Positions 1-64,000 are shown, counted from the stretch's first letter. The stretch: DNA of 64,000 nucleotides from Selaginella moellendorffii (GCF_000143415.4 NW_003314285.1:1391370-1455369), one strand, 5' to 3'. Notes: generated by a model from the sequence alone, not told the origin. Made by a program: numbers and translations.

Positions 1-1585
1 GCTGGCAACGATTTCTTCGCGAACACGCTGCTGGAGTCAATGGGGCCGTTGAAAGTAACGTCGATATCACTGAAGCCTGTGGATCTCTACAGGCAGAAAA
101 GCTGGCAAAATGGATCTGCCCCGTCTGTTGGTGACAAGAACGTCATTTATGTGGCCAAAGAACAAAAGCCGGACGCATCGTCGGCTGCACAACCGGCATC
201 TCTTCCAAGTTCGCCTCAAAGTTCGTCACCTTCTGCTCTGTCGCCATCAGTTTCATTCTCCAAGTTTTTAGTACCTTCTGCTTTGCCGCCGTCGTCACCG
301 TCTCCAAAGGTGGAGAAAGTCTTGGTTTCACAACCGGTGACAACTGCAAGTCCATTGTCGAAGTCCATCCAGGTAGCAGTTCCTCCTCCGCCGCCGCCAC
401 CACCACCGCCACCGCCACCGCCACCGCCAATGTCACTGCCACCACAAAAGCCTTCTATTCCACTAGCAGCTGTGAACAAAACGAGAACAAATGACGAGGA
501 GCACTGCAATGTCAAGTCAGGAAACGGAGTTAATGGCCATGGTGCTCACAATGGCAACGGTCATTCGACTATGCTAAGCGGTAATGGTCATTCAACCATG
601 GCAAATGGCAATGGTCACTCAAGCATCGGAAACGGGAAAAACCATGCTATCACGGATGGACCAGTTGTACCAGTTGAGGACGTGTTGCTAGCAATGCCAG
701 GTAAATTTTTTATCTTTCTTTTTGCGACTTGGAAATGCTAAGTCATAAGTTTGTTGCAGAAGCGCTGCCAAGTACGAGAAATATTATGATCACGTCGGAA
801 GAAGGAAGGTATGTCACCAAATTCAACTCAATGGCATTTTCTTATGTTTGTTTCTCTAGGCTGGTGTCCCTTGACGAAGGTCTTGAGCTGGTGCTTGAAG
901 GCGCCGAAATCAGCAAGGAAAACAGGCGGGTGGCCAAGACAAATTTTCTTGATGCGTTCGAAGACGGTACAGTTCCTTGCACTGTGATTTGTTTCGGTAG
1001 CTAAAATCATTCTGCAGATATGGAGGAGCTTGGAAAAATTCTTGAGAAATATTCTAAGCTTGTACAAAAGTTCCCATTACAGCCACAGGTTTGCTATGAT
1101 CTAGTGGCTGCTTGGGAGGAGCATTGCCTTGATCTTATGACCACGGACGAGCTGGTTTGTAATGCTTTTCAAATTTGTGCGTCTGATTATACACTTGTTT
1201 ACAGGCTAGATATGGCCGTTCCATCGCTTCATATGACATCTGCCGCACCGATAATCCTGAGGTCGCAATACAAGAAGCAAAGCGAAAGTTCCAAGGCCTC
1301 CTGAAACTTCGAAGGCAAGTGCTTCAACTTTAATCTTCTTGCTTTTCTCTAACTGCATCGATTAGAGAGCAAGAATGGAAGGAAAAATCAAAGCAGTTGA
1401 AAGGAGACATGTCGGCGGAGCTAGCGAGGGCTGTTGGCGAGCGCAAGGTTCTTTTACATCGCTGTTTGAGTTTTGTGGTCTCAAAATTTTTATTCTGGCA
1501 GGAGAGACTGAGCGCAGACGTTGCAAAAGATGAACTCAAGGCAATGTCGAAGGGCAAAATCCAGAGGAAGAAGAAACAAAGTTGA
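1..1585 (+). CDS. Multi-exon proline-rich protein of unknown function, 5' end outside window
   Basis: Open frame from base 1 with poly-Pro and NGNGH repeats. Short GT-AG introns join exons EALPSTRNIM, LVSLDEGLEL, MEELGKILEK, ARYGRSIASY, IREQEWKEK and ERLSADVAKD...KKKQS* (stop 1583-1585). No family recognised. Confidence 0.7.
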
Positions 1586-1772
1586 CATCGGAACTAGAAT
1601 GAGGAACATGGTAACAAGACAGGGTCCCATTTTAATGGAGGAAGGCGATGTTTTACTCTTATCACAGACACAGAGAATTATCACATAAGCCATCCTATCA
1701 GATGTGTAAGATCGATCACATTTAACTGTACTAAATGCTTATGAAGTAATTGGCACCTCAAACCACAACTTA

Positions 1773-1800
1773 CATTCATTCATTCATTCATTCATTCATT
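1773..1800. repeat. (CATT)7 microsatellite
   Basis: Read directly. Confidence 0.9.
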
Positions 1801-2187
1801 AACTGTTTACAGGCTCTCCAAGAAGCATGAGACGGACAGATTATAATAAGCTGTTTTAATGATCTCATGAGCCATTTGTTCGATGAGCTCCTCTAGGTCT
1901 TCTACCACCACGCCTTCTGTCCTTGCCCTTTATTTCACCGACGTACCTATTACCTTTACAACCCAGCTAAGCACCTGGTACCACAAGCCACTTACTTTTG
2001 GGTGTTTTTTCCTCTTCTTGGTACCAATGCCATCAACTCTACACAAACAATGCCACCTGCCATACATTTAAACGTGTGCAATAGAGACCTTCCACCTTCA
2101 CACACACACACACTCACTATATAAATCCATGCTCTACCATTCTCACAATTACCTTTCTTTCTTCAGTGAGAGCAACTAAAACAGCAA

Positions 2188-3690
2188 TGTCTTCTGTGCT
2201 TCTTGCTTCACCAGCATCCGCACCTGTGACAAAGGCTAAGTCTGTTGGACGTGATTCCAACCATGACGAGGCTTTGTCTGAAGACCGCTATGGAGACTTC
2301 GTCAGTAGCATTAACGAGTCAATCTTTGATCACAAGGGGGATAAGTTCTACTTGTATCCGCGCTATGGCAAGAGCGAGCACCTGGCAAAAACTGGTCTTC
2401 CGGAGCTGGACGAGCGCTACACAATAACCCGCTACATCTATGCAACAGTTCATGGATACGCACCGTCTGCATGGTTTGGCTTCGTTGCCGTATCTACGCC
2501 GCAGCAGAGCGAGTATCTTGGCTGCCGTGAAATCGTTGTTGAACTATATCCGACGCGGAATGGCATCAAAATCTATTCAAAGCAAATATGGTGACTTGTG
2601 ATAGAATTGATCCGTCCAAAAAAGCTCGTGTTCATTGTGGATTCTATAGCATATACAGCTCCACCAATGAAGCTCATGCGTTTGGGGAGCCGAGCCTGAG
2701 GAACCAGATCTTCAAGGAGGTAGAGGAGCTTGTTTCTTCTGGCGACAACAAGAAAGACGTGAGGATTGTGTGTGCCGGCCATAGCCTGGGCTCGTCTCTC
2801 GCAACCTTGGCTGCAGCTGACCTGAGCATCAACTTTGCTAGCAGCCGCAGCAATGTCAAGGTCCACCTCGTTGCTTATGCTTCACCCAAAGTGGGCAATG
2901 CGGAATTCAAGCGCCTGGCGGAGAGCCAGTCCACCTTGGTGATTACACGATACAGTGGGGTTGGGGATTTCGTACCACACGTTCCAATATACGATGCTGT
3001 TGAAAGCTGGATTGGGGCAATTCCAAGTCACTTCCCTATCACATACTATCACCATGTCGGGAAAGAGCGAAAGCCAGACTGGACAAAGTCACCATACGTT
3101 CAACCATGGTTACTCAATGTACTTAGCACACGTGTTTGAATGATATTTCTACAGATGTTTTTCATCAGGAACACAACATTTTTGGTGCAAGCTTAATGGC
3201 AGAACCGGATGGCGCCTTCGCCAGAGTCAAGACATATTTTGGAGTTTGCCACAATCTCCAACTCTACCTACACACCATTGCAGCACAATCCTTTGTCCCC
3301 GAGCACCTGCTCAAGCTCTCGGCCCAACCGCTCCAAACCCCCGCGTTCAAAGAGGCGATGGAGATCCTTAACAAGAGATACGGGGAGGAGGGCATGGAAG
3401 CCTTGGCTCCATTCTACAAGGATTTGGCGTACCTGGAAGAGGTTGCAACCATGAAAGAAGCAGCCCCAAAATTCAAGAAGGCCAGGCTTGAACTTGAACC
3501 CTCCCCATTTGATGCAAGAGACTGTGCTTTGCTCAACAAGCAAGCTGACATCCTCAAGGAGGAGTTTGGAGTTCCAGTGTCATGGGTACTGCCGCCAAAC
3601 AAGGATATGAAGCTGGAAGATGGGAAATGGCTTCCTCGATCGAAGAGGATTGATGATATCCCTGAACCCGACAACCCGGAATACAACTGA
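2188..3690 (+). pseudogene. Phospholipase A1 (DAD1/PLA1-II-like, lipase class 3) with apparent frameshift
   Basis: Motifs RYGDF, YTITRYIYAT, VHCGFYSIY, GHSLG (nucleophile), YASPKVGN, DFVPHVP and CHNLQLYLH. Frame breaks at about 2541 where IVV(AWRG)T has lost its core. Intron about 3119-3168. TATA at about 2117. Confidence 0.8.
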
Positions 3691-4339
3691 AGTACCAAAT
3701 CGATGCATGCTGTGAAGATAAGAATTAATCCTCAGCATGTTGTGCACGCTTGCAAATGCTCTGATCTGGAAACCAAGTGATCAAGTTTTAAAACAAAAAT
3801 GGAACCAAATGGTCGCTGTCGTGCTCGCTGTCGCCAAAGCTACGTGAAATTGATCATGAAAGAATCTCCTTCCAGGGAGAAAAATCTGGTCTCGGCCAAT
3901 CGGACTCCGAACGCTAGCACCTGCCCATTGCAATTGCCGATCTTCAGTTGCTCAACTCCTGCTGAGAGAGATAAAGAACCTGGTTTTCTCGGGACGAAAA
4001 GGCTTTTTGCACAGACGCCGGACTCAAGTACATTATCGCTATTGCAATAACTCATTCCCACCCGCCTATCCTCTTATGCTCAATCTGATAGGCATTGATT
4101 TGAACTATGGGATGCTAAGTAGTGATTGATTTGAACCACCCTCAGCCTCTACCAGAGAGGGAGTCTATCCAAATGAAATTATATGTTCCCAAGCACTTCC
4201 CAAGTAGTAAATATATCGTCCTAAGGTGGAACCCATGAAGCCTAGGATGCCAGGAGGATCTTGGTAAAGTTATCACCGGGAACATATGCGGCATAGCACC
4301 TGCAACCCTTGATCTTCCCCACTTTCACCGAGGGTTTTT

Positions 4340-5706
4340 ATGGAGAGAAGTGGAGTGGCGCTGGGGTTTACGCGGAAGCCTAGCAGATCATGGAGCGATT
4401 TTCCCAGCAAAGCTGGCGGAGCACCGGTATGTCGTGTTTGGTTCTCAGCTATAGCTTCTTTTTGGCTGATGGCGGTAGAGATGCAGGTGTGGCTGGATCC
4501 ACAAAACCTGCCGCCCATGGCCGATGCTTGCTGCGGGTTTTGCAAGGAACCCCTGCAGTTCTTGCTCCAAGTAAGCATTCTGTCCAGAGCGATTGAGCTG
4601 AAAAGAGTGTGCAGGTCTGTGTGCCTCTTCCCGAAGGAGACGATGAGAACAGATTCACTCTACTGGTTTTCATGTGCCCAAAGATGGCTTGTTTAAATCT
4701 GGACCAAGCTCAACAGAGCCAAGAAACGTCCCACAGAAGGTATCATTTCTTCCTCCCATTTTGTCCGCTAAGCTGCTTGCAGCGTCAAAGTTTTTCGAGC
4801 TCAAGTAGCTGCTCGGAGAAACGATCCGAATGGAGGTACAGTTTCAAGCTTGCAACTCAGATGTTCAGGCAGAGTGTTTTACAGTCCAACTTTGCGACTG
4901 GTGCCACACTTGGAAAGGTGGAAGTCAGTGTGGGGGTTGCAGGAAGATCAGCTACTGTTCCCGCAAGCATCAAGTTAGTGTATCTGTTTCTTTCTTGAAT
5001 CTCCTTCTGCTATTTGTGTTGAGCATTTCGAGCATTTTTGTAGGTGGAACACTGGCAAGCTGGTCATTCGTACTCGTGCAAGGATTCATCGTCGGACAAG
5101 AGAGCAGAAAAGAAGACCCTGTGGCACGAATTCGAGCTGGAGTTTAGCGAAGAAGAAGGAAGCGAGGAGGAAGAGGAAGACGAGGAAGCAGCTGATGCTG
5201 ATGATCCTGGCATTGTTCCAGCAACCAATCTCGAGGGCTTCCAAGAGGTAACAGAGAGTTCTCGTTTCTTGGTTTTCAAGGCTCGCCTCGACCGTTGATA
5301 GGCATCGAGAGAAGACAGCTTCTGGGCGGCATTCCAGGCCCGGATGACAAGAGCTCCCAGCCAAGTCTTGAGGCTTGGATCAAGCCGGGCAGGAGACTCG
5401 CAGCCGCTGTGGATGAAACTCGAAGGCCAAGCTAGCGACGCCGACATCCCTTCGTGCCAACTTTGTGGAGCTCCTCGTGTCTTCGAGTTTCAGGTATGGG
5501 ATTCCAGAAAAGAAACGTGAATTTTCTTGCTGCTGCTTGATATCGACTACTTGTTTCAGGTGATGTCGCAGCTGCTCTACTTTTTCGGCGTGGAGAACGA
5601 GAGAGACTCGCTTGACTGGGGAACCATAGCGGTGTATTCGTGCCGGGACTCGTGTCCAGCCGAGGGTTACGTGCAAGAGTTTGCATGGGTCCAATCCTCT
5701 CCGTAG
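4340..5706 (+). CDS. PDCD2: Programmed cell death protein 2 (zf-MYND + PDCD2_C)
   Basis: FPSKAGGAP-VWLDP, CGFCKEPLQFLLQ, MYND finger (CDWC..CGGCRKISYCSRKHQVEHW), CQLCGAPRVFEFQVMSQLL and DWGTIAVYSCRDSC across several short introns. Stop TAG 5704-5706. Confidence 0.9.
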
Positions 5707-5898
5707 ATCCTGATAGCTTTGATCTGCTCGAAGCTCTAAAGCTATAGTAGACAAGAAATAGTTTGAGAGTACAAATTTGTGATATTACAGGACTTCAAAT
5801 GATACAAAGAATGCTATGCCACTGAAAGTTACATAAGCTGCTGTGAACAAAGCAAGGAACAAGAGAAAACAATAACTGTACACTGATAGAAACACGTC

Positions 5899-6915
5899 TT
5901 AGGCCTCCACCGTGCTCGGTTGGAAGCAGCAAAAGCTCTTTTTCTAAGAAGAAGAAGACATCATATAAGCCCATAGAAAGAGAACAGTAAATCCATACAT
6001 ACCGTGGATGTCGTCTTTTGCGATGCACTAGTTCTTCTCTCCGGGTACAAATCCTTTTCGTCAACACCCAACGGTGGGACGTGCACGGATCCTCCAGCCT
6101 TTTTCTCATTCCTTGCGTTGGTGAAGATCATCGTGAATCCATCACCGGACGCCGGATCGTTTGCATCCCAAGCACCAAACTTTGGCAGCACTGCTGCTTT
6201 CTCTGGCTGCCCAAGGGAACCAAAGAACGATCAATCCAAATGCTAGGCTAGAAGAAAGAAGAAAAGAGTTTTAAAACTTACAGGGGGGACTTCCATGTTG
6301 GTACTCGACTTTGGTCGCAATCTCCCTGGCGTGGAGGATCCTTCCTTTCGCTCCCACGCCGGCGATGCACTGCGATGGTTTCCATTTCTTCCCTGGTGCA
6401 GTGGCGATTTAAATGCCGGCGAGGAGGAACTCTCGCGCTCCGAGTGTGAGTGCCCAATCAGTCGAGGGCCACCGTCATCTTTCCCGAACGGAACGTAGCG
6501 CGAGTCGTCAATGAGAATTCTCTGTGTAGGAGGATCGATTTGCCTGTGAGGTCTTGGAGGAGCTCCTCCTCCATCTCCTCCTCCATACCCATTTCCAATT
6601 CCAAATCCTTCGCTGCTGCCAGCGTCGTCACTGCTGCTCCCTTTCCTGGCGTGGTGGTGACTTCCTGTGGGATTTATCTTCTGTGGATGAGGATTTCGCA
6701 CTCTCGCGGCCAGCACCTCGCTGGGATCCGTCATCCTCGCCGCCCTCGCAACCTCAAACACCTCCGTGAAGGCCGCATTGAGTCCATCGCTCGAGTCCCA
6801 ACTCCCAAACTTTGGAATCCTTGTCCTTCTCTGCCAAATCCGACACGAGAGCCGTGAGCGATGCTCGAAATCCCGGCCGCTGTGCAGCAAACGATCGATT
6901 TCCACTCACCGACAT
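5899..6915 (-). CDS. RIN4: RIN4/NOI-family immune regulator
   Basis: Two NOI domains (IPKFGSWD...FTEVF and LPKFGAWD...DGFTMIF). Last exon KKSFCCFQPSTVEA* carries the C-terminal Cys lipidation motif. Micro first exon ATG-TCG then gtgagt. Confidence 0.9.
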
Positions 6916-7099
6916 TGAAGATCGAAATCCCGGAAGAAGCAGCCGGCTCTAGCGAGCGCGCGTCACGCCTGGAGGAAGAGCTCGCCTAGAGTGGAAGAAG
7001 AAGAAACAAGACTAGGGTTTCACGCGGCCATAGCCGCGAAAGAGAGAATGTTATGTGGACGCCAGTCCAGCAAATCCCAACTGGCGGGAAAGTGATATT

Positions 7100-7160
7100 C
7101 CCGCCACGTGGTCATCCACCATTGGGCATAAATAAAAGTGCTCTTGCCGCTTCACGTGGC
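7100..7160. promoter_or_regulatory. Two G-boxes (CACGTG) in the divergent RIN4/PPR intergenic region
   Basis: gccacgtgg at about 7103 and tcacgtggc at about 7152, in the 314-bp head-to-head spacer. Confidence 0.5.
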
Positions 7161-7229
7161 AGAGGGCCATACGTCCAGCTCATAAAGCACAATCAACGTG
7201 GTACCCTAGATTCCCACAAGATGCGCTAG

Positions 7230-9440
7230 ATGCCTACAAAATGCCCAGGAGAGGAGCTCGCCACCGCCGGCTTCTCGCGCCTGGATCGCTGCGCCGACAC
7301 TCTCAAATCGTGCCGATCGCTCATCCAAGCCCGGATCCTCCACGCTCAGATCGTCGCCTCGCCCCAATTCTCCAAATCGCCAGTGTTCTTTCTTAATCTT
7401 GTCGTGGAGATGTATGGGCGATGCGGCGGCATCTCGGAGGCGAGGAGTGTCTTCTATTCCATCGCGCCCAAGGACCAATTCTCTTGGAATCTCATGCTGG
7501 GAGTATATGCCCGGCACGGGCATCTCGACGAGGCTAGGAGCGTCTTCGATGCGATGCCGGAGCGCGATATCGCGTCTTGGAATTGTCTCATCTCTGCGCT
7601 TTCTAGATCCGGTCGATTGGAAGAATGCAAGGAACTCTTTACTTCTATGCCGGATCGGAGTATAGTCTCATGGAACATCATCCTCACAGCATATGCCCGA
7701 AAGGGGCATATTGACGATGCTAAAACAGTGTTCTCTTCCATCCCAAATCCAAACTTGGTTTCTTACAACGCAATCCTGGCTGCTATCATCAACAATTTCG
7801 ATCTCTTGGAAGTCAGAGAATTTTTTGATTCGATGCCGCAGCGAGACACAGTTTCTACAACTGCGATTCTTGCAGCATTTGCCCAAAATCGGCATCTTGA
7901 AGATGCAAAATCCCTGTTTTTCACTATGCCCGACAAAGATTTGGTCGCGTGGAACGCGATGCTATCCGGCTATGCTCACGACGGCGATTTGGAAGAACTC
8001 GACCACCTCTTTTCAATAATGCCTCTCTGGAACACTGTCTCGTGGACTGCTTTGCTCGTCGCCTATGCTCAAAGAGGCTACGTCGAGAAAGCCAACACTC
8101 TGTTCCATGAAATGCCGAGCTGGGACCTCGTCTGCAACAACGCGATGCTGAACAGCTATGGCGAGAACGGGCACCTCGAGAAAGCCATCCTTTTCTTTCA
8201 GGGTATGAAACAGCGGGATCTCTCGTCCTGGAACTCGATGCTCTCGGCTTATGCCCAGGAGGGACTGATGATCCAAGCCGGGAACTTGCTTGAATCCATG
8301 CCGGAGCAAGACCTTTTGTCCTGCAATCTGATGCTCTCTGCACACAACCGGGCTCGTCAGCTCGCGGAAGCAAAGAAGATCTTCGACAAAATGCCTTACC
8401 AGAACTTGTATTCGTGGAACAACATCCTGTGCGCCTATGCGCAGCACGAGGACGTCTCTCGCACGAAGAACCTGTTTGATGCGATGCCCTCGAGGGATCT
8501 CACCTCCTGGAACATAATGCTCTCGATCTTCTGCGCCACCTTCCAGCTCGAGAAAACCAAGGCGCTGTTTGATTCCATGCCGGAGCTCAACGTCGTCTCG
8601 GAGACGTCCATGCTCACTGCCTATGCGAGCTTCGGCCACCTCGAAGAAGCCAAGAGCTTGTTCGATGGGATCCGAGACAAGGACCAGATTGCCTGGAACG
8701 CAATGCTATCAGTTTTCGCTCAAAGTGGTTACCTGGAGAGTGCTAGAAACTTGTTTGACGAGATGCCAGACAGGGACAACGTTTCGTGGAATGCGTTGCT
8801 CTCCGCTTACGCTCAAAACGGGGACTTGGAAACCGCTAAGGAGATCCTCTACGCGATGCCGGAGAGAGAGCCAGCGTCTTGGAACTCGATGCTTTGTGCG
8901 TACGTTCGCAAGGGACATCTTGAGGACTCAAGGAAGATCTTTGATGCAATGCCGGAGCAAGACGTGGTTTCGTGGACGGCGCTTGTGGCTCTGTATTCGC
9001 ACAACGAGCAAAAGTTTGCAGACGCGTTCGAGCAATTTGGAAGAATTGGATTGGAAGGTGGCAGTCCTGACCTTGACTGCTTCACTTGCATCTTAAACGG
9101 AAGCAGTCACGCCGGCGATCCAGAGCTCGGCCGCTCGTACTTTTGTTCCATGTCCGCTGACTTCGGTTTGCAACCAAACAAGCTGCACCACGGCTGCATG
9201 ATCGATCTCTTGGCTCGCTCCGGACACCTTGGAGCCGCGCAAGAACTTATCTCTACCATGCCGTTCCTTCCGGATGCTCACGACTGGACTTGCTTCATGA
9301 CGGCTTGCAAGAAACACCGGGACCTGGATGCTGCTGCGGGCGCTGCCCAACTAGCTCTCAAGAACGAAGCAAGGGACGCTGGGCCTTACGTGCTCCTCGC
9401 AAACATCTTCCGGGGAGATTCGAAGCCGACTGTCGAGTGA
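7230..9440 (+). CDS. PLS-class (E-type) pentatricopeptide repeat protein, intronless
   Basis: 736-aa ORF of 31-aa SS-type repeats (FDAMPERD.VSWNA.L.AYAQ.G) and C-terminal MIDLLARSGHL...PYVLLANI E motif. No DYW. Confidence 0.95.
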   Translation: MPTKCPGEELATAGFSRLDRCADTLKSCRSLIQARILHAQIVASPQFSKSPVFFLNLVVEMYGRCGGISEARSVFYSIAPKDQFSWNLMLGVYARHGHLDEARSVFDAMPERDIASWNCLISALSRSGRLEECKELFTSMPDRSIVSWNIILTAYARKGHIDDAKTVFSSIPNPNLVSYNAILAAIINNFDLLEVREFFDSMPQRDTVSTTAILAAFAQNRHLEDAKSLFFTMPDKDLVAWNAMLSGYAHDGDLEELDHLFSIMPLWNTVSWTALLVAYAQRGYVEKANTLFHEMPSWDLVCNNAMLNSYGENGHLEKAILFFQGMKQRDLSSWNSMLSAYAQEGLMIQAGNLLESMPEQDLLSCNLMLSAHNRARQLAEAKKIFDKMPYQNLYSWNNILCAYAQHEDVSRTKNLFDAMPSRDLTSWNIMLSIFCATFQLEKTKALFDSMPELNVVSETSMLTAYASFGHLEEAKSLFDGIRDKDQIAWNAMLSVFAQSGYLESARNLFDEMPDRDNVSWNALLSAYAQNGDLETAKEILYAMPEREPASWNSMLCAYVRKGHLEDSRKIFDAMPEQDVVSWTALVALYSHNEQKFADAFEQFGRIGLEGGSPDLDCFTCILNGSSHAGDPELGRSYFCSMSADFGLQPNKLHHGCMIDLLARSGHLGAAQELISTMPFLPDAHDWTCFMTACKKHRDLDAAAGAAQLALKNEARDAGPYVLLANIFRGDSKPTVE

Positions 9441-9790
9441 GCTCGATCTTTCCCATCTTCCAGAGCTTCATCGAGATGTTCTTCGCTAAACTTGGTAGCT
9501 GTGGCGGGCCGGAAGCATGGTGCATGGAAATTTGTCAAACACCATCTTGCTTCTCAAAGGTGTTCACGGCAACCTGTTTCTCCTAGCTCCCGACCGGGCC
9601 ACTTCCAAGCATGCAGATCCTTCTTGACACGGACTTCTACGGTTCCAGCCGAATTCGCAGCGGGAGATCCACCTGCCCAGCACGATAGCACAAGCTATTC
9701 GTGCCTTGCAAGATAACCACTCCGTAGTGACTAAAATCTTTTAAGGCACAAGAAATCAGCTTGAGAAGGTGATGAAGATAAGAAAAATAA
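9440..9790 (-). pseudogene. Decayed copy of the 3' end of the SnoaL/UVR gene plus a scrap of the EMB2737-like gene
   Basis: 9445-9700 aligns with indels to 12100-12420. 9724-9790 matches 13594-13660. Confidence 0.75.
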
Positions 9791-10519
9791 ATGTGATGGA
9801 TTTTAAATGAAAGAAGATTTGAAAATAAGGTTCAACACCGTTTTCAGTCAATTGACACCTTTTCCAGTGGTTTAGCACCACTTAAATTTGTTATTGGGCC
9901 ATGACCAATTACTTATTGCTAGATTTTTTCCAAGAAGTATCTCGCAGCAGTGATCAAAAGTAATTGCTGGGCTTGAAGAATGGTTAGTGGTGGCATCATC
10001 CACCACTCGGAGGAAAGCTAAAAGAGAGGAATAGCTCATCATAGTTGCTGCAATTCAACAAAAAGAAATTCTCTTGATTTTACTATGTTTTATTTGTTAC
10101 CAATGATCACTGCTAAGCACGTGGCATCAAATAAGTTACCTTCATCTTCTTAGCACGTACCATAATCTCCCTAGAGCTTATTTTGTGTTTCCTTTAGTGG
10201 TGGAGATGACATTAGCACAAAACTGCTTTGCTTTTATTTTTATTTTCTCTTTTTATGTTCTACATTCTTGTGATTCCTGTTAGAATCGACGGTTGGCGTT
10301 AGGTTAAAATATTCGGTTAAGCTCTCGCTAGAACCCTAACAACAGGGTATAAGCCCTAAAGTGGTTGGAAGATAGTTCTCTTACAAGGCACGAATAGCTT
10401 GGATTGCAGCGGGAAATCCACCTCCGGTCCCAGCATCACCTCCCAGCGATGCCCATGTCAAGGGAGATACGTGCTTGGAATTTGGTGTAACGGTGTGGCA
10501 AATTTGAAAACTTATTTCT

Positions 10520-11796
10520 GGAAGATAGGAAAGAACTGGACAGCAGGCTCGAGCATCTGAACGGCATGACGGAAATGAGCTCCTACACTGAGCGAAGTGA
10601 TCATACAGCTTTGGTTGCAAACCACTTGAGTGAAAAGCTGGTGAGGTTCTTCGAGGAAGATTGTGAATAATGCACTGGAGTCGTCAAGAAGGGGGCAAAT
10701 ACTTCAGCAAGGATCACAGTGCTCTGCCACCAAAAATCAAAGCACGGCGACTACCTCGGTACTCCCGCTTGAAAGGACCTTGGTACCACCGCTACAACCT
10801 TGGTGAGGATAGAGCCAGAGCTCGCTACCACCACCCTTGAGCTCTATCCTTGGTGCAGACACCACTCTTGAGCTTGGTGAGGATCAATTCTTGGTCCGGA
10901 GCTCGGTGCTCCCCTCGTGATGAGCTGCCTCGCAACTCGTAAACCATTTTTCCCATCCGTCAGGTGACGTGTGAGCAACACTGGTGATGAATAAATCCCC
11001 ACTCCTAACAGTTGTAACTTTGGAATCGATGGCGGGAGTGGCTCCTCAACGTCGATGAGGTTGACGCAGAACAATGTAACGAAGAATGCCTGCCCAGCGC
11101 CATCATCACCACGCCCAAAGCGTGTTTAGTCGTCAAGAACCACAGCCGCAGACATGAGGCTTGGTTGGATCCTCAAGGAACACTTGATCCCTGGAATCCA
11201 GTGATGAGCTCACGTCCCAGGCTCGAAACACAAACATCCGCTCCTGCGCGCTTGGGCGACTGCCAACAACATCCTTCACCACCCTCACCAGTCGCCTCCA
11301 GTTGATAGTGTCAACCAAAAACTCGGGGAAAAACTCCGAGTTCCCGGTGCAGAAGATAACGAGCTGCTTCGCCACCACCGGGTACTCGCCGTCCTCCCTC
11401 TTATAACACCACCCTGGCAGCTTTCTCGAGCTCCCCCAGGTTTGGAACGCCGTCGCCATCCTTGACAGCCCAAACTTTCCATCCCAGCACCTCGTCCTCC
11501 AGCCTCTCTGTGGGGGAAAGCTTGTAGAACTGCCCAGCTCTCACCACCATCCGGCGCAAGAAGCGATCCTCTCCAGCCGCCGCCACCGCATTGATCATGG
11601 AATACGCAGTGGTATCGCAGACATACGAGTCCAGCACGGACGTGGGCATGTTGTAGAAGTCCCTCCCCTCGAGCTGCGGTGGGTCGTAAGGATCGATGTC
11701 CACCGTCGGGTCCAGTTTGAAATTCCACTCCGAGGACGTATCCTCGAACGTGCTCACCACGGTAAAATTCCCCAAGGTAAAGTTCTCATTTTTCAT
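10520..11796 (-). pseudogene. Disrupted gene of unknown family
   Basis: GC-rich coding-like frame MKNENFTLGNF...AARVVL* continues in another frame as REDGEYPVVAKQLVIFCTGN. Further broken frames extend to about 10520. Confidence 0.45.
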
Positions 11797-11924
11797 GCTT
11801 GCCTCTTCTCGAACGTCTATATTGCATCTGACTGCAAAGTTGTGTTCTTGAGCTCCGCAGGACAGATCGCTAGTCCGGAGCTGCTTCAGAAGGTGCTGGC
11901 GATGAGTTCGACTGCCTGATCTTT

Positions 11925-12095
11925 TGCTCCGTGTCTGCCAACTTTGGTTTGCAACCAAACAAGCTGCATTGGCTCGCTCCAGAACAGCGCAGCGTTCCGA
12001 ATGCTCATGCTCATGACGAAACAGCAAGACCTGGATGCTGCTGCAGCCGCTGCCCAACCAGCTCTCAAGAACGAGACATCCTTACGTGCCTCGAT
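11925..12095 (+). pseudogene. Decayed copy of the 3' end of the PPR at 7230-9440
   Basis: SANFGLQPNKLH...DLDAAAAAAQPALKNE matches 9145-9400 with deletions. Confidence 0.85.
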
Positions 12096-12178
12096 TCCAG
12101 TCCGATCTTCCCCATCTTCCAGAGCTGCGTCGAGTTTCTCGGAAAAAGAAGTTTTTGTAGATGTTCTTCGAAGAAATT

Positions 12179-12909
12179 CTAGCTGTCGGGGGCTGGAGAA
12201 GCATGGTGCATGCAAATTTGCCACACACCATCTTGCCTCTCAAAGACGTTCGTCGCAACCTGTTTCCCCCAGCTCGTCCCCGACCGCACCACTTCCAAGC
12301 ACGTAACATATCCCAAGTCTCCCCTGACACGGACTTCCACATGTTCCAGACGAATCCGCAGCGGGAAATCCACCTCCGGTCCCAGCATCACTTCCCAGCT
12401 CGATATCACAAGCTCGTGGCCGGAGATTCGTCCGGCGCCAGGATGAACACAGTGTACGCTGTCGCCTTTCTTCCACATCTTGCGCATTGCTGCCAGGTCC
12501 CCTTGCTCGAAAGCTCTGTAGAAGCGAGCGTTGGCTTCGAGCACGCCGGTAACACCATCCTGTTGGACGCCGCGCAGCCTGTCACGTACAATTGCGGCCT
12601 TGGCATAATCCTCGGACTGTATAGCTTGCTGCAGCTCCGCTTCTAGTGCGTGCTCGTCGTCTAGCAACCAGTCTTTGCGCATTCCAGTAGTTGGGTCTTC
12701 TTTTGCGCATCTCACCATCACTCTGTTCAAGCTCCTTTTGGAAACGGCACTGCACGTAACAAAAAGTTTGCATTTCTTGTCACTTCGTAGCAAAACAAAA
12801 AGACGAACCTTTGGAAATGGGAAGCCGGCTTAAAAGCACGGCACCTCCTGTCCGGGATGACTCTCGAGCACACCGGAAACATCACCGCCGCCATGGCTCT
12901 CCACTCCAT
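12179..12909 (-). CDS. UVR + SnoaL-like domain protein (SKIP8-like), probably plastid-targeted
   Basis: ELQQAIQSEDYAKAAIVRDRL (UVR) and ANARFYRAFEQGDLAAM...CVHPG...ATNVFER...HHASP (SnoaL_3). Transit-peptide-like first exon and one intron at about 12752-12809. Confidence 0.85.
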
Positions 12910-12968
12910 CACTGAATTGAAGCGCTAAAACCCTAGAGCTACTGTTGCTCTGGCTCCCGCAATCTTAT

Positions 12969-14870
12969 CTACTTCCTTGCCTTGGATTTTTTCAGCGCAG
13001 CTTCTCTGTCAGCAGCCTGCTTCGCAATTCTCTCGGCCCTTTCCCTCCTCTCTTTTTTCTTCTTTTCTTCCTTGCTCATTTGCTGCACAAAAGAAATTCG
13101 TGAAGTCCACTCGAAAGGTGAAAGGAAAAAGCAATTTTCCTTACCTCCACGGGCTTCGCTTTCTCAACCGGCTTCGCAACGGCCGGCTTTGGAGGTTCTA
13201 CTTTCGGCTTGGACAACGTCTTCACGTAGTTTTCGATCTTTTGCCTCGTGAGGTCTTGAATCTGCAAGACAGCATAGCTGAAGGGAAGTATAATCTCAAG
13301 GATAACTTACCATGAGTTCTCGCCATTCGGCTGCCCAAGCTTCATCAGAAACCTCATTCACGATCTCGGCCTGCGCTTTGAGAAGCACGTCCCGTTCTTC
13401 TTTCTTCTTTGGATCTTTCAAGTCGTCTTCTGACCAGTCTGATTCTTTGAGTGGGTATTTGAGAGGCACCTTCCAGTCAGCAGGGCGTTGTGGCATTATC
13501 ATGCTGTCAACTTCCGCTTCTACTGCTCTTCGAGCCTTGTAATAAGAAACATTCTTCACAACAGCAGGATCTTCCAGCGTTTCAACAGGATCTGTAGTGA
13601 CTAAAACCTGCAAAGGCACAAGGAATCAGCTCGAGGAAACATAAAAAGAGAAAATAAAAATAAAAGGAAAGCAGAGACCTGCTGCATCGATTCCCATCCA
13701 GGCTCTTGGTTCCCAACAGCCTTTTGTGCTAATCTGTTGCGTCGCCACTCCTGCATGCAATAGTAGCATTTCTCTTAGCACTGAACAACTCAGAAAAGCA
13801 GAACAGACCTCATAGTTCCACCACATTTCCTTCTTCATATCTTCATCCATTCGGTAACCCCCTTCTAGTTCCGGACGCGTGAAAAGAAAGAACTCCGCAG
13901 TTGCGGGGTCTTCGCAGCTTTCTAAGATAGCCTGCACAGATCGAGCGCGAATATCGTGTTTAGGAACAAGCATCGTTACTTACTTCATTTGGAACGTTCA
14001 ATTTCTTGTAAGCATTTAGTGCTTTTGTCGAGGAGTTTATAAGCTGCGGACATAATAAACCAAGTGTTTGTTAAAATCAAGTATGCCTTACTTTATCGGC
14101 GTGAAAGCCAGGTCTCCAAGCATTTCCATTGCACTCGGTACACTTCATTACTCCCTGCAACCAGGCATAAGTTCAAAGATAACAGAGTTGGAAAAGATAA
14201 ATAGAACAAAGGAGAGATCTCATACTGTTCCAGAACAAGTCGTACAGTCTTTTGAAGGCAGAGTGTAGCCAACGTCCGCGCTAGCCGAGGTAGTTCTAAG
14301 TTGCGCACGTCCATCCACAACTGATTTGGCAGCACTTTCAGCTGTCGAGCTTTCTCCTCTAATGGTTAAAGAAGAATTAAACAAGGAACCTTGCTATCTA
14401 GCAAAAAAAGGGAGAGAAAACGTACCCTTCCAACCCTGGATTCACGATAAGGTACTGGATTTTCCCGGTGCCTCTACATGACGTGCATCGAATCCCTTCC
14501 CAGCCATTACAAGTGTTGCATTCTCTATGGAGGCAAAATAAGAAATGCAAACGTTTTAGAGCTCCGCGAGAACGAACTTACTTTTTTCCGTAGAATTTCC
14601 TCATCACATCCAGCACAAGGCAGGCATTCCCAGCAACTGCGCATCCCTGGGAGAGCCACGAGATAGATAAATGCGAGGCAATGCAATGCACAAAAAGCTC
14701 ACCGCAACGCTCCACCCGGCCACATCCGTGACGAGCTTCGGCACGCCAAATCCAGACTCGGCGAATTCCTTGGCGCTGCAAGCGAAATGGAAGGCCGTGA
14801 ATGCGACGAGGTCGGCCACCACGACGGCGCGCTTCACGACCGTCGCCATCGCCTGCTTGACGCCCTCCAT
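12969..14870 (-). CDS. EMB2737: EMB2737 (At5g53860)-like chloroplast protein, multi-exon
   Basis: GFGVPKL, GVMKCTEC, DPATAEFFLFTRP...WWNYE and DPVETLEDPAVVKNVSYYKARRAVEAEV...DWSEDDLKDP recall At5g53860 from memory. Stop TAG 12969-12971. Confidence 0.8.
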
Positions 14871-15014
14871 TTCTCCCCTATCCGCATAAACCCTAAACCC
14901 ACATTGGAATTTTTCTTTACCCTTTCTTTTACTCTCTTCAAGGCATTGTTTCCTTTAACTGTTTCCTTTAACCTTTAACTTCCGGATGAAACAATAACTA
15001 TATAGCGCTTTCTC

Positions 15015-16416
15015 TCAGTGTGTACAGTTCTTTGGAAGATTTCTTATAACGTTGTTCTTGAGCCCCAGCTTCGTTCTCATGGCCTCCAGTCTCATGGCTG
15101 GAAGGTGGCTCGTCTCCTTGCGACTGACGAACGATCGCTGGCTTTGTCGAGTTGCCAATCCCATGCTTCGATACCTGCGATAATGAAAGCTATGGGGAAA
15201 AGATTGTGTTTTTCCGAAAGAGTACCTTGAGACGAGAGCACGAACAGCGCTAGCACTGCCACCGGTGCTGCGATCTTCCACAGGCCTGGGCCTTTGCTTG
15301 TAGTAGCGATGAAACTCTCGAGAGCCGATCGTTTTGGTGACCACGCCATCCTCCGAGGATTTGAGGACGAGCTCGTAGCCGCCAGTAGAGAGCGAAATAG
15401 GAGACTCGTCCTCTTGATCAACAGCCATGAGCTCTCCTCCTTCCTCGTAGCTGGAGAAATGCATCCAGGCTCAAAACCGAAACACATGAAATACAAATCT
15501 TCCACAAACCTTCTGCTATAGTCGTAAAAGTCCTCGAGCTCTTCCTCGGCACCGTCATCGCCCTCACCGTAACGAAGCTTGCAGTGGCTCTTTGCGATCA
15601 TGTGTTTCCTCACAGCCTCGAGGCTCTGGAATCGCTTCCCGCTTTCGTCGCAGTAGAGGCACATAAATCCTTTGGTGACCTGACATGAAGAACAAAGAAC
15701 AATCAAAACAAAGTTTTGAGAACGTTGGTCTACCTTGGAACCGAGATAGCTCAGCAATCCCGTCGCGTCTTTCAAATACTCGGCATCCGGGATGAAAAAT
15801 CCATGCATCCTGTGCATGTGTTCCACGCAGCCTTCCAGAGTTTGATCCGGCTCAGCGTCGCAGATGAAGCACTGTGCCGGATTCCAATCCGTGTCGGTGA
15901 TGGCGGCAGTGGTGGCGGTGCCATTGTCTTCCTCATCCGTGAAGGACTGGATATCTACGTCGCCATCGTCCACTTCCTCCCACTCGTCCTCACTTTCCTC
16001 CTCTTTCTCCAAGCTCTTCTTACTTCCATCCATGGACAGAGATCGAGCAGGACGAACAACCGCAGTAGCGTCGCGACCGTCGCTGGCTCTACTCAAATGG
16101 AGCTTGGATTTGAGGTGCTGCTCGTGCGCATTGACGGTGGAGTAGGACTTGTTGCAAGTAGCGCAAGTGTAAATCATCCGGGCTTCTTGGGTGTTCTTCT
16201 CAGCTGCCAGAAGCTCCAGCCGGAGATTGAAGAGCTTCTCGGAGACGCCGGGAATCCCAGCAACCTATCGGCAATCCAGAGAAAAGAATCACTCTCAAAA
16301 CCCTCGACTTCGATCCATACCTTGCGCTTGAGATTGTGCCGGTGCCACTCCGATCGATAGTGCGCCCGCTGCTCCCCCTCATCCAAATCCGCGTTGCAGG
16401 CGTTGCAGCGATACAT
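15015..16416 (-). CDS. REIL: REI1-like C2H2 zinc-finger 60S biogenesis factor (ZNF622 family)
   Basis: CNACN...HYRSEWHRHNLKRK, CATCNKSY...HLKSKLH, HGFFIPDAEYL, CLYC...HMIAKSHC and GSREFHRYYKQ. Confidence 0.93.
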
Positions 16417-16489
16417 GATCCCTCTCCTCCTCTCGATCGAGCGACGAAACCCTCGCGCAAAGAATGCGAAGAGAGAGTGAAATAAAAGA

Positions 16490-16535
16490 GGAGCTAGGGC
16501 TTGGGAATTGAGAGTTAGGGTTAATTTAGGGAGGG
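16490..16535. promoter_or_regulatory. Telo-box cluster in the bidirectional REIL/RBP promoter
   Basis: ttagggttaatttaggg (reverse AAACCCTA-like) between divergent genes. Typical of ribosome-biogenesis promoters. Confidence 0.55.
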
Positions 16536-16737
16536 AGGGATTCTAGGAAGCGCCCGACAGGACACACCAGGTAAGCGCCACTCCACCGATCTCGCGCTAC
16601 TCGCTCGTCTCGGCTCCTCGTCCCAGCGATCGAGGCGCCGGCGCCGGCGCCGGCGAGCGCGCCATTCCAATCCGGCTGACGAGATCTCCCACCATCGCTG
16701 GGGTTTTGCAGGCTCGCAAAATTTTGGTAGTGAGGGG

Positions 16738-18318
16738 ATGGAATCCGACCAGGGGAAGCTTTTCATAGGAGGCATTTCGTGGGAGACGACAGAGGAGCAG
16801 CTTAGAGACTACTTCCAGAGATACGGGGAGATTGCGGAGACGATGATCATGAAGGACAGGAACACTGGGCGAGCTCGAGGATTCGGCTTCGTTTCCTTTG
16901 CGGATCCATCCGCCGCAGACATGGCAGTCGCCGAGAAGCACACGATCAATGGCAGACTGGTAAGCTCACTCGCTCTCTCCTAGAACAAAATTTTTCTAGG
17001 ACTTTGGGTTTTAGTCCCTGGTCGGGTCGGGTGAATGTCGTCGTTATAACTAGTGCTAGTTGTGTCTGTCCCTTTTTTTTTCGACTCTACATAGGTGGAA
17101 GCAAAGAAAGCTGTGCCAAGAGATGAGCAGCAGACTATTCCTAGGAGCAGCATCAGTAGCGGTGGCCAGAGTCCAGGGGGTGGTCAGGGTAGGACAAAAA
17201 AGATTTTTGTGGGTGGCTTAGCGTCAACTGTCACAGAAGAGGAGTTTCGAGGATATTTTGAGCAATTTGGTACTATTTCAGATGCAGTGGTCATGTATGA
17301 TCACACCACGCAGCGGCCCAGGGGATTCGGCTTCATCACGTTCGACTCCGAGGACTCGGTCGAAGCGGTGCTCATGAAGTCGTTCCACGAGCTGAAAGAC
17401 AAGATGGTTGAAGTGAAGCGGGCAGTTCCAAGGGACCAGTCCACCCCGAGCGTGAAGCCGATCAACACACTGGCCGGGATGGGAAGAGCTTACGGACAGG
17501 GATACCCGAGCCCGCAGATTTACGGTGGCCGTCCGGATGGAAGATTTGGAGCAGTGCCTGCGAGAGGCGCTTATCCTTATCCCGCCGGTGGCTATCCAGG
17601 CTACGCAGGAGCGGGGTATATGATGAACGGGAGCTACGCAGGTGGATATCCAGGGGGCTACGCTACTGGTGCTGGATATGGCGGAGCAGCAGGCTATGGG
17701 AACGGCGGTGGAAGCAGTCCGGGATATGGAAACAACTTGAGTAGAAGCGCTTGGCCTGGAGCGGCCGGAGGCTATGGAAGCTCGCAGGGATACGGCGGTG
17801 GCGGTGGCGGATATGGAGCGGCGGGGATGTGGGGCTCGGCGACGCAAGCTCAAGGTGGCAGCGGCGGGTATGGTGGCTACTATAGTAACGATAATGGCTA
17901 CGGTTCTAGCGGGGCGGGTTACGGTGGTCGAGGCTATGGTAGCAGTCCTGGAGGGTATGGAAGCACAGGCACAGGTCCAGGGAGTGGGAGCTATGCGGCA
18001 GGGAGTGGTAGCTACAATGGTGGAGGATACGGGGATGGGTATGGAAGCGCGGGGTATGCTGATGGTGGTAACTGGGGTGGCGATGGTGGCTACAGTGGTG
18101 GCGGTGGTGCCGGAGCCAATGGTAGCTATGACTTGAATGGTGGTAACGGTGGTGAGAATGGTGAAGGTGGCGGGTACGGTGGTGGGAATGGTAGCACCGG
18201 CTATGGTGGCGCTGCGAACCGGCAGTCGTCCCAGAGAGGAGGCGCGGATACTCGCTTCCGTCCTTACCCGGCGACCATGCACTCACTAATAAATATTTTG
18301 TTAAAACGAAGCTTCTAG
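16738..18318 (+). CDS. hnRNP A/B (Musashi-like) RNA-binding protein, two RRMs plus Gly/Tyr-rich tail
   Basis: KLFIGGISW..RGFGFVSF and KIFVGGL..RGFGFITF. Intron about 16960-17094. RFRPY PY-NLS-like end. Confidence 0.93.
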
Positions 18319-18907
18319 TAATTACCAGAATAGAGGGAGTGAAAACAGTAAGCAAAACTAAAATAAATAAGATTAGAGAATACATATTTTTAAAGTTTTT
18401 ATTTAAATCTACATAACTTAACTAAATGATTCGATCTGATTAGTTTGACTCAAGGTGGAATATTCGTAATATTATACTTTTGATTTCGTTAATCCTACAG
18501 TCAGTTTGTTAATAGAAAGCCTAAAGTCTAAACTATGAAAACTCGCACAAAAATTGATATTTTCCTGTATTGCAATATTCTCGCCCTTCTAAAATGTATG
18601 CCTTTAGAACATTTTTCATTGTATAGTTTCCGTAATGACCTAGAGGTTGCTTGAATCTCAAAATATATCATGTGCAAAAAACGTAGGGGTATCAGAGGGC
18701 ATCTGTTAGATTTTAAAAAGTTAGGACACCAGAGAGAAACACCATCAAACTTTATACTTACCTTCTTATCACTTTGTAAGTTGCACTTGAGAGATTGTTC
18801 CTCATTTGGATCTAAATCCAAAACATCAAGAACGTAACTGTAAGGGTTCAGCTGAACCTGACTGGAATCTACACATCCAGATCCAACAACGAATGAAACC
18901 ATCAAAG

Positions 18908-20651
18908 CTATGCCACTTCCTTCTCCGTACCTTGTTGTTCCTCGGCTTTGATCTGCGAGGTGTTGAGATTTTCCTCCGGAACGAGTGAAGTAGCAGGAGC
19001 TCCAGTAGCCAGATAAGACTCTGCAATTCGCTGCTGGACATTTGCAAGGTGAAACTCAGCAAGCTTCCGCTGAAGAGCTGCTGCAAGTTCTTCTTCGCCT
19101 AACGCTCTCGAGATCGCTTGATCTTGCAGATGGTACTTCAAAGCTGCACGGAAAAATCTCCTAATCAATCACCGAGAGCGATATCACAACAAGATTCTTG
19201 AAAATACCGGTGCTTTGCTGGTGCCGATTGCGATCGAAGTTCCGGCTTTGCAAAGGCTTCGCGTCTGGATCCGCTTTTCTGCAAAGAAAACCGACAGACA
19301 CATTTTATACCCCACCACCTTTCGTGAAAAGAAAACAAGAGAAAAAAGCTCACTTCTCGTTGCCATGTCTGCCTTTCTCCTTGTACGGCTTCACTAGAAC
19401 ACGGGCTCCACATATGTAGTGCGGGTTTCCCTCCGCCAGGATCGTCCGTACGGTCTCCGAGTACGTAAAGGTGACGAAGCCAAACATTCTCTTTTGCTGG
19501 TAAGGAATCCTCACGTCTTGTACGGGCCCGAAAGAACTGAGCAACGAAAAGAACCATAAACAAAACAATGCCATGCGATTTTCTTCTCAATCACATACCT
19601 GAAGTGTGTAGTAACATCCTCCTCGGAGAAGCCACTCTCCGCTGGAAAAGTTAGATAGATTTGCCTGGAGCTGGGATTCGCAGCGATCGCGCTCGAGTCT
19701 TGTCCATATGCCATAAACTTGTGAGCGTCCTCGGCAAGAACAACAGCGTGCTGACCATGAGGCCTGGAAAGATATCAAACACAAAGAGATGAAAGCTTTG
19801 ATGATTGGGATCGACGAGTTCTCTTGGTATATATACCTGTCGATGAGAGTTACTGTAGCTCGCAGCTTGATGAGGAGCTTGGTGAGGCTGTGCCCAGCTT
19901 TCCCATGCCTCTGGCTCTCGGTCAAGTATCCATCAGCCTGCAAGGACTTCCCAAACTTCTCGTGGTAGAGCTGGGGTAGCGACGCGATCGACACGGGCGT
20001 TCTCCTCCCGGTGAGAAGCTCACGCATCTCGGCTTCCAATCCAGCCAGAGAATCCACCATCGATGATCCTGTGAGATCGCTGGAAGAACTGGCGGGAGGA
20101 GGATTGCTGGCATTGCTGCCACCACTGCTAGTGCTGCTGTTGCTGATTTTCTCCAGCGATTCATCGCCGGATGATACGTGAAGGAACCGGCACGCGCTAC
20201 CGTGCTTGCAGTATCCTCTCGCGAAATAGAGGCATGGCTTCCACGAGGGAGACGAAGGTGACGTGGCATTGACCGCGGCGACGTGGTCAGCGCGCGTCAA
20301 CTTCTCGAGGTAGCTCGGCCTCTCCCATATGTCGCTCAAATCCTGTGCCACCACCGGGGACTGGCTTCCAAGACCAAGAACTTGCGATCCCTCGGCACCG
20401 AGACATGGGATCGAATCGATCGCCAGCGCCTGATCGCCAGCGCTGCCACCGCCGCTTGAGATCAATCCCAGCTCCTGCTTGGCTCTGGCGACGAATGCCT
20501 CCACCACCGAATCGGAGCTGCGAGCCAGCTCAAGCATCTCTTTCTCGCTAATGTCTTGCAGCAGCAAGTAGCCCATGATCTTGAGCACGTTTGCCGAGTC
20601 GAGGCATTGGACGCGCGTGTAGACCGCGCGGCGGGCCTCCTCCACATCCAT
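18908..20651 (-). CDS. CCCH zinc finger + OST-HTH + RRM protein (C3H18/22/53-like)
   Basis: [61 protein letters not shown] and [22 protein letters not shown]. 3' end approximate. Confidence 0.9.
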
Positions 20652-21009
20652 CGCGACTGGAGTCGATCAACAAGCGAGAAAGAAGATCTCGAGAAAGCTC
20701 AAGAAAAACTTCGCGTTACCTGATGATCGATCGCTGGAAGAAGACAAATGGAGGAAGGGTCATTCTAGCGAGGACAAAGATCGCCGAGCAAGATTGGAAG
20801 GCGCCCCATTCGCGCGATTCACACCATCGCGGCGAGCATTCTCTCTCTCAGTGAAACCTCAGCTCACTCCAGCGGCGCCGCCCCACCCATCGGTTTCAGC
20901 GGCGCCACCACGCCCCGGCGGCGCAACCAAAATTAGGCTCTGACTGTCGGCTGCATGTCCGCCGTCGATTGCTCCATCCAACGGCGCTAATCTCAGCGGC
21001 GGAGAATAT

Positions 21010-21088
21010 CCGCGTGCCCTGCCCAACACGTGGCGCGATGCGTGGCTAACTAGAATCCCGCCGCGTGGCAATCCAACACGTGGCGCGA
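21010..21088. promoter_or_regulatory. Duplicated CGCG-box + ABRE module in the divergent CCCH/PPR promoter
   Basis: ccgcgtg at 21010 and 21061. 16-bp direct repeat ccaacacgtggcgcga at 21023 and 21073. Confidence 0.55.
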
Positions 21089-21129
21089 GCTTTCACGAGC
21101 CGTACCACTGTCCTGTCCGCTACCTAATT

Positions 21130-22908
21130 ATGGACGGGCATTTAGGCCGCACGGCTGTCGTGGTGGAGAACAAGAAGATCGACCTGTACGGACGGCGTGG
21201 CAGCGTGAGAGAGGCGAGGGAGATTTTCGACGCCATAGCTGACAAGAATGCCTACTCGTGGGTGTTGATGCTCTGCGCCTATTCGCGCAATGGGCTCGTC
21301 CGGGAGGCCAAGCTCGTCTTCGATGGAATGCCCGAGCACACCATCGTCTCGCGCAACGCCATGCTCGTCGCCTTCGCCCAGAACGGATTCGTGGACGACG
21401 CGCAGCGCCTGTTTGATTCCATGCCCTGGCGCGACATTGTGTCGTGGAATTCGCTCCTCGCGGCGTATGCCAAGCTGGGGCAAATCCACACGGCGGAGCT
21501 TCTCTTTCGATTGATGCCAGACAGGAATCTCGTCACCTGGAACTCTCTCTTATCGGCTTTTGCGAAACGTGGCAATGCTCTGGAGGCCAGGAGGATGTTT
21601 TCCGCCATGCCACAGTGGGATCTTTTCTCCTGGAACTCGCTTCTTGCGGCAGTTGCCCAACTTGGGCATATAGAATCAGTGAAAACAATTTTTGATCGAA
21701 TGCCTGAGCGTGATGGGGTGTCGTGGAATTCCATTTTGAATCTTTTTTGTCAAACCGGATATATCCACCATGCTGAAACACTGTTCGAACAAATGCCGCA
21801 GCATAATCTTGTCAGCTGGACCTTGATGCTTGTAGCAAATGCTCAATTGGGGCATTTGCGAAAAACAAAGAGTCTCTGGTTAAAGATGCCGCAAAGAGAT
21901 CTGGTTTCCTGGACGACCATGATCAACGCATGTGTCGCGCACGGCGATTTTGCAGAGGCCAAGCGACTGTTTGACGACATGCCGCAGAGGGATTCGGTAT
22001 CGCAGACCGCCATGGTTGCAGCTTATGCCCAATGCGGGCATCTTGATCTTGCGACGCGATTGTTACAGGATATGCCTCGGCACAATCTTCTGTGTTGGAA
22101 CGCAATCCTCGCGGCGACCGCTGCTGAAGGCCGGATAAGCAGAGCAAGCCAGATCTTTGAGGAAATGCCCGAGCAAGACATCGTTTCTTGGAGCACCATG
22201 CTTTCGGCATATGCCCAGAACGGTCTCTTGGACGAAGCCAAGCAAACTTTTGGACTGATGCCTCAGCACAACTCCACGTCTTCGACAGCCATGCTTGCGT
22301 CGTATGCGCAGCACAAGCAGCTGCGAGAGTCCAAGGTTTTGTTCGACAACATGCTGGAACGCGACGTGGTTTCGTGGACTGCAATGCTCGCAGCGTATGC
22401 TCACAATGGTCACGTCAGGCATTCCGAAAGGCTGTTTGAGTCGCTTCCCGAACGGGACACCATCTGCTGGAGCGCTATGCTTGCCGCTCTTGTTCAAAAC
22501 GGGCTCTACTTGGAAGCTTTTGTTGTTTTTGACGAGATGAAGATGGCGGGATCAATTGACAAGGTGTGTTTTGTATCGATCCTCATTGCTTGCAGCCAGG
22601 GAGGGAAGGTTTCCACTGCAAAATCGCTCTTCGTGTCGATGAGTCTTGATTTTGGGTTTCAACCGAGCAAGCAGCACTATTGCTGCATGATCGATGTCTT
22701 TGGGCGAGCCGGGCATTTGGAAAATGCGCAAGATCTTGTAGCTAACATGCCATATGTACCAGATTCGATTCAGTGGAGGTGCTTGTTTGGAGCAAGCCGA
22801 AGTAACAATGATGCTCAACATGGAGCTTCGGTTGCTAGGGAAATAATCGGACTAGAAAAAGAACATTCTGCTTCATATGAGCTTTTTGCCAACTTGATAA
22901 GGTTGTAA
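21130..22908 (+). CDS. PLS-class PPR protein, intact copy (array unit 1)
   Basis: 592-aa intronless ORF of PPR repeats with HYCCMIDVFGRAG E-type end. Confidence 0.93.
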   Translation: MDGHLGRTAVVVENKKIDLYGRRGSVREAREIFDAIADKNAYSWVLMLCAYSRNGLVREAKLVFDGMPEHTIVSRNAMLVAFAQNGFVDDAQRLFDSMPWRDIVSWNSLLAAYAKLGQIHTAELLFRLMPDRNLVTWNSLLSAFAKRGNALEARRMFSAMPQWDLFSWNSLLAAVAQLGHIESVKTIFDRMPERDGVSWNSILNLFCQTGYIHHAETLFEQMPQHNLVSWTLMLVANAQLGHLRKTKSLWLKMPQRDLVSWTTMINACVAHGDFAEAKRLFDDMPQRDSVSQTAMVAAYAQCGHLDLATRLLQDMPRHNLLCWNAILAATAAEGRISRASQIFEEMPEQDIVSWSTMLSAYAQNGLLDEAKQTFGLMPQHNSTSSTAMLASYAQHKQLRESKVLFDNMLERDVVSWTAMLAAYAHNGHVRHSERLFESLPERDTICWSAMLAALVQNGLYLEAFVVFDEMKMAGSIDKVCFVSILIACSQGGKVSTAKSLFVSMSLDFGFQPSKQHYCCMIDVFGRAGHLENAQDLVANMPYVPDSIQWRCLFGASRSNNDAQHGASVAREIIGLEKEHSASYELFANLIRL

Positions 22909-23090
22909 ATTTTATATTTATCCGTCATTTAGGCCCCTTAGTTTGAATAAACTGTAAGTTTTAACATAACTAACCTCTATTCTTACCTTTAATCTCGGAT
23001 ACTTACAAAATGTATGGCGAGATTACCAATAAAATGTAGTGAATATAACAATGTTCTGTGTTTTCTGAAACAGGTTATTTGGAAAATATT

Positions 23091-24275
23091 ATGGCTGGTG
23101 TGAGAGCAATGGTGGATTTGGGTATAGATCATGTACCAAATGAATATTTGACATCCATATGCAAAGGCATAACCATCAAAGCTCCAAACAACCTCCCAAT
23201 TATTGACTTAAGTGGCATAGATAGTGATGATTTGAAAAGAAAATCAGCAGCTGAAGCAATTCATCTAGCATGCCAGAAATGGGGTTTTTTCCAGGTAAAT
23301 AATCTCTTCTGAAATACTTTGCAAATTGTTCTAGTCAGGTCATCGGCCATGGGATATCTAACGAGCTTATGCAAGACATCATCAAAATGGTCCATCACTT
23401 TTTTAACTTGCCTGCCAAGGAAAGGATGGTTTACTACTCAACAGATATCTACAAGAGCTTTAGATTCTCCACAGGATCCATAGCAAGTGCAAAGAAGAAG
23501 TTTTGGAGCGACTATTTGTGTCAGCACTGTAGGCCAGCAGTTCACGAGGATGATGTACCAGAAAGTATTCCAAATTATAGGTACAAACTTTCCTTTAACA
23601 GATCTTCTTCTTTTTTTCTTCTGTTTTAACACTATATATTCATTATAACAAAGGAAAATTACAAGCAATTACGCCAAGGCTGTGGACGAACTTGCCAGAA
23701 AACTATTGCGAATTATTGCTCAAAACCTTGGTCTAGGTTGGCAGATCCTGGAGAAACACTTGGATCCTCCCAAGCAAACCATGAAGATGACATATTATCC
23801 ACAGTGTCCATGCCCTGATCAAGCAATTGGCATAGGCCGCCATGCTGATCCAGGAACCATAACGGTATTACAACAAGAACTTGGAGTTGAGGGCCTTGAG
23901 GTTAACTACAATGGCCAATGGATTCCTGTGAAGCCAGTTGAAGGCGCATTAGTCATTAATATAGCAGACATGCTCCAGGTGAAATAATTTTATGACATTT
24001 TCTATGAGCTCTTAGTTTCCCTCTTACAGATACTAAGCAACAATAAATATAAGAGTGCGGAGCATCAAGTTCTAGTGAACACTAAGAGGCCACGAGTTTC
24101 AATTGCTTCATTTTATGGTCCTACAGATGATAAACATATTGCCCCACTGGAGGAGTTGCTAGGTGACAATCCTCCCATGTTCAAAGCATGCTTGTTCAGA
24201 GAGTACATGGACAGCTTCTACAAGAACCACCTTGGGACGCGAAACATTGAGACACTCAGAATCCTAAACAACTGA
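23091..24275 (+). CDS. DOXC 2OG-Fe(II) dioxygenase (DMR6/S3H/FNS-I-like), unit 1
   Basis: LPIIDLS, ACQKWGFFQV, YYPQCP, HADPG, EHQV and RVSIASF. Introns 23295-23338, 23581-23653 and 23979-24029. Confidence 0.9.
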
Positions 24276-24567
24276 TTATAGGAAACATATTGTCATGATA
24301 ATACATTAATCCGATCCTAATATCATTAATACTACTAAGGCTGGCATGACTGTGGCATTCCATCTGAAAGCTGTTTTACAACAGAGTTCGTGCAGTTTAT
24401 ATACTATATTCTTTCACGGGACTCTTGTTTGCATGTTGCTGTCCAAGAAGGCTGCATGCTCAAAGCCAAAGCAAAGGCTGCACAACATTTCCCGTCTACA
24501 CAAGGAGTTTCTTCTCCTCTTGGTAGCAGTCGATTATAGCAAGGGAGAGAAGTTTCAGAGCTGTGCA

Positions 24568-25250
24568 ATGGCTGCATTGTTGAGATCCTTCGTTGTTCTC
24601 CTGGTATACAGATTAGCTCATTACTCCACTCCATTGATGTTTCTTCGGTCCATTCCCAGTAATGAATTTTGTTGTTTTCTCGTAGCTTGTCGTCGTCGCG
24701 GTGGAAGCGCGCTCCTGGTCTCCGCTCTACGGCACCAACGCGGGTGTGGGATTCAACGACACGAGTTCTTCCTCGGCGATCAAAACGCTCACCGGAATCC
24801 GCGTACACTACGGCTGGGTGATCGACGGCATCCAGGGACAATACGCCACCGGCAGCTCTTCAACCTGGATGCCTAACCACGGCACAACCACGCAATTCAC
24901 AGAGGTCAGTGGCCCAAAAGAACCAAAATGAGCGTTTCTAATTTCAATCATTCCATTCCATGACGCAGATCCAACTCGCCTATCCGTCGGAGAGGTTCGT
25001 GCGCGCCACTGGCAAGTACGGGCCGTACAGCAGCGAGAAGAACCAGGGTGTCACGGTGACGGAGCTGTCGTTCGTCACGTACAACAACATCACCGGCACG
25101 AGCGTCACGTACGGCCCGTACGGCGGGCATGAGATGAGCAGCCAGACGAGCTTCCAGACGGCGGACGCGAGCGAGATCGTGGGCTTGTATGGATTCACCT
25201 CGGACTACATGCGCGGGATTGGTTTCGCGCTCGAGCCTGCCAAGAACTAG
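24568..25250 (+). CDS. Secreted single-domain jacalin-like lectin, unit 1
   Basis: Spliced signal peptide MAALLRSFVVLL|LVVVAVEA followed by beta-prism motifs GFND, IRVHYGWVIDGIQ, LSFVT, YGPYG and IVGLYG...GIGF. Confidence 0.85.
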
Positions 25251-25581
25251 AAACTTGGATATAGATGATTAATCATCATACCATGAATCTATCTATCTAC
25301 CAACCATTGCTAATTTACAGTTGAACTTGAGAATGTAGCCACTGTTTCAATAGTCTTGCGCCAATGACGCGTAGATGCGATAAATCCTCCTGAGCGAGGA
25401 GCACTTTGAGCTTGGAGCTCATAAAGTCAATGGAAGGCAAAAAAAAGTCCAAGAAAGTCTCTATTAGCTTTATTGACCTTGACAAATTGAGTTGAGTTGA
25501 GTGCAAGTCCGTTAATATTGTTACTACTGTTTATTACTTAATCTTTTAAGGTAACTTCCAGATATCAGTATGTATCAGATG

Positions 25582-26094
25582 TCAATATGGTTTCTGGCCT
25601 ATATAATTTCCTGGCGGATCATAGTTGCAACTAACAAGGTAAGAATTCATACCATTGCACTGGACATAAGCGCATCCAACTCGAACAGAGTTCTTCCACA
25701 CAACCTGCGTGTAGTGTCCACAGACCTTCCCTGCCGCGCAAGTGTTTGACGCATAGTTGTAGTCGACTTGCTCGCTCACCCAGGCAGCCACAGCGTCAGT
25801 GGCGGGAGGAGCAGGCAAGCCGGGACTTCCCCACCACTTCCACAGATTCTCGCCATATCTCCCACCCGAGTGGATCAGCGCGCAGTTGTTTTGATCCCGG
25901 AGAGTTGCCGCCCAGCTTGATGCAAACGCGGCCACTGTATCGTCCCAAACCAGCCCCGAGACATTCACAGCCGACCGAGCTGCGTTGTGTGCGTCGACAA
26001 GATCAATCTGCTGGCTTGCTTGAAGAACAACCAAAGCATCACAAAAGAAGATCGCCAGAGTTGCAAAGAGGAGAGGAGAGCAAGGAGATTTCAT
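25582..26094 (-). CDS. PR1: Pathogenesis-related protein 1 (CAP/SCP), unit 1
   Basis: Signal peptide, [19 protein letters not shown] and [15 protein letters not shown]. Confidence 0.97.
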
Positions 26095-26874
26095 GTTGCT
26101 GGGGCGATGTTCACAATCAAGAGCAAACTCCTACGTTTATATGCAAAGTCGTTGTTCTGATCGAGTTTTTCCACTTGTGGCGCCGACTTAGCGCTTGCGA
26201 TTGTATACGATTTTTTGCTGTGACGGTGACCCATGAATCGAGTACGTTTTAGTTTGGTGCTCCATGACTTTAGCCGCCTCTCTTTCTTCCACTGCTCGAG
26301 GAGCTTCTCTTCCGGACACCCTCTGGATACAAATTCATGGATCTTTCTTTGGCAGTTTCCTCAAGCAACTTGAATCATCCACATGAATCCATTACCAACA
26401 CTTCAGTGTTTGCGTGAACTAACTGTATCGCACACAAAGGATTCTATTTTGTATTCAAGGTGGTGGTGATGGTCTTTATCTTGGGATTAAAGACTGCAAA
26501 ATAAGCATACAAACCATGACAGACAGCAGTTGGTCCTTGTCAGCGATTTAAACAGCGAAGCAAACATTCCAGGCTCAGTAATCTAGTCTAATCCTCGAAA
26601 CCCAAGAAAAAAAACCCGTGCAATCGCAAATCTCTCACTTGCACATGTTCCAAGGTTTTTGACACACTATATTACACTGGTTGGTGTGCCAACATCGCCA
26701 ACTTTGAGAGATTTTAAGACACCCCAAAAGAGCAAATCATTCTATCGTCTCTTTTGAATTCATCTTCACTTGAGTGAATCTGAGAGAGAGGAAAGAGAAA
26801 AGTTACAGAATTGAAAGAAAATCTTATATAACACACCGGTGGGTAATCCTGTCTTCTACTCCTAAAAAATCTCG

Positions 26875-27545
26875 TTGGTCATGTCCAGGGGTTCGATTCC
26901 CGGCGCCGACGCCCTCGGGAGGAGGTCGCGGGGTCGATTCCAGTGGGCGCGCCGGGAGAGTGAAGCTCTTCTTGATCACCCCGAGGAGACCGATCGGCTG
27001 CGCCACAGGCGATCGCGATCGGCGTGCGCGCCGCGGTGGTGGAAATCGTCGTTCCGGGCCCGGGAGGGAAGAAATTCGTCTCCACGGCGCCGTTGTGGCT
27101 GGATTTCTTCTTCCTCTTGCGCAGCCCAAAGAAGGAGGAGATCCAGGAGAGCTTGCCGCCGCCGCCGCTGTGGTGATGGGGATTCCTGGCGCCGCGATGA
27201 TCCCTGTCGACGTGATGAGCCACGGGCGTGGCGGATGCCGATACCAGGGGACTGTGATAGGACCCGGCGGCATTTGCCTTGCAGTTCCGCGTGGAGAAGA
27301 ATCCATCCGCTGGAAACCCTCCTTCCCCCCCATTTCTTGAATCGGGAGCGGCAAATCGAGCAAATGTTGGTGCTGGAGCTCCGCCGCGGCGGGTGCTGCT
27401 GCTGCCACTGCGAGAGAGGAATTCGGGAGCAGCGTGTGGCTGCTGGAAGAATCGCCCGAGAGAGAGAGCCGGAGGAGGCGATCCCGGAGGCACAAGTGAC
27501 CGGCTGCCTCTTGCTGGGATGAACCAAGCACACGCCTGGATCCAT
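26875..27545 (-). pseudogene. DUF740/OCTOPUS-like pseudogene, unit 1
   Basis: Aligns to 43473-44777 with many deletions and frameshifts. The 3' third is missing. Confidence 0.88.
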
Positions 27546-27779
27546 CGCCAAATCGATCTAGTAGCAGCTCGCGTTGGGAGGATACCACCGAAAAAATCCC
27601 GTCGACATGGCCCGCCCGCGTTGTCGGTGAGCGAATTGGGTGTGATCGATCTTGTTGCCAATCTTTGTCTCGGATCCAAATGGACAGCCATGGAGCGCAC
27701 TTTTGGATGGCGCCACCACGAAGCTCGAGCCAAGCAGCGGACGTGAAGGAGAAGTGGATGTATATCTGCATCCTGGCTA

Positions 27780-28203
27780 ACCAAAGCCCAAGAACGTCAA
27801 GTTTCCGTTTCAAGTTGGAATTTTTGGTGACCATCCGACGGTTGCAGAGGTACTCTTGCTTTTCCCTTAACTTCGCTAATTTTCCGTCTACAGGATTTCA
27901 AGATCCCTGTCTGCAAGGGGGACATCATTGCTTTGGGAACTGATGGCCTTTTTGACAATCTCTTCAATGACGACATAACCGAAGTTCTTAAAAATTCTCT
28001 TGGGTCCGACCAAGTCAACTTGAAGGTGAACTCTCGCTGTTGACGAATCTCAAGATCGCCAGGCAGCTGCAGCAGATCGTGTAGCTGGGGCGCAGGCCGA
28101 GCGTTTGGACAGCCCGTTTGCCAGGGCGGCTGCAAAGGCGAGAATGAATTGGAGCGGTGGAAAGCTAGATGATACCATGGCAGTTGTGGCGTTTGTGACG
28201 TGA
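27780..28203 (+). pseudogene. 3' fragment of a PTC7-type PP2C phosphatase
   Basis: FQVG, GDIIALGTDGLFDNLF, DSPFARAA and GGKLDDTMAVVAFV*. No 5' half. Confidence 0.85.
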
Positions 28204-28239
28204 TATTAAGGGTAAACTTTTCAACCAGTTTTTGCGGAG

Positions 28240-28432
28240 GCCAGTGGAGCAGGGCAAGAAGGCATAATTTGGCTCACACCACTCCTCCTTGGCAGCTTTC
28301 CTGAGCCTCAACATGGACGGAAATCCCACTTTGTTGACTGATGATCTGCTATTGATGAGCTGAGCAGCTGATGCTGCCAACGAAGCATGCAAGCAGCATA
28401 AAGATCGGCAAGATGTAGCCTCTCATTCTCAT
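28240..28432 (-). pseudogene. 5' fragment of an NCL-type Na+/Ca2+ exchanger (frameshifted)
   Basis: Signal peptide plus LRL...EEWCEPNYAFLPCST resembles the NCL N-terminal CEQTYGFxPCT motif. 2-bp deletion relative to the unit-2 copy. Confidence 0.65.
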
Positions 28433-28468
28433 GATCAAAGGATCACCCCCTGGTTGATGGAAAAGGTA

Positions 28469-29480
28469 GAGTGTTAAGTCCAAAACATGGCATATGCATC
28501 AATTGTGTAAGATAAAGGGGAATTCATTTTTTATATGTTCTTTATTGATACACAATTAGAAGTATTATTAATAATGACTTTGAATAACATTTTCAACATT
28601 AATATCCAAAATGATGGGTATAAATTACTCCTAAAGCCAAAGACCAATCTTCCTTTCTCTTTTGGTGTTAACACTTTGCCAAAATACTTAATTATAGATA
28701 AAAGTAACCATGAAATTTATGAATGTATCAAATCATCATTATTGTATATTCAAATTGAGCGTATTTATCACAAAAAGGAGTTAGTTTCTTTTTTATTAAA
28801 GTATAGTAATGAGTAAATTGAGTAATACAAAACTCCTTGTAATCAAGAATCCTCAATGCAACACTATGTGTGGCATTACAAGTGGCTACAATTATTGCAC
28901 AAAAAATAAGTTTTTCACAACACTAAATGCTATGGCATTGAAGAAAATGAACTTTGATATCACATCATCTAAGTTTATGTTTCTTGCATCATCAAGTATT
29001 TTCCCAATGTTGCCATTTCACATTCACTTTCAGCCAATAAATGATCCCTCATAGCTTATGAAGTATTCATAGGCTGAGATTAATTAACACTTTCGATACA
29101 AGCTCCAGAAGCAAATGCCCCATCAAAATGTTAACTCTCCATAAATTTGTTATAAAAAGTAAAGACAAAAGTGCATTTGTGATTTGCTCCACAAATATTC
29201 AATAAGTTTGATTTTGAATATAAAGAGGAATGTTTGAAACACTATATGTTTCAATATCATGCCCAAGAATTTTAGCAAAATGTGTTAACTGCCATACATT
29301 TTTCCATAATAATTACATTTCTAATGCCTAAATCTTTTGCCAGAAGCATAAGGAATGAGTTTGGCAACATAGAACTATGCCCAATCAAGCACCATTGTTC
29401 AACTGTGTCAGAATCGCTCTCTAAAATCACTGGAATCATACTTTTCTATTTTAGGGCAAAATTACAGTTCATGTGAAGCC
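28469..29480 (-). mobile_element. Highly degraded hAT (DUF659-type) transposase remnant
   Basis: AT-rich. Minus frames read DDVISKFIFFNAIAFSVV, INVENVIQ and EFPFILHN*CICHVLDL, resembling hAT IARFFY..GIPFN, ENVVQ and CAAHCLDL. Absent from the second linker. Confidence 0.7.
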
Positions 29481-29679
29481 TTAGCAAGCTGCTCCACGCT
29501 CAATCTAAAGTGGGGCCGACCGACTGGAGAGTGTTATAGCCCTCTTGGTCGGATTCGATGTAAACTTGCTGGGCTGGGCATTTGTGGATGGATGGATCGC
29601 TCCATAGCAGCAGGAGAACCAGCAAAGTGGTGGAGACGGATCGGGATTCTAGCTGAACGCGGTCGGGACCAACAATGCT

Positions 29680-29960
29680 AGATCTGCACCGACTCACCTC
29701 AGATTCTAGAAATCTAGCAGCGTAGCGGCAATGCAACCTGCGCCATCAATCGATCTCCTCCACGGGCAAATATCTGATAAGTAGTGGAATATTCTGGTTC
29801 CCGTGAATCGTCTCGAGTGTGCCTCTTAATCGTGTCACTTGGAAACGAGCCCAGCTCAGAAGACACACAAATTTTTCTAGTTACGTGTTCGTCATCTGAA
29901 AAGAGGATTACAAGGACGACGAAAGCCAATATAATATACACTACACCCCTTTTCGTCCAA
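29680..29960 (-). pseudogene. Unidentified gene fragment with N-terminal TM segment (linker 1)
   Basis: GVVYIILAFVVLVILFS...PEYSTTYQIFARGGDR. Second copy at 37854-38135. Confidence 0.45.
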
Positions 29961-30175
29961 CTATGTACCTCACATACACACATGCTTTGTAAGTACATTT
30001 TTTAGAAGCTTTTCATCGACATCGAAGGGGCCTCCTCATATACATTGTCCTCAAAATATGTAAAGGGAAGAAAAAAAACGAAGAAGAACGCTAATAGTAA
30101 GAGACCTGGTGTAAGCAAAAAGATGGATGCCCCCCTCCCTCCCCCTAAGTAGTGTTGTTGTTACATCGTCAATGT

Positions 30176-31140
30176 AGCGACTGTTTGACGACATGCCGCA
30201 GAGGGATTCGGTATCGCAGGCCGCCATGGTTGCAGCTTATGCCCAATGCGGGCATCTTGATCTTGCGACGCGATTGTTACAGGAGATGCCTCGGCACAAC
30301 CTTCTGTGTTTGAATGCAATCCTCTTGGCGACCGCTACCGAGGTCCGGATAAGCAGAGCAAGCCAGATCTTTGAGGAAATGCCCGAGCAAGACATCGTTT
30401 CTTGGAGCACCATGCTTTTGGCATATGCCCAGAACGGTCTCTTGGACGAAGCCAAGCAAACTTTTGGACTGATGCCTTAGCNNNNNNNNNNNNNNNNNNN
30501 NNNNNNNNNNNNNNNNNNNNNNNNNNNNNNNNNNNNNNNNNNNNNNNNNNNNNNNNNNNNNNNNNNNNNNNNNNNNNNNNNGCAGCTGCGAGAGTCCAAG
30601 GTTTTGTTCGACGACATGCTGGAACGCGACGTGGTTCCGTGGACTGCGAGGTCACGTCAGGCATTCCGAAAGGCTGTTTGAGTCGCTTCCCGAACGGGAC
30701 ACCATCTGCTGGAGCGCTATGCTTGCCGCTCTTGTTCAAAACGGGCTCTACTTGGAAGCTTTTGTTGTTTTTGACGAGATGAAGATGGCGGGATCAATTG
30801 ACAAGGTGTGTTTTGTATCGATCCTCATTGCGGAGGGAAGGTTTCCACTGCAAAATCGCTCTTCGTGTCGATGAGTCTTGATTTTGGGTTTCAACCGAGC
30901 AAGCAGCACTATTGCTGCATGATCGATGTCTTTGGGCGAGCCGGGCATTTAGAAAATGCGCAAGATCTTGTGGCTAACATGCCATATGTACCAGATTCGA
31001 TTCAGTGGAGGTGCTTGTTTGGAGCAAGCCGAAGTAAAAATGATGCTCAACATGGAGCTTCGGTTGCTAGGGAAATAATCGGACTAGAAAAAGAACATTC
31101 TGCTTCATATGAGCTTTTTGCCAACTTGATAAGGTTGTAA
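30176..31140 (+). pseudogene. 5'-truncated PPR pseudogene, unit 2
   Basis: Starts mid-gene (equivalent of 21962). Premature TAG at 30478-30480 and deletions. Confidence 0.9.
30482..30581. other. Assembly gap (100 N)
   Basis: Run of N. Confidence 1.
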
Positions 31141-31284
31141 ATTTGCCCTTTAGTTTAAATAAATTGTAAATCTATAACTTTTACATTTTATTGGTAATCT
31201 CGCCATACATTTTGTAAGTACCCCAAGAATAGGTGAATATAACAATGTTCTGTGTTTTCTGAAACAGGTTATTTGGAAAATATT

Positions 31285-32567
31285 ATGGCTGGTGTGAGAG
31301 CAATGGTGGATTTGGGTATAGATCATGTACCAAATGAATATTTGACATCCATATGCAAAGGCATAACTATCAAAGCTCCAAACAACCTCCCAATTATTGA
31401 CTTAAGTGGCATAGATAGTGATGATTTGAAAAGAAAATCAGCAGCTGAAGAAATTCATCTAGCTTGCCAAAAATGGGGTTTTTTCCAAGTAAATAAATCT
31501 CTTCTGAAATACTTTGCAATTGTTTTAGTCAGGTCATTGGCCAAGACATTATCAAAATGGTTCATTACTTTTTTAACTTGCTTGCCAAGGAAATGATGGT
31601 TTACTATTCAATAGATATCTATAAGAGCTTCAAATTCTCCACAGGATCCACATCTTACCGATATCTCAAACCTAAAATACTAATCCAAAGTAAACCACAA
31701 AGAACATGTGGTAATGCGAAAAGCCAAAAACCATAAAAGAACAATTAACTATCATAAAAGATTATCAATTTTCATAGCAAATGCAAGTAAAAAGTTTTGA
31801 ACCGACTATTTGTTCCAGCACTGTAGGCCAGCAGTTCACGAGGATGATGTACCAGAATGTATTCCAAATTACAAGTACAAACTTTCCTTTAACAGATCTC
31901 TTTTTTTTTTCTCTGTTTTAACACTATATATTAATTATAACAAAGGAAAATTACAAGCAATTACGCCAAGGCTGTGGACAAACTTGCCAGAAAACTATTG
32001 CGAATTATTGCTCAAAACCTTGGTCTAGATTGGCAGATCCTGGAGAGACACTTGGATCCTCCCAAGCAAACCATGAAGATGACATATTATCCACAGTGTC
32101 CATGCCCTGATCAAGCAATTGGTATAGGTTGTCATGCTGATCCAGGAACCATAACGGTATTACAACAAGAACTTGGAGTTGAGGGCCTTGAGGTTAACTA
32201 CAATGGCCAATGGATTCCTGTGAAGCCAGTTGAAGGCGCATTAGTCATTAATGTAGCAGACATGCTCCAGGTGAAATAATTTGATGACATTTTCTATGAG
32301 CTCTTAGTTTCCCTCTTACAGATACTAAGCAACAATAAATATAAGAGTACGGAGCATTGAGTTCTAGTGAACACTAAGAAGCCACGAGTTTCAATTGCTT
32401 CATTTTATGGTCCTACAGATGATAAACATATTGCCCCACTGGAGGAGTTGCTAGGTGACAATCCTCCCATGTTCAAAGCATGCTTGTTCAGAGAGTACAT
32501 GGACAGCTTCTACAAGAACCACCTTGGGACGCGAAACATTGAGACACTCAGAATCCTAAACAACTGA
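31285..32567 (+). pseudogene. 2OG-Fe(II) dioxygenase pseudogene, unit 2
   Basis: About 124-bp insertion at 31651-31774, TGG>TGA at about 31798, HRV>H* (TGA 32358-32360) and a 24-bp deletion in exon 2. Confidence 0.9.
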
Positions 32568-32858
32568 TTATAGGAAACATATTGTCATGATAATACATTA
32601 ATCCGATCCTAATATCATTAATACTACTAAGGCTGACATGACTGTGGCATTCCATCTGAAAGCTGTTTTACAACAGAGTTCGTGCAGTTCATATACCATA
32701 TTCCTTCACGGGACTCTTGTTTGCATGTTTCTGTCCAAGAAGGCTGTATGATCATAGACAAAGCAAAGGCTGCACAACATTTCCCGTCTACACAAGGAGT
32801 TTCTTCTTCTCTTGGTAGCAGTCGATTATAGCAAGGGAGAGAGTTTCAGAGCTGTGCA

Positions 32859-33541
32859 ATGGGTGCATTGTTGAGATCCTTCGTTGTTCTCCTGGTATAC
32901 AGATTAGCTCATTACTCCACTCCATTGATGTTTCTTCGATCCATTCCCAGTGATGAATTTTGTTGTTTTCTCGTAGCTTGTCGTCGTCGCGGTGGAAGCG
33001 CGCTCCTGGTCTCCGCTCTACGGCACCAACGCGGGTGTGAGATTCAACGACACGAGTTCTTCCTCGGCGATCAAAACTCTCACCGGAATCCGCGTACGCT
33101 ACGGCTGGGTGATCGACGGCATCCAGGGACAATACACCACCGGCAGCTCTTCAACCTGGATGCCTAACCACGGCACAACCACGCAATTCACAGAGGTCAG
33201 TGGCCCAAAAGAACCAAAATGACCGTTTCTAATTTCAATCATTCCATTCCATGACGCAGATCCAACTCGCCTATCCGTCGGAGAGGTTCGTGCGCGCCAC
33301 TGGCAAGTACGGGCCGTACAGCAGCGAGAAGAACCAGGGTGTCACGGTGACGGAGCTGTCGTTCGTCACGTACAACAACATCACCGGCAAGAGCGTCACG
33401 TACGGCCCCTACGGCGGGCATGCGATGAGCGGCCAGAAGAGCTTCCAGACGCCGGACGCGAGCGAGATCGTGGGCTTGTATGGATTCACCTCGGACTACA
33501 TGCGCGGGATTGGTTTCGCACTCGAGCCTACCAAGAACTAG
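32859..33541 (+). CDS. Secreted jacalin-like lectin, unit 2 (intact)
   Basis: Same three-exon structure with no disruptions seen. Confidence 0.85.
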
Positions 33542-33912
33542 AAACTTGGCATCATGCCATGAATCTATCTATCTACCTACTGTTGTTGATCTACAGTTGA
33601 ATTTGAGAATGTAACCTCTGTTTCATCAGTCTTGCGCCGATGACGCTCGTAGATGTAATAAATCCTCCAAATACACTTTTGATAAAAAAAAGTCAGTGGA
33701 AGTCAAATAATGGTTACACTCTGGGAATTCGCTCGCCAGAGTTCCCACCGATACACCACTTCGAGTCCAAAAGCCCATTCGTTCAATCCAGAGAGGATTA
33801 TGACTGGATCAATATACCCCCCCCCTCCCGGATTGGTGGACTTACCATGTTATTGACCTTGACAAATTGTGTTATGAATTGAATATTTACTAATTCTTTC
33901 ACATAAACCATG

Positions 33913-34425
33913 TCAATATGGTTTCTGGCCTATATAATTTCCTGGTGGATCATAGTTGCAACTAACAAGGTAAGCATTCATACCATTGCACTGGACATAA
34001 GCGCATCCAACTCGAACAGAGTTCTTCCACACAACCTGCGTGTAGTGTCCACAGACCTTCCCCGCCGCGCAAGTGTTTGACGCATAGTTGTAGTCGGCTC
34101 GCTCGTTCACCCAGGCAGCCACAGCGTCAGTGGCGGGAGGAGCAGGCAAGCCGGGACTTCCCCACCACTTCCACAGATTCTCGCCATATCTCCCACCCGA
34201 GTGGATCAGCGCGCAGTTGTTTTGATCCCGGAGAGTTGCCGCCCAGCTTGATGCAAACGCGGCCACTGTATCGTTCCAAACCAGCCCCGAGACATTCACA
34301 GCCGATCGAGCTGCGTTGTGTGCGTCGACAAGGTCACTCTGCTGGCTTGCTCGAAGAACAACCAAAGCATCACAAAAGAAGATCGCCAGAGTTGCAACGA
34401 GGAGAGGAGAGAAGGGAGATTTCAT
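33913..34425 (-). CDS. PR1: PR-1, unit 2 (intact)
   Basis: 170-aa ORF with all CAP motifs. Confidence 0.97.
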
Positions 34426-35402
34426 GTTGCTGGGGTGATGTTCACAATCAAGAGCAAACTCTTACGTTTATATGCAAAGTCGTTGTTCTGATCGAGTTTT
34501 TCCACTTGTGGCGCCGACTTAGCGCCTGCGATTGTATACGATTTTTTGCTGCGACGGTGACCCATGAATCGAGTACGTTTTAGTTTGGTGCTCCATGACT
34601 TTAGCCGCCTCTTTTTCTTCCACTGCTCGAGGAGCTTCTCTTCTGGACACCCTCTGGATACAAATTCATGGATCTTTCTTTGGTAGTTTCCTCAAGCAAC
34701 TTGAATCCTCCACATGAATCCATTACCAGCACTTCAGTGTTTGCGTGAACTAACTGTCTCCCAAAAAATCTCACAAAGGATTCTATTTTGTATTCAAGGT
34801 GGTGGTGATGGTCTTTATCTTGGGATTAAAGACTGCAAAAATAAGCGACAGCAGTTGGTCCTTGTCAGCGATTTAAACAGTGAAGCAAACATTCCAGGCT
34901 CAGTAATCTAGTGTAATCCTCGAAACCAAAGAAAAAAAATCCGTGCAATCGCGAATCTCTCACTTGCACATGTTCCATCCACCCCAAAGGTTTATGACAC
35001 ATTATATACACTGGTTGGTGTGCCAACATCGCCAACTTTGAGAGATTTTAAGACACCCCAAAAGAGCAAATCACTCCATCGTCTCTTTTGAATGAGTGAA
35101 TCCCAGAGAGAGGAAAGAGAGAAGTTACAGAATGTGAGAAAATCTTATATCACACACCGGTGGGTAGTCCTGGCTTGTACTCCACAAAAATCTCCTTAAT
35201 GGGGCTCAATCTGTACAGCTTTGTTTTTGTTCTTCCATCATTAATCTCAAACTTTTCTCAAATCTCTTCCAGTGTGAAGCTTCACAAAACGAAAAAAAGA
35301 AGAATTACATTAGAGCCATCAATCCTAAATGCGAAGTAAGCCTCGACACGATTGATCCAAGTCACTGTTTGATCCGATCTCGCGTATTTTTTGCGTTTAA
35401 TC

Positions 35403-36391
35403 TCAGCGTCCCTCCTCAGCGGAGTTAGAATCCCCAGTCACTGTTACCGTTACCGCTAACATGGGCCGTCGGATTTGCCAGCACGGACGACGGCGATTCG
35501 TTCCGTGTCACGGGCTGGCACACGTGGCGGCCGCGCACTTGCGGTCGATGTCCATCAAGGACGCCACGCTGGACCTCGACCCCCGCTGCCCTCCACGTCA
35601 TACGCCGCGTTGGTAATCACCTCCCTCATGTCCAGCGCGATGAGCGAGGCCACCCGGGGTTCGATTCCCGGCGCCGACGCCCTCGGGGGCTCCAAGGAGG
35701 AGGTCGCGGGGTCGATTCCAGTGGGCGTGCCGGGATGGTCGAGTGGAGGATCCCCTAGAGGAGTGAAGCTCGTCTTGATCACGCGCCCGGAGGAGACCGA
35801 TCGGCTGCGCCACAGGCGATCGCAATCGGCGTGCGCGCCGCGGTGGTGGAAATCGTCGTTCCAGGCCTCGGGAGGGAAGAAATTCGTCTCCACGGCGCCG
35901 TTGTGGCTGGATTTCTTCTTCCTCTTGCGCAGCCCAAAGAGGGAGGAGATCCAGGAGAGCTTGCCGCCGCCGCCGCTGTGGTGATGGGGATTCCTGGCGC
36001 CGCGATGATCCCTGTCAACGTGATGAGCCACGGGCGTGGCGGATGCCGATACCAGGGGACTCTGATAGGACCCGGCGGCATTTGCCTGGCAGTTCCGCGC
36101 GGAGGAGAATCCATCCCCGAATCGGGAGCGGCGAATCGCGCGAACGCTGGATCCTTGGTGCTGGAGCTCCGCCGCGGCGGGTGCTGCTGCTGCCACTGCG
36201 AGAGAGATTTGGACCTGGGAAGACACGATGGAACGGTCTTGGAGCACGAGGAGGAATCGAAGGAGCTCCTGGAGGAGGAGGAATTCGGGAGGAGCGTGTT
36301 GGAAGAATCGCCCGAGAGAGAGAGCCGGACGAGGACAAACCCCCACCGGCTGCCTCTTGCTGGGATGAACCAAGCACACGCCTGGATCCAT
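35403..36391 (-). pseudogene. DUF740/OCTOPUS-like pseudogene, unit 2
   Basis: Full span present but riddled with internal deletions relative to 43473-44777. CHLCLRDRL is lost. Confidence 0.88.
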
Positions 36392-37184
36392 CGCCAAATC
36401 GATCTAGTAGCAGCTCGCGTTGGGAGGATACCACCGCAAAAATCCCGTCGGTGAGTGAATTGGTGATCGATCTTGTTGCCAATCTTTGTCTCGAGTCTCC
36501 AGGATCCAAATGGACAGCCATGGAGCGCACTTTTGGATGGCGCCACCACGAAGCTCGAGCCAAGCAGCGGATGTGCGACAAGGAATGGTTCGTCCAAATG
36601 GTGGCCACTTGTGACACCACCACGCAGCTGTGGGCGAATGCGCAAAATCTCCGGGTAAGAATAGGATTTCTCGATCGAATTCTTGGTTTTTTCGTTTTAG
36701 CTTCTCTCAATTTTCCAGGATCGCAAGCTTTGGAGCATGGGGTGGCTCCAGCGATCCGAGTTCTCCGACCTTTTCGGGGCCCAAATGCCGGGCGTGCAAG
36801 GGGCAGGGGAAGATCTGTGATGGATCGTCCATGAGCAACAGCAAGGAGCTCCAGATCATGGATGTGTGACTGATAGTGTGTTGATAGTGTGCCCAAAATC
36901 TAGCCTGGCGCCAGCACCATGGTTCTTACGATTGAACCATAGCTGTGCAATAAAAGGTATCTCCACCTAATAGAGAGCTCTTGGCTTGGTCAATTAAAGC
37001 TTGGATCTCTGCTTTAGTAGGAGACTTGGCTAGCCAGAGAAGCATGTTGTCCAAAGACGTTTTGTTTTAGCGTCCTAAAAACATCCATTTCTACTCTGGA
37101 TCCATCGGCTCGTTGTAAATCCCTACATGTCGCTTGAAGGAGAAGTCACCGTTCCTGGATATAATATTAATCTCAAATAAGTTT

Positions 37185-37520
37185 AACCAAAGCCCCGTCA
37201 ACTTTCCGTTTCAAGTTGGAACTTTTGGTGACCATCCGACGGTTGCAGATGCTTTTCCCTTAACTTCGCTAATTTTCCGTCTACATGTCTGCAAGGACAT
37301 CATTGTTTTGGGAACTGATGGCCTTTTTTCACAATCTCTTCAACGACGACATAATCGAAGTTCTTACAAAATCTCTTGGGTCCGACCAAGTCAACATGAA
37401 GGTGAACTCTCGCTGTTGAAGAATCTCAACCTGATCATTGATAAACTCTTCACTTTACAGGCAGCTGCAGCAGACCTTGTAGCTGGGGCGCAGGCCGAGC
37501 GTTTGGACAGCCCGTTTGAC
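37185..37520 (+). pseudogene. PTC7-type PP2C fragment (linker 2)
   Basis: FQVGTFGDHP, DIIVLGTDGLF and AAAADLVAGAQAERLDSPF. Copy of 27780-28203. Confidence 0.8.
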
Positions 37521-37576
37521 GTGATATTTGGGTCGCGAAGGGTAAACTTTTCAAGCAGTTTTTGCGGAGGCCAGTG

Positions 37577-37771
37577 TCAGGCCGTTGATTTTTGCGGAGG
37601 CCAATTCGGCTCACACGACTCCTCCTTGGCAGCTTTCCTGAGCCTCAACACGGACGGAAATCCCGCCTTGTCGACCGATGATCCGCTACTGACGAGCTGA
37701 GCGGCCGCCGCTGCCAAGGAAAAGCATGCGAGCAGCACAAAGATCGGCAAGATGTAGCCTCTCGCCCTCAT
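37577..37771 (-). pseudogene. NCL-type exchanger 5' fragment (linker 2)
   Basis: MRARGYILPIFVLLACF...KEESCEPN with YAFLPC deleted. Confidence 0.6.
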
Positions 37772-37853
37772 GATCGAAGGGTAACCCCCTGGTCGATGGA
37801 AAAGGTATCCCTGTGGCGCGGAGCTCTAGATCTGCGCCGACTCACCTCGGATT

Positions 37854-38135
37854 CTAGAAATCTAGCAGCGTAGCCGCAATGCACCCGGCGCCATTGATTG
37901 ATCGATCTCCTCCGCGGGCAAATATCTGATAAGTAGTGGAATATTCTGGTTCCAGTGAATCTAGGCCGTCCGTCCTGGCTAGCGCTGAGCTAATCGTGTC
38001 ACTTGGAAACGAGCCCAGCTGAGAAGACACACAAATTTTTCTAGTTACGTGGTGTTCGTCATCTCGAGACACTGAAAAGAGGACTACAAGGACGACGAAA
38101 GCCAATATAATATAAACTACACCCTTTTCGTCCAA
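37854..38135 (-). pseudogene. Unidentified TM gene fragment (linker 2)
   Basis: Copy of 29680-29960. Confidence 0.45.
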
Positions 38136-38278
38136 TTATGTACACATACTTTGTTAAAAGCTTTTCATCGACATCGAAGGGGCCTCCCGGAAGAAAAAAA
38201 CGAAGAAGAACGCTAATAGTAAGAGACCTGGTGTAAGCAAAAAGATGGATGCCCCCCTTGTTGTTACATCGTCAATGT

Positions 38279-39198
38279 AGCGACTGTTTGACGACATGCC
38301 GCAGAGGGATTCGGTATCGCAGACCGCCATGGTTGCAGCTTATGCCCAATGCGGGCATCTTGATCTTGCGACGCCATTGTTACAGGATTGTTGGAACGCA
38401 ATCCTCGCGGCGACCGCTGCTGAAGGCCGGATAAGGAGAGCAAGCCAGATCTTTGAGGAAATGCCCGAGCAAGACATCGTTTCTTGGAGCACCATGCTTT
38501 CGGCATATGCCCACAACTGTCTCTTGGACGAAGCCAAACAAACTTTTGGACCGATGCCTCAGCACAACTCCACGTCTTCGACAGCCATGCTTGCGTCGTA
38601 TGCGCAGCACAAGCAGCTGCGAGAGTCCAAGGTTTTGTTCGACAACATGCTGGAACGCGACGTGGTTTCGTGGACTGCGATGCTCGCAGCGTATGCTCAC
38701 AATGGTCACGTCAGGCATTCCGAAAGGAGTGCTGCTTGCTCGGTTGAAACCCAAAATCAAGACTCATCGACACGAAGAGCGATTTTGCAGTGGAAACCTT
38801 CCCTCCCTGGCTGCAAGCAATGAGGATCGATACAAAACACACCTTGTCAATTGATCCCGCCATCTTCATCTCGTCAAAAACAACAAAAGCTTCCAAGTAG
38901 AGCCCGTTTTGAACAAGAGCGGCAAGCATAGCGCTCCAGCAGATGGTGTCCCGTTCGGGAAGCGACTCAAACAGATTGCTGCATGATCGATGTCTTTGGG
39001 CGAGCCGGGCATTTGGAAAATGCGCAAGACCTTGTGGCTAACATGCCATATGTACCAGATTCGATTCAGTGGAGGTGCTTGTTTGGAGCAAGCCGAACTA
39101 ACAATGATGTTCAACATGGAGCTTCGGTTGCTAGGGAAATAATCGGACTAGATCATTCTGCTTCATATGAGCTTTTTGCCGACTTGATAAGGTTGTAA
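38279..39198 (+). pseudogene. 5'-truncated PPR pseudogene with internal inversion, unit 3
   Basis: Same truncation point as unit 2. 38728-38974 is the reverse complement of 22432-22678. Confidence 0.92.
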
Positions 39199-39380
39199 AT
39201 TTTTTATTTATCCGTCCTTAAGGCCTTTAGTTTAAATAAATTGTAAATCTATAACTTTAGTTTAAACATAACTAACCTCTATTCTTGGGATACTTACAAA
39301 ATGTATGGCGAGATTACCAATAAAATGTAGTGAATATAACAATGTTCTGTGTTTTCTGAAACAGGTTACTTGGAAATATT

Positions 39381-40568
39381 ATGGCTGGTGTGAGAGCAAT
39401 GGTGGATTTGGGTATAGATCATGTACCAAATGAATATTTGACATCCATATGCAAAGGCATAACCATCAAAGCTCCAAACAACCTCCCAATTATTGACTTA
39501 AGTGGCATAGATAATGATGATTTGAAAAGAAAATCAGCAGCTGAAGAAATCCATCTAGCTTGCCAGAAATGGGGTTTTTTCCAGGTAAGTAAATCTCTTC
39601 TGAAATACTTTGCAAATTGTTCTAGTCAGGTCAGCGGCCATGGGATATCTAACGAGCTTATGCAAGACATCATCAAAATAGTCCATTACTTTTTTAACTT
39701 GCCTGCCAAGGAAAGGATGGTTTATTACTCAACAGATATCTACAAGAGCTTTAGATTCTCCACAGGATCCATAGCAAGTGCAAAGAAAAAGTTTTGGAGC
39801 GACTATTTGTTCCAGCACTGTCAGCCAGCAGTTCACGAGGATGATGTACCAGAAAGTATTCCAAATTACAGGTACAAACTTTCCTTTCACATGTCTTTTT
39901 ATTTTACTTTTTTCTGTTTTAACACTATATATTCATTATAACAAAGGAAAATTACAAGCAATTACGCCAAGGCTGTGGACGAACTTGCCAGAAAACTATT
40001 GCGAATTATTGCTCAAAACCTTGGTCTAGATTGGCAGATCCTGGAGAAACACTTGGATCCTCCCAAGCAAACCATGAAGATGACATATTATCCACAGTGT
40101 CCATGCCCTGATCAAGCAATTGGTATAGGTTGTCATGCTGATCCAGGAACCATAACGGTATTACAACAAGAACTTGGAGTTGAGGGCCTTGAGGTTAACT
40201 ACAATGGCCAATGGATTCCTGTGAAGCCAGTTGAAGGCGCATTAGTCATTAATGTAGCAGACATGCTCCAGGTGAAATAATTTGATGACATTTTCTATGA
40301 GCTCTTAGTTTCCCTCTTACAGATACTAAGCAACAATAAATATAAGAGTGCGGAGCATCGAGTTCTAGTGAACACTAAGGGGCCACGAGTTTCAATTGCT
40401 TCATTTTATGGTCCTACAGATGATAAACATATTGCCCCACTGGAGGAGTTGCTAGGTGACAATCCTCCCGTGTTCAAAGCATGCTTGTTCAGAGAGTACA
40501 TGGACAACTTCTACAAGAACCACCTTGGGACGCGAAACATTGAGACGCTCAAAATCCTAAACAACTGA
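39381..40568 (+). CDS. DOXC 2OG-Fe(II) dioxygenase, unit 3 (intact)
   Basis: HADPG, EHRV and RVSIASF intact, with the same three introns. Confidence 0.9.
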
Positions 40569-40851
40569 TTATAGGAAATTTATTGTCATGATAATACATT
40601 AATCCGATCCTAATATGATTAATACTACTAAGGCTGGCATGACTGTCTGAAAGCTGTCTTACGACAGAGTTCGTGCGGTTTATTTACCGTATTCCTTCAT
40701 GGGGCTCTTGTTTGCATGCTGCTGTCCAAGAAGGCTGCACAAGAAAAGCCAAAGTTCTAAGGCTGCACAACTCTTCCGTCTATACAAGGAGTTTCTTCTT
40801 CTCTTGGTAGCGATCGATTATAGCAAGGGAGAGAAGTTTCAGAGTTGTGCA

Positions 40852-41510
40852 ATGGCTGCATTGTTGAGATCCTTTGTTGTTCTCCTGGTATACATATTAG
40901 CTCATTTTTCCAATGATGTTTCTGTGATGAATTCTTTTGTTTTGTCGTAGCTTGTCGTCGTCACGGTGGAAGGGCGCTCCTGGTCTCCGCTCTACGGCAC
41001 CAACGCGGGAGTGGGATTCAACGACATGAGTTCTTCCTCGGCGATCAAAACTCTCACCGCAATCCGCGTACACTACGGCTGGGTGATCGACGGCATCCAG
41101 GGACAATACGCCACCGGCAGCTCTTCAACCTGGATGGCTAACCACGGCACAACCACGCAATTCACAGAGGTCAGTCTCCCAAAAGAACCAAAATGAGCAG
41201 TTTTCTCTTCTCCTAATCATTCCCTTCCATGACGCAGATCCAAGTCGCCTATCCGTATGAGAGGTTCGTGCGCGCCACCGGCAAGTACGGGCCATACAGC
41301 AGCGAGCAGAACCAGGGGGTCACGGTGACGGAGCTGTCGTTCGTCACGTACAACAACATCACCGGGAAGAGCGTCACGTACGGCCCGTACGGCGGGCATG
41401 AGATGAGCGGCCAGACGAGCTTCCAGACGGCGGACGCGAGCGAGATCGTGGGCTTGTATGGATTCACCTCTGACTACATGCGCGGGATTGGTTTTGCGCT
41501 CGAGCCTTAG
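40852..41510 (+). CDS. Secreted jacalin-like lectin, unit 3 (intact, most divergent)
   Basis: Three exons, ending ALEP*. Confidence 0.85.
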
Positions 41511-41940
41511 AAACTTGGATATAGATGATTAATCATCATGCCATGAATCTATCTATCTACCTAATGTTATTGATTTACAGTTGAATTTGAGAATGTAACC
41601 TCTGTTTCATCAGTCGACGCTGGTAGGTGTAATAAATCCTCCAAATAAATCAAGGACCACTTTGATAAAAAAAAGTCAATGGAAGTCAAATACAGGTGGA
41701 AATGAGATTGTTCGCCGGTATACTCTGGGAATTCGCTCGCCAGAGCACCGATACACCACTTCGAGTCCAAAAGCCCATTCGTTCAATCCAGAGAGGATTA
41801 TAACTGGATCAGTATACAGCCCCCCCCCGGATTGGTGGACTTACCATGAGAAAGTCTTTATTGACCTTGAGAAATTGAGTTTGAGTTGGTTATGAATTGA
41901 ATATTTACTAATTCTTTCAGATATCAGTGCATAAACCATG

Positions 41941-42453
41941 TCAATATGGTTTCTGGCCTATATAATTTCCTGGTGGATCATAGTTGCAACTAACAAGGTA
42001 AGCATTCATACCATTGCACTGGACATAAGCGCACCCAACTCGAACAGAGTTCTTCCACACAACCTGCGTGTAGTGTCCACAGACCTTCCCCGCCGCGCAA
42101 GTGTTTGACGCATAGTTGTAGTCGACTCGCTCGTTCACCCAGGCAGCCACAGCGTCAGTGGCGGGAGGAGCAGGCAAGCCGGGACTTCCCCACCACTTCC
42201 ACAGATTCTCGCCATATCTCCCACCCGAGTGGATCAGCGCGCAGTTGTTTTGATCCCGGAGAGTTGCCGCCCAGCTTGATGCAAACGCGGCCACTGTATC
42301 GTCCCAAACCAGCCCCGAGACATTCACAGCCGACCGAGCTGCGTTGTGTGCGCCGACAAGATCAATCTGCTGGCTTGCTTGAAGAACAACCAAAGCATCA
42401 CAAAAGAAGATCGCCAGAGTTGCAAAGAGGAGAGGAGAGCAAGGAGATTTCAT
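41941..42453 (-). CDS. PR1: PR-1, unit 3 (intact)
   Basis: 170-aa ORF with all CAP motifs. Confidence 0.97.
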
Positions 42454-43472
42454 GTTGCTGGGGCGATGTTCACAATCAAGAGCAAACTCCTACGTTTATA
42501 TGCAAAGTCGTTGTTCTGATCGAGTTTTTCCACTTGTGGCGCCGACTTAGCGCTTGCGATTGTATACGATTTTTTGCTGCGACGGTGACCCATGAATCGA
42601 GTACGTTTTAGTTTGGTGCTCCATGACTTTAGCCGCCTCTTTTTCTTCCACAGCTCGAGGAGCTTCTCTTCTGGACACCCTCTGGATACAAATTCATGGA
42701 TCTTTCTTTGGCAGTTTCCTCAAGCAACTTGAATCCTCCACATGAATCCATTACCAACACTTCAGTGTTTGCGTGAACTAACTGTATCCCACGCAAAGGA
42801 TTCTATTTTGTATTCAAGGTGGTGGTGATGGTCTTTATCTTGGGATTAAAGACTGCAAAATAAGCATACAAACCATGACAGACAGCAGTTGGTCCTTGTC
42901 AGCGATTTAAACAGCGAAGCAAACATTCCAGGCTCAGTAATCTAGTCTAGTCCTCGAAACCAAAGAAAAAAAAAACAAAGAAAAAATTTCCGTGCAATCC
43001 CAAATCTCTCACTTGCACATGTTCTATCCACCCCAAAGGTTTTTGACACACTATATTACACTGGTTGGTGTGCCAACATCGCCAACTTTGAGAGATTTTA
43101 AGACACCCCAAAAGAGCAAATCACTCCATCGTCTCTTTTGAATCCATCTTCACTTGAGTGGATCCCAAAGAGAGGAAAGAGAGAAATTACAGAATTGTGA
43201 GAAAATCTTATATAACACACCGGTGGGTAGTCCTGTCTTCTACTCCCAAAAAATCTCCTTGTTCCCTAGTGGGGCTCGATCTGTACAGCTTTGTTTTTGT
43301 TCTTCCATTGTCACTCTCAAACTTTTCTCGAATCTCTTCCAGTGTGAAGCTTCACAAAACGAAAAAAAGAAGAATTACATTAGAGCCATCAATCCTAAAT
43401 GCAAAGTAAGCCTCGACACGATCGATCCAAGTCACTGTTTGATCCGATCTCGCGTAGTTTTTGCGTTTAATC

Positions 43473-44777
43473 TCAGCGCCCCTGCTTGCTACCACCCCTG
43501 CTCTTGTTAAAAGTCCTCAGCGGAGTTAGATAGAATCCCCAGTCACTGTTACCGTTACCGCTACCATGGGCCGTCGGATTTGCCAGGACGGACGACGGCG
43601 ATTCGCTCCGTATCATCCGGCGCCACCCGCCCGTGCTCCGGCTCCTCTGCAGCACGGTCGGGCTGGCACACGTGGCGGCCGCGCACTTGCGGTCGATGTC
43701 CATCAAGGACGCCACGCTGGACCTCGGCCCCGCCACGTACGCGGCACCCCCGTCCCCGCTGTCCTCCACGTCATACGCCGCGTTGGTAATCACCTTGGTC
43801 ATGTCCAGCGCGATGAGCGAGGCCACCCGGGGTTCGATTCCTTGCGCCGACGCCCTCGGGGGCTCCAAGGAGGAGGTCGCGGGGTCGATTCCAGTGGGCG
43901 CGCCGGGATGGTCGAGTGGAGGGTCCCCGAGAGGAGTGAAGCTCTTCTTGATCACGCGCCCCGAGGAGACCGATCGGCTGCGCCACAGGCGATCGCGATC
44001 GGCGTGCGCCCCGCGGTGGTGGAAATCGTCGTTCCAGGCCTCGGGAGGGAAGAAATTCGTCTCCACGGCGCCGTTGTGGCTGGACTTCTTCTTCCTCTTG
44101 CGCAGCCCAAAGAGGGAGGAGATCCAGGAGAGCTTGCCGCCGCCGCCGCTGTGGTGATGGGGATTCCTGGCGCCGCGATGATCCCTGTCAACGTGATGAG
44201 CCACGGGCGTGGCGGATGCCGATACCAGGGGACTGTGATAGGATCCAGCGGCATTCTTGGAGTTCCGAGCGGAGGAGAATCCATCCGCTGGAAACCCTCC
44301 TTCCCCCCCATTTCTTGAATCGGGAGCGGCGAATCGCGCAAACGCTGGATCCTTGGTGCTAGAGCTCCGCCGCGGCGGGTGCTGCTGCTGCCACTGCGAG
44401 AGAGATTTGGACCTGGGAAGACACGATGGAACGCTCTGCTCTACCTCTTCGTCGTCCTCCTCGCCTACATCCCCCTCTTTCTCCTCGATTCGAGCCACTG
44501 CCTCCTCGCTATCGCTCTCCATGAGCGAGAAGATCGTGCCGAGCTTACCGACGACGCTGCCGCTGCCGCATTTGCCATTGCCGTTGCTGTCGTCGGTCTT
44601 GGAGCACGAGGAGGAATCGAAGGAGCTCCTGGAGGAGGAGGAATTCGGGAGGAGCGTGTGGCTGCTGGAAGAATCGCCCGAGAGAGAGAGCCGGACGAGG
44701 CGATCCCGGAGGCACAAGTGACAAACCCCCACCGGCTGCCTCTTGCTGGGATGAACCAAGCACACCCCTGGATCCAT
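43473..44777 (-). CDS. DUF740/OCTOPUS-like protein, intact copy
   Basis: N-terminal CLVHP...GVCHLCLRDRL signature, Ser-rich, intronless. True ATG at 44777 (the track start is TTG). Confidence 0.85.
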   Translation of the reverse strand: MDPGVCLVHPSKRQPVGVCHLCLRDRLVRLSLSGDSSSSHTLLPNSSSSRSSFDSSSCSKTDDSNGNGKCGSGSVVGKLGTIFSLMESDSEEAVARIEEKEGDVGEEDDEEVEQSVPSCLPRSKSLSQWQQQHPPRRSSSTKDPAFARFAAPDSRNGGEGGFPADGFSSARNSKNAAGSYHSPLVSASATPVAHHVDRDHRGARNPHHHSGGGGKLSWISSLFGLRKRKKKSSHNGAVETNFFPPEAWNDDFHHRGAHADRDRLWRSRSVSSGRVIKKSFTPLGDPPLDHPGAPTGIDPATSSLEPPRASAQGIEPRVASLIALDMTKVITNAAYDVEDSGDGGAAYVAGPRSSVASLMDIDRKCAAATCASPTVLQRSRSTGGWRRMIRSESPSSVLANPTAHGSGNGNSDWGFYLTPLRTFNKSRGGSKQGR

Positions 44778-46354
44778 CGCCAAATCGATCTAGTAGCAGC
44801 GAGCGCGAGAGGGAGAGAAGAAGAAGAATCGATCGATTGCTCCTGGAAATCCCGGCCAATTCGCGCAAGAACACGCCGCTAGGCTAGATCGTGGCGGTCA
44901 AGGCGAGTGAAATCCTCCAGAGAAGAAAATGGAGCCATCCATCTTCACTAGCGTCTAAACCCTAAGCCAGCCGTTTTACACGCAATTAATCCTAACCCTC
45001 GCCCATTTAATTAACCGCGCGTGGATATTCGCTGCCGCCAGCGTCCATTCAATGCCAGATATTCGCTCCCGGGAGAAATCTGGGCCGTTGGGCCGCGAGT
45101 TTTAATTGCACCTCCTTTATACCTTGGCTGGGCGATGTGTAAATCTCTTAAAAATTCGCTATTCTTCCGCCTGGCAGCGCTGCGCTGTTGTGGCGACTGT
45201 TTGAATGGATCTCCGCGAATTTCTTTTTGTCTGTTGATCCCGAATCGTCACTCGCCACTGCCGTTGATTGGTCGCTGTTGCTTTCAGCGGAAAAAAATGC
45301 TACTACCATCTTCGTCTTCCTTCCTGAGAGATTTGCAAAGACGAGAGAGTGAGCGAGTGGCGGTCGAAGTCAGCTTAATAACAAAGTGAGTGGTGTGGAC
45401 GAGCCAAAGTGATGATCGATCCAGAAAAACCAGCGGGGCGAGAGTGTAAATACCTTTGTGATTGATTGATCGATCCATCCATCGGTCGCTTCCCTGCTGT
45501 ACCGCTGCAACGCCTGTCTTCCTCTTAGCAAGATCACGAGCGATCACCACCTGTAAGCATGCCGTGCATAAAAACAACGGAGGAATTCTTTCTCCTGCTT
45601 TTCTGTTTGTACCTGTTCTCGATCCAGCGCTGCAGTGACATCACGGACCAGCTGCAGCGAAACTGGCCATGGGTCTCCTCAAAATGCCTCTTGTTTGGAT
45701 GCGCTCGCTTGTTTTCTTCTTTGCGGCTGATAAGTCAAGCAAAAAGATTAGTCAATGCGGAGAAAAGGAGACAAAGTATGCTGTGATGCTTACTTGAATA
45801 TCATAAGTGGATTGGAGTCGGAGTGGTCCCGTAAAGGCCATCGTCACAGATGACAATCGCAGAAGAAATCCTTTTCCCCGCTCTCACTTCTCCCCTGCCG
45901 AAATCAAATCGAGCTCCCAAACCATGGAAACGTTTTCATGTGAGCGCAGCAGCTCCAGCACGTGAAAACCTTCAAGCGCTCCTGTCTGCGAGTGTGCAGT
46001 GCCCTTTCCTATACGTACCCAAATTCATGAACTAGAGATCCAAAAACAAATGCCAAGCGAGAGAGGTACTATACCGATGCGCAGAGAGAGAGCTAGAAAT
46101 TTATTTCCCAGTGTTGGGTGTGGTCGCCTGCAAATGCCCTGTCCCTCGAGACGAGCATCTTTGGCAACCGCAATTTTCTGGCTACGCAACAACTGCCGTG
46201 AGTCGCATTTACAGGCCATACCGCAAAGCTTGACGCCTTTTGATTCTCTCACCAGACATATCACTGTAAAGATACAAGAGAGAGGAAGGACCGTCAGCAA
46301 AGCTTGGTTGCTTTACTGAGAAACTTACGGAAATAGGAAAGAACTGGCACTCCT

Positions 46355-46827
46355 TCATTCGATTTGGATCTCTTCGGGACCGCCATCGTCCTTGTCTGTG
46401 ATCGTCTCCAGCTTCTCGTCAGCCTGGAGCTTCGCTGCCGTGGCAGTCTTTTCGATCCAGCCTTTGAGAGGCTCCTCGTTTAAGTCGAGGCGGAGCATTC
46501 CCGCAAAGACGCCACCGAGGAAAGCGATCGGTTCCTGTTAGATAAAACACGCAGGCTTTCTTTCTCAGAGAGTTTTATATAACCAAAGCGTCATACCTTG
46601 AGAGCTTCCTTCACGATTGGATCCTCTCTGGGATCAAAAAATGCCGCTACTTTGGTGGCTGGCCTTCTGCTTTGGCGGGCGAATTTTGGAGTACGAGAAA
46701 GATCGTGCTGGAATACTGGGAAAACTGCCTGGAACGTAGCAAAATCTTAGCATGAGATAGGAGAAAACCACCAGACAAATCTAAATACCTTGTTCATGAA
46801 GCAGCTGGAAGAAGATAGGAGAGCCAT
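46355..46827 (-). CDS. UPF0426 (At1g28150-like) chloroplast protein, three coding exons
   Basis: Not in the ORF track. Spliced MALLSSSSCFMNK|AVFP...DPIVKEALK|EPIAFLGGVFAGMLRLDLNEEPLKGW...EEIQIE*. Confidence 0.88.
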
Positions 46828-47059
46828 GACGATACCTGTCTACCACAACACAAATATTTCGAGATTTAGATCAATTTTGCTAGAGAAAAACCATGTACAT
46901 CGATCGGGCAATGCCAAAGCAAGCAAATCTCTGCTGCATTGGCTGGAAATCACATGCCCGATCGAGGCGGAGCTGCTATCGCTTCAATGGAACGAGCTAA
47001 TCGGCACGAAATCTCGCCGGATAGCCAGAGAAGAAGCGTCAATCGATCACATACCTTGT

Positions 47060-47140
47060 TAAACCCTAGTCGCGAGAAAGAATATCCACTCTCCTCTACT
47101 GGGAAGTTTTAATGCGTCTCTAGGGTTAGGGTTTATAGGG
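47060..47140. promoter_or_regulatory. Telo-boxes in the bidirectional UPF0426/RID3 promoter
   Basis: aaaccctag at 47061 and tagggttagggttt at 47121. Confidence 0.6.
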
Positions 47141-47186
47141 AGGAGAGAATTACGGCCTGGAGAGGGCCGTCCTTGGATGGGGCAAG

Positions 47187-49125
47187 CTGGCGACGGTGAG
47201 AGAAGCTGTGATCGCCTGCTCCAATCTGGATGCTGGCGTGACGGTGTGGGATTTGGCGTCGGGCGTGCCGCTGTCGCACCTCCGATCGTGCGCGGCGCCG
47301 CGCAATGCCTTGGCGTGTGTTGGACACCATTTCCTGGCGGCATCGCAGATCCACAAGACTGCTAACAATGCCGGCGGCACGATCTTCTTCTGGACCTGGC
47401 ACAAGGTGAGTGAGAGCAGGAATCGATCGATTTCTTCTTGCCAAAATCTCGAATTTGATCGGCCGTTTCATTCATTTTCTTTTCCTCTGCGTAGAACCAA
47501 GTGGCTTTCAAGAGCTATCCCGTGGAGCCGATCGAGCCTCTAGCTTGCACTGCCGATGGAGTTTACTTGGCGGGAGGAGGATCGTCGGGAAGAATTTATC
47601 TCTGGGAGGTGAGACTTCTCTTAACTTTGTGATTCACACCATGACACGGGATTCTGGCAAAGGTCTCGAGTGGAAGATTGCTGCGAGTGTGGGCCGGGCA
47701 CTACAAAGCCGTCAAGTGCCTCGTCTTCTCCGACGATGATTCGCTACTCATCTCTGGTGCCGAGGATGGACTCGTCAATGTCTATCCTCTCGTGAGGTAA
47801 GTTTGATCCGATCGATCGAGCTTTTCTCCTTGAAGCTTTCTTCTCATCCTTTCCGGCTTCCTTCCAGGGCCCTGGACAGCATCGAAGAAGCCGGGGAGAC
47901 CCAGGTACCTTACATGCACAAATGGTCGGATCACACACTTCCAGTCACTGGATTGCTGGCCGGCTCTGGTGGTTCTAGCGCGATCATCGTCTCGTGCTCA
48001 CTAGACCACACCTGCAAGGTACGTTTCTTTAGCTCTTCGCAGCAGCGTGTTAGTTTTTCCAGCTTACCGCGAGAGTTTGTATAGATATGGAGCTTGGCTC
48101 TCGGAGCTCTACTCCGGTCGATACTCTTCCCCACTCCCATCAATGCTGTTGCACTTGATCCAGGGGAGTACGCGCTCTACGCCGGTGGAGTCGATGGCAG
48201 GATTTTTATCACGGCTCTAAACTTCGGTGTTCCATCGGGGTCTGGCTTGCATTCCGCGGATGGGCTACTCGGTGCTGACGGGATCGGCCACAGGTTGTGT
48301 GCTTTCTAAAGTTTTGTTGTTCCAATCCACCCGTCCGACTGCTTTTGACTAATCTGGAGTTGTTCTTGATAGAGCAGCCGTGCTATTACTGCTCTAGCAT
48401 TTAGCATGGATGGGGTGTCGCTCGTCTCTGGCTCCGAGGACTGCACTGTCCGGTTGTGGGACACCGTGAGCCGCCAGGTTCTTCGGACGTTTTCTCACAG
48501 CAAAGGTGACCGACCAAAGTTTCTTTTTGTCTCTCCCAACGCAAAAGTTGCTTTGCTTTGCTGGTTTCTTGCAGGTCCTGTGAGCAGCCTTTTGGTGATA
48601 CCACGGCCCTCGTCCCTGCTCAGCTCTACAGATCAGCAAGGCCGTCAAATCAACCGTCGCTTACCAACGCTTCCAGTGGTTCCGTTGAGCAAGTACGTAA
48701 CAGTCGAGTCAGTGGCACAAGACTTCAAGCCTTGGGAAGGCCCCCCGGTTGTCCTTCCGTTAACTTGTCCTGCTGATGACGAGGATGCCGAGGGCTACTC
48801 TCACAGTATGGTCGCCATGGGAAGACAAATAAGAGAACTAGAGGTAAGAAAGAGTTTTTTGCCTGGATGAGAGACCGTTGACGGGTTTTGATGACAGCAA
48901 CAAGGCTCCACGGCAGCGATGCAAATGGAGCTGGAGAGATTGCGATCGGAGCTCCGGCGGGCTCTTAACAATGGCCAGCAGTGGCAGCAATTGCACCAAG
49001 AACTTTACTGTTTCTGCGTGGACGAATTGATGGGTGGGAACCGGGACAGGGAAGACGACGGAGAGAACAAGGAAAGAACCAAGGGAAGAGCCAGCAAGCT
49101 GGGGGACAAGATGCGTGACAAGTAA
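47187..49125 (+). CDS. RID3: WD40 protein ROOT INITIATION DEFECTIVE 3 (WDR18/Ipi3)
   Basis: EAVIACS..DAGVTVWDL, FLAASQ, KSYPVEPI, GGGSSGRIYLWE, HTLPVTG and SGSEDCTVRLWD, with a C-terminal coiled coil. No in-frame ATG at the 5' end. Confidence 0.88.
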
Positions 49126-49169
49126 GCACAGATTTTGAGGAGGTTTAGGAGGTAGTGGATCGACTCAAA

Positions 49170-51685
49170 CTACTGGTGAGAGACACTGCTTGATTAGAAG
49201 TTGTCAATTGTTGCACAGCCTATTATAACCAGACTTTGTGTTAGAGGACGAAGAACTGAGTTGATATATATACGTACTTGCATCGCAGCTAAGCGTCTTG
49301 CCACGCGCTTCTCTTCGTGCTCGCAGCAGCTGACGCGCTCATTGTCGATCACAACATCGGCGCGTATGAAACCGTCCACCTCAGTGCACTGGATGTCGAG
49401 AGCAAGTCTTTGCTCTCTACACAAGGTCTCGAGCTGCTTGACTGGATGGAGCATCACGTTTTCCGGAGTGGCGATTGGTTCTAAGAGCCTTTCATACACC
49501 TGAAGATGAGAGAAGTTACAAGAAAGTATACTCCAAAATATACGACTTACCTTCCAAACGATATTTGGTTCGTATTCCGAGTCGATAAAAATTGAAGCTG
49601 CCAGTGTTTGAATCATGTCTCCAAGCAGCTGAAACAGAGAATAAGCAGACAGGATCATTGGAGGACTTGGCTTACTTTTGGTGAGTTTAGTCTGGAAATG
49701 CCGAAAGTCGAGCATGCTTTCCCCCTTGCAAGCTCTTCGACAAGTGATTCTGCGAACTCGGCAATTTGAGGGACGAAGTGGACCTTCTGAAGATAGACGT
49801 GAAAGCCATGACGAATACTGACACAGGAATAGTGCTCCTTGTTGATCGTTGCCTGCTTTAAGGTGTTGAGGCGACCGGCCGACTGGTCCGGGAATGATCT
49901 GACCAAGTGCCGTGTCACGAGGTAGTCCAGCACTGCATCGCCGAGAAACTCTAGACGCCTGAAAGTGAAGTTGTCGTCATGAAAGCTCAGAGCAACTCGC
50001 AAGACCTGCTTGTTCCTGAACTGATAGCCGAGTTTCTCTTGTAGTTCGTTCAAATCATCGTCTGTTAATGATCCGCAGCCTGTGACTTCGAATCTGTGAT
50101 GATCTTCGGCCCCAGGAGGAAACCGGACTGGTATCTGGAGCCAGTTCGCTGCTGCCATAGCGGCAGCAAGTTCCCCTTCCAGCACGCATGCCCCCAGAAC
50201 GGCTTCTACCACGTCCGCCAGTGTCTTCGTCGAGAGCAGTTGTTCCGGAATCTCTGCCGCTGCTGGTATCATGCCCGGAGATATCCACTTCAGCGGCGAA
50301 AACATCTCCGCAAATACATACCGGTACAGATTCCGAGCTAGTGCCAAACTGGAAAGCGTGCTGTTGCAAACTATATTGTACAGCTCCAGGCCAAGCTCTT
50401 CACTGCCCATCGAAGGCGTCGTCGCGTAGACATACGTTCCAGCGACGATCTTCAGCACGCTGTCTCCTAACAGTTCTAGTGGCTCGTAAGATACATTGAA
50501 ACAGCATGCTCTGGATGTCAAAGCCTCCAACAGCTAAAACCACGTTTCAGTCCTCCAGAAAACAAACTTGCTACGAATTGTACCTTCAAAGCCGAGACCG
50601 GGACGTCCATTGCATCGCGCAGTTCTGCGGCTAGCAGTGCCATCTCAAGCCTGTACATAACAGAAGGAAGCCGAAGAGCGCCTCTATGCAAGCTTCCCGG
50701 TAGTAAAGTTTTCGGAAGTACGCACTCCCTTCTTGAAAAGGTGACGGCTCTTAGCTTTTTCGTTAGTGTAGCATCTGGAAAGAAGAAACTCAGATCAAAT
50801 GGTGATAGATAGTTAGAGTTTCATACCATTGTGTTTCGTGAGATAGCTCAGTGCCCGGTGCGCCCTCACAGCAACAACTTCGTTCGAGTGTTTCGATAGA
50901 ACGACGCACGATTTTCCAGCGCAAAGGATCAAGCTGTCAATCGCGATCTTCTCGTTCGAGGCCTGTGCTTCGGAAGCGATCATCGAGTCAGCGTAATGCA
51001 AACCTGAAGAAGTTGCAGCCGCCATCAAGTTCCAATCCACGGGCAGCTTAAACTCCTCTCTCCTCCATCGCCAAGTCTCTAGCAATGGAACGGCGTAGTA
51101 AAGCTTTGGACCTCTCGGTACTCCGATAGCCTCGCGTCTTGGGAGCGGCCCAGGACGAGATCGAAAAGCCATTTGGTAAATTCTTTGATCTTCACCACCT
51201 GGAATGAAAAGAGATCCAAGTAAGAAACTTCACACAAAGAGAGAGCATACTGTATAGTATACCTCGTCCGAGGGAACCAGCACTTCTCCAATCTCCTCTA
51301 GATGGGCACGGACTATGGAGTTTTCTTGGAGGAGCAATTCCACTACCATCGCTGCCACGGCCGGATCGACTCTGGTGGGTAGAAGGATTGCAAACTCCGT
51401 GGCGTGCCGTTGCAATGGATCCTTGCCTTCCATCACAAGCTCATAGCGTATGGCCACGGCATGGAACAAGATCCTGTCCGACGAATCGTCGACCCTTGGA
51501 CTTGTCTGGACGACACCAGGAATGCCGCGCTCGTAGTGCCGTGGCGATGCAGTGAGCGGCGATTTGCCATCGCTAGGCGGCACAAGGGGATATTTCTTCT
51601 TGCCTGAATCTGGAGCAGCATTGCAATGGGAGATTTCCCCCAATGCCGTGACAAGATCGTCGATCTTCTCCTCCAGGGCCTTCAT
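49170..51685 (-). CDS. Truncated Dicer-like protein: platform, connector, RNase IIIa, RNase IIIb and dsRBD, with no helicase and an eroded PAZ (possible pseudogene)
   Basis: YYAVPL..VDW, LPSVMYRLEMALLA, YEPLELLGDSVL..ADVVEAVLG, RRLEFLGDAVL..GDMIQT and HPVKQLETLC..VARRLAA. Apparent frameshift at about 51108-51170. Confidence 0.82.
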
Positions 51686-52188
51686 CGCTCGCAAGAACGC
51701 GAATTTCCAGCTCCGATCGACTCGGAGAGCGAGAGAAAACCAGAAACCTCGAACAACAGGAGAAGATCCACCGATTCACCTCAGATACCTTCGGCGCTTG
51801 CAATCGCCGCCAAGGACGAGACTTTAGAGCTTGGATCGGCTCCGAGAGGGAAGGAAAGCTGGGCCAGCAACGCGATCGACCTCAAATCTTGCAGCGAGCT
51901 CCATGGAGGGAAAAACAATGCTGAAGAACAACCTAGTGATCCAACGGCTGGGATTAGCCGCGAGGTTTCATGGCTCCATATCCAAAAATTTGTTTCTGTA
52001 GAGACGATCTTTGGCTGCCACTCAAGCCTCTAGATTTAAATACTATGGGAGAGAAACAAAGCCTCCATCTCGAATCTAGAACAAAGCATCTCTGCGACTA
52101 AAAAATATTCTTAGAAAGAACTTTGGCGATGGTAATTTAAGATCATAGAAAGTGAAAAATCACGTTAATTCGCCTATGGTTTGTTTGT

Positions 52189-54328
52189 TTACTCGACCAC
52201 ATTGCGTATGAGTAGCCTGTAAGTGCCGAAGGAGTTCTTACTTTGCCATGCCCAGGGTATAAAAAACGCGCGGTGGAGACGAGGTGAGCTCTCATTGTCC
52301 AGGAACAAGCGTTTAGCCACGACCTGTTAGAAAAATACTCTTAGAGAATCTGGCAAGCGTAAACAAGCACGTACAGTCCATTTGGTTTGATTGTTTCCAC
52401 GATACTCTACGCCCGGTCTGTCTAAGACTAGCTCCACCACAAAGTCACAGGAAGCGTCGCTTTGGAGCTGAGACAGGGATTTCGGAAGAGTGAGAACCTT
52501 CGAAAGAAAATAAGTAGCGAGATGAGATCTAACTTACAAATTGCTTTGGAGAAGCATTGTTATGCCTGTTGAAGTAGTCCGGAGCTGCTTTCGTTCCACC
52601 CAGCCTGCTGTCGAATGGAAACGGCATAAGTCCTCTAAAGCCATCGTCGAGCCATCTCACTTGGTACTTGGCTGACGGCAGAAAGAACGAGGATGGGAAA
52701 CGGTGCCACTCACTGCCAATGCAAACTGCATTGAAACGCAGGAGTTAAAGAGAATTGAAAATGCGAGGCTTGCCTGTGGAATTCTCGGTTGGATTAGTTG
52801 GAAGGTGTGTGTAAATCTGCATCGGTGCCGAGTAACCTTGAAGTAAAGACGTTGTTCGACTATACGATGCCACCAGGATGAAAGATAAGAGCAAAGGCCT
52901 CAGTTTCGTGAACAGACCATGCACGAAGCTCATTTTTCGTGGTACCAGACCTGGAATCCGCTCGATGCTAGCTGCCGCAGCTACGCAAATGAGGGGATAG
53001 ATTGGATAGAGGAACCTGAAAAGAAAAAAAGCTGAGTGAACTAAGATAGAGAGCATAGTTTTGATACCTTTCTTCTTTGTGAGGTTGCAAGGACATGAAT
53101 CCAAACCACAAATACAAAGGTGAGATTACCAGTAGGAGATGCTTGTCGGTACTTCGTCGCACGAAAAGCAGCAAAACAGGTAGCCCGAACGCCAACAACA
53201 ACGCAAGATTGAAATTGTTGAGCCCATTCCGAAGATAAAACAAGGGTCCCTCCACACCGTATAAAATGCTGTCGCCACCTCCCACGACATTGTAGGTGAC
53301 GAGGTTGAGAATAGAAAGCTTCCACTGACCGTAAAATAATCGATCACATAGTGCTGACAGCGCCTGCATAAACAATCAAGTTGAGTTTCCAGGAGAATAT
53401 CCACCAATTTATAAGAGAAAAGAGGAACTTACGATGAGAACGACTGAGGATTTAACACCGGCCATGAAAACCTTGACGGAGCTACCATTCGCCAAAGAGT
53501 ACACTACCACGGGAAGAACCGCAAGGCCCGAGAATGGCCAGCCAACAAGGACCCCCAAGGCAGCCACGGCGACGGCAGCTTCAAACTTATCGGCAAGCAC
53601 AGCCGCTGATGCAAGGCTGATAGCGTACATTGAAAAGGTGCTCGGCAGAAAAGCTGAGAAAGGAGAAAAAAAAACAAGAAAAGTGAGTGAGAACAGCCTG
53701 AGAATTTTTCCTTACTTGTGCTAGCTGTGTAGCAACCACTGGCAAAGCAGAGTAAAACCAAAGTGTATGATGCCATCCTTTTTCCAAACCTTTCGGACAC
53801 GGCTGCCACAAGAGCTCCATCGACGCCCGCAGACACCAAGGCGAATGCCAGTTTAATCAGATAGAAAACTTTCACCTGGAAAAGGAAGATAATTTCAATC
53901 CAAAAGAGAAACTTTCCTACCTTTGCGAGAATGTAAGAAGCTGGAGCTCCAATAACGGCATGAATCAGGATGTAAAGATACGATCGAAGAGCAAACTCCG
54001 AGCTAGTCCAGAGAAACGAAACTCCAATTATTTTAGCGAGAGAACAGACACTCTCTAAAGCTCTCACTCACCTGTACTCCCAAGTTTGAAATCCCGACCC
54101 ATAGAGAAGAAAATGCAGCGGCTCCCAGTAATTGAAAACCTCGTCGCAGTCGTGTACGATGTTGGAGCTCGCGCTGAAGTAGCGAGTGATGAAGAGCGCG
54201 GCGAAAGCCGCAGCAAATCCGACATTCTTACTGACCTCCGGAAGATCCTTCTTCTTGGCATCCTCTTCTTCGCTGTTAATCTCCGCTGCCGAGGAGCGAT
54301 CGTGCCTCCGCTGCCGGAGCTCAGCCAT
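52189..54328 (-). CDS. ALG9: Dol-P-Man alpha-1,2-mannosyltransferase ALG9
   Basis: HDCDEVFNYWEPLH..GFQTWEY, EFALRSY, QPHKEERFLYPIYP and CIGSEWHRFPSSFFLP. Confidence 0.95.
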
Positions 54329-54442
54329 GAACCCTAGATAAATCACAAAACCCTAGAATGAATATTCTGCAAATCTTTTCAGGCAAAACATTTGAATTTC
54401 GAATATTCTTTGGGAATCACTCAAGAACCCTAAAACAGAGCT

Positions 54443-55051
54443 CTATTTCCACATCTTGAATATCTTGGGCGGATTTTTGGTGATCGAAGTGACGCCATCA
54501 TAGCCTGAGACGAGAAATTCAAGGAATGAATCGAAGAGAATTCAAGCATTGAACCCACCAAGCGCTGGATCCATGTTTCGATTCTTGAGCTCCCGATATG
54601 TCTGGGCGATGGAGCAGCAGAGGCACCAGCATTCAGTGCAAATATCGTTGCATGGTTCTGGCGGGAGGCCGAATTTGTTACGGATTTTACCGCGATAGAG
54701 GCAACTGTAGAGGCATCCCAATCCGGCCAGGCAGTGGAGCAAGCAAAACACTGTCCCTCCGGTACAGCACGCTGCGGTGAGATCGATCGATCGGTAAATT
54801 CACGCAATCTTGTCATCGATTCTATCCAGGAATCGAAAGAACTTACAAGTGCTTCCTTGATCCAAGACATTGATGTTTCTTCCCACCACAACGCAGGGGC
54901 AGAGGCACGCACAGCAGCCTACATTCGATCGAATCACAAGAGCAAAAAAAATGTGATTGATCCGATCGATGGAAGAAAAAAATCTCTGTTGCTACTCACA
55001 TGAATTAAAATCTTCAAAGCATCCACACAGACCAGTCGTCCATTTTCCCAT
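54443..55051 (-). CDS. PLAC8 family (PCR/CNR/FW2.2-like) Cys-rich membrane protein
   Basis: Four exons: MGKWTTGLCGCFED, CCACLCPCV, YRGKIRNKFGL..C.CCSIAQTYRELK and GYDG...MWK*. Confidence 0.92.
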
Positions 55052-55239
55052 CTTTGTCCCTTCTTCTTTGGGCGTTCTTTCATTGTTTCTTGGCTAAGGT
55101 ATTTAAATGGACCTTCTCTTCCGCGTTGCAAGGCTTGAGGTAATCTCTAGGGCAATTATCGATAGGGCTCTCTTGGCGATGGCGATACGCCGGCGCCAAG
55201 GCGCTGTGGACGCGGCGCCTGCATTCCTTGTCGCAGTCC

Positions 55240-55318
55240 GCCATGGCTCTGTCGATGCCGCCGGATTTGAGCTCCAGCTTGCCATGGCGCTATCGATGCC
55301 GCCGCATTTGAGCTCCAG
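55240..55318 (+). repeat. Two-copy 41-bp tandem repeat
   Basis: gccatggc...gatgccgccg.atttgagctccag at 55240 and 55281. Confidence 0.8.
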
Positions 55319-55652
55319 GTAAGAGAACCCGATATCCTTCTTTTCTTGTTTTGGTTTTCTTTCTTTTGTTGCAGCAAATGCCAAGTGAAAGATAAGTATA
55401 TAAATTGAAACGACCAGATACAATCGCGGTATGTAAGTTGTCTAGAACAAACGACGCGAGCATTCATGGTTTTCTCCGCAGATTTATGCGTAAAATCACG
55501 CTAGTACTCACAACTTCGTCCGTGCTATTGACGAGTTGCTGAAAGATAGAATAGATGCAAGAGAACACTGTTTATAGAAGTATATTTTTCTATCAACTAT
55601 TGACTGGTTGCTGCTGCCAGAAGAATCTCATAGACGAGCGGGTGCTGCCTAC

Positions 55653-56807
55653 CTAGAGATGGAGCTGTTTTAGATTTGGCTCCAGCGAGAACCATTTGTG
55701 AGAGCTGTTGGATCGCAGCGACACTTGCTCGCAGCGTGGAAGCCACATCCAAGAGTTGCGAGGAATGCAATAGACGGCTGCCTGAGGGCAGGTGAGACAC
55801 GAGAAACAGATCAAGTCCTGCTGCGCGGTGCTGCTTATCTGGTCGTAGTTGTGGAAACAGGTTGATACGAACTTTGCACAAATCTCACCAGGCATGGTGT
55901 CCACCTCCGTCCATCGCTTCGGGTTGTTGCCAAGCTTCCAGATTCTCATCTTCTTGGTGATCCCGTGCTGCCCGTGTCCGCCGACCAAGTGAAGCACTCC
56001 TCGCTCACTCGCTACCGGGATGCAGTAAGTCAGTGACTCGGGAAGCGGTGCCTCTGACTTGGTCCATTTGCTCTGCTCCAGGTTGAGAGAGAACAGGAGC
56101 GGAGGATCGGAGCTAGTTGTGAAGTGGATTGTCTCTTCGCCGCAGCAGGCTGTCTCGGATCTGAAGTTGAAGGCCATTCCTGGAGCTTGGATCCTCCTCC
56201 ACGATCCAGCAGCCGAGTCAAACACCTCCGTCACTCGCTCACAGCTGCTCAGGTCGTCCAGGACTCGGGATCCAGCAACGACGACTTTGAAGGTGTTGGA
56301 AGTGGAGCTTTTGGTGGCGAGAAGGGTGATGACGGCTGCTCGGGCCATGTTGGAGGCCTTGAGCGGTGGGAGATCCCTCCAAGAGCTGAGCAGCGGGTTA
56401 CAAACAATGAATTGGCCGGGATGGATGGTCTTGAAGCACAGGAGTCCTCCAGACGAGGCGGCTATGTCCGTGGCATAGGGAGGCAGGAAGGAGAGGGAAA
56501 TGGCGAACCACTTGTTGCTGGATCGATCGAAAGCTCTCAGCACTCTGGCAGCGCTATAGCTGTGACACTTGAACATGAGGATCCAGGGGAGCCTGGACGA
56601 GGGCGATGCTACTCGAGACTGCAGCCCTGCAAAGTTTAGAGACGTGAGAGCCTTGTTCCACTCCTTGGAGACGCATCGCAGCCGGAGCAAGCTCTTGATT
56701 GGGAGGCACGCGAAGATCCGGAGGAGCAAATCGTGTGGGAGGCTACTCCATATCCGAGGGTCGAAGTGAGTGATCCTCCTCCAGCGATCGCTACTGCTGC
56801 TACTCAT
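55653..56807 (-). CDS. F-box/kelch-like protein, intronless
   Basis: IWSSLPHDLLLRIFACLP..LRCVSKEW, ASSGGLLC and VCNPL..W..LP. Confidence 0.92.
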   Translation of the reverse strand: MSSSSSDRWRRITHFDPRIWSSLPHDLLLRIFACLPIKSLLRLRCVSKEWNKALTSLNFAGLQSRVASPSSRLPWILMFKCHSYSAARVLRAFDRSSNKWFAISLSFLPPYATDIAASSGGLLCFKTIHPGQFIVCNPLLSSWRDLPPLKASNMARAAVITLLATKSSTSNTFKVVVAGSRVLDDLSSCERVTEVFDSAAGSWRRIQAPGMAFNFRSETACCGEETIHFTTSSDPPLLFSLNLEQSKWTKSEAPLPESLTYCIPVASERGVLHLVGGHGQHGITKKMRIWKLGNNPKRWTEVDTMPGEICAKFVSTCFHNYDQISSTAQQDLICFSCLTCPQAAVYCIPRNSWMWLPRCEQVSLRSNSSHKWFSLEPNLKQLHL

Positions 56808-57379
56808 TTCTTTTCACCCGTTTCCTTCTCACGAGCTCTCCGACTATATCTACATCAAGAACGACGTGAGATCCACGTAACGAAGAAGGAAAAATTCTCT
56901 TGCGCTTACTCGTTCCAAGCTTCGCTGGAATCTTCGATTGTTAACGATATTCCCCGGAAGGCGCGTCGTTGACTCTTGACTGGTCTAAGTCAAGTGATCC
57001 ACTTTTAGGGCTATCTAAAATTGAATGACAACCGTTAGATGATAGCATATCCGATGGTTTAGTTATCGCTAGGATTTGCAAGAGCGAGGAATGGCCGGCG
57101 CCATTCGGGCACAAGCAGGACGCCAATGAGGAGTTTCTTGCTGGGAAGGTACATTGCTCGTCGCGGTTGGTGTGACCAGGAGGATCTGAATGGAGTTTTG
57201 TGCGTGCGTGAGAGCTAGCGAAGAAGTGGCGGCTATGTTTCCAAGAAGAGCTCTAGTAAAGATCAAGAAGCCTTTACTCACTGCCATCTTCATCAACGAG
57301 CGCTTCATCCAGCCATCGCTCGTGGTTGCTTTTCCAGACGATGTCAGCTTCATTGTTGGCATGCTCTTAATCCAGCACC

Positions 57380-58290
57380 AGCAGCAGCGCGACACTAGTG
57401 TCTTGTCCAACATCTCTTCCCAGGTTCTTCTCTACATCGGGATGGTGGACGCGCCGATTCAAGGCGCGAATGCAGCCCTGGACGGGGATAAGTTTCACGT
57501 CAAGAGTCTCTTCCGAAAGGCCAGTGCTTTGAAGGCCATTGGAGAGTATACTCAAGCCGTGGAGTGCTTCGAGCTGGCTTTGTCACGGTGAGAGGAGGAC
57601 CCTGATGCTCTTAGCAATGCAAGGGATCGATGATGCTCTGGCTGAGTGCCGGCTCTTCCAGGAGCAGAGCGAGACAGGGGGGCCATACGACATCACCAGT
57701 TCTTCTCCGGTGGCTTGAAGCCACAGTTGGCGCCATGCTGACTTTGTCGGTCCTGTGGAGATCAAAGCTAGCAAGCGTGGACGTGGTGGTTTCTTCCTGA
57801 AAGAAGACATGAAGATGGGCCAGGTTCTCGTTGTGAGCAATCCAATTGCGATGCTCTACTTCGCAGGCATAGAAGATGTAAAGGTAGAGGTCGTGAGAGC
57901 TTGCATGGGATCATCCAAGGCACTGGTACAGTTCAACTCACTCGCAGACTGTCTTGACAAAGTGCCAGAGATCCCAGATATGGATATCTTAAAGCCCAAC
58001 GTCTCACATGCCAGCCTAGTCCCTCTTGCCCTGGCTTTCCCAATACATCCTCCAAGAGAAACCAAAATGACCGAATGCTCGACCAATCTTCCAAAGGATC
58101 AATCTGATGCAGCTTCTCATTAGGCCAGTGGACTTCTGGGCTTCAAGTCTCTGGCTGCTTAGATGAAAGTTTGTTTACTTAACATCTCTCTTGGAAAGGT
58201 TTGGGTGGCACAAACGGTTGAAGACTTGAGTGTTGAAGAAGAGTTCATGTGGTCTTACTTCTACACTACTACCCTGCTCCACTACTATCA
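57380..58290 (+). pseudogene. TPR + SET-domain (ATXR1/SDG35-like) pseudogene
   Basis: HVKSLFRKASAL..YTQAVECFE (TPR), ADFVGPVEIKASKRGRGGFF..GQVLVVS (SET N-terminus) and EDLSVEEEFMWSYF, interrupted by stops and frameshifts. Confidence 0.7.
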
Positions 58291-59044
58291 AGAGAGAAAT
58301 GTAAGTACTTGAAAAATAATTTTTAATAATTTAAATATAAAAAGAAAAGGCTCATGAATGGTTAAAGGTTTTTTTTTTAGATCAAATATATGAAGAGATT
58401 TTATTTTGGGATTTACACAAATATGATTTGGCTAGAATTAATGGTGTATACCCTTTTCCTTTTAAGATCATACGACAAAAGTAACCCAATCTAGTGTAAG
58501 ATTAAAAATTGTGAATATACATATGACTGTTGGCCCTACCTTGACTTAGACTTGTTTCACATCAAATACATTCAAGTTCATAGAGGTCATTTTAAAGTTG
58601 ATCTCTACTACTTTGAAGAAGTGTTGCTAGAATAAGTACTACATGGTTCTGGTGCACTAGTTGCCTTGAACTGATGATATCAATCAATAGTCAACAAACT
58701 CAAGTTCAAGAAACTCTCCCAAATTCAATGACCTATTGCGAAGTGTTATACAATACACCATTCAAGGGAATCAATCCTTCCATCGTATGGATCAATTATT
58801 CCATGTGAGAATTTATGCCATTTTCTTTGACTTTAAATTGGAAAAGGGATAATTGTTTTGAGAGAATTTTTAGTGACTATTTTATCCCTTAAAGTTTCAA
58901 AAATCCACGATAATAATATATTTAAATTTTATCTCATAATCACATAGACTCTAATGCTTATTTCATGACAATGGTATTGATAGTTAAGTGGTTTAACAAG
59001 TTGAGGAACTCTTGGTTGAAGGGTTTAATCAATATATTCTAATC

Positions 59045-59190
59045 AATCGCCATATAGTGAAGAAGGATGGCACGATGTGCCTTTAAACAAAGTGATGATA
59101 AAGAACATCTATGCCACAAACTGATGACATGTTGTATTGGCTTGCAAGGTTGATACTTCACCAAGATTGACTTAAGAGTATTATATTTAA
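59045..59190 (+). mobile_element. Degraded Ty3/gypsy reverse-transcriptase fragment
   Basis: Broken frames read VKKDGT, ALNKVMIKN, PQTDDML and YFTKIDLKS, within AT-rich DNA. Confidence 0.7.
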
Positions 59191-59340
59191 GTATTATTAA
59201 AAATTTACTTGAGCAATATATCAATTACTAGTTGTGAATTATTTGACTAAACTATATAATACTAACAAAGAACCCATTTCCACTAGGAAAGTAGCACTTG
59301 CAATTGTAATAATCCAACATTCTCTTTCTTTAATGCGGAA

Positions 59341-59356
59341 TCTCTCTCTCTCTCTC

Positions 59357-59411
<55 letters not shown>
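59341..59411. repeat. Compound (TC)9-(TA)~25 microsatellite
   Basis: Read directly. Confidence 0.95.
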
Positions 59412-59414
<3 letters not shown>

Positions 59415-60673
59415 ATGAGTAAATGTTAAAATTAGAATTTAGAAGGGTTAAAAGTTTAAACATTCAACTATATAAAAAGTCAAGTATCAATCATATCACA
59501 TTTAATATATTTCTCAAAATATTATTTTTCTTTGCTTTAGATTAAATTTAGTTTGATTATCCACATCAAATCAGGATTAGCTCAAAATCCTTAGTTTAGA
59601 GTGAGTGGTCCAAATTGAAATTAATTTAATGGCTATCAAAATCCCAATATACTAATAATAATATATAGCATTATAGCTTTACATTTGGAGCTCATAACAT
59701 AGAAGCATATAAGTTTTTATTTTTTAAAGTATTTAATATTTATAATGAAAATTATTATTTATATAAAAGTAACCTCATCAAATAAACCTTTTTGTAAACT
59801 ATAGAGTATATTTTTATGATTTTATTTATATTTATTTATATTGAGTTACCAAAACTACTTTGAATTGTATATAACACTGCTCAAATCAACTAAAAACTGG
59901 CTCATATAGAGTGTTGATGAGCTAATCTCATGCATCATCAGCAATGGAAAACCCATTTCTGTCATCTAATGTCTTCAATATAAATGTTATTTTTCTTCAG
60001 ACGACTTGAAGGGCAATATCATCCATTGCCAATTTATCAAATATATAATGCCAGCATATGCATCATAATATGTCTTAAACAAGTAATATAGGTTATAATA
60101 TTGCATATGCTTAACATATAAGCATATAGAATGCAAGTCTTCTGCCAACCAAAACCGCAGCAACCTTCTTCATGAATTTGGCTTTCTATAGCTTCCACAA
60201 TAGTTATAACTATTAAATCCCTCACATCATCCTGATGTAATTACGAATGGAATCAAAATGCCCATCAATAACCTCCTGCTTCATTGCTTTGCAAACCTCT
60301 TGCTTCATAGCCTTGTTAAAATGGTCACCCACAATATTCTAAAATCTCCTTCCTTCATAATATTTAATATTATTCTATTTATAGAAACTTCAAACCAGAA
60401 GTTTTACTTGATGTATTAAAATCCCATCTTCTGTCTTCTGGTTCTTCTAATTTTATCCTCACAGTATGATTGTTTTATGCCAGGAAGCTTGTAGTGCTAA
60501 GATTATTAGTATATCAGAGCTGTAAGACATTAATATACAGAAATTGCTGAGATGAAAGAAGGACAAGAAATTAGTCACACGGTTGTTGAAATAGCACACT
60601 TCAACTTTTCGTAAATATAATATAACACGATTTAAATCAGATGAGAATTGCAATTTTTGAACTATAGATTGGT

Positions 60674-61828
60674 TCATACGAATAACTCAAGATACGATTC
60701 CGCTGTGGTATACTCCACCTCTGGATACAGAACAGAAGCTTCCAAATCATCTGGTCCAAAGTCGAAATATAAATCTCCTCTATGAAATATCTCGTACATG
60801 TGTGCTGCTGCTGCTCTGGTCAACCAAGAGTGCTTCTCATCTGCCGTTCATTCACAAGCGTGTTGAGCATGACTAGCGTGCTACTCTTGAACGTTACCTT
60901 GTATGTACTTGGCAAATAGCTCCTTCTCACTCAAGTAGCTCTTCTTCAGTGCTTTGCCTATTTTGCTTTCCCATATGGCTACCTGCTCATTCATTGTCAA
61001 TACGTTCTTGGGCGGCCGGAAGTAGACAGTCCTGTTCATTGTTCGGGGATCATCGATACTCTTCGCAGTGTAAGTTCCTATATCCTTTTCAGCCATCCAA
61101 ACGACTAAAGAAATCCAGTCAGAATTGAGCTCAAGACACAAAACTCTACACTTACTCTTCACGTTTCCATCGCCATGGATTACAACGCTATCCCTTGGAG
61201 GAAAAAACTTGGACAGAGGTTCTAGTTGAGCAAAACTGGCCAGAAAAAATCCCATGAAACAATTTGCTGAAATATAAGTGTAAGGTATTCCAAGAACCTC
61301 CACAGTTCTTCTGATTGCTACTTTGTCGGTGAATAACTTATCTCCGGGTGGTATGTGTGGGTTCCTGCCCACGTCCGTTCCAAACTCGGAAGGATAAAAC
61401 TTCTGCAATAACAAAGGAAACAAGGAACTGGGGAGGCCGATATGTGATTCATCTACCTTGATGTTTCCAGCCTCTTTAATCGCATTGATAAGTTTGTATT
61501 GTTCATCCAGATGGAAATGAGAGACTGTGCAGATGACAACATCCACTTGTTTAAGTAGTTTCACAAGCTCATCGTGGTCATCTAAAGACACCTGCAAACA
61601 CAAACATTCATGAGGCAAAACATGTTTCGGATCTGTTGCAAGACTTACCCAAAATATCTTTGCTCCGGCTCTTCGAAAACTCAGGACAAGCTGCACCTTC
61701 TCGACATCCCTTGCAGCTTCCGGCCTAACTTGCACAAACGTTGGATGCCCCTGTTCTAAGCAGGCATTCACAATATGCCTGCCAATATAGCCAGTCGCGG
61801 AAACCACTAGAACCCTGTTTTCCCCCAT
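60674..61828 (-). CDS. NmrA-like PIP-family reductase (IFR/PCBER/PLR-like), six exons
   Basis: RVLVVSATGYIG, VDVVI, FYPSEFG, catalytic Lys in DKVAIRR, PYTYISANCF, GDGNVK and last exon EASVLYPEVEYTT...LFV*. Confidence 0.93.
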
Positions 61829-62058
61829 AGAACACCGTAGAGGAAAGAAACTAGAAGAACGCTATCTATTAGGTGCAAGACAACTGGATCTTTACAAGTG
61901 GGCTACGGTCTACAAATTAGTTCACATGTCTGCAGTAAAGAATTGACACAGGTTGACCAAGTGAAAGATACTTTTAAACAAACTAATGACGTAAGCATGA
62001 CGGCCACCAACAAGTTTTTTACACGCAGCAAATGCTGGTCAGTAGTCCTAATTTCATA

Positions 62059-62995
62059 ATGGTGCGTTTCGTCCTTGTCCATGGCGGTGGGGGAGGCGCT
62101 TGGTACTGGTTCAAGCTGGTCGATATGCTGCTCAGCTCCGGGCACGAAGTAGAGGCGCTCAACCTCGCGGCTTCGGGAATCGACACCAGGACTCCTGCGG
62201 ATGTTTTCTCCTTAGACGACTACAATCAGCCGCTGCTGGAGTACCTGGCCGCGCTGCCGGAGAATGACAAGGTTTAGTCTTGTGTGTGTGTGTATGTGTG
62301 TGTTTGCATTGCTGCTCCAAAGATGATCTTGTTGCTCTGGAATATCAGGTGATTCTTGTGAGTCATAGCCTCGGAGGCAGGAGCGCGGCTTATGCGACTG
62401 AGCTTCATCCAGACAAGATCGCACTGGCTGTGTATCTGGCAGCTCCATTGTGCTCCAACCATCTAGGCCCTGAGGTTAAATTACTGGTCCAAGGCTGTAA
62501 TCTTACTGATAAGCTTTGCATTTTACAGTTTTGGTATGAACAGATCAAAGACACTTCTGTGTATGATCTCTTTTACGAGCGTGGGAAGAACAATCTGCCT
62601 ACAGCCGTCATGGAAAAAAAGAGCCTAGCTCCCGATAACACCCATCAACTGTGTTCGTCCGAGGTACATGTTTTTGACACTAGCCCGAGCTAGCGTTCTT
62701 CTGGTTCCAGGATCGGACGCTGAGCAGGATGCTTGACAGGGCAATTCCCACCGCGGCCCTGTTTGGAAGCTTCACAAACACGGAGGAGAAGTATGGGAGT
62801 GTCCCGGTGGTGTACATCAAAACGTTGCAGGATTTGGCGTGCCCTCCAGAAATGCAGGACAAGTGGATCGCGACTCATCCATTTGGAAACCTGAAAGAGG
62901 TTCTGACCATCGATTCGGATCATTGTGCAGCTTTGTCGGCTCCTTCCCGGCTGCACGACCTCCTCATTCAAGTCGTAGAAGCCCATGCCTCGTAA
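62059..62995 (+). CDS. Methylesterase (MES/SABP2/HNL alpha/beta hydrolase)
   Basis: FVLVHGGGGGAWYW, nucleophile SHSLGG, Asp in TLQDLA and His in SDHC. Three introns. Confidence 0.93.
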
Positions 62996-63475
62996 GGTTT
63001 TGGAGCTCTAAACATGTTATAAGAATTTAATGTATATGCCACTAGGCATTTTCATATAGGTTTCTTCTTCTTTTTTCAAATTGCCTTTAATTAAAATATT
63101 TTGAGCTACAGGATATGACTGATAAGTCTTCTTACAGGAAACAGGCTTGAAAAGGCAAACCTTGATCCCAAGGACTGGACAATGGAGAGGTAGGTATATC
63201 CTTGTAATCAAGGCCTAAGATAAACAGCGCGCTAGAGGTGGATTTAGAGTTTGATTCCAAACAGTGGCATAGAGTTTCTTGGTCGCAACCAAAGAAACAA
63301 AAATGGAATAAAATAAAATCACGCATCCATGTACCAGCCACTTTGTCGTTTTACATATCAAAGAATTCTAGTTAAGGAGATACTTTTATAACAGGCGTCT
63401 TTCCCTTTAAATTGGGGTACTTCTTTATAAAAGGACTTCTTCCATTTCTTGTAAAACCTATCGACTGCAAAGAGA

Positions 63476-64000
63476 ATGGAGAAGATCCAGACAATCGCGG
63501 GATGGGTGCAAGAGCTCGTCGCCGCTGGCCCGCGAAGTCCTGAGCAGCTGCTGGGCAAGAGGTGTAGCAGCTGCTCCAAGCGGGTGATGTCCTTCTGCAT
63601 CACCTGCGAGGCCGTGGTCTGCAAGCGCTGCCACGGCGGGCGCCGCAGCAAGCACCATGTCCTGCGGATCGTCTTGACGTCGCGGGAGATGTCCGTCAAG
63701 GTCAAAGACATCGATCGCCTGGTGGACGTGAGCGACGTGCACATGTACTTCTTCAACGAGGCCTTCTCCGTCTTCCTCGACAGGCCGGCTCACAGGATGA
63801 AGCCCCGGGGGAGGCCCAAGCACTGCATCTTGTGTGGCCGCGAGCTCAAGATGGGCAGCGTGATTCACCGCACTGCCCCGCAGCTCATCGACTTCGAAAG
63901 CGGCAAGTACAAGTTCTGCGGCATCGGCTGCAAGATGCGATTCATCGAGCAGCACCCGCAGGATGGCTACACACTCTCTGTGAATGCCCATGAAAATGGC
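63476..64000 (+). CDS. PLATZ zinc-binding transcription factor, intronless, runs off window
   Basis: Not in the ORF track. Manual translation gives FCITCEAVVCKRCH...HHVLRI..VKDIDRLVDVSDVHMYFFN..VFLDRP..CILCGREL..KFCGIGCK. TATAAAA at 63426. Confidence 0.85.
   Translation, partial: MEKIQTIAGWVQELVAAGPRSPEQLLGKRCSSCSKRVMSFCITCEAVVCKRCHGGRRSKHHVLRIVLTSREMSVKVKDIDRLVDVSDVHMYFFNEAFSVFLDRPAHRMKPRGRPKHCILCGRELKMGSVIHRTAPQLIDFESGKYKFCGIGCKMRFIEQHPQDGYTLSVNAHENG

What the first reader, a model, noticed from the sequence alone, without database searches (positions are those of the whole stretch)
21962..44800. Amplified non-homologous defence cassette (dioxygenase + secreted lectin + PR-1) with selective retention
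Seen: five unrelated genes were triplicated together. Jacalin and PR-1 are intact in 3/3 copies and the 2OGD in 2/3, while PPR and DUF740 are intact in 1/3, the extra copies being truncated, inverted or full of deletions. Known: PR-1 is the canonical salicylate-responsive protein, DMR6/S3H-type DOXC enzymes hydroxylate salicylate or flavonoids, and jacalins act in defence. Inference: a co-regulated apoplastic immunity module under dosage selection, which I am not aware has been described in lycophytes. Caveat: the extra PPR and DUF740 copies lost their 5' ends or promoters at birth, so their decay is partly mechanistic.
Basis: partly seen in the sequence, partly recalled or inferred. Interest (0 to 1): 0.75.

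Follow-up and report, generated by a model that had tools for sequence, protein, structure and literature searches.

The report
Tandem triplicated PR-1/lectin/dioxygenase gene block
A stretch of about 8 kb of spikemoss (Selaginella moellendorffii) DNA carrying a PR-1 defence gene, a secreted jacalin-like gene and a dioxygenase gene has been copied three times in a row; the whole genes are kept working by selection and the cut-off edge genes are decaying, which is ordinary behaviour for a tandem duplication and does not show a coordinated immunity module.

Summary
Window 21962-44800 is a head-to-tail array of three units about 8.2 kb apart.

- **Intact genes:** Copy 2 of the dioxygenase has a 24-bp deletion, a 124-bp insertion and two stops.
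- **Edge genes:** PPR and the DUF740-like gene are each intact 1/3. The duplication breakpoints lie inside the PPR gene and 23 bp upstream of the DUF740-like ATG, so their extra copies were born dead.
- **Selection:** intact exons are almost free of indels, 1 in-frame event in 1050 columns against about 21 expected (P~1e-8). Pooled dN/dS is about 0.4.
- **Gene conversion:** the copies are mosaics of conversion tracts.
- **Not an assembly artefact:** a second scaffold has its own three PR-1 genes plus the DUF740-like gene, though one PR-1 there is frameshifted.
- **Assembly gap:** it lies in a dead PPR fragment, and its flanks are collinear with copy 1.

The "co-regulated apoplastic module under dosage selection" reading is not supported. 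There is no shared promoter and no defence cis-motifs. The dioxygenase is cytosolic and not demonstrably DMR6/S3H-type. The lectin lacks the canonical sugar-binding Asp. Copy number is not strictly maintained. Expression and synteny could not be tested.

Verdict: an ordinary tandem segmental duplication.

The parts
21962..44800 (.). Whole tandem array: three units (U1 21962-30175, U2 30176-38257, U3 38258-44800)
   Evidence: start-to-start spacing about 8.2 and 8.0 kb; 91-96% BLAST identity in the gene-bearing part
21130..22908 (+). Intact PPR gene (592 aa). Its first 832 nt lie outside the repeat
   Evidence: ORF; PPR, 345.6 bits; repeat starts at 21962
30176..31140 (+). PPR 3' fragment of U2. 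It is 5'-truncated, has a stop and deletions, and contains the assembly gap 30482-30581
38258..39198 (+). PPR 3' fragment of U3. It is 5'-truncated and has a 21-nt deletion and a 247-bp inversion (38728-38974)
   Evidence: I1, 100% complementary to 22432-22678
23091..24275 (+). 2OG/Fe(II) dioxygenase, copy 1, intact. Four exons: 23091-23294, 23339-23580, 23654-23978, 24030-24275. 338 aa, with HxD...H and RxS present
31285..32567 (+). 2OG dioxygenase, copy 2, pseudogene. It has a 24-bp deletion, a 124-bp insertion in exon 2 and two premature stops
   Evidence: The public model EFJ24521.1 splices around the defects and drops the distal His
39381..40568 (+). 2OG dioxygenase, copy 3, intact. All splice sites are conserved
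24568..25250 (+). Jacalin-like gene, copy 1. Three exons: 24568-24603, 24686-24904, 24969-25250. 178 aa, with an N-terminal hydrophobic signal-like leader
32859..33541 (+). Jacalin-like gene, copy 2, intact
40852..41510 (+). Jacalin-like gene, copy 3, intact. Deletions fall in the introns only, plus a 9-bp in-frame deletion before the stop
25582..26094 (-). 170 aa, single exon
43473..44777 (-). The only intact DUF740-like gene (434 aa, single exon). Its promoter lies outside the repeat
   Evidence: U3 lineage: 8 synonymous against 2 nonsynonymous changes
26878..27568 (-). DUF740-like remnant of U1. Large deletions, promoterless
35413..36414 (-). DUF740-like remnant of U2. Several frame-breaking deletions, promoterless
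27569..30175 (.). Junction filler 1. No match to either flank of the array. Includes a 1.2-kb AT-rich stretch (28469-29677) that is absent from filler 2
   Evidence: no Pfam hit for its ORFs
36415..38257 (.). Junction filler 2. About 80% identical to filler 1
30482..30581 (.). Assembly gap (100 N). It replaces about 49 nt of the unit, and its flanks are collinear with U1

Best explanation
This is an ordinary tandem segmental duplication in a very gene-dense genome.

Proposed history:
1. An ancestral single-copy stretch ran PPR - 2OG dioxygenase - jacalin-like - PR-1 - DUF740-like.
2. It was duplicated with one breakpoint inside the PPR gene (21962) and the other 23 bp upstream of the DUF740-like start codon (44800). 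About 2 kb of filler DNA sits at the junction.
3. Unequal crossing-over then produced a third unit, which copied the junction as well. Steps 1-3 are inferred from the layout: three gene blocks but only two fillers.
4. The three genes lying wholly inside the unit were copied with their own short promoters. Purifying selection mostly keeps them functional. This is shown by the lack of indels and by dN/dS of about 0.4.
5. The two genes cut by the breakpoints produced dead-on-arrival fragments that decay at the neutral rate (shown).
6. Gene conversion between units keeps the copies similar and makes them mosaics (shown).

The PR-1 copies most likely encode secreted PR-1 proteins carrying the CAPE peptide motif. 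The jacalin-like copies most likely encode small secreted beta-prism proteins with an altered sugar pocket. The dioxygenase is a cytosolic DOXC enzyme of unknown substrate. Nothing beyond adjacency links the three.
For: - **Array geometry and breakpoints:**
- **Indels:** noncoding columns carry 47 events in 2319 columns, and introns alone carry 7 in 321. The jacalin and PR-1 exons carry 1 in-frame event in 1050 columns (Poisson P about 1e-8). The 2OGD exons of U1 and U3 carry 0 in 1017 nt (P about 1e-6). The DUF740-like remnants carry 23 events in 1308 columns and the PPR fragments 12 in 1038.
- **Substitutions:** pooled over intact copies there are 29 synonymous and 42 nonsynonymous changes, omega 0.42, P=4e-4. 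As an internal control, the functional DUF740-like copy has omega 0.08 while its two remnants have 0.4-0.5.
- **Gene conversion:** the 'odd copy out' changes in long runs along the unit. It is U2 across PPR to 2OGD exon 2, U3 across the lectin, and U1 between the lectin and PR-1.
- **Concerted evolution:** residue 69 of PR-1 is N in all copies here and K in all three copies on the sister scaffold.
- **Sister array:** three PR-1 genes (EFJ13341-13343) plus a 97%-identical DUF740-like gene (EFJ13344) lie on a 1.03-Mb scaffold.
- **Context:** other multi-gene tandem triplications have been noted in this genome by this scan. These are unchecked notes.
Against: - dN/dS does not cleanly separate intact copies (0.42) from broken ones (0.54). 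Counts are small and gene conversion blurs the lineages.
- The origin of the filler DNA is unknown.
- An assembly gap lies inside the array, and a 6.4-kb unplaced contig carries a PR-1 one residue different from copy 2. The exact copy number is therefore not beyond doubt.
- Absence of evidence for co-regulation is not evidence of absence. No expression data could be reached.
Confidence: 0.8

Rival explanations
1. One reading: 2OGD, secreted lectin and PR-1 form a co-regulated immunity cassette, and its amplification was favoured for dosage.
For: - All three internal genes are under purifying selection in most copies.
- PR-1 and the lectin both carry signal-like leaders.
- PR-1 keeps an invariant CAPE motif in all intact copies.
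- An array with three PR-1 genes is also present on a second scaffold.
- Defence gene families often expand in tandem (general knowledge).
Against: - There is no shared promoter and no W-box or conserved as-1 motif.
- The 2OGD is cytosolic, is not shown to be DMR6/S3H-type (PMC8839085), and is dead in copy 2.
- One PR-1 copy is frameshifted in the sister array.
- The lectin lacks the canonical sugar-binding Asp.
- The block boundaries cut two genes, as expected of a random breakpoint and not of a selected cassette.
Confidence: 0.13
2. Assembly artefact: haplotypes or collapsed repeats were joined in tandem, so the real locus has fewer copies, or a different number of copies.
For: - There is a 100-N gap inside U2.
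- A 6.4-kb unplaced contig carries a PR-1 almost identical to copy 2.
- This assembly is known to contain two haplotypes (PMC8839085).
Against: - There are three copies, not two.
- The copies differ by 4-9% including many indels, a 247-bp inversion and kilobase insertions. That is far more than the 1.5% difference between haplotypes.
- The gap flanks are collinear with U1 to the last base.
- A separate 1.03-Mb scaffold carries its own three PR-1 genes.
Confidence: 0.04

Closest known systems
Tandemly duplicated plant PR-1 (CAP superfamily) gene arrays
   Same: The protein is a small secreted CAP-domain protein with six Cys and the C-terminal CNYD...PxGNxxxxxPY (CAPE) motif. Its best PDB matches are plant basic PR-1 (9lyt) and tomato P14a (1cfe). 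RefSeq already names the sister copies 'pathogenesis-related protein PRB1-2'. The family was expanded by local duplication.
   Different: Here each duplicated unit also carries unrelated genes. Induction by salicylate or pathogens is unknown in this lycophyte.
Mannose-binding jacalin-related lectins (e.g. Parkia lectin 1zgr, artocarpin 1j4s)
   Same: The C-terminal half matches Pfam Jacalin positions 63-135 and these lectins. The exon layout splits the domain in two. An unchecked scan note says this is the normal layout for plant jacalin genes.
   Different: It has a signal-like leader, whereas most mannose-type jacalins are cytoplasmic (my own knowledge). Arg replaces the sugar-binding Asp of the G-x-x-x-D loop (YMR in place of YLD). 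The N-terminal half is not detectable when searched as a lone exon.
DOXC-class plant 2OG dioxygenases (DMR6/S5H, S3H/DLO1, JOX, ACO, F3H)
   Same: It has DIOX_N plus 2OG-FeII_Oxy domains, an HxD...H triad and RxS. The closest solved structures are At5g05600, ACC oxidases and F6'H1.
   Different: It cannot be assigned to a subfamily. Identity to anything outside its own cluster is at most 49% in the best-conserved exon. Public names are generic. No S. moellendorffii enzyme falls in the SA-hydroxylase clade DOXC38 according to PMC8839085 (citing Kawai 2014).
Plant operon-like metabolic or defence gene clusters
   Same: Three or more non-homologous genes lie side by side.
   Different: There is no evidence for a shared pathway or for co-expression. 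The adjacency is explained by gene density plus a single segmental duplication.

Membership tests
Plant PR-1 (CAP superfamily) | CAP/SCP domain | tested here: met
   Pfam CAP scores 70.4 bits against a cut-off of 21.1. phmmer to plant PR-1 9lyt gives E 1.5e-42 and to P14a 1cfe gives 5.5e-33.
Plant PR-1 (CAP superfamily) | N-terminal signal peptide and six conserved cysteines | tested here: inconclusive
   A hydrophobic leader and six Cys in the mature part were read directly from the translations. No signal-peptide predictor was available.
Plant PR-1 (CAP superfamily) | C-terminal CAPE motif PxGNxxxxxPY preceded by CNYx | tested here: met
   CNYD followed by [11 protein letters not shown] at the C-terminus is invariant in all six intact copies. 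The motif definition is from my own knowledge.
Plant PR-1 (CAP superfamily) | Induction by salicylate or pathogens | not testable with these tools
Jacalin-related lectins | Jacalin beta-prism domain | tested here: inconclusive
   Exon 3 hits Pfam Jacalin positions 63-135 at 35.9-37.6 bits, against a cut-off of 22. Exon 2 alone gives no hit.
Jacalin-related lectins | Sugar-binding Asp in the C-terminal G-x-x-x-D loop | tested here: not met
   In the alignment to Parkia lectin, the query's YMR aligns with the lectin's YLD. This holds in all three copies.
DOXC 2OG/Fe(II) dioxygenases | DIOX_N plus 2OG-FeII_Oxy domains with HxD...H and RxS | tested here: met
   Met in U1 and U3. In U2 a stop follows the distal His.
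DMR6/S3H salicylate hydroxylases (DOXC38) | Orthology to DMR6, DLO1 or DLO2 | tested here: inconclusive
   The nearest named relatives are not DMR6-like. No DMR6 reference sequence was available for a tree. The literature reports no S. moellendorffii member of DOXC38 (PMC8839085).
DUF740 (PF05340; OCTOPUS-like) | Match to the Pfam model | tested here: not met
   No Pfam hit at E<=10. The word search finds only the protein itself. Protein-language-model neighbours are DUF740 clusters: 19 of 30 hits, score 0.94. This is a lead only.
Co-regulated defence gene cluster | Co-expression or shared regulatory elements | tested here: inconclusive
   Each gene has its own promoter. PR-1 is convergent with the lectin. 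No W-box or conserved as-1 element occurs in the nine promoters. Expression is not testable here.

The most novel reading that the evidence does not exclude
The three internal genes could be a lycophyte 'defence island'. On this reading the PR-1, the secreted jacalin-like protein and the neighbouring dioxygenase are co-induced on attack. Selection would maintain the whole block as a multi-copy array in both haplotypes, with concerted evolution keeping it uniform. That would be an early-diverging example of a mixed-family immunity cassette.
Probability: 0.1. Interest if true: 0.55.

Novelty: new member of a known kind. Interest (0 to 1): 0.25.

Why it matters
The locus gives a clean internal control for how young tandem duplicates behave in a compact plant genome. 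Complete genes show constraint: no frame-breaking indels and dN/dS of about 0.4. Breakpoint-truncated neighbours in the same array decay at the intron and intergenic rate, and gene conversion patches the copies.

For lycophyte immunity it adds three intact PR-1 genes with a conserved CAPE motif, and three secreted jacalin-like genes with a changed sugar pocket. These are candidates for expression studies.

It also flags annotation problems. The public model EFJ24521.1 turns the dead dioxygenase copy into a 'protein'. The intact copies appear only as fragments among the models retrieved.

Tried and rejected
- **The look-up of encoding contigs:** Synteny on the sister scaffold or in other assemblies, and transcript evidence, could therefore not be obtained.
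- **Joined spliced proteins:** Only single exons by reference and public models returned by the tools were used. This is why the lectin's N-terminal half and its public annotation remain unchecked.
- **Pfam for the fifth gene:** nothing at E<=10. The word search returned only the protein itself.
- **Pairwise dN/dS:** values were 0.3-1.0 with tiny counts, and similar for dead and live copies. This was replaced by lineage-polarised counts and an indel test.
- **Defence cis-motifs:** W-box, as-1, GCC-box and G-box gave nothing shared or conserved, apart from one GCC-box upstream of each PR-1 copy.
- **Filler DNA:** no match to the array's flanks, no Pfam hits, and no convincing terminal repeats around the 1.2-kb insertion.
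- **RNA genes:** Rfam and tRNA scans of the whole window found nothing.
- **Literature:** no description of a PR-1/jacalin/2OGD block in Selaginella was found.


Full report
**What is there**

The window is from Selaginella moellendorffii (earlier notes; protein look-up). Self-comparison shows three head-to-tail units:
- U1 is 21962-30175, U2 is 30176-38257 and U3 is 38258-44800.
- BLAST identity is 91-96% over the gene-bearing part.
- The third unit stops at 44800.
- A 1.8-2.6 kb 'filler' is present only between units (27569-30175 and 36415-38257). The two fillers are about 80% identical to each other and match neither flank of the array.
- So there are three gene blocks and two junctions. 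That is the layout expected if one duplication created a junction and unequal crossing-over then added a unit. This history is inferred.

**The gap**

- The 100-N gap (30482-30581) lies in the PPR fragment of U2.
- U1 aligns without gaps up to 22267, which corresponds to 30481, and resumes at 22317, which corresponds to 30582.
- The flanks are therefore collinear, and about 49 nt of the unit are unread.
- The frame across the gap cannot be known.
- This does not matter for the fragment's status. It lacks the first 832 nt of the gene and already has a stop just before the gap.

**The genes**

Pfam identifies four of the five genes:
- *PPR:* a 592-aa protein at 21130-22908.
- *DOXC-type 2OG dioxygenase:* I model four exons, confirmed by tblastn of distant homologues across 23088-24269. 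The HxD...H and RxS motifs are present.
- *Jacalin-like gene:* three exons with GT/AG sites read directly. It encodes 178 aa with a hydrophobic leader.
- *CAP/PR-1 gene:* single exon, 170 aa, on the minus strand.

The PR-1 assignment is solid. Its best solved relatives are plant basic PR-1 and tomato P14a. RefSeq names the sister copies PRB1-2. The C-terminal CNYD...PxGNxxxxxPY motif is invariant.

The fifth gene is a 434-aa single exon at 43473-44777 on the minus strand. It has no Pfam hit and no word-search relatives. Its protein-language-model neighbours are DUF740 clusters, so 'DUF740-like' is a lead and not a tested membership.

**The counts**

- PR-1 is 3/3 and the lectin is 3/3.
- 2OGD is 2/3. 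U2 has a 24-bp deletion, a 124-bp insertion and two stops.
- PPR is 1/3 and the DUF740-like gene is 1/3.

The left breakpoint (21962) is inside the PPR ORF. The right one (44800) is 23 bp upstream of the DUF740-like ATG.

**Selection**

In the three-way alignment, indel events per category were as follows:

| Category | Indel events | Columns |
|---|---|---|
| All noncoding | 47 | 2319 |
| Introns alone | 7 | 321 |
| Lectin + PR-1 exons | 1 (9 bp, in frame) | 1050 |
| 2OGD exons, U1 and U3 | 0 | 1017 nt |
| DUF740-like remnants | 23 | 1308 |
| PPR fragments | 12 | 1038 |

- Against the noncoding rate, the Poisson probability is about 1e-8 for the lectin and PR-1 exons and about 1e-6 for the 2OGD exons of U1 and U3.
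- Lineage-polarised substitutions give omega of about 0.42 pooled over intact copies (P=4e-4).
- The live DUF740-like copy has omega 0.08, against 0.4-0.5 for its dead copies.
- dN/dS alone does not separate live from dead copies well. Pooled broken copies give 0.54. The indel evidence carries the argument.

**Concerted evolution**

- The copy that differs from the other two changes in long runs along the unit. That is the signature of gene-conversion tracts.
- The three PR-1 copies here share N69, and the three on a second 1.03-Mb scaffold share K69.
- That scaffold carries EFJ13341-13343 (PR-1) followed by EFJ13344, a 97%-identical DUF740-like protein.
- The array is therefore not two haplotypes joined in tandem.
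- One PR-1 on that scaffold (EFJ13341) is a frameshifted copy. Its odd C-terminus is the +2 frame of the gene.

**Is it a module?**

Nothing beyond adjacency says so:
- *Gene density:* genes here are 180-330 bp apart, so any 6-8 kb duplication takes several with it.
- *Orientation:* 2OGD and the lectin are in tandem, and PR-1 converges on the lectin, so there is no shared promoter.
- *Cis-motifs:* no W-box or conserved as-1 motif occurs in the nine promoters.
- *The dioxygenase:* it has no leader, so it is not apoplastic. In its best-conserved exon it is at most 49% identical to anything outside its own cluster. Its relatives carry mixed names. The nearest solved structures are At5g05600 and ACC oxidases.
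- *Literature on SA hydroxylases:* PMC8839085, citing Kawai 2014, reports that no S. moellendorffii enzyme falls in the SA-hydroxylase clade DOXC38, and that 'DMR6-like' labels in this species rest on identities below 45%.
- *The lectin:* it has Arg where mannose-binding jacalins have the sugar-binding Asp.
- *Dosage:* one 2OGD copy is dead here and one PR-1 copy is dead in the sister array, so three doses are not strictly kept.

**Limits**

Exons were searched by reference, and public models returned by the tools were used instead.
- Signal peptides were judged by eye.
- The scan has noted other multi-gene tandem triplications in this genome. Those notes are unchecked, but they suggest the pattern is common here.

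**Verdict**

The mechanism is an ordinary tandem segmental duplication, with purifying selection on the complete genes, neutral decay of the breakpoint fragments, and gene conversion. The immunity-module reading remains an untested possibility of about 10%.

Noticed in passing
window 31285-32567 (public model EFJ24521.1 = P0010): The public annotation models the dead 2OGD copy 2 as a 331-aa '2-oxoacid-dependent dioxygenase'. It does so by splicing around the insertion and the stops, which removes the distal catalytic His. Apart from that model of the dead copy, the close public models retrieved are fragments of 145-185 aa (P0011, P0021, P0024).
   Followed up: partly
window 38728-38974 vs 22432-22678: A 247-bp segment of the PPR fragment in U3 is inverted. 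It is 100% complementary to U1, although the flanks are only about 97-99% identical at aligned sites. This points to a recent inversion, a conversion event, or a local assembly quirk.
   Followed up: no
sister scaffold (1,032,227 bp), protein EFJ13341.1 = P0008: One of the three PR-1 genes of the sister array is frameshifted. Its annotated C-terminus equals the +2 frame of the PR-1 gene, and it loses three Cys and the CAPE motif.
   Followed up: yes
unplaced 6,377-bp contig, protein EFJ04297.1 = P0005: A small separate contig carries a PR-1 that differs by one residue from copy 2 in this window. It is probably an unplaced allelic piece of this hard-to-assemble array.
   Followed up: no
window 28469-29677 and 36576-37183: The two junction fillers differ by a 1.2-kb AT-rich stretch found only in filler 1 and a 0.6-kb stretch found only in filler 2. 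No terminal repeats, Pfam hits or RNA families were found, and the origin is unknown.
   Followed up: partly
window 21962-27568 (three-way alignment): Noncoding DNA of the array shows an unusually high indel load: about 20 events per kb, against roughly 50-130 variable sites per kb. This may reflect a deletion-prone compact genome, or alignment or assembly noise.
   Followed up: no
window 19587-20651 (-): Just upstream of the array lies a 354-aa ORF with an AtC3H46-type PABC domain and a CCCH zinc finger.
   Followed up: no
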